Of a stretch of DNA of 53,787 nucleotides, positions 1-53,787 are shown piece by piece (within the stretch, counting starts at the first letter, position 1; each line of letters starts with the position of its first letter). The notes below the pieces were generated by a model, which saw only the letters and a list, made by a program, of their open reading frames with translations, ran no database searches and was not told the origin of the DNA. Source of the DNA: a virus (lineage: Duplodnaviria; Caudoviricetes); the IMG/VR virus record IMGVR_UViG_3300042465_006905, positions 1 to 53,787 of that record. One strand, written 5' to 3'. Made by a program: the position numbers and the translations under genes.

Positions 1-2
1 TA

Positions 3-584
3 CAAAACAACATAGAAGGTCAATACTTGTTGGCCGCTATCACTTTCTTTCGTGCCGCAACTAAAATGTGGTTTGGTAAAAGCAAAGGTAACCTAGGTTT
101 CCCACCACCCATGGTATTTTTAAATGGCTACGGAGCCAATTATCTTCCCAATGTGCCTTGTGTGATCACAAGTTTTAGTCATACTATGCCAGCCGAAGTT
201 GATTATGTAGAAGTACCAATGGTCATGCCAGGCAGTGTGGGTGCCGGCGGCATTGGTGGTGCTATTGCTGCCGGAGTAAACGGCTTGATGCAAGGTGGCG
301 GATTGAGTGCCGCACAGTCTGCACTGTCGGGAGGAGTCAACAGTGTACTGGGATCCACAATGGGTCCAGGCGGCGCCGGACTCAATGGACTGCTTGGTTC
401 ACTGACTGGTGGTAAATTTGGAGCAGGAGCCGGTGGAACACAGTCAACCAGATTACCTACATCAAGTCAGTTGACAGTGACTCTACAACCTATCTACAGT
501 CGCACTGCTGTTACTAATTTCAACCTAGATGATTTTGCCGCAGGCCGAATGATAGGCAATGGCAACAAGGGAGGGTTTATTTAA
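3..584 (+). CDS. 5'-truncated virion baseplate/tail-associated protein with a Gly-rich insertion
   Basis: The frame of track ORF 27..584 is open back to base 3 (QNNIEGQYLLAAITFFR...), so the true start is upstream of the window. It has a PPP-V-LNGYG...VPCVITSF..T.P.EVDY segment, and its stop overlaps the next ATG (TAATG) at the head of the baseplate operon. Confidence 0.6.
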   Translation, partial: QNNIEGQYLLAAITFFRAATKMWFGKSKGNLGFPPPMVFLNGYGANYLPNVPCVITSFSHTMPAEVDYVEVPMVMPGSVGAGGIGGAIAAGVNGLMQGGGLSAAQSALSGGVNSVLGSTMGPGGAGLNGLLGSLTGGKFGAGAGGTQSTRLPTSSQLTVTLQPIYSRTAVTNFNLDDFAAGRMIGNGNKGGFI

Positions 585-886
585 TGGCAGCAAAATATAA
601 TAAAGCCAGCCCTTATTACAGTAGCGATCGATTCGGCCAATTCCTGGATGTCATGATTGATAGACCCATTACCAGCCAAGCCGCCGATGTGCTATACAAA
701 ATAGACAAAGTATACGAACACCGTCCCGACCTGTTGGCATTTGACCTGTATGGTAACCCAGCATTGTGGTGGGTGTTTACACAACGAAATCCTGACATCA
801 TTGAAGATCCCATATTTGATTTTAAGTCGGGTAGAAAAATTTATATTCCTACCAAGGACCAGTTGATGCTAGACCTGGGGTTATAA
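584..886 (+). CDS. baseplate wedge protein, T4 gp53-like (LysM-like)
   Basis: 100 aa with RPDLLAFDLYGNPALWWV...NP...DP..DF..G..IYIP, the gp53/LysM-type signature; located in the baseplate operon. Confidence 0.8.
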   Translation: MAAKYNKASPYYSSDRFGQFLDVMIDRPITSQAADVLYKIDKVYEHRPDLLAFDLYGNPALWWVFTQRNPDIIEDPIFDFKSGRKIYIPTKDQLMLDLGL

Positions 887-889
887 CCT

Positions 890-3800
890 ATGACCACCAT
901 CCATGTTAATTATGCTACTCAAGAAGAAAAAGATGCTTCCTTAGCAGATGAAAGAGAACAACTAGCACAACTGCAAGAACAATTCAATGCGGCAGACGAC
1001 GCAAGAACCGATGCATCTGCAGACAGACGAGTTGCTAGACAAGAATACATCAGTGCCAGAGCAGGCGTAACAACAGCAAGGCAAAGTGGTGATGCCGCGG
1101 CAATTGCGGCCGCAGAAGCGTTGCTTGCCGTGAAAACAAATGAATTAGATAGGGCCGCAGGTGTCAGTGCGGCCGCGGCCGATACAGCAAACGCACTGTT
1201 GGATCGATTAAACTCGGCCACAGACACACTGGTAGAAAACTCAAAAGCACCAATCTTTGAACAACTATCACCTGCGGCACAAGCACAAGCGGCACAAACA
1301 GCCGAAGATGCTGTAGACGATGACGAAGGTGAAGACCTTGACGATGACGAAAAAGCAAAACTAGAAAACAAAGAAGAAGAAGGCAACGAAAACGAACCTA
1401 GGTTGTTAAACCAAGAAGGTGAAGACAATGACGAAAATGAACGCGAGAATCAACGACTGTTGTCTAGATCGCCAGTCAAAACCAATGCAATAGATCACAC
1501 TCCTGGTGCTACAGATGTTGGCGAAATTATAATTACTGCTAAAAGAGTGTCGGTTCCTACCTACACTCCGCGAACCAATCCATTGCACAACTATGCCACT
1601 TACACTTATAGCATAGCATTATTCATCTTGACCAAAGATGATATTAATTTGTTGACTACCGATCCCGAAGAGTGGAGGCCTGGTGTCGGCACAAGAAAAA
1701 CTTGTTTAGTTGCCAGTGGCGGAAAAAATACCGGACCTTATCAACGAAATGAAAATTTTACTGATGACTTTTATTTTGACAATTTAAAAATGACCACGGT
1801 GATTGGATTAAACAACAGAAGTAAATCTAGTAATGCTGTAGAAATAACATTTGGAATACTTGAACCATATGGTATGAGTTTGTTAGATCGTATTATTGCA
1901 GTGGCCGATGATATCGAAGCACCAAACTTTAAGGCCATGCCATATCTACTAGAAGTAGATTTCTACGGATATGATGATACAGGCAAAGCCATCAAAATTG
2001 ATGACCAACGCAAGCGGATACCCATACAAATAATTGAAATAAAAATCAAAGCAGGAACCAAGGGCACAGAGTATGCAATAAGAGCTATTCCGTGGACTCA
2101 CCAGGCATTGAGTCAAAGTGCCGCTAGTACACCTATTAACCTAGAAGTTAAAGCAAGTACAGTGGCTGAATTCTTTTACAATAACAAAGCAGACCAAGTG
2201 GCTGTTACAGCAACTAACAATGCAAAAAAGACCGCCGATTCAGACTTTATGCGTAAACAACAAGCAAACACCGAAGCAAATCAAACAGATGCAAGGGGTA
2301 GACTAACCGGTAATAATGATCCGCGAAGCCTGAACAAAGTAGAACAAGATCCAGGCGCTCGCCAAATTGATGAAAATAATGCCAGAAGTATTTTAACTCG
2401 TGCATTTGGTGTTAGTAGTTACTGTGGAGGAGTCAATTCTTGGTTCACTGATTTGGTACTTAGGAAACAACGAGGCACAATGGATGAAATTAGAGTTGAG
2501 TTTGGAGCAAAACCGCCCGACTGCCCAATGGACATAGGTTCAAATTCAAATAAAATTACAATACCAAATAATAAAGATTTAACACGAAGTGCCAGCAAAG
2601 AAGATAAACCAGCGGATGCGGCCGCTGCCGCTGCCAAGAATGCAAATCGTGTATTTACAGACGCAAGTGCATTTGCAGTTAGTGCAGGAACCTCAATATT
2701 ACAAGTCATTGACATGGTAATGCGTAACAGCGAGTATATCACCAGTCAGGTTAAAGATCCTGGGAAAGCTCAGCCACAGGAATTGGCACAAAAAGAAGGT
2801 AAACCACTGTGGTGGTACAAAGTTGTTCCCACTGTACAACTTGGGCCCTATGACTATGCACTGAATAAGTTCAGTACCATAACAACTTATCATATTTTGC
2901 CATACCGTGTATACGACAGCAAGCACCCTAACGGTCCCAGCGTTGCACCGCAAGGCAGTATTAAGAACTACTACTATTCTTACACAGGAAAAAACACAGA
3001 CATATTAGATTTTCAAATTGACTTTGATACTTTGTTTTACACAGCAATGACAGCAGGATCTGCCAAATGGCAAGAGGCCCAAATAAACAAAGTAGAACAA
3101 CAAAAAGATGAAGCATCCAAGGAATTGTCTGCAAAAACGCCTGAGGCAGCCGAACTAGTTAATAGACAGATGCGTATAGTATCAACTTTGCCGCAGACCG
3201 CAGGTGGAACACAAAATGGCGTTAAACCAATTCTAGCCACAGACATACAAAATAGCCTATATAGCAACAGTCGTGGCGACATGCTGAACTTAAAATTAAA
3301 AATTATTGGAGACCCAGAGTTAATAAAACAAGACGATATTTACACAAACCCAAGTCAAGGTGGCTATGCCACACAGTCTAGAAGTACTGGTGTAACAGAT
3401 ACTGGTAGTGTTGTGATGGATTCGGGAGAAATATTGGCACAGGTTGATTTTAAAACCATTGTCGACATGGATGAAACCACAGGCTTACCTAGAAAAGATA
3501 AGTACGCAGAAAGTGCTGTGTTTACTGGACTTTATAGAATGTTAACTATTGACAATGTGTTTCAAAATGGTAAATTTGAACAGACAATTGACATGGTTCG
3601 TGTACCTGATGTTATTAACTCAGGTGGTGTGGCTGATAAAAAAGGAAAAGAAGTTATATCCAGTAGGTCTGTGGGTCCTGCCACAGACAATGCTGCCGCC
3701 GGCACACGGACAGTTGACAGCGATGCAGAATCCCAAGCCGACAATCCAAGCGACTTCCAAGGAACAGAAGTTGCGTCGCCGGTGACAGACCCAACTACCA

Positions 3801-3997
3801 CAGAAGGTTTTGGGGTTGATGAAACAGGTGCTACACTAGATGAATCAACACTAACAGAGCCTCCGGCATTGAGTGATGATGATCGACGGCTTTCTGCTAT
3901 AAATGAAACAGCACCTGAAGTAAATATAGATGACTACTATGCCACACAATCAACTGATGCTGAATCATCTGTGGTCAACGATTCAAATTTTGCATAA
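890..3997 (+). CDS. large baseplate hub-like protein with coiled-coil/acidic N-terminal extension
   Basis: 1035 aa between the gp53-like and gp5-like genes. The core has hub-type segments (NPLHNYATYTY, I.EPYG.S, LKIIGDP, GLYR..I.N.F.NG.F.Q). The N- and C-termini are low-complexity Ala/Asp/Glu-rich. Confidence 0.6.
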   Translation: MTTIHVNYATQEEKDASLADEREQLAQLQEQFNAADDARTDASADRRVARQEYISARAGVTTARQSGDAAAIAAAEALLAVKTNELDRAAGVSAAAADTANALLDRLNSATDTLVENSKAPIFEQLSPAAQAQAAQTAEDAVDDDEGEDLDDDEKAKLENKEEEGNENEPRLLNQEGEDNDENERENQRLLSRSPVKTNAIDHTPGATDVGEIIITAKRVSVPTYTPRTNPLHNYATYTYSIALFILTKDDINLLTTDPEEWRPGVGTRKTCLVASGGKNTGPYQRNENFTDDFYFDNLKMTTVIGLNNRSKSSNAVEITFGILEPYGMSLLDRIIAVADDIEAPNFKAMPYLLEVDFYGYDDTGKAIKIDDQRKRIPIQIIEIKIKAGTKGTEYAIRAIPWTHQALSQSAASTPINLEVKASTVAEFFYNNKADQVAVTATNNAKKTADSDFMRKQQANTEANQTDARGRLTGNNDPRSLNKVEQDPGARQIDENNARSILTRAFGVSSYCGGVNSWFTDLVLRKQRGTMDEIRVEFGAKPPDCPMDIGSNSNKITIPNNKDLTRSASKEDKPADAAAAAAKNANRVFTDASAFAVSAGTSILQVIDMVMRNSEYITSQVKDPGKAQPQELAQKEGKPLWWYKVVPTVQLGPYDYALNKFSTITTYHILPYRVYDSKHPNGPSVAPQGSIKNYYYSYTGKNTDILDFQIDFDTLFYTAMTAGSAKWQEAQINKVEQQKDEASKELSAKTPEAAELVNRQMRIVSTLPQTAGGTQNGVKPILATDIQNSLYSNSRGDMLNLKLKIIGDPELIKQDDIYTNPSQGGYATQSRSTGVTDTGSVVMDSGEILAQVDFKTIVDMDETTGLPRKDKYAESAVFTGLYRMLTIDNVFQNGKFEQTIDMVRVPDVINSGGVADKKGKEVISSRSVGPATDNAAAGTRTVDSDAESQADNPSDFQGTEVASPVTDPTTTEGFGVDETGATLDESTLTEPPALSDDDRRLSAINETAPEVNIDDYYATQSTDAESSVVNDSNFA

Positions 3998-4006
3998 GGA
4001 TATCAA

Positions 4007-7000
4007 ATGGATTTAAGACTAGGACGCAAATTACCAGATTGGGCAAACCAAGAATCTGTTGGCGGGATGAAGTTTGACAAAGGTATCTATGCTGGTATAG
4101 TCAAGTTAAATGTGGATCCTTTAAGATTGGGCAGATTGCGTGTATGGATATCCGACTACGGCGGAAACGAAGATGATGAACAGGGATGGCGTTGGGTAAG
4201 ATATGCTAGTCCTTTTTACGGCAGTACTACACAAAATGAACGCACTAAAACCAACAGTTATGATCAAACAGAAAGCGTGTACGGCATGTGGGCTGTGCCA
4301 CCCGATGTGGGAAATGAAGTACTGTGTGCATTTATCAACGGAGACCCTGATCGCGGCTACTGGTTTGCCTGCACTACTACACAGAATTTAAGTCATGGTG
4401 CAGTGCCAGCCATTGGTAGATATAGCGAAGGGGTAGACAAAGATGCTGTAAAAAGCAGTCTAGTACGAAACAGTCTCAATAGACCAGAACCAGTATTTTT
4501 ACCGCAGGCCGAGTTCAATGAAAATGATCCAGCCAATATGACAGGCGCTTTTTTAACAAACAAATTACCAGTGCATGAGCCACAGGCTGAAATTATTATC
4601 AATCAAGGCCTAGACACAGATAGAGTCCGTGGTGCCATTAGCAGTAGCAGTATGCGAGACGCACCAAGTAAAGTGTTTGGAATCAGTACCCCGGGTCGGG
4701 CTCCAGACGGCGGCGTTATGCCCAAAGTTAGATTGGGTGGACATACATTTGTGATGGACGATGGTGATAATTCTGGCACCGATCAGTTAATTAGACTGCG
4801 GACCGCAGGCGGTCATCAAATTCTAATGAATGACAGCGAGCAAATCCTTTATATTGCCAATGGTGCAGGCACTGCTTGGATTGAATTTGGAAACTCTGGC
4901 AGAATAGACATGTACAGCATGAAGGGCCTGGCAATACGTACACAGGGCACATTGGATCTACACAGCGATTCAAGTGTAAATATTCAAGGAGACAGTGTGA
5001 ATATCAAGGCACTTGGCAGTTTGCAGATGCAAAGTAGTTCATTCACTGCCAGAGCCAGCACAGGCATGACTTTGTACAGTGCCACAATGGGCCTGGCCTC
5101 AGCAGGCGCATTGACTGTGAATGCCGGCGGGGAATTGGGCATAGCATCAACTGCCGCAGAGCTAAAATTGGTTGGTAGTATGATCAGGCTCAACGAAGGT
5201 GGAGTCGGCACGGTTAGAGATCCCGGCGAAATACAAAACAATGCACTGGCAGACACCAACAGAGATGCAACTACAAGATTATGGAGCACAGTACCGGGAT
5301 CATTGCAGTCCATTGTTACTTCAGCACCAGCACATGAACCGTGGGAACGAAACACAACTGCTGTGTCTGCTGCCGATGCATTTGGTTCTGCAACAACTCC
5401 GGTGTGTACCGATCTTGCACCAATTCCTGTTTTGCCTTCGGGTGGCACAGGTGGTGCAGGGCCATTTGGTGCTTGGATTGCTGAGTACGAATCTAGTGTA
5501 GGTGGATATAATGCGTTTAATCGAGGTTCTAGTCCACCAAGAGGAACAGGATCAATTGGCGGAGAAACAATTAATCTGGTTGATATGTCTATTGCAGAAA
5601 TTTTATCTAAGAGCAAGGATAACGAATCAGATCCGTATAAACGATTATTTGCTGTTGGTAAGTACCAATGTATCCCAACAACTCTCAGCGATGCAGTAAA
5701 AAAATTAAATGTACCTACTACACAAAAATTTACTGTTGATTTTCAAGACATGCTGTTTGTTAAAATATTGTGTAGAGCAGGTATGGCCAGCTACCTTCGG
5801 AGTGGAAATCAAAATGACGAAGCCGCATTGCAACAGGCATGTATTGCAGCCGCGGCACAATGGGCATCAGTACAAGATCCACGAACAGGTCGAGGTGCAT
5901 ATGATGGCCAAGGAACAAACTCAGCCAAAGCCACTGCTGCCGAATGCAAAGCAAAATTAAAAGAACAATGGGCCTGGCTGCGTAAAGATCAAGATGCAGT
6001 TAAATCCAGTGATGGTAGTGTAATAACTGATGGATCAGGCAATGCTATCAAAACAGGTAGTTATGATTCTGATCTAGGAATCAAAGCTGCCGCGGGACAG
6101 ACTGTGGTGAAACAAGCACCTGCAGAGTTTATGAAAAAATCAGATGCTCCAAGTCCAGACTTTTCGTTGGAAGGGCGTGGCACTCTTGGCGATGCAAATG
6201 CCATTCCGGGACTAACCACCCCACAGGTCAAGTCACTAGCGGTACAAATGGCATTTGCAGAAAGTGATAGTAATCCGCAATACAAAACTCAATTCAGAAT
6301 TGGGCGTTATGCAGTAAATGCTGTGATATTATCCGAATATGGATTTATTAAACCTGACTATTTAAAACAGTACGGACAAGACGCAATTACCAAGGCCAAT
6401 GCCTGGACCGGCAAGGGCGGAATAGCCACTATTGACAGCTTCTTGGGAAACTCAACAGCACAAGACGAATGCATGTTTAGTTTTATACAAGATGCGTATA
6501 AAAAATTAACCACAAGCAGTCCCCGTGGAATTGACTTTGGAGATAGTATTTGCGTTGCCGCAGGCATGATCAATGTTGCTTACTTCTTCAGAGAACAAAC
6601 ACAGGTATTTGGCAGCGATGTTAATGCAATGGTTTTGGCAGCCGCACAGTGGCGTAAACAAAACACAGGCAAAGACAATGCAGGTGTATCTCCAGTTAAT
6701 AACTACAATCAAGGACGATATGCCATAGACATATTGAGCCAAGCACCTGCAGCCACATCAACTGCCCCTGTGGGGTCTGCAGGCCCAGGCGCAGACTACG
6801 GAACAGAGTCGGGTGTAGACCCCACAACAGTGATGACATTTACTTCAGGATCGGGCGATTTTGCACATTACAAACAGATGCCAGCTGATGTTAGAACTGC
6901 AATGGAACTGATGGCCAAGGATTATTTTGATCAAACCAGCAAGAAAATTACTATAAACAGTTCGTACAGATCTTTAGAAGAACAAACAGCAATATACAAT

Positions 7001-7219
7001 GCTTGGGTTTCCGCAGGTGGAACAAAAGAAAATCCAAGTGCAGGCGGATTCTATATGCCTAGTAAACCTGCTCCGAGCAGTCCGCACCTGCGAAAAGTTG
7101 CTTTTGATGTTGCCAAGGCAGATATTAACAAGCTAAATCAACTTGGTTTATTGGAAAAATATAACTTTGGCTATCCTTTCCCGGTCAATGACCCAGTACA
7201 CATACAATTTGTAGGGTAA
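4007..7219 (+). CDS. gp5/VgrG-like baseplate spike with lysozyme-like domain(s) and a C-terminal M15 Zn-peptidase domain
   Basis: N-terminal OB-fold motif DPLRLGRLRV...PPDVGNEV, then GHTFVMDD/GHQILMND and beta-helix-like repeats. A lysozyme-like IAEYES..GYNAFN...AVGKYQ.IP.TL segment follows. The C-terminus has SSYRS.EEQ...SPH...AFD...DPVH (M15-type Zn ligands). AAGGA RBS upstream. Confidence 0.8.
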   Translation: MDLRLGRKLPDWANQESVGGMKFDKGIYAGIVKLNVDPLRLGRLRVWISDYGGNEDDEQGWRWVRYASPFYGSTTQNERTKTNSYDQTESVYGMWAVPPDVGNEVLCAFINGDPDRGYWFACTTTQNLSHGAVPAIGRYSEGVDKDAVKSSLVRNSLNRPEPVFLPQAEFNENDPANMTGAFLTNKLPVHEPQAEIIINQGLDTDRVRGAISSSSMRDAPSKVFGISTPGRAPDGGVMPKVRLGGHTFVMDDGDNSGTDQLIRLRTAGGHQILMNDSEQILYIANGAGTAWIEFGNSGRIDMYSMKGLAIRTQGTLDLHSDSSVNIQGDSVNIKALGSLQMQSSSFTARASTGMTLYSATMGLASAGALTVNAGGELGIASTAAELKLVGSMIRLNEGGVGTVRDPGEIQNNALADTNRDATTRLWSTVPGSLQSIVTSAPAHEPWERNTTAVSAADAFGSATTPVCTDLAPIPVLPSGGTGGAGPFGAWIAEYESSVGGYNAFNRGSSPPRGTGSIGGETINLVDMSIAEILSKSKDNESDPYKRLFAVGKYQCIPTTLSDAVKKLNVPTTQKFTVDFQDMLFVKILCRAGMASYLRSGNQNDEAALQQACIAAAAQWASVQDPRTGRGAYDGQGTNSAKATAAECKAKLKEQWAWLRKDQDAVKSSDGSVITDGSGNAIKTGSYDSDLGIKAAAGQTVVKQAPAEFMKKSDAPSPDFSLEGRGTLGDANAIPGLTTPQVKSLAVQMAFAESDSNPQYKTQFRIGRYAVNAVILSEYGFIKPDYLKQYGQDAITKANAWTGKGGIATIDSFLGNSTAQDECMFSFIQDAYKKLTTSSPRGIDFGDSICVAAGMINVAYFFREQTQVFGSDVNAMVLAAAQWRKQNTGKDNAGVSPVNNYNQGRYAIDILSQAPAATSTAPVGSAGPGADYGTESGVDPTTVMTFTSGSGDFAHYKQMPADVRTAMELMAKDYFDQTSKKITINSSYRSLEEQTAIYNAWVSAGGTKENPSAGGFYMPSKPAPSSPHLRKVAFDVAKADINKLNQLGLLEKYNFGYPFPVNDPVHIQFVG

Positions 7220-7222
7220 ATA
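7217..7222 (+). promoter_or_regulatory. T4-type late promoter-like TAAATA
   Basis: TAAATA 4 nt before the gp25-like ATG (7227); the same spacing recurs at 25457 and 52586. Confidence 0.5.
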
Positions 7223-7226
7223 CAGT

Positions 7227-7601
7227 ATGGCAATATATCGCGGATTCAGCACACAAGGACAAACTAAGAAATTTAGAGCCACAGATGCGGCCCTGATCAA
7301 ACAAGACTTGATCAATCACTTCAATATACGCAAGGGTGAAAAACTCATGAATCCAAATTTTGGAACAATTATTTGGGGTATGTTGTTTGAGCCCATGACC
7401 AACGAGCTTAAAACTGCCATGGTAACTGATATTACAGATATTATCAACTACGATCCCAGAGTAAATGTCAACGATGTCACTGTGAACGAACTAGAACATG
7501 GCTTACAAATTATAATAGATTTGACCTATGTTAACAATAATCAAAGTGATGTGCTGTTGATGAATTTTGATAATCAAGCTCAACAAATTACCTACGCTTA
7601 A
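7227..7601 (+). CDS. baseplate wedge protein, gp25/GPW family
   Basis: 124 aa with IKQDL.NHFNIRKGEKLMNPNFGT.I..MLFEP...I...DPRV, the gp25 signature. Confidence 0.9.
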   Translation: MAIYRGFSTQGQTKKFRATDAALIKQDLINHFNIRKGEKLMNPNFGTIIWGMLFEPMTNELKTAMVTDITDIINYDPRVNVNDVTVNELEHGLQIIIDLTYVNNNQSDVLLMNFDNQAQQITYA

Positions 7602-7623
7602 TATAAGCCGTTTTTGTATATGA

Positions 7624-7630
7624 ATAAATA
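7624..7630 (+). promoter_or_regulatory. T4-type late promoter-like ATAAATA
   Basis: Intergenic ATAAATA upstream of the gp6-like gene, followed by an AAGG RBS-like sequence. Confidence 0.55.
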
Positions 7631-7648
7631 CTAGAACAAGGTATATCT

Positions 7649-10600
7649 ATGGCTTTAACCACTCGTCAAACTAATCTCTTAGTCCAACAGGACTGGACCA
7701 AGATCTATCAGACATTCCAATCAGCTGATTTTACCAGTTACGATTTTGAAACCCTACGCAAGACCATGATTGATTACTTGCGTACCACATACCCTGAAGA
7801 TTTTAACGATTTTACTGACTCGAGTGAATACATTGCTCTGATTGACTTGATTGCCTTTATGGGGCAGAGCCTGGCATTCCGTGCAGACCTAAATGCCCGC
7901 GAAAACTTTATTGATACAGCACAGCGCCAAGACAGTGTGTTTAAATTAAGCCGCCTAGTAGGCTACAGTCCCAAGCGCAATGTTGCCGCCGAAGGATATC
8001 TAAAGATAGACAATATCAGTACCACCGAGCAGGTATTTGACAGCAATGGGTCAGATTTAACCAACTTGATCATCAACTGGAACGACAGCTCAAACGAAAA
8101 TTGGTATGAGCAAATGACTGCTGTACTAAATGCCACACTGGTTAATACACAGGTCGTTGGCAAGCCTGGTAGTACAGATATTATTAATAATATTCAAACT
8201 GATGCCTACGGCATCAGTATTGTGCCAAATCAAACACCAGTTTACAGCTTTAGTTCAACTGTGGAAAATCGTACTGTTTCCTTTGAAGCAGTGAGTGCCA
8301 ATACATCTGGCAAAAGTTATGTATACGAACCGGCTCCTATACCCCGTAGTATTTTCAATATACTGTATAGAAACGACAACCTGGGCAACAACAGTAACAA
8401 TACCGGATTCTTTGTATTCTTCAAGCAAGGAGCCTTAAACAAGATTGATTTTAGTCTCAGCGATGCAATTCCCAACAGGTCAGTGGCTATAAATTTCAAC
8501 AACATAAACAACACAGATACTTGGTTGTATGGTGTCACTGCTCAGGGAGTGGCAAGCCAGTCGTGGACACAGGTATCGGCAGTTGCTGGAACCAATGTGA
8601 TTTACAATCAAACTGCCAATAGAAATGTGTACCAGGTTAATACACGGGCAAACGATCAAGTTGACCTGGTATTTGGTGATGGGGTATTTGCCAACATACC
8701 CACAGGAAACTTTACTTTTTATTACAGGCAGAGCAACGGTTTAAATTATAAGATTACCCCAAACGAATTGAATCGTGTTAATATTCCCATTGCCTATGTC
8801 AGCAGAACCGGCAGAGTAGAAACATTGACAGTGACCGCCAGCCTGCATTATACCATTGGCAACAGCTCGTCGGCTGAATCGCTGGCAACTATAAAAACAA
8901 ATGCACCACAACAATACTACACACAGAATCGCATGATTACCGGTGAAGATTATAATATCTTACCGTTTAGTTTGTTTGATACTGTGGTCAAAGTCAAATC
9001 AGTCAACCGCACCAGCAGTGGTGTTAGTAGATTCTTGGATGTGTTGGATGTCACAGGCAAGTATTCAAGTACTAATATTTTCTGCAATGATGGCTATCTT
9101 TACAGAGATACAAATTCAATTGACTCGTTTAATTTCACATTTGAAACAGTTGGCGATGTTAATGAAATTGTGTACGACAGCATTAGACCACTGTTGAGCC
9201 TACAAAAACTTACACATTTTAGATACAATACCACACCTCGATATGCAGTAACTGACAACACAGGAACAAATCCAGTGTACTGGAGCAGCCTAACAAATAT
9301 AACCAATGCTGGAACAGGACAATTGATCAATGCATCAGGATCTGTGTTGAGTTTTGGCAAAGGCGCCAGCATAACCACAGGAAATAGAAACTATGTCAAT
9401 GAAGGTGCGTTGATCAAATTTACAGCACCCACTGGTCAATTCTTTTCTGCACAAAATACACTAAAAACTGGAGTGGCACAATACCAAGGTGAGAAGAACT
9501 ATATCTATGCCTGTGTATTGCGTGGCACAGGATTAGAAACCAATAAACAATTATCCATCAACCAGCATATTCCTGCTGGTGCAATTTTGTCTGCGGTGGT
9601 GCCCATGCAGTCAACAGATTTTGCATTAGATACCAAATCTGGATTGTATGACAATGAAGTGACAGCCACAAGATTGGCAACCGCTATTAGATCATATCAA
9701 AGTTTTGCATTGCGTTACGATTTAACAACACAAACCTGGCGCAAAATTGTTTCTTCCAATGTGAACTACGGAACATTTAGTTTAACTAACGCAGGAGATA
9801 CTTCCGGCACTGGCCTAGACGCCAGTTGGTTAATTTCTGTGGTGTTCAACAACAATCAATTTACAGTCACAACTCGTGGCCTAAATTATGTGTTTGAAAG
9901 TGTTGCAGAAACAACCTTCTACTACGACACAGCATTAAAAGTATACGACAGCAAGTTGGCAAGAACCTTGCATGATCAAATTACCATATTAAAAGTCAAT
10001 CAACAGGCAGATAGCCTGAGCCCCATTGGTCAAGATATCACATGGCAAATCTACAGTAATATTGTTTCATCAGATGGTTATAAAGATCCTACCAGAGTAT
10101 TGGTAACATTCCAAGATTCTAACAATGACGGTGTTCCGGACGATCCAGATTTGTTTGACACAGTGGTCAACTCAACAGTGAACCCTGTTAGAAAATTGGT
10201 ATTCTTTAAACAAATTGTTGACTCCAACAACAATGCATTTATCAATTTAAATCCTGTGGATACGGTGAATGTGGTATTAGATTATGCAACCCTGGGTGAC
10301 ATTAAGTTGGCTGGTGCAGGATATGTTCCTGGCCAAGTTTTCTATGCCAGTGGTGAAAATAAGTTTTACAGTTTGACCAGTACCAATCCCACAGTGATAA
10401 GCTCTGAATTGACAAATTATGTGGCCTACACCGGAAGACAAAGCCTAAGTTTCCAATATCAACACGTGAGTCCAAACAATCGTAGAATTGATCCAAGCCC
10501 AAATAATCTCATGGACTTGTTTGTTTTAACTAAAGATTATTCTAGTAGTTACCAATCCTGGTTACAAGACACCAGCGGCGCTGTTGCAGAACCAACACCT

Positions 10601-11086
10601 CCAACCAACGAAGAATTATCAAACGCATACGGGACGCTGAGCAACTACAAAGCATTGAGTGACACTATAGTTTTTAATCCGGCCAAATTTAAACCATTGT
10701 TTGGAGACAAAGCAGACACAAGTCTAAGAGCACGATTTAAAGTAGTGGCCAACCCAAACTTGGTTACTAGCGAAAGCGAAATTAAAAGTGCAGTGATTGC
10801 AACTATCAATACTTATTTTGATATTAACAATTGGGACTTTGGAGAAACATTTTATTTTTCAGAGTTGAGTGCATACCTACATCAGAAGTTAACTCCCCTG
10901 GTAGCAAGTATTATCATTGTTCCAGCTGATCCTAGAATTTCATTTGGTGCCATGTACCAAGTCAATTGCGACTCAAATGAAATTATCACAAGTTCTGCCA
11001 CAGTTAATAATGTAGAAGTTATATCTTCTATTACAGCAAACCACTTGAACCAAACTAATAGCTCTAGCGCACAACTTGGAATTTAA
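7649..11086 (+). CDS. baseplate wedge protein, T4 gp6-like
   Basis: DFTSYDFETLR...DFNDF..SS....LID..A...ENFIDTAQR.DSV..L...GY.PKR, FGDG.F..IP, and AP..YYTQNRMITGEDY are gp6 motifs; the gene follows gp25. Confidence 0.85.
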   Translation: MALTTRQTNLLVQQDWTKIYQTFQSADFTSYDFETLRKTMIDYLRTTYPEDFNDFTDSSEYIALIDLIAFMGQSLAFRADLNARENFIDTAQRQDSVFKLSRLVGYSPKRNVAAEGYLKIDNISTTEQVFDSNGSDLTNLIINWNDSSNENWYEQMTAVLNATLVNTQVVGKPGSTDIINNIQTDAYGISIVPNQTPVYSFSSTVENRTVSFEAVSANTSGKSYVYEPAPIPRSIFNILYRNDNLGNNSNNTGFFVFFKQGALNKIDFSLSDAIPNRSVAINFNNINNTDTWLYGVTAQGVASQSWTQVSAVAGTNVIYNQTANRNVYQVNTRANDQVDLVFGDGVFANIPTGNFTFYYRQSNGLNYKITPNELNRVNIPIAYVSRTGRVETLTVTASLHYTIGNSSSAESLATIKTNAPQQYYTQNRMITGEDYNILPFSLFDTVVKVKSVNRTSSGVSRFLDVLDVTGKYSSTNIFCNDGYLYRDTNSIDSFNFTFETVGDVNEIVYDSIRPLLSLQKLTHFRYNTTPRYAVTDNTGTNPVYWSSLTNITNAGTGQLINASGSVLSFGKGASITTGNRNYVNEGALIKFTAPTGQFFSAQNTLKTGVAQYQGEKNYIYACVLRGTGLETNKQLSINQHIPAGAILSAVVPMQSTDFALDTKSGLYDNEVTATRLATAIRSYQSFALRYDLTTQTWRKIVSSNVNYGTFSLTNAGDTSGTGLDASWLISVVFNNNQFTVTTRGLNYVFESVAETTFYYDTALKVYDSKLARTLHDQITILKVNQQADSLSPIGQDITWQIYSNIVSSDGYKDPTRVLVTFQDSNNDGVPDDPDLFDTVVNSTVNPVRKLVFFKQIVDSNNNAFINLNPVDTVNVVLDYATLGDIKLAGAGYVPGQVFYASGENKFYSLTSTNPTVISSELTNYVAYTGRQSLSFQYQHVSPNNRRIDPSPNNLMDLFVLTKDYSSSYQSWLQDTSGAVAEPTPPTNEELSNAYGTLSNYKALSDTIVFNPAKFKPLFGDKADTSLRARFKVVANPNLVTSESEIKSAVIATINTYFDINNWDFGETFYFSELSAYLHQKLTPLVASIIIVPADPRISFGAMYQVNCDSNEIITSSATVNNVEVISSITANHLNQTNSSSAQLGI

Positions 11087-11089
11087 TAC

Positions 11090-14000
11090 ATGGCCGCCAA
11101 TACTAGTACCTTAAAATTTTTACCAGCGATTTTTCAGACTGATACCAACGAAAAGTTCTTAAATGCAACGTTGGATCAGTTGACCTCTGAAGCTGACCTG
11201 CGTAGAGTAAATGGATACATAGGTCGTAAGTTTGCACCTACTTATAAAACCGCAGATAATTATGTAGCAGAGCCAACTGCCGCCAGACAAAACTATCAAC
11301 TAGAACCATCTGTCGTGGTACAAAACAAACAAGAAAGCACAGTTAGTTTATTTTCAACCTATATTGATTTAATACAACAAGTATCGACCTTGGGTGGAAA
11401 TACTTCTGACCATAGCAGAATGTTTGCCAATGAAAGTTACACATTCGACGGTCTGTTTGATTTTGACAAATTTGGAAATTATAACAATTACTACTGGCTG
11501 CCCAATGGCCCAGATGCAGTGGATGTTTATGCCGGCACAGTGGACACAGAAGAAACTTTTGTTGTTACTAGAAACTTGGCAGTCAACGGATATAATTTTT
11601 CTGGCAAAGGCGCAGGTGCCAATCCAGTATTGACATTGGCTCGTGGTGGTACATACAAATTTAATCTTGGCCAACAAGGTAATCGTTTTTGGATTCAAAC
11701 AGAACCTGGTGTGGCCGGAACCAAAGCGTCACAATCAAATGTTGGTACTAGAAACGTATACGGTGTGGCCAGCAACGGCGCAAGCATTGGTCAGATTGTG
11801 TTTACAGTTCCTAGAAAAACAGCACAAGATAATTTTAGTCAATTAACGTTGGCCGCTACCGTGGACATAGCAACAACATTTGGGTACACACAAATACAGC
11901 ATCAACTGCTGAGTGTTTTGTTACAAACATATCCTGGTGTATTTGATGGCGTAACAACAGATTTAAATAGGAAAACTTTAATTTTTACAAATTCTGAAGA
12001 GGATGATTTAAAATGGGAAACACCCGGTGTATTTGATAAATCTGATGAACCGTTTGACTTTGTGGCCTACGATCCAGGTGAAGTTGTTGAAACCGCCGAC
12101 AGAAGAGGTGTGTGGACCATAGATTTACAAGCATCAGACGGTGGCGATTACCTGGTTGTACTGATACCTAGTGCCGCAGTAGAAATCAATCAACGAGTGT
12201 ATGTGTCCAGCGGTATCAACAATGCAAATCAACAATACTGGCTTGAGCGCACTAACTTTTATAGTCTTGTGCCTGAGAATACTGCCGCGTTGGATAGACT
12301 GTACTATCAAGACGGCAGCAACCCCAATTTATTTGGCTTGATTCAGATTGTTGAATCTGAAGGATACAGTATAGATGTTGCAAGCAACATAATTGGACAA
12401 AAATCATATACCAGTCCCAATGGAGTTATTTTTACCAACGGATTGAAGATTCAATTTGATGATACTGTCACCGATCCTGTGTATAGTGGCAACGAATACT
12501 ATGTTGAAGGGGTTGGAGCATCAATACAATTGATAAAAACAACAGATTTAGTTACTCCAGAAGCTTATGCTGTGGATGGACTCTCAGTTCCTGACTATAT
12601 CACAATCAATAGAGATAGCATAGATCACAATGCCTGGAGCAGAAGTAATCGTTGGTTCCATATTGATGTAATTCAAGCCACAGCAGATTACAACAACACA
12701 GTGGCATCTCCTGATCAAGCCTACCGCGCCCAGAGACCAATCATCGAATTTGAAGGACATCTGCAATTGTTTGATGCAGGCAGAGTGGCCAAAAAACCGG
12801 TTGATTTGTTAATTGATGACGGCACTATCACTGATGCAATGAATCAACTTGAAGGGACTTTAGTCACCGCGGCGCCAACTTCTGTACTGTTGGAAGTTGA
12901 GAACACAGATCCTACCTATGGTATAATTGACATTTATGCTGCCGGTGTGGGTTACGAGCTGAATGATATACTGACAGTAACAGGAACAATTTCTGCAACA
13001 GCTTGGTCAGCTGGTGCCACTGCCACAACTGGTGTTTATTATTCTTATAATAATAATTTGTATCTGGCAACAACAAGTGGCACATTTTCAACAGAATTGC
13101 CGGTGCATACTGCTGGAACAAAATCAAATGGAACTGTTTCTTTATTGTACTCGGGTGCAAACGCAACTTTAAAAGTTACAGAAATTTCTGAGACCGGAGG
13201 CGTTACCAAACTAACAGTGTCTGCAGGCGGCGCCTATGCAATTCCTGTTGTGTCTGGAATAGTTTTAACTGGCGGCACCGGTACCGGTGCAAGAGCCAAC
13301 CTGACATATAGATTACAAAGTGTTAATTTTGAATCTTATGGCAGCGGATTTTTCTATGATGCACAGCCAACAGTAACTATCGATTCTACTTTTGCATGGA
13401 CTGCTGGCGCCACAGCAGAACAATTTAAATATTATTCATATTTAGATACCACTGTCGCTGCCAAACCTATTACCTATTATTATCAAGCCACCAGTGTGGG
13501 AACCTTTGCTAGTACAGCACCATCGCACACATCGGGATCCACATTAAACGGAACAGTGAGTTTGCAATTTTTAGGTGTAACCAATATTCCAACTTGGCAA
13601 GCGCCCGATACATGGTCAACTTGGGCTGTATCTGGCACAGCAATTTCAAACAACTATTATACATACGGCAACAAGTATTACTTGGCAACAGGTGCAGGTA
13701 CCTTTGGTAGCACAGCACCAACACATACCACTGGGTCTGTAACAAGTGGAACAGTTCCTTTATTGTACAAAGGAAAGATACTCAATCTCAACACAAATGG
13801 CACGGCACTGACCTTGCCTGGCATAGAAACCGTGACGCTTAACAAGTCTAGAGTGTATTCGTTAACCTTTGCATCCAAAGGCACTGGCTACACAGCAGTG
13901 CCAAAAGTTACGCTGTCATCACCTGCAGTTATGACACCTATTAGGGCGGTATTTGCTGATGATTTTGATCCCAGTATACAAAATTCTATTTTTGTAATAT

Positions 14001-17000
14001 CCGCTGTTGACACAACAGGCGGTAGCGCCAGCGATACAAAAGTGCATTTGACACTAGCAGATGATTATGAAGTACTGGAAGGTAACTGTTTAAATGTCAC
14101 CAGTGGTGATAACGCTGGTTATAATTTTTGGTACACTGGATCAAGCTGGAATCAAGGACAACTAAAAACATCAGTAAACCAATCTCCCTTGTTTGATATA
14201 GTTGACATCAATGGTGTTGGCCTTGGGGATACCACATACTATCCGGTGAGCAGTTTTGCAGGAACTGCAATATTTTCTTACAAAGTTGGCACAGGATCTG
14301 CTGACAGAATCCTGGGATTTCCTTTAAGTTACAGAAATTTTAACAGCATTGGTGATATCCAGTTCACCAACAACTTTGACTCTGAAACTATAACCTATGC
14401 CAGTGGGACAAGTACAGTATCGGTTCCAGTTAATTATAATTTCTTAAAACAAAACACAAGTATCAGCGCATACGATAACAGAAACATCTGGACTAAAAAT
14501 ACAGAAGATACCAAACAGTATCAAGTATTTTCCTTTGCCTATACCACAAGTAATTATTTTCCTGTGGACATATTGCCTGAAGAAGAAAATACTATCCCTT
14601 ACACCAAGGTGTTTGTTAACAACCAATTACTAAAAAGCAGTGACTATTCTTACACTCTTGTGGGCAGTAGACAAACTGTCAGAGTTGATTATACTCTTCT
14701 CAAAGAAAATGACAAAGTTGATATTTTAATTTACAGTAGATCTGTTAGCAAAACAGGATACTATGAAATTCCCAACAGTTTAGATTACAACAGCAAGAAC
14801 GCTAACTTTTCTTCACTGACATTGGGACAGATTAGAAGTCACATAACCAAAATAAAAGAAAATACCAAATTGGCAGTGGATGTTGGCAGTACCTTCTCTG
14901 GCCTGCGGGATATTCGTTACAAAGGCAACGGTGGCAACATTGTACAACAAAGTGCTCCGGCCATGTACAGTAATATTTTCTTAACTGATAAGAATTTAAA
15001 CTTTGCACAAAGCATTGATTACTCTGCAAGAGAATATACAAGGTTTAAAAATAAGTTTTTAGAACTGGCGACCAAATTGGATATAGCAAATGTCACAGAC
15101 ATTGCAGCCATTGTTGATGCAATATTGAAGAACATCAACAATATTAAAAATAAAACTTTCCCTTGGTACTATAGCGATATGGTACCATATGGTGATAATG
15201 CCAACGTGATCAACTACAGCATTATTAATCCGCTGACCAAACAATATGAAATCACACAGGTGTTCGAAGACACCAAACTAAGCAACCTGGCTGTGTTGGT
15301 GTACTTGAATGGGGTGCAATTGGTCAACGGAATTGATTTTTCATTCCTACAAGATCGTAGTGCTATTTTGCTTGGTGATACAATCACATTGGTCGCTGCC
15401 GACAAATTAAAAATTGTCGAATATAACGATACCGATGGCAGCTTCATACCAGAAACTCCCAGCAAGTTGGGATTATATCCAAAATTTGTACCTCAAAGAT
15501 TCACGGATACAAGTTATATTACACCTGTAGAAGTTATTCAGGGACACGATGGGTCAATTACTCCCATATTCAATGATATTCGAGATAACCTATTGTTGGA
15601 GCTAGAGAAGCGCATATACAACAATATCAAAATAGATTACGACACACACATATTTGATTTGTACGATCACTTGCCGGGCAAATTTAGAACAACTGACTAT
15701 TCCTTAACAGAATTCAATCAACTGCTAAGTAACAAATTTTTGCGTTGGGTTGGTGATAATCGTGTAGATTATAGCACCAACGAGTATTTTGTATCAGGTA
15801 ATCCCTGGACCTGGAATTATAAAAAGTTTAAAGACAGAGTCGATGGAGCCATGTTGCCCGGCACCTGGCGTGCCATCTTCAGTCACTTCTTTGACACATA
15901 TCGGCCCAATACACATCCATGGGAGATGTTGGGATTTGGCAAAAAGCCAACCTGGTGGGAAGAACGATATGGTGCCGCTCCGTACACCGGTGGCAACACG
16001 TTGTTGTGGGACGACCTAGAAACAGGATATATCCATGCAGGACCCACCGCCGGAACTGACACCAGATTTGCTCGTCCGGGATTGAGTCAGATTATTCCAG
16101 TGGATGAATACGGCGATTTATTAAGTCCTGAAAAATGGGCAACCAGTACATTTGACAGTTTAAAAGCCAACAGTAGTTATAGTGTTGGTGATCAAGGCCC
16201 TGTGGAATTTGCCTGGAGAACTAGTAGCTACTTCCCATATGCACTTCAATATGCACTGGCCTTGGCCAAGCCTGGTTATTATTTTGGTAGCTTGATCAAT
16301 GTTGATCGTTACTATCGTAACACCACAATTGATCAATTGGTCAACACAGAATCTCGCCAACGAATCACACCAACAACAGTGGTAGTTAATGGAGATACCA
16401 CCGCCGGAACAGTAGTTCGTAGTGCCGGTTATTTGAACTGGATCAGAGACTATGTGTTAAGTTTGGGCATGAATCCAGTCACAGCAATTCGCACATATTT
16501 AGACACAGTCAATGTACAGTTGGGATATAAGGTAGGCGGATACACAGATAAAAACTTTATTCAACTGCTGGCAGAACAAGGCTCTCCAACTAATACCAGT
16601 AACAGTATCGTTATTCCAACGGAAAATTACAGTATCCAGTTGAACTCCAGCACACCAATACGCAAGGCTGTGTACAGCGCCGTGGTGGTTGAACGAACAG
16701 AAAATGGATTTACAGTAAACGGATACAATCAAAATAGTCCATTTTTTACAATCATACCCAGTATGGCCAATAACAATTTCTACATTGTAGAAGTACTAAA
16801 ACGCCGCGGTATAATTTATAAAGATTATCAAAATATAAAATTAACTGTACCCTATGGTTTTGAATTTAATACAGAACAACAAGTAGTAGACTTTTTAATC
16901 AGCTACGGTCGTTTCCTTGTGGCACAGGGATTTAAATTTGACACACAAGATGACAACCTGGGTGAAACAAGAAACTGGGTATTGAGTACCAAAGAGTTTT

Positions 17001-20000
17001 TAAATTGGGCACAACAAGGTTGGAAATCAGGTAGTATTATTGTACTAAGTCCAGTCTACAACGAATTGGTAAACATACAACCAGATGGAGTAATCAATGT
17101 CATTGACAATACTCCCAACGGTACAAAGTTGCTTGACCAAAACTCTGACTTTATTAAAAATACACAATTTACAGAAAGTCGTATAGGCAATAAATTTACT
17201 TTGAAGAGCTTGTCTAATCAAACAATTTGTCTAGCAGACCTAACAGTGGTACAGTACGAACATGCCATCTTATTTGATAATGTCACGGTGTTCAATGACA
17301 TTTTGTATGTTCCTGAACTGGGCAATAGACAATTCAGATTGAAATTGGTAGGTAGCAAAACAGGATCCTGGACAGGTACACTGAGCCCTCCAGGATTTGT
17401 GTACAACAGCACTCTAGTAGATGCCTGGCAGCCGGGCGTAGATTATCTGTTGGGTAGCATTGTTGAATATAAAAATTTGTACTACACTGCATTGACCAAT
17501 ATTGTGGCCGACTCAGAGTTTGTACAAGACAAACAATGGAGACAGATCAACAGCGGCGATATCAAGACTGGCCTGTTACCCAATTTCACACACAGCGCCA
17601 AACGATTACAGCAGGTATATGATGTTGACAATTTGCCCAGTGACATGACCTTGGAGGGGTATGGAACAAGCCTGATTGGATTCCGTAAAAGAGGTTATCT
17701 GAGTAACTTTGGCCTGGATGAAACTAGTCAGGTAAAGTTTTTCCAGGGATTTATCAAGGAAAAAGGAACTTTAAATGCCATCACTGGACTAACCAATGCC
17801 GCAGTAAATGAATGGACCAGTGGCATTGACATATACGAAGAATGGGCATTGCGTGTGGGAGAATATGGATCACTTACCACAGACCAAATTGTGGAAGTTG
17901 AGCTGGATGAAACAGTGATCACAGCAAACCCAACTGCGATACAATTTTTAGACAGTGGAGAAATTGAACCACTCAAAGATGTGGTCAGCTTTCACCCAAC
18001 TGACCTTTACAAAGCCCCAGCAGGTTTTACTAAAAACTTATTTTTTAACCGCAATGGCCTAGCTGAAACAATCAACGACATACAAACTGCCGGTTATCCC
18101 AGTTTGATTGATGTAGATGAGACATTGTTTAGTTTTACAAAATACAATGAACTAGATACAGTCATTGCCAAAATAGGCCCTGGATACTATATTTGGGTTG
18201 CTAAAGATTATGCTAATGAATGGAACGTGTATCGAGTTACCGAAACACAGATAAATGTAGTAAACCTGACTTACAATATTGATAATTTAATGACAGTTGA
18301 ATTTACAGATGCCCCGGGATTGGTACGCGGCGATATTTTTGCAATAAAGTCATTTGATTCTAGACTGGATGGATTTTATCAAGTATATACCGTGAGCGAA
18401 ACAAGAAAAGTTCAGGTAGCAATTGTGAACGACGGAGTTGGTGTCAGCACAGGGATTGACAACTCTAGATCTAGCACAATTAAAGAACTTAAAAATATCA
18501 ATGGATATGGTGTATATTATAAACTACAGTCAGCAAGATTAAGCAGTCTAACAGATGCCAACAACATCATTCCGCTGAAGGGATGGGAAGCTGGGGATAA
18601 ATTATGGGTGGACTCAGCAGACGCCGACGGTAATTGGGGTGTGTACAACAAAGTTGATGCTTGGAATTCAACTTCAGAGTTGTTGACTGACGAGTCCGCA
18701 AGTATAAACGGGCAATTTGGAACCACAATCTCCAGTAACAAATTGGCCAATAATTTATTTGTTGGTTCTCCGCAGTACACAAATATTGATGGATCCACAG
18801 GTATTGTTAAAACTTTTTCTAGAGTCGGCACCACAGTTCGCCAGACAAGCAAGTTTGATGCCCGCTCAAATTTAGCAGGCAATTTTGGACAAACAATTAC
18901 AGCGTCAGACTATGTTGTGGCAATAGGTGCTCCGCTGAGCAATTCAGCTAGAGGCTATGTTTACATACAGAACTTGGCAACAGCAGAGTTACAGATACTG
19001 ACCAGTAACACCGCGGCCACAGGGGATTGTTTTGGCAATGCAATTGCTATTGCCGACGACAATGATTGGATGTACATCGGTGCACCTGGAACCAACGCAG
19101 TTTATATCTATAACTATCAAGACAATGTGACAATCAAAAGCAACACAATCACATATGGATCTGCAGACACAGTGGGAACCACCTACACAACCGTGTACAC
19201 TCCGGCCAGCAAATATGCATTGAGCATCAGTGATCAATATAAGAATTATGTTGTAGATGTTGACTTTACACTGTCGGGCAATGTGATTAATTTTGTTAAC
19301 CCACCGACTGTGTTAGACACCAAAATCTCTGTGCTACAATCAAAGTACTATGAAAACACCGGAACAGTGCCAGTGCCTGTTGATGTGGTTGCCGGTGATA
19401 TGTTTGGAGATGCTGTGGCCACCACGGATGACGGCAAAACATTGATTGTTGGTGCTCCGGGACAGAGTAGTGGCGCAGGCGCAGTTTACATATTCAAACG
19501 ATTTGAAGAAAGTTATAACAGTAACCTGGACAACATATACGATTCTGCTAAAAACTTTGGTACTTATACAAAAGTATATATCAACGGATCTATACAGTCA
19601 AGTTCTACCTACACAATAACCAATAACACAAGACTAAGTTTTAACAATCCCTTGGCCTTGGGACAGGTTGTTTTGGTAGTCAGCACTGATTGGGTTCTGG
19701 TACAAAAAATCACTGAACCAACTGCCAGTGCCGGAAACCAATTTGGTAGTTCAATTGCCATAGATCACCTACTGGGATCCACATTCTATGTGTCTGCTCC
19801 CAATACTCTACAGGCAACTGGCGAATCTGGAGCAGTTTACAGATACTCAGACACCGCAAAAGTTCTAGGCAGTATCACAGCGGCGTCAACTCCCGAATAC
19901 ACCATATCATCAATTAAAAATGGTGGGTCTACTTTTAACAGCAACATTGGTATCTACATCAACAGTTATTATGTTGATCTATCCAGTGCTGTTGTAACAG

Positions 20001-23000
20001 CCAATGTGGCATACAGTCCAAGTATAGGAGACATGACCACATGGGCCAACGTTGCTATTCCGGCCGGATATGCTGATCCAGCAACTTGTGTTGATTTGAT
20101 CAACACGGCAAAAATACCATTGGTAACTGCAACAACCACCGCAGATGGATTTTTTACAATCTCTACCACAAATAAAGTTGCAAATAACAAATTGTCTATA
20201 GTCAACAATGGATCGAACTTGTTTGACCTGGTTGGAATAACACCATATGGATTAGATCAAGTTATCGCTCATCCTGTTGGCTCAATTGGGTTTGGCTTTG
20301 CTAGTAGAATAAAGTATAGTCCAGAAACAGCAACATTGTTAGTTTCCAGCATTGAAGATGATGTGTACTACGAAGCTGAAATTGACGCAGGAAAAACTAC
20401 TTTTGATCAAAGAGCCACACGAGTGATAGATATTGTTAAATCATCGGGTAGCGTTTTTGTTTATGAATTGTTGTCGGACGCAGAAACAGGCACAAACAAC
20501 ACAGGTATAATGAGCTATGTACAACATATTAAATCAACAGGTCTAGGCAGCAATGATCAATTTGGTATCGGCCTAGACATTAATAAAGATTTGATCCTGG
20601 TTGGAGCGCCTGGCAACGACAGCATAGCACCAGGAGCAGGTGCGGTGCATGTGTATACAAACATGTCTCAGATACAGAGCTGGAACAAAATTCGATACCA
20701 AGAAGCCAAAGTTGACCTTGACAACATCAACAGATTCTTTATCTATGACAAAACGACAGAGTTAATTCGAACAACATTAGATTACATTGATCCAGTAAAA
20801 GGCAAGATACTAGGCATAGCTGAACAAGATTTGGACTTTAAGACAGCACTAGATCCTGCGGTGTACAATGCCGGCAACAGGACCAACATATCTAACAACA
20901 GCGGATTCCATTGGAATGAACGACAAGTTGGTAAACTGTGGTGGAATTTAAATGACTTGAGATATATCGACTACGAGCAAGGCGATTTAATTTATAGAAC
21001 TAACAATTGGGGTAAATTATTTCCTGGCAGCACAGTACAGGTGTGTGAATGGATAAAGAGTAAATTTCCTCCGGCACAATACATCATCAATGGCGGCGAT
21101 GGCGTACCATTATATACAAATGTATATTGTGTTGTTACCACTGTAATCGGCGGAGTAATTACTCCAGAGTATTATTATTGGGTCATTGACAAACAAAGTG
21201 CCGCACCAGGCAAACACTTTAGCGTTTCTATACTGTCAAACATTATAGAAAATCCACAATTACAAGGTATTCCGTATGGCTTTATGTCCAAGAATAACGC
21301 AATTGGCCTGGTCAATGTACAAAATTATCTAAATGCAGTGAATTCTGTTCTACACATAGACTATCAAAAGTTCTATAACGACAATAGTGTACATACCGAA
21401 TATGAATTGGTTAAGGAAGGCCAACCAAATATTCAACTCCCCACCAGAATTATTGACAAGTTGATTGATAGCCTGTCTGGAATTGATTCAATTGGACAAG
21501 TTGTGCCAGACCCAACGTTAACAGAATCTAACAAGATTGGATTAAATACCCGACCCGTGCAAACTTTAGTAATTGACAGATCAATGGCTGTGGAAAACTT
21601 TGTAAAATATGTCAACGGTGTACTGATCAAGTATCCCATTGTTTATCAATACAGCCTACTAGGAATAGAAAAAGTTGATCCCGTTCCGCCATCCACTGAA
21701 TATGATAAAGTTGTAACAACAGTTGAAGACATTGGATATATCGATACCAGGGCATCGATAGCAAATGCACTACCTGTTGGATATCGTGTATTGGTCACTT
21801 CGGATAGTTCCAACAGCGGGCTTTGGACAATCTATACCTTAGACAGTGACAGAGTATTTGTTATCAGTCGTATCCAGTATTACAATACTGCATTGTATTG
21901 GGACAAAGTTGATTGGTATGCAGAAGACTACGATCCAACCGGTCGTATCACTTATACCGTGACAGCATATAAAGATATTGCCACACTCACATTGGCCGCA
22001 GGCGATATTGTGCGAGTTAACTATGACGATAATGGTCAGTTCTCTATTTACAGAACAACCGCAGATTTAATACTGGAACGAGTTGGCATAGAAAACGGAA
22101 CCATACAGCTCAAATCCACCTTGTATAATCTAGCCGCAGGACAAATGGGATGGGACGAAGATCGATTTGACACTGTGCGATTTGATCAAACACCCAGTAT
22201 TGAAATTCGCAACATACTAACAGCTCTGCGTGATGATATCTTTATAGATTCACTGGGTGCAGAGTTCAATAAGTTATTCTTTATCATTGTTAATTATATC
22301 CTACAAGAACAAAAATCGGTTGATTGGATATTTAAAACCAGTTTTATTAGTATCTTCCACAACCTAAGAGAACTAAGTCAGCCACCTAGCTTTGTGTTGG
22401 ATAACCAAGAGTACTATCTTGACTACATCAATGAGGTCAAACCATACAGAACCATTGTGCGTGAGTATGTGGTTGACTACACAGGCTCAGACACAGTTGG
22501 TAGCAATGTGACAGATTTTGATTTGCCAAGTTTGTATAACAAAACACTGGGCAAGTATCGCCCACCGAGTGGTGAATTGAGTGGCGATACCACACTAATC
22601 AATATCACACCCGAATACCAATATTGGAAACAGTATCACACTTATACCATAGACACAATTGAAATCAGTAATCCCGGTACTGGTTATGTGATTGAGCCAT
22701 CGGTCACTGTCACTGGTGGTGGTGGTACTGGCGCAACAGCAACCGCGGCAATATGGGGCAATGGGGCAATCAGATCTGTTACAGTAACTAATAGCGGAAC
22801 CGGTTATACTTCTAGACCTGAAGTTAGAATCAACGGAACAGGCACAGGTGGCTTGGCTGCGGCACGAATCGTTAATCGTACAGCAAGACAATTTGATAGT
22901 GTATTGAAGTTTGACCGCACAGCATACGACTCTGATGTGTTATTGTGGACCAGCGCCAATAGTTATGCCTCTGGATCAGTGGTTGCCTATAACGGTCAAG

Positions 23001-24433
23001 CATATCGTGCCGCAGCCAATGTCAGTGCATCTGCCAACTTTAATTATGATACATTTGAGTTACTAACTGGTGAGGAAGTTGGCAATGCCAATGATAGAGT
23101 AATTGCTTATATTGCCAGTAACCAAGTTGACAATCTAGATACAACCACAGCACTTGGCAGTGAAGTTGCCAGATCACGAGATAACCAATATTGGCTAACG
23201 CAGTACTTCACTGGCATCGAATATCCCGGCGTGCAAGTACAGGGATTAAAATTTAACGCCAATGTTGCAGACCAGGCTCTATTAGACACAGTTATTCAAA
23301 GTCGTTATGTTGACACAGGCCTGGGAAGCAGACCGGAAGATATCAACGTTGACGGCGGTGCCTACATTGATTATTATTCCAGTCATGCCCCAGAGGAACT
23401 ATTACCTGGTGTTGTGCATGAAAGTGTAGACATCAGCGTGTTTACAGAAGAAGTAGTGGGATCTGCAAATTTAACTGTAGTTCCCGATGGTGTTACCTTT
23501 GCCTACAGAGAATTTTTTGATATCAATGGTAACCATGAGTACTTCCGCATCAGCGGATTTGCAACTACTCAGTTGATAGCCAACATAGACATTGATTCTA
23601 CAGTGATATTTGTTAGTAACAGTTCAGGGCTACCAACACCAGACACATATTTGGCAGTGCCTGGTCGCGTATTCATTGGCGGCGAGTTGATAACTTATTG
23701 GGAAAATGACAAAACTACTAGTACCTTGAAAAATATTCGTCGAGCAGTGGGTGGCACATCCAATCAACAGCATGAACAAGGAACAACGGTATATGATGTT
23801 AGCCAGGCTCAGCTGATTCCAGGTCTAAATCCTAGAACTGCAATAATTTCTAGCAACTCATCTTTCAGCAGTAATACATCAATCAACTACTGGAGATCAA
23901 ACGCCAGTAGTTCTGTGTTCACCGTGGCTGACAATCCCACTTATAAAGTAACCTTGACAGGAAATATCTCTGCCAATGTCGGAGATGTTGTAACACAAAG
24001 ATTTGGTAACGCTAATGTTGTTGTTCGCGGCAATGTAACCAGTGGCAAGTCTGTGGCAGTTGTATATCAGAGTGGAATCTTTACCACAGCCAATGCAAAT
24101 TGTGTGCTGTACATCAACGGAACTATCACCAGCGTGGCACCAAATGCTGTTGCTATACTGGGGTCGGTCAACTCCGATGGAACAGTTCAGATTACATCCA
24201 CTTCGGGCAATGTGTTAATCAAGCAAGACAATCTTGCTTGGCTAGATTACGACTTTAGGGATCAGGGATTGCAGTTCCAAGACGCAGAAAATTTACCTGC
24301 TAGAGCATTCTTAGGCGAAGGTGCAACCACATCAACCCTTGTACTAGATGATTATTATACTAACGAAGATGATACAACTACAGTAAATAACATTATGATG
24401 TCAGAAAACAACCAATTGTTAATTAAGGAATAA
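11090..24433 (+). CDS. giant virion structural protein (gp7-like position) with FG-GAP beta-propeller and carbohydrate-binding-like repeats
   Basis: Uninterrupted 4447-aa ORF after gp6. It carries repeated FG....a......vGAP motifs (~18.7-20.7 kb), W....Y..G.iV.Y....Y.A CBM5/12-like motifs, and G.GY...P.V...GG.G.GA repeats. Confidence 0.7.
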   Translation: MAANTSTLKFLPAIFQTDTNEKFLNATLDQLTSEADLRRVNGYIGRKFAPTYKTADNYVAEPTAARQNYQLEPSVVVQNKQESTVSLFSTYIDLIQQVSTLGGNTSDHSRMFANESYTFDGLFDFDKFGNYNNYYWLPNGPDAVDVYAGTVDTEETFVVTRNLAVNGYNFSGKGAGANPVLTLARGGTYKFNLGQQGNRFWIQTEPGVAGTKASQSNVGTRNVYGVASNGASIGQIVFTVPRKTAQDNFSQLTLAATVDIATTFGYTQIQHQLLSVLLQTYPGVFDGVTTDLNRKTLIFTNSEEDDLKWETPGVFDKSDEPFDFVAYDPGEVVETADRRGVWTIDLQASDGGDYLVVLIPSAAVEINQRVYVSSGINNANQQYWLERTNFYSLVPENTAALDRLYYQDGSNPNLFGLIQIVESEGYSIDVASNIIGQKSYTSPNGVIFTNGLKIQFDDTVTDPVYSGNEYYVEGVGASIQLIKTTDLVTPEAYAVDGLSVPDYITINRDSIDHNAWSRSNRWFHIDVIQATADYNNTVASPDQAYRAQRPIIEFEGHLQLFDAGRVAKKPVDLLIDDGTITDAMNQLEGTLVTAAPTSVLLEVENTDPTYGIIDIYAAGVGYELNDILTVTGTISATAWSAGATATTGVYYSYNNNLYLATTSGTFSTELPVHTAGTKSNGTVSLLYSGANATLKVTEISETGGVTKLTVSAGGAYAIPVVSGIVLTGGTGTGARANLTYRLQSVNFESYGSGFFYDAQPTVTIDSTFAWTAGATAEQFKYYSYLDTTVAAKPITYYYQATSVGTFASTAPSHTSGSTLNGTVSLQFLGVTNIPTWQAPDTWSTWAVSGTAISNNYYTYGNKYYLATGAGTFGSTAPTHTTGSVTSGTVPLLYKGKILNLNTNGTALTLPGIETVTLNKSRVYSLTFASKGTGYTAVPKVTLSSPAVMTPIRAVFADDFDPSIQNSIFVISAVDTTGGSASDTKVHLTLADDYEVLEGNCLNVTSGDNAGYNFWYTGSSWNQGQLKTSVNQSPLFDIVDINGVGLGDTTYYPVSSFAGTAIFSYKVGTGSADRILGFPLSYRNFNSIGDIQFTNNFDSETITYASGTSTVSVPVNYNFLKQNTSISAYDNRNIWTKNTEDTKQYQVFSFAYTTSNYFPVDILPEEENTIPYTKVFVNNQLLKSSDYSYTLVGSRQTVRVDYTLLKENDKVDILIYSRSVSKTGYYEIPNSLDYNSKNANFSSLTLGQIRSHITKIKENTKLAVDVGSTFSGLRDIRYKGNGGNIVQQSAPAMYSNIFLTDKNLNFAQSIDYSAREYTRFKNKFLELATKLDIANVTDIAAIVDAILKNINNIKNKTFPWYYSDMVPYGDNANVINYSIINPLTKQYEITQVFEDTKLSNLAVLVYLNGVQLVNGIDFSFLQDRSAILLGDTITLVAADKLKIVEYNDTDGSFIPETPSKLGLYPKFVPQRFTDTSYITPVEVIQGHDGSITPIFNDIRDNLLLELEKRIYNNIKIDYDTHIFDLYDHLPGKFRTTDYSLTEFNQLLSNKFLRWVGDNRVDYSTNEYFVSGNPWTWNYKKFKDRVDGAMLPGTWRAIFSHFFDTYRPNTHPWEMLGFGKKPTWWEERYGAAPYTGGNTLLWDDLETGYIHAGPTAGTDTRFARPGLSQIIPVDEYGDLLSPEKWATSTFDSLKANSSYSVGDQGPVEFAWRTSSYFPYALQYALALAKPGYYFGSLINVDRYYRNTTIDQLVNTESRQRITPTTVVVNGDTTAGTVVRSAGYLNWIRDYVLSLGMNPVTAIRTYLDTVNVQLGYKVGGYTDKNFIQLLAEQGSPTNTSNSIVIPTENYSIQLNSSTPIRKAVYSAVVVERTENGFTVNGYNQNSPFFTIIPSMANNNFYIVEVLKRRGIIYKDYQNIKLTVPYGFEFNTEQQVVDFLISYGRFLVAQGFKFDTQDDNLGETRNWVLSTKEFLNWAQQGWKSGSIIVLSPVYNELVNIQPDGVINVIDNTPNGTKLLDQNSDFIKNTQFTESRIGNKFTLKSLSNQTICLADLTVVQYEHAILFDNVTVFNDILYVPELGNRQFRLKLVGSKTGSWTGTLSPPGFVYNSTLVDAWQPGVDYLLGSIVEYKNLYYTALTNIVADSEFVQDKQWRQINSGDIKTGLLPNFTHSAKRLQQVYDVDNLPSDMTLEGYGTSLIGFRKRGYLSNFGLDETSQVKFFQGFIKEKGTLNAITGLTNAAVNEWTSGIDIYEEWALRVGEYGSLTTDQIVEVELDETVITANPTAIQFLDSGEIEPLKDVVSFHPTDLYKAPAGFTKNLFFNRNGLAETINDIQTAGYPSLIDVDETLFSFTKYNELDTVIAKIGPGYYIWVAKDYANEWNVYRVTETQINVVNLTYNIDNLMTVEFTDAPGLVRGDIFAIKSFDSRLDGFYQVYTVSETRKVQVAIVNDGVGVSTGIDNSRSSTIKELKNINGYGVYYKLQSARLSSLTDANNIIPLKGWEAGDKLWVDSADADGNWGVYNKVDAWNSTSELLTDESASINGQFGTTISSNKLANNLFVGSPQYTNIDGSTGIVKTFSRVGTTVRQTSKFDARSNLAGNFGQTITASDYVVAIGAPLSNSARGYVYIQNLATAELQILTSNTAATGDCFGNAIAIADDNDWMYIGAPGTNAVYIYNYQDNVTIKSNTITYGSADTVGTTYTTVYTPASKYALSISDQYKNYVVDVDFTLSGNVINFVNPPTVLDTKISVLQSKYYENTGTVPVPVDVVAGDMFGDAVATTDDGKTLIVGAPGQSSGAGAVYIFKRFEESYNSNLDNIYDSAKNFGTYTKVYINGSIQSSSTYTITNNTRLSFNNPLALGQVVLVVSTDWVLVQKITEPTASAGNQFGSSIAIDHLLGSTFYVSAPNTLQATGESGAVYRYSDTAKVLGSITAASTPEYTISSIKNGGSTFNSNIGIYINSYYVDLSSAVVTANVAYSPSIGDMTTWANVAIPAGYADPATCVDLINTAKIPLVTATTTADGFFTISTTNKVANNKLSIVNNGSNLFDLVGITPYGLDQVIAHPVGSIGFGFASRIKYSPETATLLVSSIEDDVYYEAEIDAGKTTFDQRATRVIDIVKSSGSVFVYELLSDAETGTNNTGIMSYVQHIKSTGLGSNDQFGIGLDINKDLILVGAPGNDSIAPGAGAVHVYTNMSQIQSWNKIRYQEAKVDLDNINRFFIYDKTTELIRTTLDYIDPVKGKILGIAEQDLDFKTALDPAVYNAGNRTNISNNSGFHWNERQVGKLWWNLNDLRYIDYEQGDLIYRTNNWGKLFPGSTVQVCEWIKSKFPPAQYIINGGDGVPLYTNVYCVVTTVIGGVITPEYYYWVIDKQSAAPGKHFSVSILSNIIENPQLQGIPYGFMSKNNAIGLVNVQNYLNAVNSVLHIDYQKFYNDNSVHTEYELVKEGQPNIQLPTRIIDKLIDSLSGIDSIGQVVPDPTLTESNKIGLNTRPVQTLVIDRSMAVENFVKYVNGVLIKYPIVYQYSLLGIEKVDPVPPSTEYDKVVTTVEDIGYIDTRASIANALPVGYRVLVTSDSSNSGLWTIYTLDSDRVFVISRIQYYNTALYWDKVDWYAEDYDPTGRITYTVTAYKDIATLTLAAGDIVRVNYDDNGQFSIYRTTADLILERVGIENGTIQLKSTLYNLAAGQMGWDEDRFDTVRFDQTPSIEIRNILTALRDDIFIDSLGAEFNKLFFIIVNYILQEQKSVDWIFKTSFISIFHNLRELSQPPSFVLDNQEYYLDYINEVKPYRTIVREYVVDYTGSDTVGSNVTDFDLPSLYNKTLGKYRPPSGELSGDTTLINITPEYQYWKQYHTYTIDTIEISNPGTGYVIEPSVTVTGGGGTGATATAAIWGNGAIRSVTVTNSGTGYTSRPEVRINGTGTGGLAAARIVNRTARQFDSVLKFDRTAYDSDVLLWTSANSYASGSVVAYNGQAYRAAANVSASANFNYDTFELLTGEEVGNANDRVIAYIASNQVDNLDTTTALGSEVARSRDNQYWLTQYFTGIEYPGVQVQGLKFNANVADQALLDTVIQSRYVDTGLGSRPEDINVDGGAYIDYYSSHAPEELLPGVVHESVDISVFTEEVVGSANLTVVPDGVTFAYREFFDINGNHEYFRISGFATTQLIANIDIDSTVIFVSNSSGLPTPDTYLAVPGRVFIGGELITYWENDKTTSTLKNIRRAVGGTSNQQHEQGTTVYDVSQAQLIPGLNPRTAIISSNSSFSSNTSINYWRSNASSSVFTVADNPTYKVTLTGNISANVGDVVTQRFGNANVVVRGNVTSGKSVAVVYQSGIFTTANANCVLYINGTITSVAPNAVAILGSVNSDGTVQITSTSGNVLIKQDNLAWLDYDFRDQGLQFQDAENLPARAFLGEGATTSTLVLDDYYTNEDDTTTVNNIMMSENNQLLIKE
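13001..13774 (+). repeat. three ~50-aa internal protein repeats in the giant protein
   Basis: AWSAGATA..YYSY...YLATTSGTFS...P.HT.G...GTVSLLY (~13001), AWTAGATA...YQATSVGTFASTAPSHTSG..NGTVSLQF (~13394), TWAVSGTA..YYTY...YLATGAGTFGSTAPTHTTG...GTVPLLY (~13619). Confidence 0.8.
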
Positions 24434-24435
24434 AA

Positions 24436-25443
24436 ATGGCGATAAAATTTAGTCAATTACCAAAAATAGGCTCACTGAGTGCTAATGTAATTTTGCCGGT
24501 GGTAACGATAGGCGCATCGTCAAATGTACTTGGAGTTGCAACATATACTGTGTTCAGCGACTTTGTTAACTTGGTTACTGGCAACACCGTTGCCAATTTA
24601 CAAAGCAATGTCTCAAGTTTGCAATCTAATGCAGCCGCACAGGATACCAGTATAAACTCGCTGAGTTCTAGCATAAGCGGGCAAACAACAACTATCAATA
24701 TACATACAGGACAAATTACTTCATTACAGGCCAACAGTGTTAGCTTGGCCTCAGACATAGCCAATGTCAGTGGCACAGTATTGGGCGGTGTGGTCAACAG
24801 CATAACAGTAACAACACCGTTAGTTAAAGCAGGTAATGCTACCTATCCCAATCTGTCAATTGGTGTGGCAACTACTAGTACTGGTGGATATGTAACTAGC
24901 ACTGATTGGAATATATTTAACGACAAAGCACCAACTGCAGAACCAACCTTCACTGGCACAACCACAGTGGCAACACTGGCTACTGGCAATATTGCACCTA
25001 GCGCCAATGCCACAGCTAATATTGGATCGACCAGCTCGTATTATAACAATGTCTTTGGTATTAACTTTTATGGTAAATCTGTTTCGTCGCAGTACGCCGA
25101 CTTGGCAGAGATGTACTTGCCTGACGCAGAATATCCAGTGGGAACTGTGGTAATGATTGGCGGAGAAGCTGAAATCACTGCTTGCCAACCCAACTCAAGA
25201 GCCATTGGTGCTATAAGTGCCGATCCTGCATACCGAATGAACTCAGACCTAGAGAACGGAGTATTTGTGGCTCTTAAAGGACGAGTACCTGTGTTTGTAA
25301 AAGGGCCAGTACGCAAAGGACAAGACCTGGTAGCAGACACATGCGGTTGCGCCATTGCAATGGTGGGAGGTACGGCATTTGCCGTTGCATTGGAAACAAA
25401 TGACGATGCAGGCATCAAACTGGTTGAAGCCTTAATTTTATAA
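24436..25443 (+). CDS. tail fibre-like protein with C-terminal autocleaving chaperone (peptidase G2/IMC-like) domain
   Basis: Starts MAIKFSQLP, then a coiled-coil stretch, then YADLAEMY..D.EY..GTVV.IGG.EIT...GAIS..PAY.MN...VALKGRVPV.V.GPV.KG..LV. Confidence 0.7.
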   Translation: MAIKFSQLPKIGSLSANVILPVVTIGASSNVLGVATYTVFSDFVNLVTGNTVANLQSNVSSLQSNAAAQDTSINSLSSSISGQTTTINIHTGQITSLQANSVSLASDIANVSGTVLGGVVNSITVTTPLVKAGNATYPNLSIGVATTSTGGYVTSTDWNIFNDKAPTAEPTFTGTTTVATLATGNIAPSANATANIGSTSSYYNNVFGINFYGKSVSSQYADLAEMYLPDAEYPVGTVVMIGGEAEITACQPNSRAIGAISADPAYRMNSDLENGVFVALKGRVPVFVKGPVRKGQDLVADTCGCAIAMVGGTAFAVALETNDDAGIKLVEALIL

Positions 25444-25455
25444 GCAAAAATAGCG

Positions 25456-25462
25456 ATAAATA
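25456..25462 (+). promoter_or_regulatory. T4-type late promoter-like ATAAATA
   Basis: Intergenic ATAAATA 4 nt before ATG 25467. Confidence 0.55.
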
Positions 25463-25466
25463 ACAT

Positions 25467-26150
25467 ATGGAACAAGATAAACAGCAGGACACACCAAAAA
25501 TGGAAACTCAAACACCAGACCGCAAACCCAACGAAACCGGTGGAATTCATGTGCAAGGGCACATTAAGATTTTTGATCCGGAAACCAAAGAAGTTTTCAT
25601 AAACAAGCGCAATGCCATCCACTATGAAAACATTTCCGTGGCCCTGGCACAGAACTTGAGCAACAAGGCCCAGAGTTTTATCTACGAAATGCACTTTGGG
25701 AATGGTGGTACTGCCGTTGACCCCACTGGCGTTATCAGTTACCTGCCTGCCAATACAAATGCACAGAACAGTAACTTGTACAATCCCACCTATTTTAAGA
25801 TTGTCGACGATACCAGTGTTAAAAACACAGATCCTGCTAGAAATAAGATCACAGTACTGCACACTCCGGGCAACATCTACACAGACATCCTGGTAACCTG
25901 CCTGCTGGACTACGGCGAGCCTGCTGACCAAGCGGCTTTTGACAACAGTCAAAGTTTAAATGGTGACTACGTGTTTGACGAACTGGGACTAAAAGCTCGT
26001 AGCCTTGATGGCAGCGAAGGTCTAACCACCACAGGCCTGTTGTTGACACATGTGGTGTTCCATCCTGTGCAAAAGAGTCTAAACAGACTTATTCAAATCG
26101 ATTATACTGTGCGAATTCAAACTCTAACCGACTTGAGTTCAATAGGATAA
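25467..26150 (+). CDS. virion structural protein (tail collar/baseplate-fibre adaptor-like)
   Basis: 227 aa with FGNGGT and FDELGL...LLTHVVFHPVQKS...IDYTVRI; embedded in the fibre module. Confidence 0.6.
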   Translation: MEQDKQQDTPKMETQTPDRKPNETGGIHVQGHIKIFDPETKEVFINKRNAIHYENISVALAQNLSNKAQSFIYEMHFGNGGTAVDPTGVISYLPANTNAQNSNLYNPTYFKIVDDTSVKNTDPARNKITVLHTPGNIYTDILVTCLLDYGEPADQAAFDNSQSLNGDYVFDELGLKARSLDGSEGLTTTGLLLTHVVFHPVQKSLNRLIQIDYTVRIQTLTDLSSIG

Positions 26151-26156
26151 ACCACG

Positions 26157-27374
26157 ATGAGCTATACCATATACAAAAGTAACGGACTACAACTACTGAC
26201 TCTATTAGACGGTACACTAGATACCAGCACTGGCCTGAACCTGGTAGGTAAAAATTACATCAACTATGGTACAGTTCAAAATGAAAACTTTGTTTGGCTG
26301 TTGGAAAACCAAGCCAGTGCCACTGCTCCGCTATATCCATTGACTGGTCAACTGTGGTACGATACTGCCACAGCCACTTTGAAATATTACACCGGTACTG
26401 CATTTAATCCACTGGCTATTGCAGGAAATTCTAGTGTTACGGTGGGACAATTGGAAACTCGATTGGCGGCCAATGTTGCCGCTTTGTATTCGGGATTAAC
26501 CGCCAATGTGATCACTGTGACCGGTTTGGTTACTGCGGCCAATACTGCAATGAAACTGTATGTGGACGCCAACAATGCCATACAGTTATCACAAATTACC
26601 TCAGCCAACACAGCAATTGGTGCTATACAGGCCAATGTTGGCTCATTCTACACCTATGCCAACACAACATTTGGAACCAGCAACTATGGCAATGCCAACA
26701 TAGCCGCATACTTGCCAACCAGTACAGTGATCACCGACATCAATGCCAATGTCACAGCGGCCACGGCCGCTATTGTGTCAGCCAATGTTGCCATGCAACT
26801 GTATGTGTCAGATCTCAACGGAGTACAAATAACTAGAGTTACCGGAGCCAATGCCTCAATTGCTGCCTTGTCAACAAATGTGGGAAGTTTTTATACCTAT
26901 GCCAACGCAACATTTGGAACCAGTAACTATGGCAATGCCACTGTAGACGCATACTTGCCAACCAGTACAGTGATAACTGGCATCAACAGTAATGTGGCCA
27001 ATGTGGTTTATAGTGTCACAAACCTTGACGCATCATTACGAGACTACATAGACACCGGCAATGTTGGCGTTAATAATAGATTTGCGTCGGGTGCGGCAAG
27101 CATTGCCGTCCTTAGTGCCAACCTTGGTGCATTCCAAACTTATGCCAATACAACTTTTGGCACCAGTTCGTATTCCAATGTTATACTGGCTGCCAACTTG
27201 CGAGCTCTGGCCAGTAATGTGTCAACCACTGCCAACATTGTTGCAACACAAAGTGTTTACTCCAATGGCAATATTACAATGACTTCCAATATTGCTCGCA
27301 ATGTATATGTTGAAAGTTATGCACCCGGACAATTTCAAGGCAATATTGGCGATATCTGGTACCAGCTTTATTAA
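26157..27374 (+). CDS. tail fibre-like protein (shared N-terminal anchor module, C-terminal GDIWYQ)
   Basis: The N-terminus (L.LVGKNY..YG..QNENF..LLEN.A...P..P..GQLWYD) is shared with 28502 and 29677. The body is Ala/Asn-rich coiled-coil with internal repeats. Confidence 0.7.
   Translation: MSYTIYKSNGLQLLTLLDGTLDTSTGLNLVGKNYINYGTVQNENFVWLLENQASATAPLYPLTGQLWYDTATATLKYYTGTAFNPLAIAGNSSVTVGQLETRLAANVAALYSGLTANVITVTGLVTAANTAMKLYVDANNAIQLSQITSANTAIGAIQANVGSFYTYANTTFGTSNYGNANIAAYLPTSTVITDINANVTAATAAIVSANVAMQLYVSDLNGVQITRVTGANASIAALSTNVGSFYTYANATFGTSNYGNATVDAYLPTSTVITGINSNVANVVYSVTNLDASLRDYIDTGNVGVNNRFASGAASIAVLSANLGAFQTYANTTFGTSSYSNVILAANLRALASNVSTTANIVATQSVYSNGNITMTSNIARNVYVESYAPGQFQGNIGDIWYQLY
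26634..27180 (+). repeat. three internal repeats N[VL]G[SA]F.TYAN.TFGTS.Y.N
   Basis: Visible in protein and DNA: acctatgccaac[a/g]caacatttggaaccag[c/t]aactatggcaatgcca near 26652 and 26895, with a more diverged copy near 27138. Confidence 0.8.
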
Positions 27375-27376
27375 TT

Positions 27377-27547
27377 ATGTCAATAACTTCTAATGTGTCA
27401 TTGCCTATTAGGATTAAAACAAGTAGTAATACTTGGTCTAATGTTGCAAATGTAAAAATTAAAACAACCTCTAATACATGGAGTAATGTAAAGGCCATTT
27501 GGGTTAAAGATACTATTACTTGTGACTGGAAACAAGTGCATGGCTAA
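27377..27547 (+). CDS. 56-aa Trp-repeat protein (not in ORF track), adhesin-attachment-like module
   Basis: Hand translation: MSITSNVSLPIRIKTSSNTWSNVANVKIKTTSNTWSNVKAIWVKDTITCDWKQVHG*. It fills the gap exactly, starting 2 nt after the upstream stop and overlapping the next ATG. Confidence 0.75.
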   Translation: MSITSNVSLPIRIKTSSNTWSNVANVKIKTTSNTWSNVKAIWVKDTITCDWKQVHG

Positions 27548-28496
27548 TCAGCTAGTTAAACGATTTGTATACAACGGTGGCACAGAGTCTTTTACTGTGC
27601 CCGCTGGTTTTAAATCCGAAGTTGATGTTTACCTCTGGGGTGCTGGGGGTGGAGCAGGCGGTGTAGACGGCAACGGTCCTGCAGGCAATGGTGGCGGCGG
27701 CTGGTATTACAACAACTCAGTCACTTTGGCCGCAGGTGATACAGTATTGGTTGCAGTGGGCGGCCCCGGAGGCGGCGGCGGTAGCAGTTCCGGTGGTGGT
27801 GGTGGTTCAGCAGGTGCAGGATACACAATATCTGTCAACGGAAAATATTTAAATGGTGGCCGTGGTGGAAATGCAGGCCCAGCAGGTTGGTCAGGTGGTG
27901 GCGGTGGCGGTGGAGGAGCCACCTTGTTGCTGGTCAATGGGTCAACAGCATACTTTGCTGCCGGAGGTGGCGGTGGCGGTGGCGGTTCAAATAATCGCGG
28001 TGCTTCTTCAGCCAGCAATCCCACTGCTGTTACCAATGGAAATTCCACAGGTGGAGACTGTCCCGGTGATGGCGGGGGTGGTGGCGGGGGTGGAGGTGGT
28101 TCGGGTGTAGGCGGCGGCCCAGGATTTGACAATGCCTATGGGGGACTTGCAGGCAGTGCAGGTAGCTCAACTGCTGGAGCAGTGGGCGCAGATGGCAACA
28201 GCACAGGCGGGACCAACAGCCCATATTGGCCGGGCGGGATAGCTCAGGGTGGAATTGGCACAGGATCGGGCGGAAGCCCGGGGCAGGCGGTGTTGGTCTT
28301 CTCGGGTGGCGGAGCAGGCCGTGTAAAGGTTGGCGGAGTGTGGAAACCGGTAAATACATTAGCAGTTAAAGTAAGTGATGTTTGGCGCGGAATTCAAGCC
28401 GCTTGGGTAAAACAAGATGGTGAATGGAAACTTATGCCCAGTATTGGCATTCCCACTTCTTTAACTACCACATTTAGCAGAAACAATTTTGGATAA
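27540..28496 (+). CDS. glycine-rich receptor-binding/adhesin-like protein
   Basis: FTVPAG...V.LWGAGGG followed by many GGxGG motifs (polyglycine II type), and a C-terminal VK.GG.WK.V...VKV...W......WVK.DG.WK module. ATG 27540 is preferred over the track's GTG 27522. Confidence 0.7.
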   Translation: MANQLVKRFVYNGGTESFTVPAGFKSEVDVYLWGAGGGAGGVDGNGPAGNGGGGWYYNNSVTLAAGDTVLVAVGGPGGGGGSSSGGGGGSAGAGYTISVNGKYLNGGRGGNAGPAGWSGGGGGGGGATLLLVNGSTAYFAAGGGGGGGGSNNRGASSASNPTAVTNGNSTGGDCPGDGGGGGGGGGGSGVGGGPGFDNAYGGLAGSAGSSTAGAVGADGNSTGGTNSPYWPGGIAQGGIGTGSGGSPGQAVLVFSGGGAGRVKVGGVWKPVNTLAVKVSDVWRGIQAAWVKQDGEWKLMPSIGIPTSLTTTFSRNNFG

Positions 28497-28501
28497 AAAC
28501 A

Positions 28502-29635
28502 ATGGCATATACAATAAATTATTATAACGGAACTATATTGGCCAATATCGCCGACGGAACTTTAAACACCAGTACATCATTGAGTCTGGCCGGTAAGAAT
28601 TTTGTTGGTTACGGAGAATATCTAAATGAAAACCAGCTGTTTTTGTTGGAAAATTTTGCCAGCAACAGTGGACCAACTAATCCAGTTGCTGGACAATTAT
28701 GGTACAATACCAGTACACAGGCAATCAGCGTTTACACAGGATCATCCTATTCTACTTTGACCAATGCCACTGTGACCGCAGGTGCAGTCAGCACAATAAA
28801 TGCACAAATACGGGCCAATGTTGATGTCATCAACACCAGCATACTGGCCAATGTTGCTGTGATAAATGCCAATGCAGGTGTACAAGACACACAGATTACC
28901 AGTTTATTGGCCAATGCTGCCACGCAGAACAGTTCGATTACAACATTGACTGCCAATGCTGGTGTTCAAAGCCAAAGACTAGACAGCATAGATGCCAATG
29001 TCACAGCAGCCAATGCCGCAATAGCCCTTAGGGCAACCACCTATAGCCCAACACTGACTGGAAACCCCAGAGCACCCACTGCCACAGTGGCAGACAACTC
29101 CACAACCATAGCAACCACAGCCTATGTGATGGCACAGGATGACCTACGCAGAGAATACGCAGATACCAGTATTTTGGCCAATGTTGGTGCACTAGAGTCA
29201 TCCACAACCACTGCCATTGGACTGCGGGCAAATATTGCCGACCCAACATTTACAGGTGTACCTGCCGCTCCCACTGCTGGCGCAGGAACAAGAACCACAC
29301 AAATAGCAACCACAGCCTATGTGATGGCACAGGATGACACACAACGCATTTATACTGATAATGCAATATCCAGCAATGTTTCGGCAGTAAATAATGCAAC
29401 CAACAACAATTTGGCATTTAAAGCCAATCTGGCAAGTCCTGCGCTGGCAGGCACACCCACAGCCCCGACTGCAACAGCTGGCACCAACACCACACAACTT
29501 GCCACAACAGCGTTTGTATCGGCAGCAATCACAGGCAATACAGCACTTTGGCAAGGAAGCCAACGATATATCGACTCGACTGCACCAGACAATGCCATAG
29601 GCAACAACGGAGATTTCTGGTTCCAATATCAGTAA
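28502..29635 (+). CDS. tail fibre protein with P2 gpH-type P.[LF].G.P.APTA repeats
   Basis: Shared N-terminal anchor module, three P(T/A)(L/F)(T/A)G.P.APTA....T.(I/L)ATTA(Y/F)V repeats, and C-terminal GDFWFQYQ. Confidence 0.75.
   Translation: MAYTINYYNGTILANIADGTLNTSTSLSLAGKNFVGYGEYLNENQLFLLENFASNSGPTNPVAGQLWYNTSTQAISVYTGSSYSTLTNATVTAGAVSTINAQIRANVDVINTSILANVAVINANAGVQDTQITSLLANAATQNSSITTLTANAGVQSQRLDSIDANVTAANAAIALRATTYSPTLTGNPRAPTATVADNSTTIATTAYVMAQDDLRREYADTSILANVGALESSTTTAIGLRANIADPTFTGVPAAPTAGAGTRTTQIATTAYVMAQDDTQRIYTDNAISSNVSAVNNATNNNLAFKANLASPALAGTPTAPTATAGTNTTQLATTAFVSAAITGNTALWQGSQRYIDSTAPDNAIGNNGDFWFQYQ
29108..29338 (+). repeat. 36-bp perfect direct repeat within the tail fibre gene
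   Basis: atagcaaccacagcctatgtgatggcacaggatgac at 29108-29143 and 29303-29338 (195 bp apart, in frame). Confidence 0.9.
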
Positions 29636-29643
29636 AAAACATG

Positions 29644-29650
29644 ATAAATA
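29644..29650 (+). promoter_or_regulatory. T4-type late promoter-like ATAAATA
   Basis: Intergenic ATAAATA upstream of 29677, followed by a GGAG RBS-like sequence. Confidence 0.55.
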
Positions 29651-29676
29651 AACTTAATATTGGAGCGTTTACTTAA

Positions 29677-31197
29677 ATGGCATATACAATAACAAATTCA
29701 GATGGAACAACCCTGGTATCAATTGAACCGGGTACAGCAAATTCCACTACCACTAGCCTTACCTTGGTGGGTAAAAACTTCCCTGGCTATGGACAATTCC
29801 TCAATGAAAATTTTATACAGTTATTGGAAAATTTTGCCAGTGGAACTGCCCCAGTAAATCCTCAAGAAGGACAGTTGTGGTGGGACAAAAACGATGCCGC
29901 CAACAAAGTTCTTAAAATTTACATGGGCTCGTCTGTGGGTTGGAAGCGTATCAGCGGTGCCACATCCGGTGGTACTAGACCAGACACCACATACGATAAC
30001 ACAGCCACAGGTGATCTTTGGTGGGACAGTTCTAACGCACAATTAAAAGTCAACAATGGTGGTGTCGGCGATGCTGGTTGGACAGTAATTGGACCTGCGT
30101 TCACTGCCACCACAGGCCAATCAGGTGCCATTGCAGATATTCTAAGTGATGGTACAGCCACTCATGTTATAGTTAAGTTTTTAATCAATAACAAATTAGC
30201 GGCAATTTTGAGCACAGACACAGCATTTACACCCAGTCCTGCATTGACATCAAGTGGATTCAGCACTATCAATCCTGGTATGAATTTGGCCGATGACGCC
30301 ATAGGTGGCACCTTAATTGGACTGAGATATTGGGGCAATGCAAACAATGCAGATTATTTAGGTGGTTCCGCCGCCGCTGTGTTTGCTAGATTGTCTGGCA
30401 CTTCGCCTTTTACCACAGCACAGAGTATTTCTACCAATAGTGGACTCACAGTGGGTGCCGCAAGTGATCTTACAGTATCAGTGGTGTCTGGAGCCGCACG
30501 AGTTACTAGCACAGTAACTGGTCAGAATTTGGATTTCTTTGCAAATGTCAGTGGTACACCAACTAGATTATTGACAGTGGGTGGTGATGGTACTGTAAAA
30601 ATCACAGCCAACACAGCATTAGGCACTACTACCAGTGTGGCAACCAAAAAATATGTTGACGACTCAATCACCGGATTAGGCCTAGGTGGAACCGGTGGCA
30701 ACACCACTTTTGGCGCTAACCTAGTACCAACTGCAAACTTAACATATAACCTGGGCAGTACAACCAGTTGGTGGAACAACATATATGGTACAAGTATTCA
30801 CGCACAGTATGCGGACGTTGCAGAACGCTTCGAAGCTGATGCGGTCATCATGCCCGGAACTGTGGTTGAATTGGGCGGGATCAAAGAAATCACCGCTGTG
30901 GTGGCAGAATTAAGCGAAAACATCCTTGGAGTCATAAGTACTAGAGCAGCCTATTTGATGAACAGCGGAGCTGGATCAGATAGTACACATCCACCAGTTG
31001 CGGTCAGCGGACGGGTTCCTGTTCGCGTTATTGGCCCAATTAACAAGGGTGACAGATTAGTAAGTGCCGGCAATGGATTGGCCAGAGCAGGCGCAAGAAC
31101 AGAAATTTCACCTTGGAATGTAATTGGGCGAGCATTGTCTAGCAAAACTACTCCAGGTGAGGGTATAATTGAAGCTACAGTAAAATTAAATTCGTAA
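29677..31197 (+). CDS. tail fibre-like protein with C-terminal autocleaving chaperone (peptidase G2/IMC-like) domain
   Basis: Shared N-terminal anchor module, ATKKYVD motif, and C-terminal YADVAERF.AD....GTVV.LGG.KEIT...VAVSGRVPVRV.G.I.KGD.LVS, paralogous to 24436. Confidence 0.75.
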   Translation: MAYTITNSDGTTLVSIEPGTANSTTTSLTLVGKNFPGYGQFLNENFIQLLENFASGTAPVNPQEGQLWWDKNDAANKVLKIYMGSSVGWKRISGATSGGTRPDTTYDNTATGDLWWDSSNAQLKVNNGGVGDAGWTVIGPAFTATTGQSGAIADILSDGTATHVIVKFLINNKLAAILSTDTAFTPSPALTSSGFSTINPGMNLADDAIGGTLIGLRYWGNANNADYLGGSAAAVFARLSGTSPFTTAQSISTNSGLTVGAASDLTVSVVSGAARVTSTVTGQNLDFFANVSGTPTRLLTVGGDGTVKITANTALGTTTSVATKKYVDDSITGLGLGGTGGNTTFGANLVPTANLTYNLGSTTSWWNNIYGTSIHAQYADVAERFEADAVIMPGTVVELGGIKEITAVVAELSENILGVISTRAAYLMNSGAGSDSTHPPVAVSGRVPVRVIGPINKGDRLVSAGNGLARAGARTEISPWNVIGRALSSKTTPGEGIIEATVKLNS

Positions 31198-31209
31198 TAG
31201 GAAAAAAAT

Positions 31210-32199
31210 ATGGCATATTCATCAGGCGGACTAATCCAAGCAACCGACTACAACGGGTTTGTTGGTTCAAGTCCCAGTTCAACAGCAAATACTCTTAATA
31301 CCATCTGGGCTGTGGGCAACGGCCAGAATGGTTATGGCCAAACTGCACTGAGTACTGTTAGCGCGGCAGGTTTAGTTACAGCCACACAATGGGCCACAGT
31401 AGTTAACACCCTGAACTCTATCAAAACACACCAGGATGGATCTGGTACAGGCATCGGCGCACCAACTGCCGGTACATTGATTTCTTACTTGGCCACATTT
31501 AGTTCTAGCCTTAACACAGCATACTCAAATAAATTAACAGCAGCCACCAACGGTACAGACATTACAGGCGCCGCACCTACCGCTACTACATGGAACACAG
31601 CAACTCCTACCACACAACAAATTACACGTACAGCAACATTTGCAAGTGCAGATCAAGCTCGTTATTTCTGGAATGCTGGTGGCAAACTGGTATTGACATT
31701 CAGTTGTGTCAACACACTGGGCAACGCAAAAGGCGCAGACTGGTTGGCATTACTTAATACCAGGTTTGCCAGTATTGTGGTCGGTGCCGCAACCAACGGC
31801 GGACGCACAGGTACAGGCGGCACAGTTTCGGCCAGTAATACAGCACTTGGCTATTGGGGTTGCACTACAAGCAACCAAAGTATTGTTACATTGACAAGTG
31901 CATCAGCCACAGCAGACTACGCCAGTAACAGCATTGCGGTTGGTATCAAGACCAACGGTGTGCAGGGAGCCAATGCCGATGTTGGCACGGTGTTTACATT
32001 CACTATTGATTTAACTGATGCGGCAGCTGACACAAACACAGCACCTCCAGGAATCCCAGTATACAGTCCAGTTGGTACTCCACCCGCACAGGGTGCATTT
32101 AACGATGGCTTGAACTTGGCCATCACCACAAACATCACTGTGCGTCCTCCAGAAACAACCAACTTGACCTCGAGTTGGGGTACTGTAACTATTGCATAA
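31210..32199 (+). CDS. virion structural protein
   Basis: 329 aa, Thr/Ala/Gly-rich, starting MAYSSGGLIQATDYN, with F.S.DQARYFWNAGG. Last gene before the hairpin; AGGA RBS upstream. Confidence 0.6.
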   Translation: MAYSSGGLIQATDYNGFVGSSPSSTANTLNTIWAVGNGQNGYGQTALSTVSAAGLVTATQWATVVNTLNSIKTHQDGSGTGIGAPTAGTLISYLATFSSSLNTAYSNKLTAATNGTDITGAAPTATTWNTATPTTQQITRTATFASADQARYFWNAGGKLVLTFSCVNTLGNAKGADWLALLNTRFASIVVGAATNGGRTGTGGTVSASNTALGYWGCTTSNQSIVTLTSASATADYASNSIAVGIKTNGVQGANADVGTVFTFTIDLTDAAADTNTAPPGIPVYSPVGTPPAQGAFNDGLNLAITTNITVRPPETTNLTSSWGTVTIA

Positions 32200-32211
32200 C
32201 AGTCAAATAAC

Positions 32212-32242
32212 GGTAAAACTCGGCGGCTTCGGCCGCTTTACC
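32212..32242 (+). terminator. C(UUCG)G tetraloop hairpin, probable terminator of the structural operon
   Basis: GCGGC-TTCG-GCCGC at 32223-32236 followed by TTT; outer GGTAAA (32212-32217) pairs with TTTACC (32237-32242). The U-tract is short. Confidence 0.6.
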
Positions 32243-32265
32243 TTGGGTGCAATTTGTGTTATACT
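32237..32265 (+). promoter_or_regulatory. sigma70-like promoter with extended -10
   Basis: TTTACC (32237-32242), 17-nt spacer, TATACT (32260-32265) with TG at 32257-32258; ATG at 32272. Confidence 0.55.
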
Positions 32266-32271
32266 GTGCGT

Positions 32272-32586
32272 ATGAGCGACCTTAAACCCATTGTAGAACA
32301 AATTCGACAAGCAACAGACTACCATTTAAATGCCGAAATACTTCGAGAACGCATACTGACCAAAATGCACATCACACACAATGGTGGTATGTTTCGAATC
32401 ACTCCCGAGCTATTGGCATTTGTCAAAACCTGGCCCACAGATGAATTGTACTTGGAAGATGTATTTCACAATCCCATTGAAGTGGATCGTCAAGTATTCT
32501 TAGTCACAGCACAACAGCATTACCAAGAGGTAATGAACGAATGGCACCAACAACATGCCGAACTTAAACAAATCCGCAAAATCTAA
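32272..32586 (+). CDS. hypothetical protein, first gene of the modification cluster
   Basis: ATG 32272 (MSDLKPIVEQ...) is preferred over the track's TTG 32254, which lies inside the promoter; overlaps the next gene. Confidence 0.65.
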   Translation: MSDLKPIVEQIRQATDYHLNAEILRERILTKMHITHNGGMFRITPELLAFVKTWPTDELYLEDVFHNPIEVDRQVFLVTAQQHYQEVMNEWHQQHAELKQIRKI

Positions 32587-33352
32587 AGGCGTTGTAATAT
32601 TTGCAACCAATACTCGTGAAACAGATTATGTGGCTATTGCAGAACAAAACGCTAGACTAGTACAACATTTTTTGGGATTGCCCACAACCATTGTTGGTGC
32701 AACGGATACCGGCACCAACCAACGATTTAGTTCAGACACAGGTACATTTGTAGAATGGAATAATTTTGGAAGACACGAAGCATATGAAGCAAGCCCTTAC
32801 GACGAAACCATCATTCTTGATGCCGACTATCTTATACTTGACGATAGTCTTGATAAGTTATTTCAGTGCCCTTTCAATTACTTGCTTTTTAATCGAAACC
32901 ACACCGTCGATGGCGTATATGAGCCCTGTGTGATGGGACCACACAGTTTGCCTTTTGTGTGGGCCACTGCTGTGTTGTTTAGACGCAGTGAACAGACTCA
33001 AATGTTTTTTGAACTGGTGGCAAGAATCAAACGCAACTACGATTACTACAGATTGCTGTACAATGTTCGGGAAGGCAATTATAGAAATGATTATGCCTTT
33101 GCCATCGCTCACTATATTCTAAGTGGCTATCGGGTGGCAAAAAACACATTTGCACCACATAGTATCACAACATTTGCAGGTGCTATTACTAGCATGGAAT
33201 TACGAGACCATCGTGTTGTTGTGCGCTCAGATCAAGCCTATGTGTTGCCCCTGCAGAGCCTGCATGTTATGAGCAAACGATATTTGACCAGTCCCAATTT
33301 AAAGGAATTTGTAGATCAATGCCTAAGCACTATGCCCAGCAAGGCTTCTTAA
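32555..33352 (+). CDS. GT-A fold glycosyltransferase-like protein
   Basis: GVVIFA N-terminal strand, AYEASPYDETIILDADY (DxD), WAT..LF, YRNDYAF, and late H.M.K, a GT8-like layout. Confidence 0.6.
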   Translation: MPNLNKSAKSKGVVIFATNTRETDYVAIAEQNARLVQHFLGLPTTIVGATDTGTNQRFSSDTGTFVEWNNFGRHEAYEASPYDETIILDADYLILDDSLDKLFQCPFNYLLFNRNHTVDGVYEPCVMGPHSLPFVWATAVLFRRSEQTQMFFELVARIKRNYDYYRLLYNVREGNYRNDYAFAIAHYILSGYRVAKNTFAPHSITTFAGAITSMELRDHRVVVRSDQAYVLPLQSLHVMSKRYLTSPNLKEFVDQCLSTMPSKAS

Positions 33353-34167
33353 CTGTAGCAATTAATACCCCGATCACAGACTACCTACGGCTTGCTTACC
33401 TACAGGCGCTAAATATACAAGCAACGCAACGGATTAAGAACTGTAGTGTCATAGTTGATTCGGCAACACTACAGCAAGTCACTGAACAACATCGTCGTGT
33501 ATTTGAGCACATAATTCCCACAAATCGAGTTGAAGCACAAGGCCCATATGCCAACGAATGGCATGCTTGGTGGCTAAGTCCCTACAAAGAAACTGTTAAG
33601 TTAGAAGCAGACTTGTTGTTTACTCGTAGCATAGATCACTGGTGGACTGCTTTCAGATTGCAGGATGTTTGTCTGAGTTACGGATGTCGAACTTACCAAC
33701 AGCGTGAATCACATGTTAGAAAGTACCGGCAAGTATTTGATGCCAATCGATTGCCTGATGTGTACAATGGATTAATGTATTGGCGTTACAGTGAAACAAG
33801 TCGACAGTTTTTTGAACTAGCAAGGCAGATATTTGAAAATTGGGTGGATGTAAGAGCAGAGCTAAAGAATTGTGATGACCCTTACCCAACAACTGATGTG
33901 GTGTATGCTGTAGCGGCAAAAGTTATGGATACTGCCTGTTACAATCCCAGTTTGGATTTTGTAAACTTTGTACACATGAAGTCGGGCATACAGGACTGGA
34001 GCGATGATCAACCTTGGACCGAGTATTGTATAACTGAACAAGATGGTGACATGTTACGCATCAATAACATTAACCAATTTGCACCGGTACACTATCATGA
34101 AAAAAGTTTTGCCACAGATGAACTAATTGAATACTATGAGCGACGAGTTATACCAACAATTTCCTAA
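33319..34167 (+). CDS. GT-A fold glycosyltransferase-like protein, paralogue of 32555
   Basis: GFLTVA.N...DY, SPYKETVKLEADL (ExD), YNGLMYWR.SE...FF.L, TDVVYA, FVHMK, HYHEK. Confidence 0.6.
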   Translation: MPKHYAQQGFLTVAINTPITDYLRLAYLQALNIQATQRIKNCSVIVDSATLQQVTEQHRRVFEHIIPTNRVEAQGPYANEWHAWWLSPYKETVKLEADLLFTRSIDHWWTAFRLQDVCLSYGCRTYQQRESHVRKYRQVFDANRLPDVYNGLMYWRYSETSRQFFELARQIFENWVDVRAELKNCDDPYPTTDVVYAVAAKVMDTACYNPSLDFVNFVHMKSGIQDWSDDQPWTEYCITEQDGDMLRINNINQFAPVHYHEKSFATDELIEYYERRVIPTIS

Positions 34168-34456
34168 ACAACAACTTGAATATCGGTTGTACTACGATGC
34201 AAAGGGACGACCAACATGCATGGCCAGTCACGATTATCCAGCAGGTGATTATGTTGTTATTACCAAAGAGCAATATGAACGACCAAATTACAATGTGCGT
34301 GTACTGAATGGCACCATTGTGTTTGACACCCGAGACCATTTTCATGTACAATTAAAAAGAAGCAATACAGGTGTGGCTGTAGTACGAGGCCACGCTAGCC
34401 TTGTACTAGAAAATGATCATTACAAAGAAATAGAATACTATGACAGAAATAGTTGA
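34136..34456 (+). CDS. hypothetical protein
   Basis: Overlaps both neighbours; contains EYRLYYD..G. Start could be 34127 or 34136. Confidence 0.6.
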   Translation: MSDELYQQFPKQQLEYRLYYDAKGRPTCMASHDYPAGDYVVITKEQYERPNYNVRVLNGTIVFDTRDHFHVQLKRSNTGVAVVRGHASLVLENDHYKEIEYYDRNS

Positions 34457-35339
34457 TGTAGCAGACTTAGATTGTGTATACCTAACTTATGATGAACCTC
34501 GACGAGAAGAATTTTGGGTACAAATTCAAAATCTTGTACCGTGGGCAAAGCGTGTGGACGGCGTTAAAGGAAGCGATGCCGCTCATAAGGCGTGTGCAGA
34601 TATTAGCGACACTGATAGGTTTGTTCTTATCGACGGCGATAATATTCCTGACAGCAATTTCTTCAATCTTCAATTAGAGCTCAACGACACCAATAGGGAC
34701 TGTGTGTTCCGTTGGAGAGCCCGCAATGCTATCAACGGCTTGATGTATGGCAATGGTGGCATGAGTTCATGGACAAAGGAATTTGTCTATGCCATGCGTA
34801 CACATGAAGCCACAGATGGCACTGCGGCCAATGATGTAGAATTTTGTTTCTATCCCAACTATTGGAGTATGTATGACTGCTACTCAACTACCTATCCTGA
34901 CGCCACCCCGTTCCAAGCCTGGCGTGCCGGCTTCCGCGAGGGTGTTAAGATGTCATTGGATCGCGGTGTTAAACCATCATTGGTTGAGTTTGAAAGTCGT
35001 GTAAACAATCGCAACTATGATAACTTGTGTATATGGCAAACAGTGGGCGCAGACAATGAAAACGGTGCCTGGGCCATAATGGGCGCACGACATGGCACAT
35101 TCAAGACCATGTTAACTGATTGGGCCTACACACAAGTGCAGAGTTTCGATGCATTACAGTCTATATGGGACGCAGAAGCAAAGCACACAGATGTAGTTGA
35201 CGAAGCACACAGCTATGGCGATCACATACGCCGGCGATTAGGATTGCCCATTGTAGATATGGATTCGGCAGAGAGTCGGTTCTTCAAACATCACTACATG
35301 AGCCAGTACAAAAATAAAGGACCAATGATCCGTGAGTAA
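34440..35339 (+). CDS. glycosyltransferase-like protein (GT-A, DGD motif)
   Basis: DCVYLTYDEP, VDGVKGSDAAHKAC, FVLIDGDN, NAINGLMYGNGG, AWRAGFREGVK; homologous to the last domain of 50337..52595. Confidence 0.6.
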   Translation: MTEIVDVADLDCVYLTYDEPRREEFWVQIQNLVPWAKRVDGVKGSDAAHKACADISDTDRFVLIDGDNIPDSNFFNLQLELNDTNRDCVFRWRARNAINGLMYGNGGMSSWTKEFVYAMRTHEATDGTAANDVEFCFYPNYWSMYDCYSTTYPDATPFQAWRAGFREGVKMSLDRGVKPSLVEFESRVNNRNYDNLCIWQTVGADNENGAWAIMGARHGTFKTMLTDWAYTQVQSFDALQSIWDAEAKHTDVVDEAHSYGDHIRRRLGLPIVDMDSAESRFFKHHYMSQYKNKGPMIRE

Positions 35340-36717
35340 AAGTGATTTCATGTCTGCGGCTGAGCAGATGAAACAACAACTGGGTCCTGCACTTTGCCTT
35401 GCCAAATGGCAACAGGTAAGCCTACACTTGCCCACTGGTCTTAACAACAGTTGTTACCATCCACCATTGCATAAAATAGATGTTGAACCGTTGAAAGCAA
35501 ATCCCGGCGCACTACACAACACCGCTTATAAAAAAGAACAGCGGAAGATCATGATCCGTAACGAAAAACCCAGTGAGTGTAGTTACTGCTGGAATATTGA
35601 AAAGCACGATCAGCTTAGTGATAGACATTATCGGTCGGGTGAAAAGTGGGCCGTAGAACATTTTGATGCCATACAAAATTCCTCAGGAGATGAAGATGTT
35701 GTTCCAAGTTATGTGGAAGTTAATTTTAATCATGCTTGTAATCTCAAGTGTAGTTATTGTAGCCCCCAGTTTAGTAGCAGTTGGCAAGCAGAAGTTGACA
35801 AGTTTGGCGGATATCCTACTAGCGTTGTTCATAATGACCCTGCTCACTTTGTTGGTAGCCGGCGTCCTATACCCCATTCTCAACCCAACCCCTATGTAGA
35901 TGCCTTCTGGGAATGGTGGCCTGAACTGTACCCCAAACTAAAACACTTTCGCATGACCGGTGGTGAACCCTTGATGGATCGTAACACTTACAAGGTATTT
36001 GACTATGTGTTGGCCATGCCCAATCCCGAATTGCACCTAGATGTTACCAGTAACTTCAGTGTAGAAGATGCCTTGATGGACAAATACCTTGGCTATGTTA
36101 AGCAGTTATGTAACACACAAATTGAACACTTCATGCAGTATGTTAGCTTAGACTCGGGCAACTATGCTCATGCCGAGTATATTAGACACGGATTAAACTA
36201 CAATCGTGTGGTTGAAAATGTCAACATGTTCTTGAGAGAAATTCCATATCGTAACAGTTTGACATTTATCATTACAATGAACAATCTCAGTGTGTTGGGC
36301 CTACAACAACAATTAGATTGGATACTGCGGTTGCGTAAGAACCATAGCACAACATATCAGCGTGTGTGGTTCGACACACCATTGCTACGCACACCCCGGT
36401 GGCAGAGTTTACAAATCCTACCGGCTGTGTATGTACGGCAATTGGAGCGTGTAGCGGACTGGATGGAACTGAATTTGGAAACACCAGATCGACCATTTCA
36501 AGGATTCAAAGATTACGAACTACAGCGTATGCGTCGCGATATTGCCTGGATGGAAGAAGGTCGCAATCTAGATCCTGAATATATTAAAATGCAAAGAGCA
36601 GACTTTTATCGGTTCTTCAATGAACACGATAAGCGTCGCCATACCAACTTTGAAGAAACATTTCCGCAAATGACGGAATTTTGGAAAGAATGTAGATACC
36701 ATGCCCAAAATAGTTAA
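35332..36717 (+). CDS. radical SAM protein with N-terminal twitch-like Cys module
   Basis: CNLKCSYC and TGGEP core, preceded by CLAKW...SCYH...ECSYCW; GTG start overlapping the upstream stop. Confidence 0.9.
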   Translation: MSKSDFMSAAEQMKQQLGPALCLAKWQQVSLHLPTGLNNSCYHPPLHKIDVEPLKANPGALHNTAYKKEQRKIMIRNEKPSECSYCWNIEKHDQLSDRHYRSGEKWAVEHFDAIQNSSGDEDVVPSYVEVNFNHACNLKCSYCSPQFSSSWQAEVDKFGGYPTSVVHNDPAHFVGSRRPIPHSQPNPYVDAFWEWWPELYPKLKHFRMTGGEPLMDRNTYKVFDYVLAMPNPELHLDVTSNFSVEDALMDKYLGYVKQLCNTQIEHFMQYVSLDSGNYAHAEYIRHGLNYNRVVENVNMFLREIPYRNSLTFIITMNNLSVLGLQQQLDWILRLRKNHSTTYQRVWFDTPLLRTPRWQSLQILPAVYVRQLERVADWMELNLETPDRPFQGFKDYELQRMRRDIAWMEEGRNLDPEYIKMQRADFYRFFNEHDKRRHTNFEETFPQMTEFWKECRYHAQNS

Positions 36718-38062
36718 CGAAACAGATTTAGAATACAAGCACAGAGTAATCGACATCAAGTCAGCCAGTTTCTGTGGAGCCAAATGGTACAATGCCACCA
36801 TTTGGCTAGGATCGGGCCAGACAACCAGTTGTCATCATCCTTTGCCGCATGCCATTGATCGAGATGAAATTAAAACCAATCCCAAGGCAATTCACAACAC
36901 ACAAAAGAAAAAAATGGAGCGTGAGCAAATGCAAAAGGGTGAGCGTCCCGCAGGTTGCGAATACTGTTGGAAGATAGAAGATATTAAAACAGATCCTTTC
37001 CCTGCCGCTATCAGTGATCGTGTTTATAAAACCGTAATATACAGTGACGAGGATCTAGCCCATGCACATAGAACACCTGCCAGCGAAGATGTCGATCTTC
37101 AAACGCTTGAAATTGCTTTTGATAGAACTTGTCAGTTTGCTTGTAGCTATTGTAACCCTGCTTTCAGTAGCACTTGGGTTAAAGATATTAAACAGCATGG
37201 ACCCTACACCAACCTGGTTAGTGACGGCAGGAACCATTTTACTCATGCTCATGATAGCAGTCAACTTTATAAATTTGGTGAAGTTAATCCGTATGTGGAA
37301 GCATTCCATAAATGGTGGGAAACAGATCTCCACAGAACCTTAAAGGAACTACGCATCACCGGCGGAGAACCCTTGATGAGTGCAGAGACTTGGAAACTAA
37401 TTGACTGGTTCAAAACAAACAAGGGTAAAAGCACTACTCGCTTGGCCATTAACAGTAACTTGGGCACTGATGTCGACATTGATCGCTTGCTAGACAGCAT
37501 TGACGGTGTTGAAGTTGACCTATACACCAGTAACGAAAGTATGAGCCTACAGGCAGAATATATTCGTGACGGGCTTGTGTTTGATGACTGGGCCAACAAT
37601 GTAGAACGCTTATTAGACTCAGGTCGGTTCCGTGGCATACATGTCATGGCAACCGTTAACGCATTGTGTTTAGACAGCCTAGACAGCTTTTTGGAAATGG
37701 TTATGAATTGGAAACGCGAGTATGGCAAAGATGCTGTTAACTTTTCGCTAAATATATTGCGCTTCCCAAGTTTTCAATCACTCACAGTACTACCCAAAGA
37801 TATCCGCCTGACCTATCACAACCGACTACATGACTTTGTCAACGGTTATAGACACGGCACAGAGATGCATGAATTTGAATGGAATCAATTATCACGACTG
37901 CTGAGTTATATTACTGAAGTAAGCGAAGCACACAAAGAAGCCATGTCTCAAACAATATTGCAACGCGACTTTAAAAACTTTTATCAACAATACGATCAGC
38001 GTCGAAACAAAAACTTCGCAGAAACATTTCCTGCATTAGCAGATTGGTATGATATGATATGA
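36701..38062 (+). CDS. radical SAM protein with N-terminal twitch-like Cys module
   Basis: CQFACSYC and TGGEP, preceded by CGAKW...SCHH...GCEYCW; tandem paralogue of 35332. Confidence 0.9.
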   Translation: MPKIVNETDLEYKHRVIDIKSASFCGAKWYNATIWLGSGQTTSCHHPLPHAIDRDEIKTNPKAIHNTQKKKMEREQMQKGERPAGCEYCWKIEDIKTDPFPAAISDRVYKTVIYSDEDLAHAHRTPASEDVDLQTLEIAFDRTCQFACSYCNPAFSSTWVKDIKQHGPYTNLVSDGRNHFTHAHDSSQLYKFGEVNPYVEAFHKWWETDLHRTLKELRITGGEPLMSAETWKLIDWFKTNKGKSTTRLAINSNLGTDVDIDRLLDSIDGVEVDLYTSNESMSLQAEYIRDGLVFDDWANNVERLLDSGRFRGIHVMATVNALCLDSLDSFLEMVMNWKREYGKDAVNFSLNILRFPSFQSLTVLPKDIRLTYHNRLHDFVNGYRHGTEMHEFEWNQLSRLLSYITEVSEAHKEAMSQTILQRDFKNFYQQYDQRRNKNFAETFPALADWYDMI

Positions 38063-39144
38063 TAAGTATTAGACATTTTGGATATTTTAATATACCACCA
38101 CATGGAGTAATTGATAACATATTAGGAAAACTAGAATTTAATCGCCCAGCAATATTTTTTATAATTGACCCGTTGACAGGTGAAGAACTTCCCTATGATG
38201 AAATGAAATTATTAGACAAAGATAATTTGTTTGTGATAGTTCACACCGGAGAAGGACATTCGCATTTAGAATTTGATATTCTTTTAAATCAGTTGTTGAA
38301 TATTGTTGGTGTTGTTCCCTCCCATATAACTTTATATACTGGATGTTTGTATGATCCACAAAGTCCAGTTAACAGTATAGGAACTATTGTTCCGCATTGC
38401 GGTGTAACTGTATCTTCAATCACACAGCATTTTATCAACTATCCAACAACACACCATTATGTATGTTTAAATAGATTACCTAGATGGGAAAGAGAAGAAA
38501 TAGTTACTGCATTACTTGATCGTAAAATAGATATGTATGGAAAAATTTCTTTTGCCTCAGCATTTACAAAAAATGAATACAGGCAGAAATTTAAAACTGA
38601 CAAAAGATACCGTGATAATTTTCCTTTGTATTTAGATGGAGTGCTTAAAAACATCAATCAAAGTTTTCAAATCGAAGACCAAAGTATAACAGGAGCTTTG
38701 TTTAATGTAGTTACAGAAAGCTCGTATGAAATAGTAGATAAATTATACATGTCTGATGATTCTACTCAAGAAACTATAACTGGACAATCGTTGCCTGTAT
38801 TTTCAGAAAAACTGTATAAATCATTTTTAGTTGGGCAAATTCCCATATTAGTAAGTCCATATTATACTGTTAATGTTGCTAGAGAGTTTGGGTTTGACAT
38901 GTTTGATGACATAATAGACCATGGTTACGATTTAGAAAAAGACGCAATCAAACGAATTCAATTGATAGCAGATCAAGTTGAAAAAATTTGTAATATGAGC
39001 ATACAGGATCTTGTTGCCTTAAAAGAAAAAATCATGCCCAGGTTAATAAAAAATTATAATCGTGTACACCATTGGGCATTTAATATAGATGGAGATTTGC
39101 CTCGTTGGGAAAAATATTTTAGACAACTTGGCGTGTTGGCATGA
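38059..39144 (+). CDS. GT10/fucosyltransferase-like (GT-B) protein
   Basis: CLNR.PR..R, FNVVTES...FSEKLYKSF..GQIPI...GFDMFDDIIDHGYD, resembling the E.S...TEK....P donor-binding motif. Paralogue of 49154..50338; visibly more AT-rich than its neighbours. Confidence 0.5.
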   Translation: MISIRHFGYFNIPPHGVIDNILGKLEFNRPAIFFIIDPLTGEELPYDEMKLLDKDNLFVIVHTGEGHSHLEFDILLNQLLNIVGVVPSHITLYTGCLYDPQSPVNSIGTIVPHCGVTVSSITQHFINYPTTHHYVCLNRLPRWEREEIVTALLDRKIDMYGKISFASAFTKNEYRQKFKTDKRYRDNFPLYLDGVLKNINQSFQIEDQSITGALFNVVTESSYEIVDKLYMSDDSTQETITGQSLPVFSEKLYKSFLVGQIPILVSPYYTVNVAREFGFDMFDDIIDHGYDLEKDAIKRIQLIADQVEKICNMSIQDLVALKEKIMPRLIKNYNRVHHWAFNIDGDLPRWEKYFRQLGVLA

Positions 39145-39968
39145 AACCAACTCTACCCTTCCTTGAAACAATGGCCACACAGGTATGTAACCTTAGTTGT
39201 AGTGGGTGTACCAACTACAGCGATTTACCACATCAGGGCTATGTTAGATGGACGGACATGGAACAAGATTTGACTGCTTGGTTGCAGGTAATGGATATTG
39301 CTGATTTTGGTATTATGGGCGGAGAACCATTGATCAATCCTGAGATACGCGAATGGTTGTATGGCGTAAGAGGTTTGATGCCACAAAGTCAAATACGATT
39401 TACTACCAATGGTTTGTTATTGAATCGACATTTTGATGTGCTGGATATAGCTCATGAAGTTGGTAATACGGTATTTAAAATTACAGTACATACTCCGGGG
39501 TCAGAAATTGAATCAGTAATACAACAGATATTTGACAAGTACAATTGGGAACCAGTCATTGAACATGGAATACAACGCTGGCGCACCACAAACAATTTGC
39601 GTTTTCAGATCAATCGCCCCGTTCAGTTTGTGAAAAGTTACAAAGGTGTGTATAATAACATGAGACCGTATGACTCTATTCCTGCAGAGAGTTTTGGTGC
39701 TTGCATTCAACAAACATGCCCATTGTTGTACAAAGGTAGAATTTACAAGTGTAGCACACAGGGACTATTGAAAGAAACATTGGCAAAAGTGGGAGATCCC
39801 AATTTAACAGAGTGGAAACCCTACTTGGTAGATGGTATTGGAGTAGATGACATTGATGATATTGATCATTTCGTGTCGAATTTTGGTAAGCCTGCGGCAG
39901 TGTGTCGTATGTGCCCAAGCAAACATAATCTAGACGCATTTATTATACACAAGGCAGAATTAAAATGA
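39141..39968 (+). CDS. radical SAM protein (short type, C-terminal Cys residues)
   Basis: CNLSCSGC near the N-terminus, MGGEPLINP, TTNGLLL, and C-terminal C...C...YKC...C.MCP. Confidence 0.9.
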   Translation: MKPTLPFLETMATQVCNLSCSGCTNYSDLPHQGYVRWTDMEQDLTAWLQVMDIADFGIMGGEPLINPEIREWLYGVRGLMPQSQIRFTTNGLLLNRHFDVLDIAHEVGNTVFKITVHTPGSEIESVIQQIFDKYNWEPVIEHGIQRWRTTNNLRFQINRPVQFVKSYKGVYNNMRPYDSIPAESFGACIQQTCPLLYKGRIYKCSTQGLLKETLAKVGDPNLTEWKPYLVDGIGVDDIDDIDHFVSNFGKPAAVCRMCPSKHNLDAFIIHKAELK

Positions 39969-42490
39969 CAGACAAACTAGACAACTATTACGAAAACTAC
40001 AACTACGGTGCCCGTACGCCTGTATATATGAAACAAGAAGAAATGCGTCCCGAACAATGGGACCGGTTGATCAAAACCAACAACTTCTGCATGATCCCGT
40101 GGATCCACATGCATGCCTTTCCGGATGGTCGTGCATATCCTTGTTGCCTAGGCGATCCAGACCACAGTGTGGGCAATCTTAAAACGCACACCATGAAAGA
40201 GATTTGGAATCAAGACCCTCTTAAACAGATGCGATTGAATATGCTGGAAGACAAGTCTTGTAAGGAGTGTACCAAGTGCATTGAGCAAGAGCGCAGTGAA
40301 CTGTTTAGTATGCGTAACAGTAGCAACAAGAACTTTGGACACCTGATCAATCTAGTAGATGAAACCAATTCAGATGGCAGCCTCAACGACTTTAAACTAC
40401 GCTACTATGATGTGCGTTTTAGCAACATCTGTAACTTTAGTTGCCGTAGTTGCGGTAGCCTGTTTAGTAGCAGTTGGCATCGTGACGAAAAGGCAGCTGG
40501 GTGGAATCCACAGCATCCACAGATCATGTTTGCCGGCAAAACCAAAGATGACATGTGGAATCAAATGCAAGAGCATATTCCACATCTGGAACAGATCTAT
40601 TGGGCAGGCGGTGAACCACTAATCATGGAAGAACACTATCGTGTACTGCGTGAACTAGTTGATCGCAAAATGTTTCATGTGCGACTAATCTACAATACCA
40701 ACTTCAGCGAAATGAAATTCAAAGGCCAGGATGTAATGGAACTTTGGAAACTGTTTGACTGTGTTAGTGTTGGAGCCAGTTTAGATGCCAGTTACCACCG
40801 TGGAGAGTATATGCGTAAAGGACAAGACTGGAAGCAAACAGTTGAAAACCGCGAGCGTATGCTTAAAGTATGTCCCAATGTAGACTTCTATGTCAGTTCG
40901 ACTGTTAGTCTAATGAATGTTATACACATTCCGGACTTTCATCAAGAATGGGTTGATCTAGGCCTACTGCGCCCAATGGATTGGAACATCAATATGTTGC
41001 AACATCCATTGCGTTATCGTGTAGACGCCCTGCCACCCAACTTGAAACGCCAAGCTCGTGATCGCATTGAAGAACATCTCGAATGGCTTGAACCCCTAGA
41101 CACCTTGACTCGTGCAACATCAGGTTACAAGGGTGTGTTAAACTTTATGGAACACAATGATAGTACAGCATACTTGCCTGACTTCTTTAAGGTCAACGAC
41201 TTGATTGATCGAGTGCGTAGCGAAAGTTTCTTTGAAACTTTTCCAGAGTTGATGGAAATGAAAAACTACAAGTTACCACAGACCATGTGTATGCTTCCTT
41301 GGGTCAGCATTGAAACTAGTCCGGTTGGTAGTGCCCGTCCTTGCTGTTTGGCCACAGACGAAGTCACAGACGAGTCAGGCAACAAGTATGACATGAATAA
41401 ACATACTGTGACTGAAATATACAACAGCAAGTACATGCAGGACCTGCGTCGAACATTCCGCGAAGGCAACAAACCTGCTACTTGTACTCGTTGTTGGGAA
41501 GAAGAAGATGCAGGCCGTACCAGCAAGCGTATGCACACACTAACAAGATTTAAAGAACGATATGCAGAAGTAGATTGGGAAAATGACAAACCTAATCAAC
41601 TTTGGTTCTTGGATTTAAAACTGGGTAACATCTGCAACTTGAAATGTCGTATCTGCGGCTCCTGGTCAAGCAGTAAATGGGTTCCGGAAGAAATGGACTA
41701 TATTAAGAGCCGTGGTGGTGATCCTAAAAAGCATATTGCCTACACCTGGCTCAAACAAGGCAACTGGCCTCGTAACGAAAACAGTCCGCGTTTTTGGGAA
41801 GACTTAAAAACAATCCTTCCACAGGTCAAATACTTTGAATTCACCGGAGGCGAACCTTTTATGATTCAAGAACATTTTAACCTGTTGAAGTTTGCTGTAG
41901 ATAACGGATATGCAGACAATATCGAAATACACTACAATACCAATGGTACTCACTTTCCAGAAGAGTTTATTGATACATGGAAAAAGTTTCGCAAGGTAGA
42001 AATTGCATTTAGTATTGACAATACCGGTGAACGCTTTGAGTTTGAACGCTCAGGTGCCAATTGGACTGAAGTAGAAGCAAACATCCAACGCTTCCATGCC
42101 ATGAAAAGGGATTGGCCTAAACTACGCACACAAGTCTGCATGACCATCAATGTACAAAATGTGTTATACTTGGAAGATCTGTGCAAGTGGGTAATACTGC
42201 AAAACTTTGATTACGATTACTTCAATATGATGCATGATCCCAAACACATGAATATTGGCTCAATGACAGAAGAAGCAAAAGCACTAGTAATTGACCGTTT
42301 AACCACCGGGGACTTTATCCCTCGCCACCGCAAAGAAATAGATCGTATTATTCAATTTATTAAAAACGGAACAACATTAGACAATGCACAGTTCTTAAAA
42401 GAGATGCAACGCACCGATGCTTATCGTGGTGAGAATTTTGCAGAAACACACACTGATATTGCTCGTGCAATGGGCTATGACAAAACCTGA
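39965..42490 (+). CDS. tandem double radical SAM/twitch protein
   Basis: Two full units: CMIPW..PCC..CKEC.KC / CNFSCRSC / AGGEP, and CMLPW..PCC..C.RCW / CNLKCRIC / TGGEP. Confidence 0.9.
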   Translation: MTDKLDNYYENYNYGARTPVYMKQEEMRPEQWDRLIKTNNFCMIPWIHMHAFPDGRAYPCCLGDPDHSVGNLKTHTMKEIWNQDPLKQMRLNMLEDKSCKECTKCIEQERSELFSMRNSSNKNFGHLINLVDETNSDGSLNDFKLRYYDVRFSNICNFSCRSCGSLFSSSWHRDEKAAGWNPQHPQIMFAGKTKDDMWNQMQEHIPHLEQIYWAGGEPLIMEEHYRVLRELVDRKMFHVRLIYNTNFSEMKFKGQDVMELWKLFDCVSVGASLDASYHRGEYMRKGQDWKQTVENRERMLKVCPNVDFYVSSTVSLMNVIHIPDFHQEWVDLGLLRPMDWNINMLQHPLRYRVDALPPNLKRQARDRIEEHLEWLEPLDTLTRATSGYKGVLNFMEHNDSTAYLPDFFKVNDLIDRVRSESFFETFPELMEMKNYKLPQTMCMLPWVSIETSPVGSARPCCLATDEVTDESGNKYDMNKHTVTEIYNSKYMQDLRRTFREGNKPATCTRCWEEEDAGRTSKRMHTLTRFKERYAEVDWENDKPNQLWFLDLKLGNICNLKCRICGSWSSSKWVPEEMDYIKSRGGDPKKHIAYTWLKQGNWPRNENSPRFWEDLKTILPQVKYFEFTGGEPFMIQEHFNLLKFAVDNGYADNIEIHYNTNGTHFPEEFIDTWKKFRKVEIAFSIDNTGERFEFERSGANWTEVEANIQRFHAMKRDWPKLRTQVCMTINVQNVLYLEDLCKWVILQNFDYDYFNMMHDPKHMNIGSMTEEAKALVIDRLTTGDFIPRHRKEIDRIIQFIKNGTTLDNAQFLKEMQRTDAYRGENFAETHTDIARAMGYDKT

Positions 42491-43775
42491 TACATTATGC
42501 ATGGCGCCGTGGACGCACACATATCTAAGCCCGCAAACTGAGCGTAGAATGTGTTGTGCGTCACGAGAACCCGCACAAAACTTTCAGCAATATATTGACA
42601 CTGCCGCTGGTACTGGTAAGTATATCCCTATAACTTTAGAAGAACATTGGAATAGTGATCATATGCGGAGTGTGCGACAGCGCATGATGGCCGGAGAAAC
42701 GTTATCCGAATGCGAAGTATGCAATGATCAACTGTTGAATACCAGTGTTTACCGTAGTTATTTTAATCAGTTGTTTGAACATAAGTACAATGAGGCGATG
42801 GCGAATACTACCGAGGACGGCAGTACAACCATGCTTCCGGTATCGTGGGACTACAGGTTTAGCAACCTGTGCAACTTCAAATGCCGTATGTGTGGAGACA
42901 TGTTAAGCAGTGCTTGGGAAACCGAGCAACGGCAACACGGCATGATCGATTGGGCCAATCCGAAGAATAATTGGATGCGGCCTGAAATTAAGAAAGACAT
43001 AGAAGGTTTTCAGCAACGACAGATAGAATGGGAATTTGAAAAAGCTGTCGAGGAACACCGTGTTGAAGAAGTATATTGGGTTGGTGGCGAGCCACTCATG
43101 TACGAGCAACATTGGAGATACATGACCCGTATAATAGAATTAGGAGATGGTCACAATGTTTACGCTCGTTACAACACCAACTTATCTAGAGTTGATTACA
43201 AAGGTATCAATCTGTATCGCGATATTCTCAGCAGGGTTCGTGATTGGCAGATATGTGCAAGCCTTGATGGCACGGAACAGATTGGCGAGTACATTAGAAC
43301 TGGTCTTGTCTATTCTCAGTGGCTTGAAAATTTCAGTAAGGCAATTGAGATCCGACGTAACAGTCGTCAAGTCAGAATTGACTTCACGCTCACTTTGCCC
43401 GGAATGTTCGAAGTTACACGCATTGAACAACTTGCACAAGAATTTGGAGTCGAAGTCCTTGCCAAAGTAATTTTTAGTTTTAGCCCGGACATAGTTATGA
43501 GCCCGTTAGCACTACCCAGAGAAATTTTACATCCTTGGGTAGACGAAACTATTAACCAGATGCAACATTCTGGCGCTCTACGGGACATACTTGTCCAGCT
43601 AAAAACTAGACCTACTTTTGCGGAGCAGTGGCCTGATGAATATCAGGCAGCCATTGCACGGGGTAAAGCTCGCGTGTTAAAATTAGAACAGATTAGAACA
43701 CAAAGTGTAACAATGACAGATATACTGGGTGCCCGTCCCGATGTACTCAAATGGTGGATGCAAATTGAAAGTTGA
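42477..43775 (+). CDS. radical SAM protein with N-terminal twitch-like Cys module
   Basis: CMAPW...MCC...ECEVC / CNFKCRMC / VGGEP; ATG 42477 (MTKPDTLC) is preferred over 42417. Confidence 0.9.
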   Translation: MTKPDTLCMAPWTHTYLSPQTERRMCCASREPAQNFQQYIDTAAGTGKYIPITLEEHWNSDHMRSVRQRMMAGETLSECEVCNDQLLNTSVYRSYFNQLFEHKYNEAMANTTEDGSTTMLPVSWDYRFSNLCNFKCRMCGDMLSSAWETEQRQHGMIDWANPKNNWMRPEIKKDIEGFQQRQIEWEFEKAVEEHRVEEVYWVGGEPLMYEQHWRYMTRIIELGDGHNVYARYNTNLSRVDYKGINLYRDILSRVRDWQICASLDGTEQIGEYIRTGLVYSQWLENFSKAIEIRRNSRQVRIDFTLTLPGMFEVTRIEQLAQEFGVEVLAKVIFSFSPDIVMSPLALPREILHPWVDETINQMQHSGALRDILVQLKTRPTFAEQWPDEYQAAIARGKARVLKLEQIRTQSVTMTDILGARPDVLKWWMQIES

Positions 43776-44847
43776 AGTAGTATTAAGAAACCCGTTAGAC
43801 AAAACAGATAAGATTAATTATACAATCGATGTCTACAACACACCAATGGGCTATCGTTGGCACAGAGCATTGCAAGACATACTACAGAAAAATCAGTATC
43901 TTGAAAAGAACTTTTGCTTCTTGGGTTTCCCCGACAGTCCGCGTAATCTAGATTACATCTGCCAGGAACTTACTTGGGCTAAAAATCAAATTAACACTTT
44001 CTTCAATAACCGATATTGTATCGAAGAAAACTTTACTGTGGATACACTACGTACAGGGCTTGAACCTAACCAAGCGATAATGAATCAACTACACAATCAC
44101 TTTGAACATTTGCAGGGCACTGTTTGGAGACTAAGCGATTGGTACAAACACGCAGACTACGATACTAAATTTGCTATTAGGCAATTAAACAATCTTTGTC
44201 ACGAAGCAGAAAGCCTAATGCTAAGTCAGCGTAAGCAAGCACAAGACTCACAGTGGATTCGCCCCAGCCAAATTACCACATTCTTAAACGCAGAAAGATT
44301 GGACTTTCCCTACAACTATAAAACAACATTTGATGAAACAAGATATGACAGACGCTTTGGCGAAGTTTACTTACACTGGACACAGATAGGTAAAACACTT
44401 TACGAAGTCTATAGAGACGAGGCAGGTGCAGACATAGACAAGACGGTGTGTGATGCTATTACACATCTGCGTTATTACAGTGGTGAGTTTGATATTGAGT
44501 GGGCACAAGATGTTGTGTTCAACGGACCACATCCTTGGCACACAACAGAAATGTCTGGCTTCCGCGAATGGTTGGTTCGTAATCGATTTAAATTAGAAGA
44601 TGTAGAATACAACTACGGGTATCATCCTGTGGGACAAGTTGAATTGGAAAAAAGTTTTGGTACCAACGACTATGCAAAAATTTGGCCCATATTATCTAAG
44701 TATCTTGACATTTACAGTATAACAGCAGGCGAACTTCGATCTGGACCAATCACAGCAGTTTATGACTATGCTTGGACTGATGAAGATTATCAACAACAAC
44801 AAATAGCGAGGTTAAAGCCAGGATATGATTATAGCAGCCGGAGATAG
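43729..44847 (+). CDS. hypothetical protein of the modification cluster
   Basis: Long ORF overlapping both neighbours, with NQLHNHFE and LNNLCHEAE His motifs. The start is uncertain (TTG 43765 is plausible). Confidence 0.65.
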   Translation: MPVPMYSNGGCKLKVEVVLRNPLDKTDKINYTIDVYNTPMGYRWHRALQDILQKNQYLEKNFCFLGFPDSPRNLDYICQELTWAKNQINTFFNNRYCIEENFTVDTLRTGLEPNQAIMNQLHNHFEHLQGTVWRLSDWYKHADYDTKFAIRQLNNLCHEAESLMLSQRKQAQDSQWIRPSQITTFLNAERLDFPYNYKTTFDETRYDRRFGEVYLHWTQIGKTLYEVYRDEAGADIDKTVCDAITHLRYYSGEFDIEWAQDVVFNGPHPWHTTEMSGFREWLVRNRFKLEDVEYNYGYHPVGQVELEKSFGTNDYAKIWPILSKYLDIYSITAGELRSGPITAVYDYAWTDEDYQQQQIARLKPGYDYSSRR

Positions 44848-45592
44848 TTTTGTTTATGGCAGTGAGTTAGAAAGTCCTAATAACACATTTACCGCCCTAC
44901 TGGGTGCAGAAGAATGCGTAGCATGGCCTGGGTACGGAAATGATGCAATTGCCCGTACCACAATTGAGCGTTGCGAACAAGGTGGAGTCAGTGGTGTAGT
45001 GGTAAGTTGGACATTCCCCGGACGCTACGAATTTAGATTTGCGTACGAAACCCTACAAAAACATAGTCCTTGGTATTGTATCAATGCATGGACCATCAAG
45101 CAAGATGTAGAAGAAATTGAACAAGAGTTTGTTACTAAAGATAATGTTATATTGAATCATCAAATTGCCACTATTAACAGGGCGAAAAGAACAGGAGTTG
45201 CAGATTTTGCAGAAGTATTTTATCGACACGTTGGTAGCACAGAGTATTGGGAAATATACAGTAGTCTAAAAGAAATTGTTTATTTGCAAAATTATTTAAA
45301 ATTAAAATCAATACCTTTTATGTTTACCTGTGCTGATACCATACTGTTTTACCACGCAACTAAACGAGATAGTGTACTTGATAGTTTGTTTAATCAAATT
45401 GATTTTGATCATTGGTTTTTCTTTCCTGGCGGAAACGAATGGGAAACCACAGACCCAAGAGGTTTTTACCAGTGGGCTGTGGAGAATAAATACAAAGTAG
45501 GAACTACGCATCCACTTGAAGATGCACATAAAGATGCCGCCCAATTAATGCAGGGAAAATTCAATGAAATGGTTAAAAAATCTATACTATAG
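44825..45592 (+). CDS. SGNH/GDSL-like hydrolase or acyltransferase
   Basis: N-terminal AAGDSFVYG (block I Ser), PG.GN (block II), WT...R.E, and C-terminal THP...AH. Confidence 0.65.
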   Translation: MIIAAGDSFVYGSELESPNNTFTALLGAEECVAWPGYGNDAIARTTIERCEQGGVSGVVVSWTFPGRYEFRFAYETLQKHSPWYCINAWTIKQDVEEIEQEFVTKDNVILNHQIATINRAKRTGVADFAEVFYRHVGSTEYWEIYSSLKEIVYLQNYLKLKSIPFMFTCADTILFYHATKRDSVLDSLFNQIDFDHWFFFPGGNEWETTDPRGFYQWAVENKYKVGTTHPLEDAHKDAAQLMQGKFNEMVKKSIL

Positions 45593-45665
45593 AATTGTAC
45601 TAGAAATACGGTACCGTAAGAAACTTAAAGAGTTACGCAAAAGAGATCCGTTTATTTACAAATGA
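45564..45665 (+). CDS. 33-aa basic peptide ending DPFIYK (not in ORF track)
   Basis: Hand translation: MKWLKNLYYRIVLEIRYRKKLKELRKRDPFIYK*. It bridges the gap between the two SGNH genes, and its stop overlaps the next start (ATGA). Confidence 0.75.
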   Translation: MKWLKNLYYRIVLEIRYRKKLKELRKRDPFIYK

Positions 45666-46309
45666 ACATATTGGCTGTTGGGTGTAGTTTTACGCACGGA
45701 TCAGAATTAACTAACCCAAAAATATCAGCATGGCCATACTTGTTGGGACAAAAAAATAACTGGAAAGTAAACAATCAAGGCATAGGTGGCGGAAGCAACG
45801 ACCGTAGTGTTCGTGTTTGTTTTGAAGAAGTGCCAAATAAGTATGATTTGATCATAGTGGCCTGGACAATACACGAACGAATTGAAGTTCCATCTGACTC
45901 GGGATTACTAAATGTAACGCTGGGCTATGCTGAGAAACATAATTTATCTTGGGCCACAGAATATTTTACCAAACATTACGATAGATTGTACAGCTACCAA
46001 CGCTGGCTGAGACAGGTAATTATGTTACAAAGTTATTTTAAACAGAATAATCAACGATACTTATTTTTAAGTACATTTGGTATTTGGTCTGATTTAAGAG
46101 AAGCACATTACGACGAGTATATGTTAAAATTGCAGTATTTGGTAGACCAAGTTGACAGTGCATGTTACATAGATTGGCCAAAATGGGGAATGGTGGACTG
46201 GCAAGGTGATTGCCCTAGAGGACCAGGAGGTCATCCATTGGAATTGGGGCATCAAAGAATAGCAGAAAGAATCAATGAACATATTAGGCATCTCGGCTGG
46301 CTTTCATGA
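45662..46309 (+). CDS. SGNH/GDSL-like hydrolase or acyltransferase, paralogue of 44825
   Basis: AVGCSFTHG, GG.SN, AWT..ER.E, and C-terminal GHPLELGH. Confidence 0.65.
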   Translation: MNILAVGCSFTHGSELTNPKISAWPYLLGQKNNWKVNNQGIGGGSNDRSVRVCFEEVPNKYDLIIVAWTIHERIEVPSDSGLLNVTLGYAEKHNLSWATEYFTKHYDRLYSYQRWLRQVIMLQSYFKQNNQRYLFLSTFGIWSDLREAHYDEYMLKLQYLVDQVDSACYIDWPKWGMVDWQGDCPRGPGGHPLELGHQRIAERINEHIRHLGWLS

Positions 46310-47765
46310 TGCGGCCGCCACAGTAATTGATCGCCATGGCGAGATACTATTTGCTGGCCATAGCGAGCGTTATAGTAAACGTAAGAATGATGAAAACTTC
46401 TGTGCACCATTGATCAAAGAATTGGAAAACTATAACCCAATCGATACAGTGGCATATTATGAACGCCCTTTAATGAAACAGTTGCGCCAATTGTACAGTG
46501 GTCAAGGGATTGAGTGGAATCGACTCAGTGTGAAGAAAAACATACACGATCAGATAGGTCATGCCAATTGGCAGGATGTCAAACACTACAAGAATTACAA
46601 TCATCATTTGAGTCATGCGGCAGCAGGGTTTCAAACCAGCCCATTTGATAGAGCCACTGTGGTGGTGATTGACGCAATAGGTGAATGGGATACCATAAGT
46701 ATATGGGGGGCTGAATATGATAAGAAAACTGGTCGAGCGAATTATACGAAGTTGTGGAGACAGAGTTACCCGCATAGCATCGGACTCTTTTATTCTGGAG
46801 CGACTGGCCGCGTTGGCCTACGCCCACTAGACGAAGAATACATCTTAATGGGCATGGCAGCCTATGGTGACCGTAGACATGCTGTGCCCATGCAGGATCG
46901 ATTGATAGCACACGAATACGACATACGATTCAAAGAAAATCTACATATAGGATTAAACGAAGATTTTATGCCTGGTACCAGTGATATGGATATTGCGGCT
47001 GGAGCACAGGAACTAGCAGAACAACTTATACTAAATGTCATGACTCGTGCAAAACGATTTGCTTGGAGTGACAATTTGGTTTACATGGGAGGTGTGGCCC
47101 TTAACTGCGCCGCTAACTCTAGAATAGGAAACTACTTTGAAAAAATTTGGATTATGCCTTGCCCTGGCGATAGCGGCAGTAGCCTTGGTGCCGCAGGCCT
47201 TGTTTGGGGCCGCCGTATTAATTGGAACAACGCTTTTCTGGGCCACCTTATTCCTGGGCCTTATCCTGTTAATGGTGCCTTGGATGCTCTTCTCACTGAT
47301 CGTATTGTGGGTGTGGCGAGCGGTCGTGCCGAGTTCGGCCCGCGAGCGTTGGGCAACAGAAGTCTCCTCGCAGACCCCCGCGGAAAGGAAATAAAGGATC
47401 AAGTAAATGAGATTAAACGCAGACAAAAGTTCAGACCCTTTGCGCCTGTTATTTTGGAGGAGTTGGCTGATACTTACTTTGATATGCCTAGGGGCTGGGA
47501 TCGCAGTAGGTATATGCAAACAATCGCTCGCTGTAGGTTACCTGACTTATTTCCTGCTATCATTCATCATGATGGCACTAGTCGTGTACAAACTGTGCCA
47601 CGAGACGGATCGGGAATACGAGAACTTCTTGAGAAATGGTATGTGATGACCGACTGCCCCATGTTGTTGAATACCAGTCTAAATATCAGGGGCGAACCAA
47701 TGGTCAACGATCGTGCAGATGCTGACCGTTTTGAACAACTGTACGGAGTACAAGTAGTATCATGA
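46275..47765 (+). CDS. carbamoyltransferase, NodU/CmcH/TobZ family
   Basis: ILGISAGFHDAAA, ERYSKRKND, HHLSHAA, GGVALNC.AN, P.PGD.G..LGAA, EFGPRALGNRSLLADP, FRPFAP, HHDGTSRVQTV, LLNTSLN.RGEP.V. Confidence 0.95.
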   Translation: MNILGISAGFHDAAATVIDRHGEILFAGHSERYSKRKNDENFCAPLIKELENYNPIDTVAYYERPLMKQLRQLYSGQGIEWNRLSVKKNIHDQIGHANWQDVKHYKNYNHHLSHAAAGFQTSPFDRATVVVIDAIGEWDTISIWGAEYDKKTGRANYTKLWRQSYPHSIGLFYSGATGRVGLRPLDEEYILMGMAAYGDRRHAVPMQDRLIAHEYDIRFKENLHIGLNEDFMPGTSDMDIAAGAQELAEQLILNVMTRAKRFAWSDNLVYMGGVALNCAANSRIGNYFEKIWIMPCPGDSGSSLGAAGLVWGRRINWNNAFLGHLIPGPYPVNGALDALLTDRIVGVASGRAEFGPRALGNRSLLADPRGKEIKDQVNEIKRRQKFRPFAPVILEELADTYFDMPRGWDRSRYMQTIARCRLPDLFPAIIHHDGTSRVQTVPRDGSGIRELLEKWYVMTDCPMLLNTSLNIRGEPMVNDRADADRFEQLYGVQVVS

Positions 47766-47938
47766 CAGAAACACACACAAGAACACTAGCAAGAACAATC
47801 GCATATAGAATTATTGCATTGCTTATAACTGCCATATGGACCGGGCTAGGTGATGCCGTGGCAATTCATATTGTATTGGCCACGGTACAATATGTTATGG
47901 AACGAGCCTGGCTCAAAATTAAATGGGGTAAACTATGA
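47762..47938 (+). CDS. 58-aa small membrane protein, DUF2061-like (not in ORF track)
   Basis: Hand translation: MTETHTRTLARTIAYRIIALLITAIWTGLGDAVAIHIVLATVQYVMERAWLKIKWGKL*. It shows the ET..R......YR...ER.W.KI.WG pattern and ATGA overlaps on both sides. Confidence 0.75.
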   Translation: MTETHTRTLARTIAYRIIALLITAIWTGLGDAVAIHIVLATVQYVMERAWLKIKWGKL

Positions 47939-48096
47939 CCGAAAAGAAAACAAACTTTGTGGAAGCTATCAAAGCCGCACAGGCAAATAAATCCAAAGTA
48001 CCATTAACCAAAGCACAACAGGTGCAACAGGTTAAATTTAAAAATCAAGTATCAAGTAACAAGCCAACTAAACGAACAGTGGGAAGGGGTGGATAA
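47935..48096 (+). CDS. 53-aa basic hypothetical protein ending GRGG (not in ORF track)
   Basis: Hand translation: MTEKKTNFVEAIKAAQANKSKVPLTKAQQVQQVKFKNQVSSNKPTKRTVGRGG*. It fills the gap exactly, ending 1 nt before the next ATG. Confidence 0.65.
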   Translation: MTEKKTNFVEAIKAAQANKSKVPLTKAQQVQQVKFKNQVSSNKPTKRTVGRGG

Positions 48097-48097
48097 A

Positions 48098-48940
48098 ATG
48101 AAACAAGCACAACGAATACTAATTATGGGCCTGCCGGGAGCAGGTAAAACTTATTTTGCAGAGCGACTAAAAACGTACATTGAAGGGCACATAACCGCCA
48201 TCGACGAGAACTCGTTAACACCCATATCGGATGCTCGAATTACAGTGGCATGGCTAAATGCCGATGAGGTGCGTAGACATTACAATGATTGGGACTTCAG
48301 TCAAGAAGGCCGCATACGCCAAAGTCAGCGTATGCGTGACCTAGCAGATGAAGCCAATACAGATTACTGTATTGTGGACTTTGTTGCACCCCTGGTTGAA
48401 ATGCGTAACAACTTCAAAGCAGATTGGACCATCTGGATTGACACAATTGAAAAAGGTCGTTTTGAAGATACTAATAAAATGTTTGTACCACCTGAGGTAT
48501 ACGACTTCCGGATCACCGAGCAAGCGGCAGAGAAGTGGGTGGAGTTTGTGGGCGAGCATATCATTGAGAACAGACGCAGACCTGTATTCAATTGGCAAAC
48601 AGAAACAGTACAAATGTTGGGTCGCTGGCAACCATGGCATGCTGGACACCGTGCGCTGTTTGATCGTGCCATTGCCAAAACTGGACAAGTGGTTATACAA
48701 ATACGCGACTGTCAGGGATGGCAAGGAACCAATCCCTTTGCCATTGAGCAAGTTAAATACTTTATACGCAGAGATTTAGATGCTCTGTACCAAGGCCAAT
48801 ATGAAATACAAGTGGTTCCTAATATTGTTAATATTACTTACGGTCGCGATGTGGGCTATAGAATTGAACAAGAGTCCTTTGATGAATCGATTACCGATAT
48901 CTCAGCGACCAAGATAAGACGGAGTATGGGTCTTGAATAA
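48098..48940 (+). CDS. cysC: adenylylsulfate (APS) kinase-like domain fused to an HxGH nucleotidyltransferase domain
   Basis: GLPGAGKT Walker A, LNADEVR, DFS.EGR, FVAP (CysC-like); C-terminal half MLGRWQPWHAGH...ISATKIR (HIGH/KMSKS-type). ATG 48098 is preferred over GTG 48089. Confidence 0.75.
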   Translation: MKQAQRILIMGLPGAGKTYFAERLKTYIEGHITAIDENSLTPISDARITVAWLNADEVRRHYNDWDFSQEGRIRQSQRMRDLADEANTDYCIVDFVAPLVEMRNNFKADWTIWIDTIEKGRFEDTNKMFVPPEVYDFRITEQAAEKWVEFVGEHIIENRRRPVFNWQTETVQMLGRWQPWHAGHRALFDRAIAKTGQVVIQIRDCQGWQGTNPFAIEQVKYFIRRDLDALYQGQYEIQVVPNIVNITYGRDVGYRIEQESFDESITDISATKIRRSMGLE

Positions 48941-49157
48941 GTATCACATTAGATTCAATACCAAACATAATGGATCAGATCTAGTTTGGCGCATATTTGA
49001 AAACGGTGTGGAACATCTGGCAAAGGATGTTAGACTAGTTGGCGAAACATTCACTGAATGTACACATGAGCATGGCGAGACCAAATGGAACATTGCCTGC
49101 TATGGCAGACTGGTGTGGGAAGACACCGTAGCAGTAATTGTCACAGACAAAGATTAA
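48933..49157 (+). CDS. hypothetical protein (74 aa)
   Basis: TTG start with GGAG upstream, overlapping the previous stop; its stop shares TTAA with the convergent gene. Confidence 0.65.
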   Translation: MNKYHIRFNTKHNGSDLVWRIFENGVEHLAKDVRLVGETFTECTHEHGETKWNIACYGRLVWEDTVAVIVTDKD

Positions 49158-50338
49158 GTCTGTGACACAACAGATTGGTAACGATCTGCTCTCGGGATAT
49201 TATATTGTTGTAATACCGGAGCAGACTCTACAGCCTCTTTTAAATTAGTTGTTAGTTCTTGCCAGGCCAGGTTCACAAACTCTGGACTATTGAACAGTTT
49301 GAAATTGTGTTCTAGTACTGGCTCCATTTCGTGCAACATGGCAGTTAATTGACCCAATGTCAAACTAGATATGTATTCAACAATGTTGGCTACCGCTTGT
49401 AATCGTTGCACTGGATCTTCAATATGATCGTAACTTTCATCCCACCATTGGTCAAATGTTTGAAATCCATAGCTCTTAAAGTATTCTAAATTATGAGCAC
49501 AGCCCACTAGTACAAACGGTTGTTTAAGTATAACAGGTTTAAAGGTCTTTTCAGTTAAGTGACACTTTCTTTCCCAATAACAAGTTTCTGTGATAACATG
49601 TAGAAATGTTTCCATGCATTGATCTACTGCACTCAATACCATGCTGTTGTTGGGGATGGCATCTTTTTCTGGATAGTCTATACGCAACGGGTGTGCCAAA
49701 TGATCCAGCTGTTGTTTGATTTGATCTATGTATGTAGGGTCTATGTTGTATTCAGTAACAGCATAATCTAAGGCGGTGCTGTAGTGCCCATGTTCGGGAC
49801 ACTGATCACTGTAACTAACATAACCACTGCCAATAAGATTTCGTTTGGCCAACTCTCCTACAAATAAACTTCTATAAACTCTGGCGTTGCCTGTTAATCT
49901 GTTAAATGTAATATACTTTTTTCTAATAGTTCGTTTTGTTACTGGCAATATTGTTGAATCAAATTGATAACCGCGGAACCAATCATGCGCGGCAAATATA
50001 TGAAAGAATCCATAACAAGGTATAAAGTCGTATTTTTCAACAAAGTAATCTAGTGCGTCACTGTTGCGTTCTGTGGTAACTAATATTACAGGCCTCATGA
50101 GATTCCTGGCTTTTCGAAACACACAGCCAAATAGCAAATCGTTGTAGCCTTGGTACAACGGTTCCTGATCGTAACATAACACAATAGGATCTCGATCAAG
50201 ACTTTCGTCTGTGTCTAGTACTTCTATGTTTTCGAGCGAACTGGCACCAAATGGATATAGATATTCTAACCGGGGTTGTGTTATAATAGTTTTTAAAAAA
50301 CTAAAAAGATTAAAATAATGACTGTGGATATTGTACAT
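49154..50338 (-). CDS. GT10/fucosyltransferase-like (GT-B) protein, paralogue of 38059
   Basis: The listed protein MYNIHSHY... reads only from the reverse complement (CAT at 50336-50338, TTA at 49154-49156), so the track's '+' label is wrong. Motifs: TFNR...R.YR, LHVITET...HLTEKTFKPVILKQPFV...GFQTFDQWWDESYD. Confidence 0.7.
   Translation of the reverse strand: MYNIHSHYFNLFSFLKTIITQPRLEYLYPFGASSLENIEVLDTDESLDRDPIVLCYDQEPLYQGYNDLLFGCVFRKARNLMRPVILVTTERNSDALDYFVEKYDFIPCYGFFHIFAAHDWFRGYQFDSTILPVTKRTIRKKYITFNRLTGNARVYRSLFVGELAKRNLIGSGYVSYSDQCPEHGHYSTALDYAVTEYNIDPTYIDQIKQQLDHLAHPLRIDYPEKDAIPNNSMVLSAVDQCMETFLHVITETCYWERKCHLTEKTFKPVILKQPFVLVGCAHNLEYFKSYGFQTFDQWWDESYDHIEDPVQRLQAVANIVEYISSLTLGQLTAMLHEMEPVLEHNFKLFNSPEFVNLAWQELTTNLKEAVESAPVLQQYNIPRADRYQSVVSQT
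50279..50287 (+). promoter_or_regulatory. possible extended -10 promoter (TGtTATAAT) for 50337
   Basis: Perfect TGnTATAAT 50 nt upstream of ATG 50337, inside the divergent gene; no clear -35. Confidence 0.35.
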
Positions 50339-52595
50339 GTTTGATGTGTTTTACTCGGGACCAAAACCCAATCGGTTTGCGTTTGAGCGTCCTGCTGACT
50401 CTCTTGAACATGCGGCTAGTCTAAGCCGAACTGGATACTATTGGTATATTTATGGTGGCAATGATTACACCGACTTTGATTTCTCATTTGAGCCTGCTCC
50501 GTGGGAAAGTGATCAGGTACATGTGTTTCCCAGCCAATGGCAACCGGATGGCGGAGTGTATCTAGCAAATAAAGATACTGTGCATACCAAGCAATGGCAT
50601 TTTAGAACTGAACAGACAGTAACTAGAAAGCCACCAAATAATTTGTTAGACCATTGGCATATACCAGAGGAAGTTAATCGAGATGTTGTGGACTTTAGTT
50701 GGCATCCAAATCCCCTGGATCCACCTTACATATATCATTTTGGGTCAGACTATCAAGTCAGTGTTGGCCTAACATACACTGTCGACAATGCTACAGAAAT
50801 TAAATTTGCAGGACCTGTGCCTGGCACAGACAACCCATTAGAAGTCTTAGATATATTTTTTATTGATCGCTGTAACCCGTTATCACAACCACGGTATGAC
50901 AGACTGGCCGAACGCCATACTGTTACCAAAGTGAGATATGCCAACAGCATAATGGATACAGTACGCAGATGTATCACACGGGCTAAAACAAACAAATTTT
51001 GGATTATCAGCAGTGAATATGATTACAGCAACTTTGACTTTGCTTGGCATGCTGAGCCTTGGCAAAACTTTATGACACATGTATTTCCTAGTCAACATAA
51101 CCGATGGAGTGACACATTCTTAATTAACCGTTGGGAGTTTGAGCGACACAGTGAATGGGCCAATGGTCTAGAAGAGTTTCCTAATTTGAATTTTGTAACT
51201 AATCAGAGGGTGACTAAAACAGAAAACCTGCACAACATCTATTATGTAGATCATACCAACCCTGAAAGTCAAATTCAGTACAAGTTATTAAAGAAATTTG
51301 AACCAGATATTATTCTAACTCGCTTTGCTAACAGTTACCTTGATACAATGAAGCGTATTATGAGTATAGCAGACACTGAATATGTTTGGATAATAAACAG
51401 TGTTTGCAATTATGACTTCTTTGATTTTACTTGGCAACCAGAACCGTGGCAACGAGAAATGATACACTGTTTTGCCAACAGTAATGGACTTTGTGATTGT
51501 CCGCGTGGTGATACATTTTACATTCATGTTGAATCGTTTCGGAAACAAATGGTTGAGCTTGAGTTACTAGATTGGTTCAATGTAATCAACTATAATAATT
51601 TTCCTTCTGTACAACGCTGGCCCACTCCTGTAGTATATTATGAAACAGATAATTTAATAGAAGCTGTACAAAAACATAAATTTGAGACTCCGTATGCGTT
51701 GTTTACCAATCAAAAGGATATTTTGGATCCGTTGGGAAGTAGCACTTGTCTGTGGAGTGATAAAGACCGTGTAACAATAACATTTACACGCAGTCGAGCT
51801 ACTGCATTGGTACCCAGGGAAATAAAACGCTATTTAAAGACGCAAATCTACGATTATCCTTACCTGGAGAAGGAGAATTCACAGGATTTCTTTGCCGAGA
51901 AGCCGTTAGATATTGTGTACATCAGCAACGGCGAACCCGATGAACAACGTTATTACAACAACTTGGAAGATGATGTTTATGGTAATCCTTTAAGAGATCC
52001 TAGACATCGTATCAAATGGGTGCGTGGTGTTGATGGGCGAGTTGCCGCATATCAAGAGGCCGCTAGACAAAGCTCAACCGACTGGTTCTTTGCTGTGTTT
52101 GCAAAACTGGAAGTAGACTGTGTTGATTGGGCCTGGCAACCCGACTATTGGCAACAGCCCAAACACTATATCTTCAATGCCCGCAATCCTGTTAACGGAT
52201 TAGAGTATGGACACATGGGCATGATTGCTTATAATAAGCGGTTAGTGTTGGCAAACAATGCGCCTGGCATTGACTTTACCTTGAGTCAGCCACATGAAAG
52301 TGTACCCATACTGAGTGGAACAGCACATTTTAATCAAGATGCTTGGACCACTTGGCGCACAGCATTTAGGGAAGTGCTGAAATTGCGATTGTTTATGGAG
52401 ACACAACCCACTGTAGAAACCGAGCACAGGCTCGCAACTTGGCTATCAACAGCCCAAGGTAATTACAGCAATTATTGCTTGGCAGGTGCTAGAGATGCTG
52501 TAGAATACTACGAATCTGTTGCGGGAGACGCTGATAAACTGCAACTCAGCTTTGATTGGCGGTGGCTCCGGGATAAGTATGACGCTAAATACTAA
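50337..52595 (+). CDS. multi-repeat glycosyltransferase-like protein (degenerate GT-A repeats)
   Basis: Repeated D[VI]F[YF]...[YF]W.I....DY..FDF.W.PEPW....HVF units, plus a C-terminal domain homologous to 34440 (LDIVYISNGE, VRGVDGRVAAY, NPVNGLEYGH, WRTAFRE). ATG 50337 is preferred over TTG 50331. Confidence 0.6.
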   Translation: MFDVFYSGPKPNRFAFERPADSLEHAASLSRTGYYWYIYGGNDYTDFDFSFEPAPWESDQVHVFPSQWQPDGGVYLANKDTVHTKQWHFRTEQTVTRKPPNNLLDHWHIPEEVNRDVVDFSWHPNPLDPPYIYHFGSDYQVSVGLTYTVDNATEIKFAGPVPGTDNPLEVLDIFFIDRCNPLSQPRYDRLAERHTVTKVRYANSIMDTVRRCITRAKTNKFWIISSEYDYSNFDFAWHAEPWQNFMTHVFPSQHNRWSDTFLINRWEFERHSEWANGLEEFPNLNFVTNQRVTKTENLHNIYYVDHTNPESQIQYKLLKKFEPDIILTRFANSYLDTMKRIMSIADTEYVWIINSVCNYDFFDFTWQPEPWQREMIHCFANSNGLCDCPRGDTFYIHVESFRKQMVELELLDWFNVINYNNFPSVQRWPTPVVYYETDNLIEAVQKHKFETPYALFTNQKDILDPLGSSTCLWSDKDRVTITFTRSRATALVPREIKRYLKTQIYDYPYLEKENSQDFFAEKPLDIVYISNGEPDEQRYYNNLEDDVYGNPLRDPRHRIKWVRGVDGRVAAYQEAARQSSTDWFFAVFAKLEVDCVDWAWQPDYWQQPKHYIFNARNPVNGLEYGHMGMIAYNKRLVLANNAPGIDFTLSQPHESVPILSGTAHFNQDAWTTWRTAFREVLKLRLFMETQPTVETEHRLATWLSTAQGNYSNYCLAGARDAVEYYESVAGDADKLQLSFDWRWLRDKYDAKY
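52586..52591 (+). promoter_or_regulatory. T4-type late promoter-like TAAATA
   Basis: TAAATA 4 nt before ATG 52596, the same spacing as at 7217 and 25457. Confidence 0.5.
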
Positions 52596-53787
52596 ATGCG
52601 TATTGATGATGTTATCACTGAATCCATTAACCCGGATATTTTAAATCCCGATTTTCAGCACCGCCAGAAAATTGATGGCTTTGTCTACACCGCTGAATCT
52701 AAAGTTTATTTTAACAAACTAGATACATTAAAAATACGGTGCTACAATCACAAAAACGAAGAAATTGCCAGTGTGTTGTTTGAAGTAAAACAGGGCAAGT
52801 GGCTTCAAGCAGTTCAAGTTGTTGTAGAACCTGAATATCGTGGTGAAGGTCTTGCCAACACCATGTATGCGTATGCTAAAATGTTGGGCAACACAATTAA
52901 ACCCAGTGGTACACAAACAGACCAAGGCAAGGCCATGTGGGCAAAATGGGGCGCCGACGCTAGACATTTGACGCACGAAGACAATAAAATTGTTAGAGAA
53001 ACAGAGCTGTCTGAAGCCTTTGATCAACCCAGAGGTATTGACTGGGAACAAAGTGAAGAAAGTGAAGCAGTTGACGCCATTGCTCGACTGTCGGACGGCA
53101 CCCCACTCACTGTGATGTTTGAGCCCGAGGCCTGGACAAATGACTCACCCACAGACTGGTCAGTCAGCTTCTGGAGAGGTCACAGTCAAGAGGTCACAGG
53201 TGCGGGCAATGCACAAGAAGTGTTTGCCACAGTACTGTCGGCCATTAGACAATTTGTTCACTCACACCAACCCGAATCAATCGAATTCTCAGCCAGCAAA
53301 GATCCCCAAGTGGACATGGCGCCATACGGTACCAATGTAAATCCTGAAAGTCGTGCCAAACTGTATGATAGAATGGTCAATCGTTATGCCAGTGCTATGG
53401 GTTACCAGGTTCAGCAACAACAAGGCAACAACAAGGTTACATACACATTAAGACAAGTTAAAAAAAGTGTAACAGAAGACCAAGACTACATGGCCGGACA
53501 TTGTCATGTGATGGCCATTGCACTGAAGATGTTGCACCCTGCGTGGCAGATCCGTGCTCATGTGGGCTGGGAAGATGATGAAGCTGAAGATGATGAATAT
53601 CGGGTGGATCATGTGTACATAGTTGCTCCTGATGGGTCAGCATATGACTGCCGCGGTCAATTTGACAGTGAAGAGGCCCTGGTAGGCGAAGATGTCACAG
53701 GCGGGTTTGAAACTCAGTATGCGGACTTTGATCTAGTAGATATTGAACAGTTGGTACAACGCGGTGAGTTAAAACGATTCACCCGAG
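52596..53787 (+). CDS. 3'-truncated multi-domain protein: GNAT acetyltransferase, unknown domain, Cys-His-Asp domain (not in ORF track)
   Basis: Hand translation is open from MRIDDVITES to the window end. Contains VEPEYRGEGLA (GNAT motif A) and Q.DQGKAMW, then VTGAGNAQEVFATV...SRAKLYDRM, then GHCHVMAIAL...DHVY...YDCRG. Confidence 0.75.
   Translation, partial: MRIDDVITESINPDILNPDFQHRQKIDGFVYTAESKVYFNKLDTLKIRCYNHKNEEIASVLFEVKQGKWLQAVQVVVEPEYRGEGLANTMYAYAKMLGNTIKPSGTQTDQGKAMWAKWGADARHLTHEDNKIVRETELSEAFDQPRGIDWEQSEESEAVDAIARLSDGTPLTVMFEPEAWTNDSPTDWSVSFWRGHSQEVTGAGNAQEVFATVLSAIRQFVHSHQPESIEFSASKDPQVDMAPYGTNVNPESRAKLYDRMVNRYASAMGYQVQQQQGNNKVTYTLRQVKKSVTEDQDYMAGHCHVMAIALKMLHPAWQIRAHVGWEDDEAEDDEYRVDHVYIVAPDGSAYDCRGQFDSEEALVGEDVTGGFETQYADFDLVDIEQLVQRGELKRFTR

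Follow-up and report, generated by a model that had tools for sequence, protein, structure and literature searches.

Mycobacteriophages reportedly glycosylate their virions: in work attributed to Freeman and co-workers in 2023, phage-encoded glycosyltransferases (GTs) are said to modify virion proteins in the cytoplasm. The proposal made here shares phage-encoded GTs and cytoplasmic modification of virion proteins, with a putative acceptor, while the mycobacteriophage system is not known to include a tailoring set of radical SAM, carbamoyl or SGNH proteins and belongs to other hosts and other phage types. Twitch radical SAM enzymes carry out C–H chemistry (epimerisation, oxidation or deoxygenation) on aminoglycoside sugars. 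In T4-like pelagimyophages and cyanomyophages, one study describes fibres, GTs (GT8 being the commonest) and radical SAM cassettes in a single 'host recognition cluster' (PMC7029224). Like that cluster as described there, the locus reported here consists of fibre genes followed by many candidate GT and radical SAM genes, varies between relatives, and has a putative function. In contrast to the hypervariable cluster of that account, its core was strongly conserved across a clade of jumbo phages, and it contained five paralogous N-terminal-twitch radical SAM (N_Twi) units and families without Pfam models.

Gene organization and conservation

The analysed stretch of DNA (the window; 53,787 nucleotides) made up approximately 15% of the genome of a lake-water jumbo myophage of roughly 350 kb; ORFs are named here by their positions. 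Seven plus-strand ORFs (24436..32199) were assigned to a tail-fibre module based on paralogy, an intramolecular-chaperone (IMC) domain and their position upstream of the cluster. Fibre ORFs 26157, 28502 and 29677 shared a common N-terminus (blastp paralogy), 29677 contained the IMC domain (Peptidase_G2 IMC, 1.2e-5), and 31210 was the last fibre-like gene before the cluster. Eighteen ORFs (32272-52595) followed directly downstream of the baseplate and fibre genes. An earlier note had described them as about 20 kb of overlapping genes, which held from 32254/32272 to 47765, where the ORFs abutted or overlapped; beyond this point there were gaps of 323 nt and 213 nt, and one ORF (49154-50338), the only such ORF in the cluster, was on the minus strand.

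A terminator-like GC-rich hairpin (GGCGGC-UUCG-GCCGCU, then UUUACCUU; 32222..32245, plus strand; fold z -2.36) was located between the stop codon of the fibre gene and the start of the cluster. Perfect-stem hairpins with T-runs occurred at the same site in approximately 12 of 78 related loci. RNA-library contigs matched the fibre gene and also cluster genes, with DNA carry-over possible in those libraries, and the contigs covering the fibre gene ended at 32197-32207 in 4/4 runs. Given the hairpin and these contig ends, co-transcription of the cluster with the fibre gene is not established.

Conservation was assessed in 80 related loci, the best 80 of 211 matches, which were close relatives (60-90% identity at 34440); all per-gene presence counts out of 80 and median identities refer to this set. 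The order fibre, 32272, 32555, 33319, 34440 was intact in 75 of the 77 IMG/VR loci with enough upstream DNA, and 2-6 N_Twi units per locus were found within 10 kb downstream (mode 5, in 29/57 loci). Ralstonia jumbo phage RsoM2USA had the same gene order at 28-38% identity, with its half encoding radical SAM, SGNH and carbamoyltransferase proteins approximately 90 kb from the fibre-linked half. The synteny survey that the earlier note had suggested thus found the cluster linked to fibre genes in 75/77 loci and in RsoM2USA: the fibre-adjacent block is conserved across a jumbo-phage clade and is no local oddity. Median identity was 68-74% for 34440 and the radical SAM genes versus 39-45% for the fibres. 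Variable slots in relatives were occupied by genes for UDP-Glc/GDP-Man dehydrogenase, NAD epimerase/dehydratases, DegT, hexapeptide acyltransferase, GFO/IDH/MocA and a B12-radical SAM protein.

Three conserved proteins in the block were without assignable family. The small protein 32272 (32272..32586, plus strand), a possible fibre chaperone, was present in 78/80 loci (median identity 56%) and in RsoM2USA; its ORF opens at a TTG at 32254, its homologues align from residue 7, and it had no Pfam match. The small protein 34127 (34127..34456, plus strand; 63/80 loci, median identity 36%) had no family match in Pfam, NCBIfam or phrog scans. Protein 43729 (43729..44847, plus strand) contained invariant His, Glu and Asp in its family alignment and had no usable match in Pfam, PDB or Atlas.

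Predicted sugar transferases

The earlier note had recognised three paralogous pairs of GT-like proteins. The pairing was borne out by blastp in each case: 32555/33319 (4.7e-5; profile-profile comparison of families A8 and A1, 98.4%, E 4.9e-15), 34440 with the C-terminal third of 50331 (4.4e-11), and 38059/49154 (7.5e-10, over 96 residues only). The GT-like character was indicated indirectly for 34440 and weakly, by sub-threshold GT8 and GT10 links, for the other two pairs; no protein in the window had a Pfam GT match.

The putative GT-A-like protein 32555 (32555..33352, plus strand; 80/80 loci), possibly GT8-like, contained an invariant D89-x-D91 and had no Pfam or PDB sequence match. Aligned with 13 GT8 sequences, its family gave an hhalign E of 0.007 (probability 5.5%, 107 columns) with the DxD aligned. 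Its GT-A-like paralogue 33319 (33319..34167, plus strand; 80/80 loci) has ExD instead of DxD; its family profile gave a sub-threshold E of 0.36 against GT8 and matched glycogenin-1 in the PDB at E 0.08-0.13 over positions 4-110. The GT8 model PF01501 matched neither 32555 nor 33319, nor any of the 26 sequences aligned for the 33319 family.

The most conserved gene of the block was 34440 (34440..35339, plus strand; 80/80 loci, median identity 70%), encoding a GT2-like protein with a DxD motif (IDGDN) that was invariant in the family alignment. The protein itself had no PF00535 match at E<=0.01. Among 48 scanned homologues, six matched PF00535, one of them (P0254) above the cut-off (29.8 versus 23.3 bits) and inside its 34440-like domain, and five were fusions to the GT-B domains EryCIII_C/GT28/UDPGT. 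A GT2-like domain is indicated for the 34440 family only indirectly. A word-indexed search gave at least 8000 matches, equal to all 8000 candidates scored, and the family formed 1390 representative clusters at 50% identity; among 50,697 deposited phage records, only one matched. ORF 50331 (50331..52595, plus strand) encoded four tandem degenerate 34440-type domains, all without the DGD motif.

Protein 38059 (38059..39144, plus strand), possibly a GT10-like GT-B enzyme, belonged to a variable multi-copy family (alignment A3) present in 0-4 copies per related locus; 49154 (49154..50338, minus strand) was the second GT-B-like member based on blastp and the same alignment. Compared with eight GT10 sequences, the family gave an hhalign E of 0.0033 (probability 9.8%) over 44 columns around an ENS..TEK motif, versus E 0.33 in the GT8 control. 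The named Atlas clusters nearest to 49154 were GT10 (0.78-0.79), which serves as a lead only. The GT10 model PF00852 matched nothing in the window at E<=1 and 0/47 members of the family. The fucosylation suggested earlier was not supported, the 44-column motif match being the sole link.

Radical SAM and other candidate tailoring enzymes

All six radical SAM cores noted earlier were recovered with PF04055, in the five ORFs 35332, 36701, 39141, 39965 (two stretches) and 42417. Five of the six cores belonged to the N_Twi_rSAM family NF033640 (curated cut-off 170 bits): unit 1 (35332..36717; 302 bits; 77/80 loci), unit 2 (36701..38062; 289 bits; 50% identical to an RsoM2USA gene), units 3 and 4, fused in 39965 (39965..42490; 729 bits over two stretches), and unit 5 (42417..43775; 291 bits; 70/80 loci, median identity 74%), all on the plus strand. 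Units 3 and 4 were individual genes in most relatives, and the double protein was matched by only 4 of 50,697 deposited phage records. The true start of 42417 is probably near 42477. The CX3CX2C cysteines and four N-terminal cysteines were kept in all five units, and C42, C60/61, C102, C105, C156, C160, C163 and G215-G216 (GGE) were invariant among 11 sequences, including the five local units. By score and motifs, the five units are NF033640 members with intact Fe-S and SAM motifs. The remaining protein, 39141 (39141..39968, plus strand; 275 aa; PF04055 44.3 bits; CNLSCSGC), is a short accessory radical SAM protein with a C-terminal Cys cluster that was found in only 5 of the best 80 of 211 loci; it scored 29.5 bits against NF033640 and was ruled out as a member.

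The best PDB match of the radical SAM core was the RiPP cyclopropyl synthase 8vpo (3.1e-8), and SkfB and YydG also matched; Viperin, MoaA and BlsE, whose substrates are nucleotides or nucleoside-sugars, scored similarly, and all of these matches covered the generic radical SAM core only. Like BtrN, the N_Twi units pair an auxiliary 4-Cys cluster domain with a CX3CX2C core, and the BtrN twitch domain matched positions 5-80 of the family (E 2e-4). Unlike in BtrN, the twitch is N-terminal rather than C-terminal and the units are approximately 430 aa long versus 250-270 aa. A BtrN-type C-terminal twitch dehydrogenase was rejected based on this reversed domain order, the twitch match being the sole sequence link. 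The literature searched contained no mention of NF033640 or of a jumbo phage combining radical SAM and carbamoyltransferase genes.

Protein 46275 (46275..47765, plus strand) was confirmed as a NodU/CmcH-type carbamoyltransferase with both the N and C domains (PF02543, 126.5 bits, 2e-36; PF16861, 157.8 bits, 2.4e-46; phrog_1601, 1.3e-92) and was 45.7% identical to the RsoM2USA carbamoyltransferase. It is in the same family as NodU/NolO of Nod-factor carbamoylation, but was rejected as a NodU equivalog (140 bits versus a cut-off of 1000). Of the two proteins previously called SGNH-like, 44825 (44825..45592, plus strand; no Pfam match) contained an N-terminal GDSF, and its RsoM2USA homologue adjoins radical SAM and carbamoyltransferase genes. 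The other, 45662 (45662..46309, plus strand), contained an N-terminal GCSF and matched DUF6071 (PF19547; 29.0 bits, cut-off 27), with three paralogues in the RsoM2USA locus. The designation stands on these motifs and nothing beyond them; neither protein matched a GDSL Pfam model. The supposed APS-kinase fusion (48089..48940, plus strand) did prove to be a P-loop kinase in a fusion, with an NMNAT-like nucleotidyltransferase (HxGH) as the partner. Its APS_kinase match was marginal and partial (PF01583, 24.7 bits, cut-off 21.1, model positions 5-94 of 152), and it scored 24.6 versus 127 bits against NF004041. Full-length homologues occurred in 12 records of small siphophages; in Xylella phage Bacata, the one neighbourhood examined, the homologue was located beside MazG, NADAR and topoisomerase genes. 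Membership of 48089 in the cluster is doubtful. With NF004041 failed, no sulfotransferase in 19 ORFs and a nucleotide-metabolism context for the kinase homologue, PAPS-dependent sulfation was not upheld.

Bacterial NF033640 loci contained genes for carbamoyltransferase, a UbiA-GT4-GDSL fusion, sulfotransferases, GT2, DegT, PMT_2 and ABC-2. As in the phage, such loci (for example in Crocinitomicaceae) combine 2-3 N_Twi paralogues with carbamoyltransferase and GDSL genes, together with sulfotransferases; they differ from the phage cluster by the additional membrane parts UbiA, PMT_2 and ABC-2 and by lacking the 32555, 33319, 34440 and 43729 families. Ten of 11 scanned bacterial N_Twi loci had no peptide-maturation genes and mostly glycan or lipid genes, the exception (L150) encoding a C39 ABC exporter. 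Peptidase_S74 fibre-like proteins adjoined N_Twi genes in 5/70 bacterial loci, and two loci (L158, L093) had natural-product-like neighbours (KS, AMP-binding, WelO5, PhyH). In agreement with the earlier note, no exporter or undecaprenyl-priming transferase was recognised: none of the 18 cluster proteins had a membrane segment (19-residue window, Kyte-Doolittle hydropathy >1.6), and polyprenyl-phosphate priming transferases (Bac_transf, Glycos_transf_4) were found in 0/5 related phage genomes, one of them complete and RsoM2USA included.

Proposed function and alternatives

The analysis supports the fibre-linked cluster as a predicted carbohydrate-building and -tailoring module, because 34440 is GT2-like and has GT fusions among its homologues, the slots hold nucleotide-sugar genes, the bacterial loci are of glycan type and membrane segments are absent. 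To that extent the idea of glycan synthesis tied to fibre genes gained ground from the synteny, the slot genes, 34440 and the bacterial radical SAM context. A 'complete' pathway was not supported, and the analogy to Nod factors failed for lack of any NodA/B/C/H-type or sulfotransferase match in 19 ORFs (Pfam and NCBIfam scans).

Our tentative model is that a clade-conserved, soluble cytoplasmic module builds and then edits carbohydrate, most likely on fibre or baseplate proteins. The GT-A-like proteins 32555, 33319 and 34440 would lay down a short glycan, which the variable GT-B-like family (38059/49154, 0-4 copies) would diversify; the five N_Twi enzymes may perform C–H chemistry on its sugars, and the SGNH-like proteins and carbamoyltransferase may attach or cleave off acyl and carbamoyl groups. 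Modification of the acceptor would take place in the cytoplasm ahead of virion assembly. We lean cautiously towards fibre or baseplate proteins of the phage itself as this acceptor, over the host envelope or DNA. A bolder version, in which the five radical SAM enzymes edit the already attached, protein-linked fibre glycan, each at a different carbon through radical epimerisation, oxidation or deoxygenation, and the variable GT-B-like genes diversify it between strains, seems rather unlikely.

Remodelling of the host envelope is somewhat unlikely. On this reading, the enzymes would act during infection on the sugars of host LPS, capsule or glycoproteins by means of host lipid carriers and exporters, blocking superinfection or altering adsorption. 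O-chain modification is favoured in the pelagimyophage study (PMC7029224), the terminator-like hairpin sets the cluster apart from the fibre gene, and since the bacterial homologues use membrane components (UbiA, PMT_2, ABC-2 transporters), a host-supplied lipid-linked acceptor is possible. Against this, there is no membrane protein among the 18 cluster proteins and a priming transferase in 0/5 related genomes, and 34440 and the radical SAM genes are more conserved (68-74%) than the fibres (39-45%) across the clade, from which we infer that a phage-internal substrate fits better than variable host O-chains. The top PDB match to 8vpo, with SkfB and YydG, could instead point to RiPP-like modification (crosslinks, epimerisation) of the fibres or of 32272/34127, with the GT-like proteins secondary. 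The two small conserved ORFs and the fibre-like neighbours in 5/70 bacterial loci would agree with this, but the matches concern the generic core, with Viperin, MoaA and BlsE comparable; neither an RRE nor a protease or leader-type peptide came to light, and 10/11 bacterial loci had no peptide-maturation genes. We consider it improbable.

Synthesis of a soluble small molecule for takeover or counter-defence, attached to no macromolecule (a modified nucleotide-sugar, for instance, or a compound akin to aminoglycosides), is quite improbable: it would leave several transferase-like proteins and the strict fibre adjacency (75/77 loci) unexplained, and an exporter is absent, although sets of twitch radical SAM, carbamoyltransferase, aminotransferase and dehydrogenase genes resemble aminoglycoside-type pathways, the N_Twi N-terminus is matched by the BtrN twitch domain (2e-4), and L158 and L093 have natural-product-like neighbours. 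Hypermodification of phage DNA bases with sugars and carbamoyl groups is very improbable. Phage GTs and carbamoyltransferases are known from such systems (as cited in PMC12619734 and PMC12801897), a second, weak ThyA-like gene occurs in RsoM2USA (85 bits), and the slots of two relatives include a dCMP deaminase and an ORF resembling QueC. The complete relative, however, has a single ThyA-family gene (360 bits), interpreted as a regular thymidylate synthase; Pfam, NCBIfam and phrog scans of 19 ORFs picked up no DNA-binding or base-flipping domain, and the block is located in the structural region.

Implications

The 34440 family is large (1390 clusters), yet appears in only one deposited phage record. 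For abundant freshwater jumbo phages, a cluster product located on the fibres would bear on host recognition, on protease and defence evasion and on serology. Either way, the locus offers a defined, soluble, multi-paralogue system for finding the function of N-terminal-twitch radical SAM enzymes. Should these enzymes edit an attached fibre glycan, rare sugars could arise without dedicated nucleotide-sugar pathways, and such editing, if true, would be a new kind of post-translational modification of virions and a first function for NF033640.

Genomic setting and linkage to fibre genes

The window was the entire 53,787-base IMG/VR virus record, and its CheckV completeness of 15% implied a genome of approximately 350 kb. 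T4-type baseplate proteins (gp53-like, gp5-like with a Phage_base_V domain, gp25 and a 4447-aa protein) were encoded at 584–24433, followed by seven fibre-type ORFs (24436–32199), three with a common N-terminus and one with an intramolecular-chaperone domain. The 4447-aa protein was a single ORF (11090–24433) that combined FG-GAP repeats with a CBM5/12 carbohydrate-binding module, and its C-terminal portion was kept upstream of the fibres in relatives. The cluster under study (32272–52595, 18 ORFs, named here by their start coordinates) was followed by an ORF leaving the window at its 3' end (52596–53786), which had a weak GNAT-like match (E 0.004) and also matched PHROGs of unknown function. 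Searches for tRNAs and Rfam families found none. The window DNA was near-complete (75–98% of sampled words) in 14 metagenome runs from lake water (two of them perhaps its source), and pieces of it occurred in six lake or freshwater RNA-library runs.

The earlier note had placed the cluster directly after the fibre genes, and this linkage held in related phages. A scan of IMG/VR with 34440 yielded 211 relatives, and all window proteins were compared by tblastn with the best 80 of these 211 loci. The cluster stayed behind the fibre genes, with a fibre homologue directly upstream in 75 of the 77 loci whose upstream DNA extended 3.5 kb or more, and the order 32272, 32555, 33319, 34440 was likewise unbroken in 75/77. 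Two to six units of the radical SAM family NF033640 (a unit being one such protein or half) were located at most 10 kb downstream, most often five (29/57 loci). Across the best 80 loci, the median identity of 34440 and the radical SAM units (68–74%) exceeded that of the fibres (39–45%), and 38059 and 39141 were rare (10/80 and 5/80, respectively). The 38059/49154 family was present in 0–4 blast-detectable copies per locus, scattered among the radical SAM genes. Since the 80 loci were close relatives (60–90% identity at 34440), these counts describe one clade.

Independent depth for the fibre-linked order came from the Ralstonia jumbo phage RsoM2USA (343.8 kb), which alone among 50,697 deposited phage records encoded a 34440 homologue. 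Its fibre-type N-terminus was followed by homologues of 32272, 32555 and 33319, an extra ORF, 34440, an NF033640 radical SAM gene and a second 34440-like gene, with 28–38% identity. A second locus approximately 90 kb away encoded an SGNH-like protein, a radical SAM protein (50% identical to 36701), two further SGNH-like proteins and a carbamoyltransferase. The parts of the RsoM2USA description available to us did not mention these genes (PMC8504454). A complete related genome (G006, 329 kb) contained six NF033640 genes, including a run of five. The cultured Vibrio phages K566 and K567 had five matches to the NF033640 family, of which two passed the curated cut-off; in K566 these were clustered without GT-like genes (155412–180296), and a PagP-like gene and one for nicotinamide phosphoribosyltransferase adjoined them. 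A megablast search of the phage collection with the cluster gave no match.

Transcription across the fibre–cluster junction

A GC-rich hairpin ending in a U-rich tail (32222–32245, GGCGGC-UUCG-GCCGCU) separated the stop codon of the fibre gene from the first gene of the cluster. At this site, approximately 12 of 78 relatives had GC-rich hairpins with a perfect stem and a T-run, and contigs covering the fibre gene 31210 ended at 32197–32207 in four RNA-library runs. These observations count against a simple picture of one late operon. Many cluster genes were matched by short RNA-library contigs, which may reflect DNA carry-over and give no expression rank; several cluster bins were uncovered by such contigs, which indicates neither absence nor expression level. 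The T4 late-promoter motif TATAAATA had 0 matches (3.1 expected), and the counts of sigma-70-like (60 vs 51.6 ± 6.5) and terminator-like elements (20 vs 16.2 ± 4.1) were no higher than in shuffled sequences.

Radical SAM enzymes

All six radical SAM cores proposed in the earlier note were recovered as CX3CX2C cores in the ORF list and by family scans. NCBIfam NF033640 ("twitch domain-containing radical SAM protein") took in five of them, with 289–729 bits at a cut-off of 170; the sixth (39141) was a short accessory protein. Two NF033640 units were fused in one 841-aa ORF (39965–42490), and their counterparts were separate, adjacent genes in most relatives. When the five window units were aligned with six relatives, the cysteines C42, C60/61, C102 and C105 of the auxiliary cluster were invariant, as were those of the SAM cluster (C156, C160, C163) and the GGE motif. 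The N-terminal domain matched the twitch domain of BtrN (2e-4). The closest solved relatives of the radical SAM core included the nucleotide and nucleoside-sugar enzymes viperin (6e-7), MoaA (9e-6) and BlsE (5e-5), together with RiPP maturases (8vpo, 3.1e-8; SkfB).

Glycosyltransferase-like genes

The three proposed paralogous pairs of GT-like proteins (32555/33319, 34440/50331 and 38059/49154) were all real by sequence comparison; 49154–50338 was located on the minus strand. The match of 50331–52595 to 34440 was confined to the last third of 50331. This 754-aa protein was built from the N-terminal half of the 34440-type domain, repeated four times in tandem in degenerate form, and all four copies had lost the DGD motif retained in 34440; 50331 is possibly a non-catalytic scaffold or binding protein.

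No window protein matched a Pfam GT family, and PF00852 was not found in the window at E ≤ 1. The link to known glycosyltransferases came from the 34440 family, which comprised 1390 representative clusters. Among 48 homologues scanned with Pfam, six had PF00535 (GT2) matches, one above the gathering score, covering the region aligned to 34440 residues ~30–140, IDGDN included. Another feature, seen in five of the 48, was an N-terminal EryCIII_C/GT28/UDPGT-type domain fused to a C-terminal 34440-like domain, and six contained Sel1 repeats. None of the members of the 33319 (0/26) and 38059/49154 (0/47) family alignments matched a Pfam GT family. A search for longer, fused forms of the 33319 family found none, which is weak evidence. 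A profile of the 38059/49154 family found 1126 homologues, and the 120 of these listed contained no Pfam domain.

Profile–profile comparisons were run against GT8 and GT10 reference alignments of 13 and 8 sequences, respectively, made from genome hits. The 32555 family matched GT8 over 107 columns with the DxD aligned (E 0.007, probability 5.5%), and the 38059/49154 family matched GT10 over 44 columns at the ENS..TEK motif (E 0.0033, probability 9.8%); both were in the correct register and sub-threshold. Controls gave 0.33–0.5, and the 33319 family gave 0.36 against GT8. Comparisons by hhalign with 2-sequence GT8 and GT4 alignments had no informative match, and neither single-sequence nor profile searches of the PDB with 34440, 49154 and its family, the 32555 family or the 43729 family gave a usable one. 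Atlas returned only GT10 leads for 49154, all below 0.8, and no lead for 43729.

Carbamoyltransferase, SGNH-like proteins and kinase fusion

The carbamoyltransferase was unambiguous by family scans. The two putative SGNH-like proteins are assigned on their N-terminal GDSF and GCSF motifs and a DUF6071 match. The proposed APS-kinase fusion (48089, beyond a 323-nt gap) did contain a fused kinase of generic P-loop type, with an HxGH NMNAT-like domain as its partner. Full-length homologues (34–41% identity) occurred in 12 siphophage records (Xylella, Stenotrophomonas, Xanthomonas and Clavibacter); the copy of Xylella phage Bacata was located between a COG3236/NADAR-type gene, MazG and a topoisomerase. 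RsoM2USA encoded the kinase half alone, distant from both cluster-like loci. Because of this setting elsewhere and because no sulfotransferase was found in the window, PAPS-dependent sulfation and the Nod-factor analogy as a whole, both advanced in the earlier note, are unsupported.

Variable slots and bacterial NF033640 loci

In the 80 phage loci, 297 ORFs without a window-protein match formed 103 clusters, and the 61 representatives at or after conserved genes were scanned. These variable slots encoded a UDP-glucose/GDP-mannose dehydrogenase adjoining an NAD-dependent epimerase/dehydratase, as well as a second epimerase and a GFO/IDH/MocA oxidoreductase. Also represented were a fragment of a DegT aminotransferase, a hexapeptide acyltransferase, a TauD dioxygenase, an AMP-binding enzyme, a GDSL protein and radical SAM enzymes, some of them B12-binding. 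HNH endonuclease and dCMP deaminase genes were unrelated insertions.

A motif scan for bacterial NF033640 genes yielded 375 relatives, from which 78 loci were taken forward. In 11 loci on large contigs (120 ORFs), the neighbours included a carbamoyltransferase, a UbiA-GT4-GDSL fusion, sulfotransferases, GDSL proteins, GT2, DegT, UDP-GlcNAc 2-epimerase, PMT_2, ABC-2 transporters and many PhyH dioxygenases; WelO5, PEP mutase and KS/AMP-binding genes each occurred in single loci. Blast searches of 70 loci (L091–L160) detected carbamoyltransferase in 4, UbiA in 10, PhyH in 9 and Peptidase_S74 fibre-like proteins in 5. The latter loci (L095:5261–6397, L130:2559–3050, L097, L127 and L131) belonged to Bacteroidota and Bdellovibrionota, and this intramolecular-chaperone domain beside NF033640 echoes the phage fibre linkage. 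A search of five bacterial genomes with NF033640 loci detected no GT8. One Saprospiraceae MAG contig (L093) looks like an unusual tailoring locus, with two NF033640 genes amid eight dioxygenase paralogues of the PhyH family and genes for a WelO5-type halogenase, UbiA, a methyltransferase and an ABC ATPase.

The phage-specific families 32555, 33319, 34440 and 43729 were confined to L083–L090 among the bacterial loci, which we infer to be phage contigs binned into MAGs. L089 and L090 (183 and 148 kb), from one MAG and both with phage-specific cluster homologues, probably represent a jumbo phage assigned to a bacterial bin, since their summed size is about that of this phage type.

Function and acceptor of the cluster

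The GT2 and GT-B links of the 34440 family, the variable-slot enzymes, the bacterial NF033640 neighbours and the solved relatives of the radical SAM core support carbohydrate chemistry as the function of the cluster. The main rival to a phage-made acceptor is modification of the host O-chain, the reading published, in the text available to us, for analogous fibre-linked GT and radical SAM regions of pelagimyophages (PMC7029224). None of the 18 cluster proteins contained a hydrophobic 19-residue window (Kyte–Doolittle > 1.6), and searches of five related phage genomes (RsoM2USA and the complete G006 among them) found no Bac_transf or Glycos_transf_4 priming transferase. G006 encoded one ThyA-family gene (360 bits), read as an ordinary thymidylate synthase. 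Together with the fixed place behind the fibres, these observations favour a cytoplasmic macromolecule made by the phage as the acceptor, most likely fibre or baseplate proteins.

Phage glycan genes beside fibre genes and virion glycosylation are already in print. The "Moraphages" have four core putative GTs and are placed outside the T4 group (PMC12619734); the available part of that paper did not mention radical SAM, and they were not equated with the present clade. Searches of main texts found no paper on NF033640 or "N-terminal twitch", and none joining jumbo phage, radical SAM and carbamoyltransferase. The cluster offers a large and conserved group of uncharacterised enzymes that is amenable to experiment.
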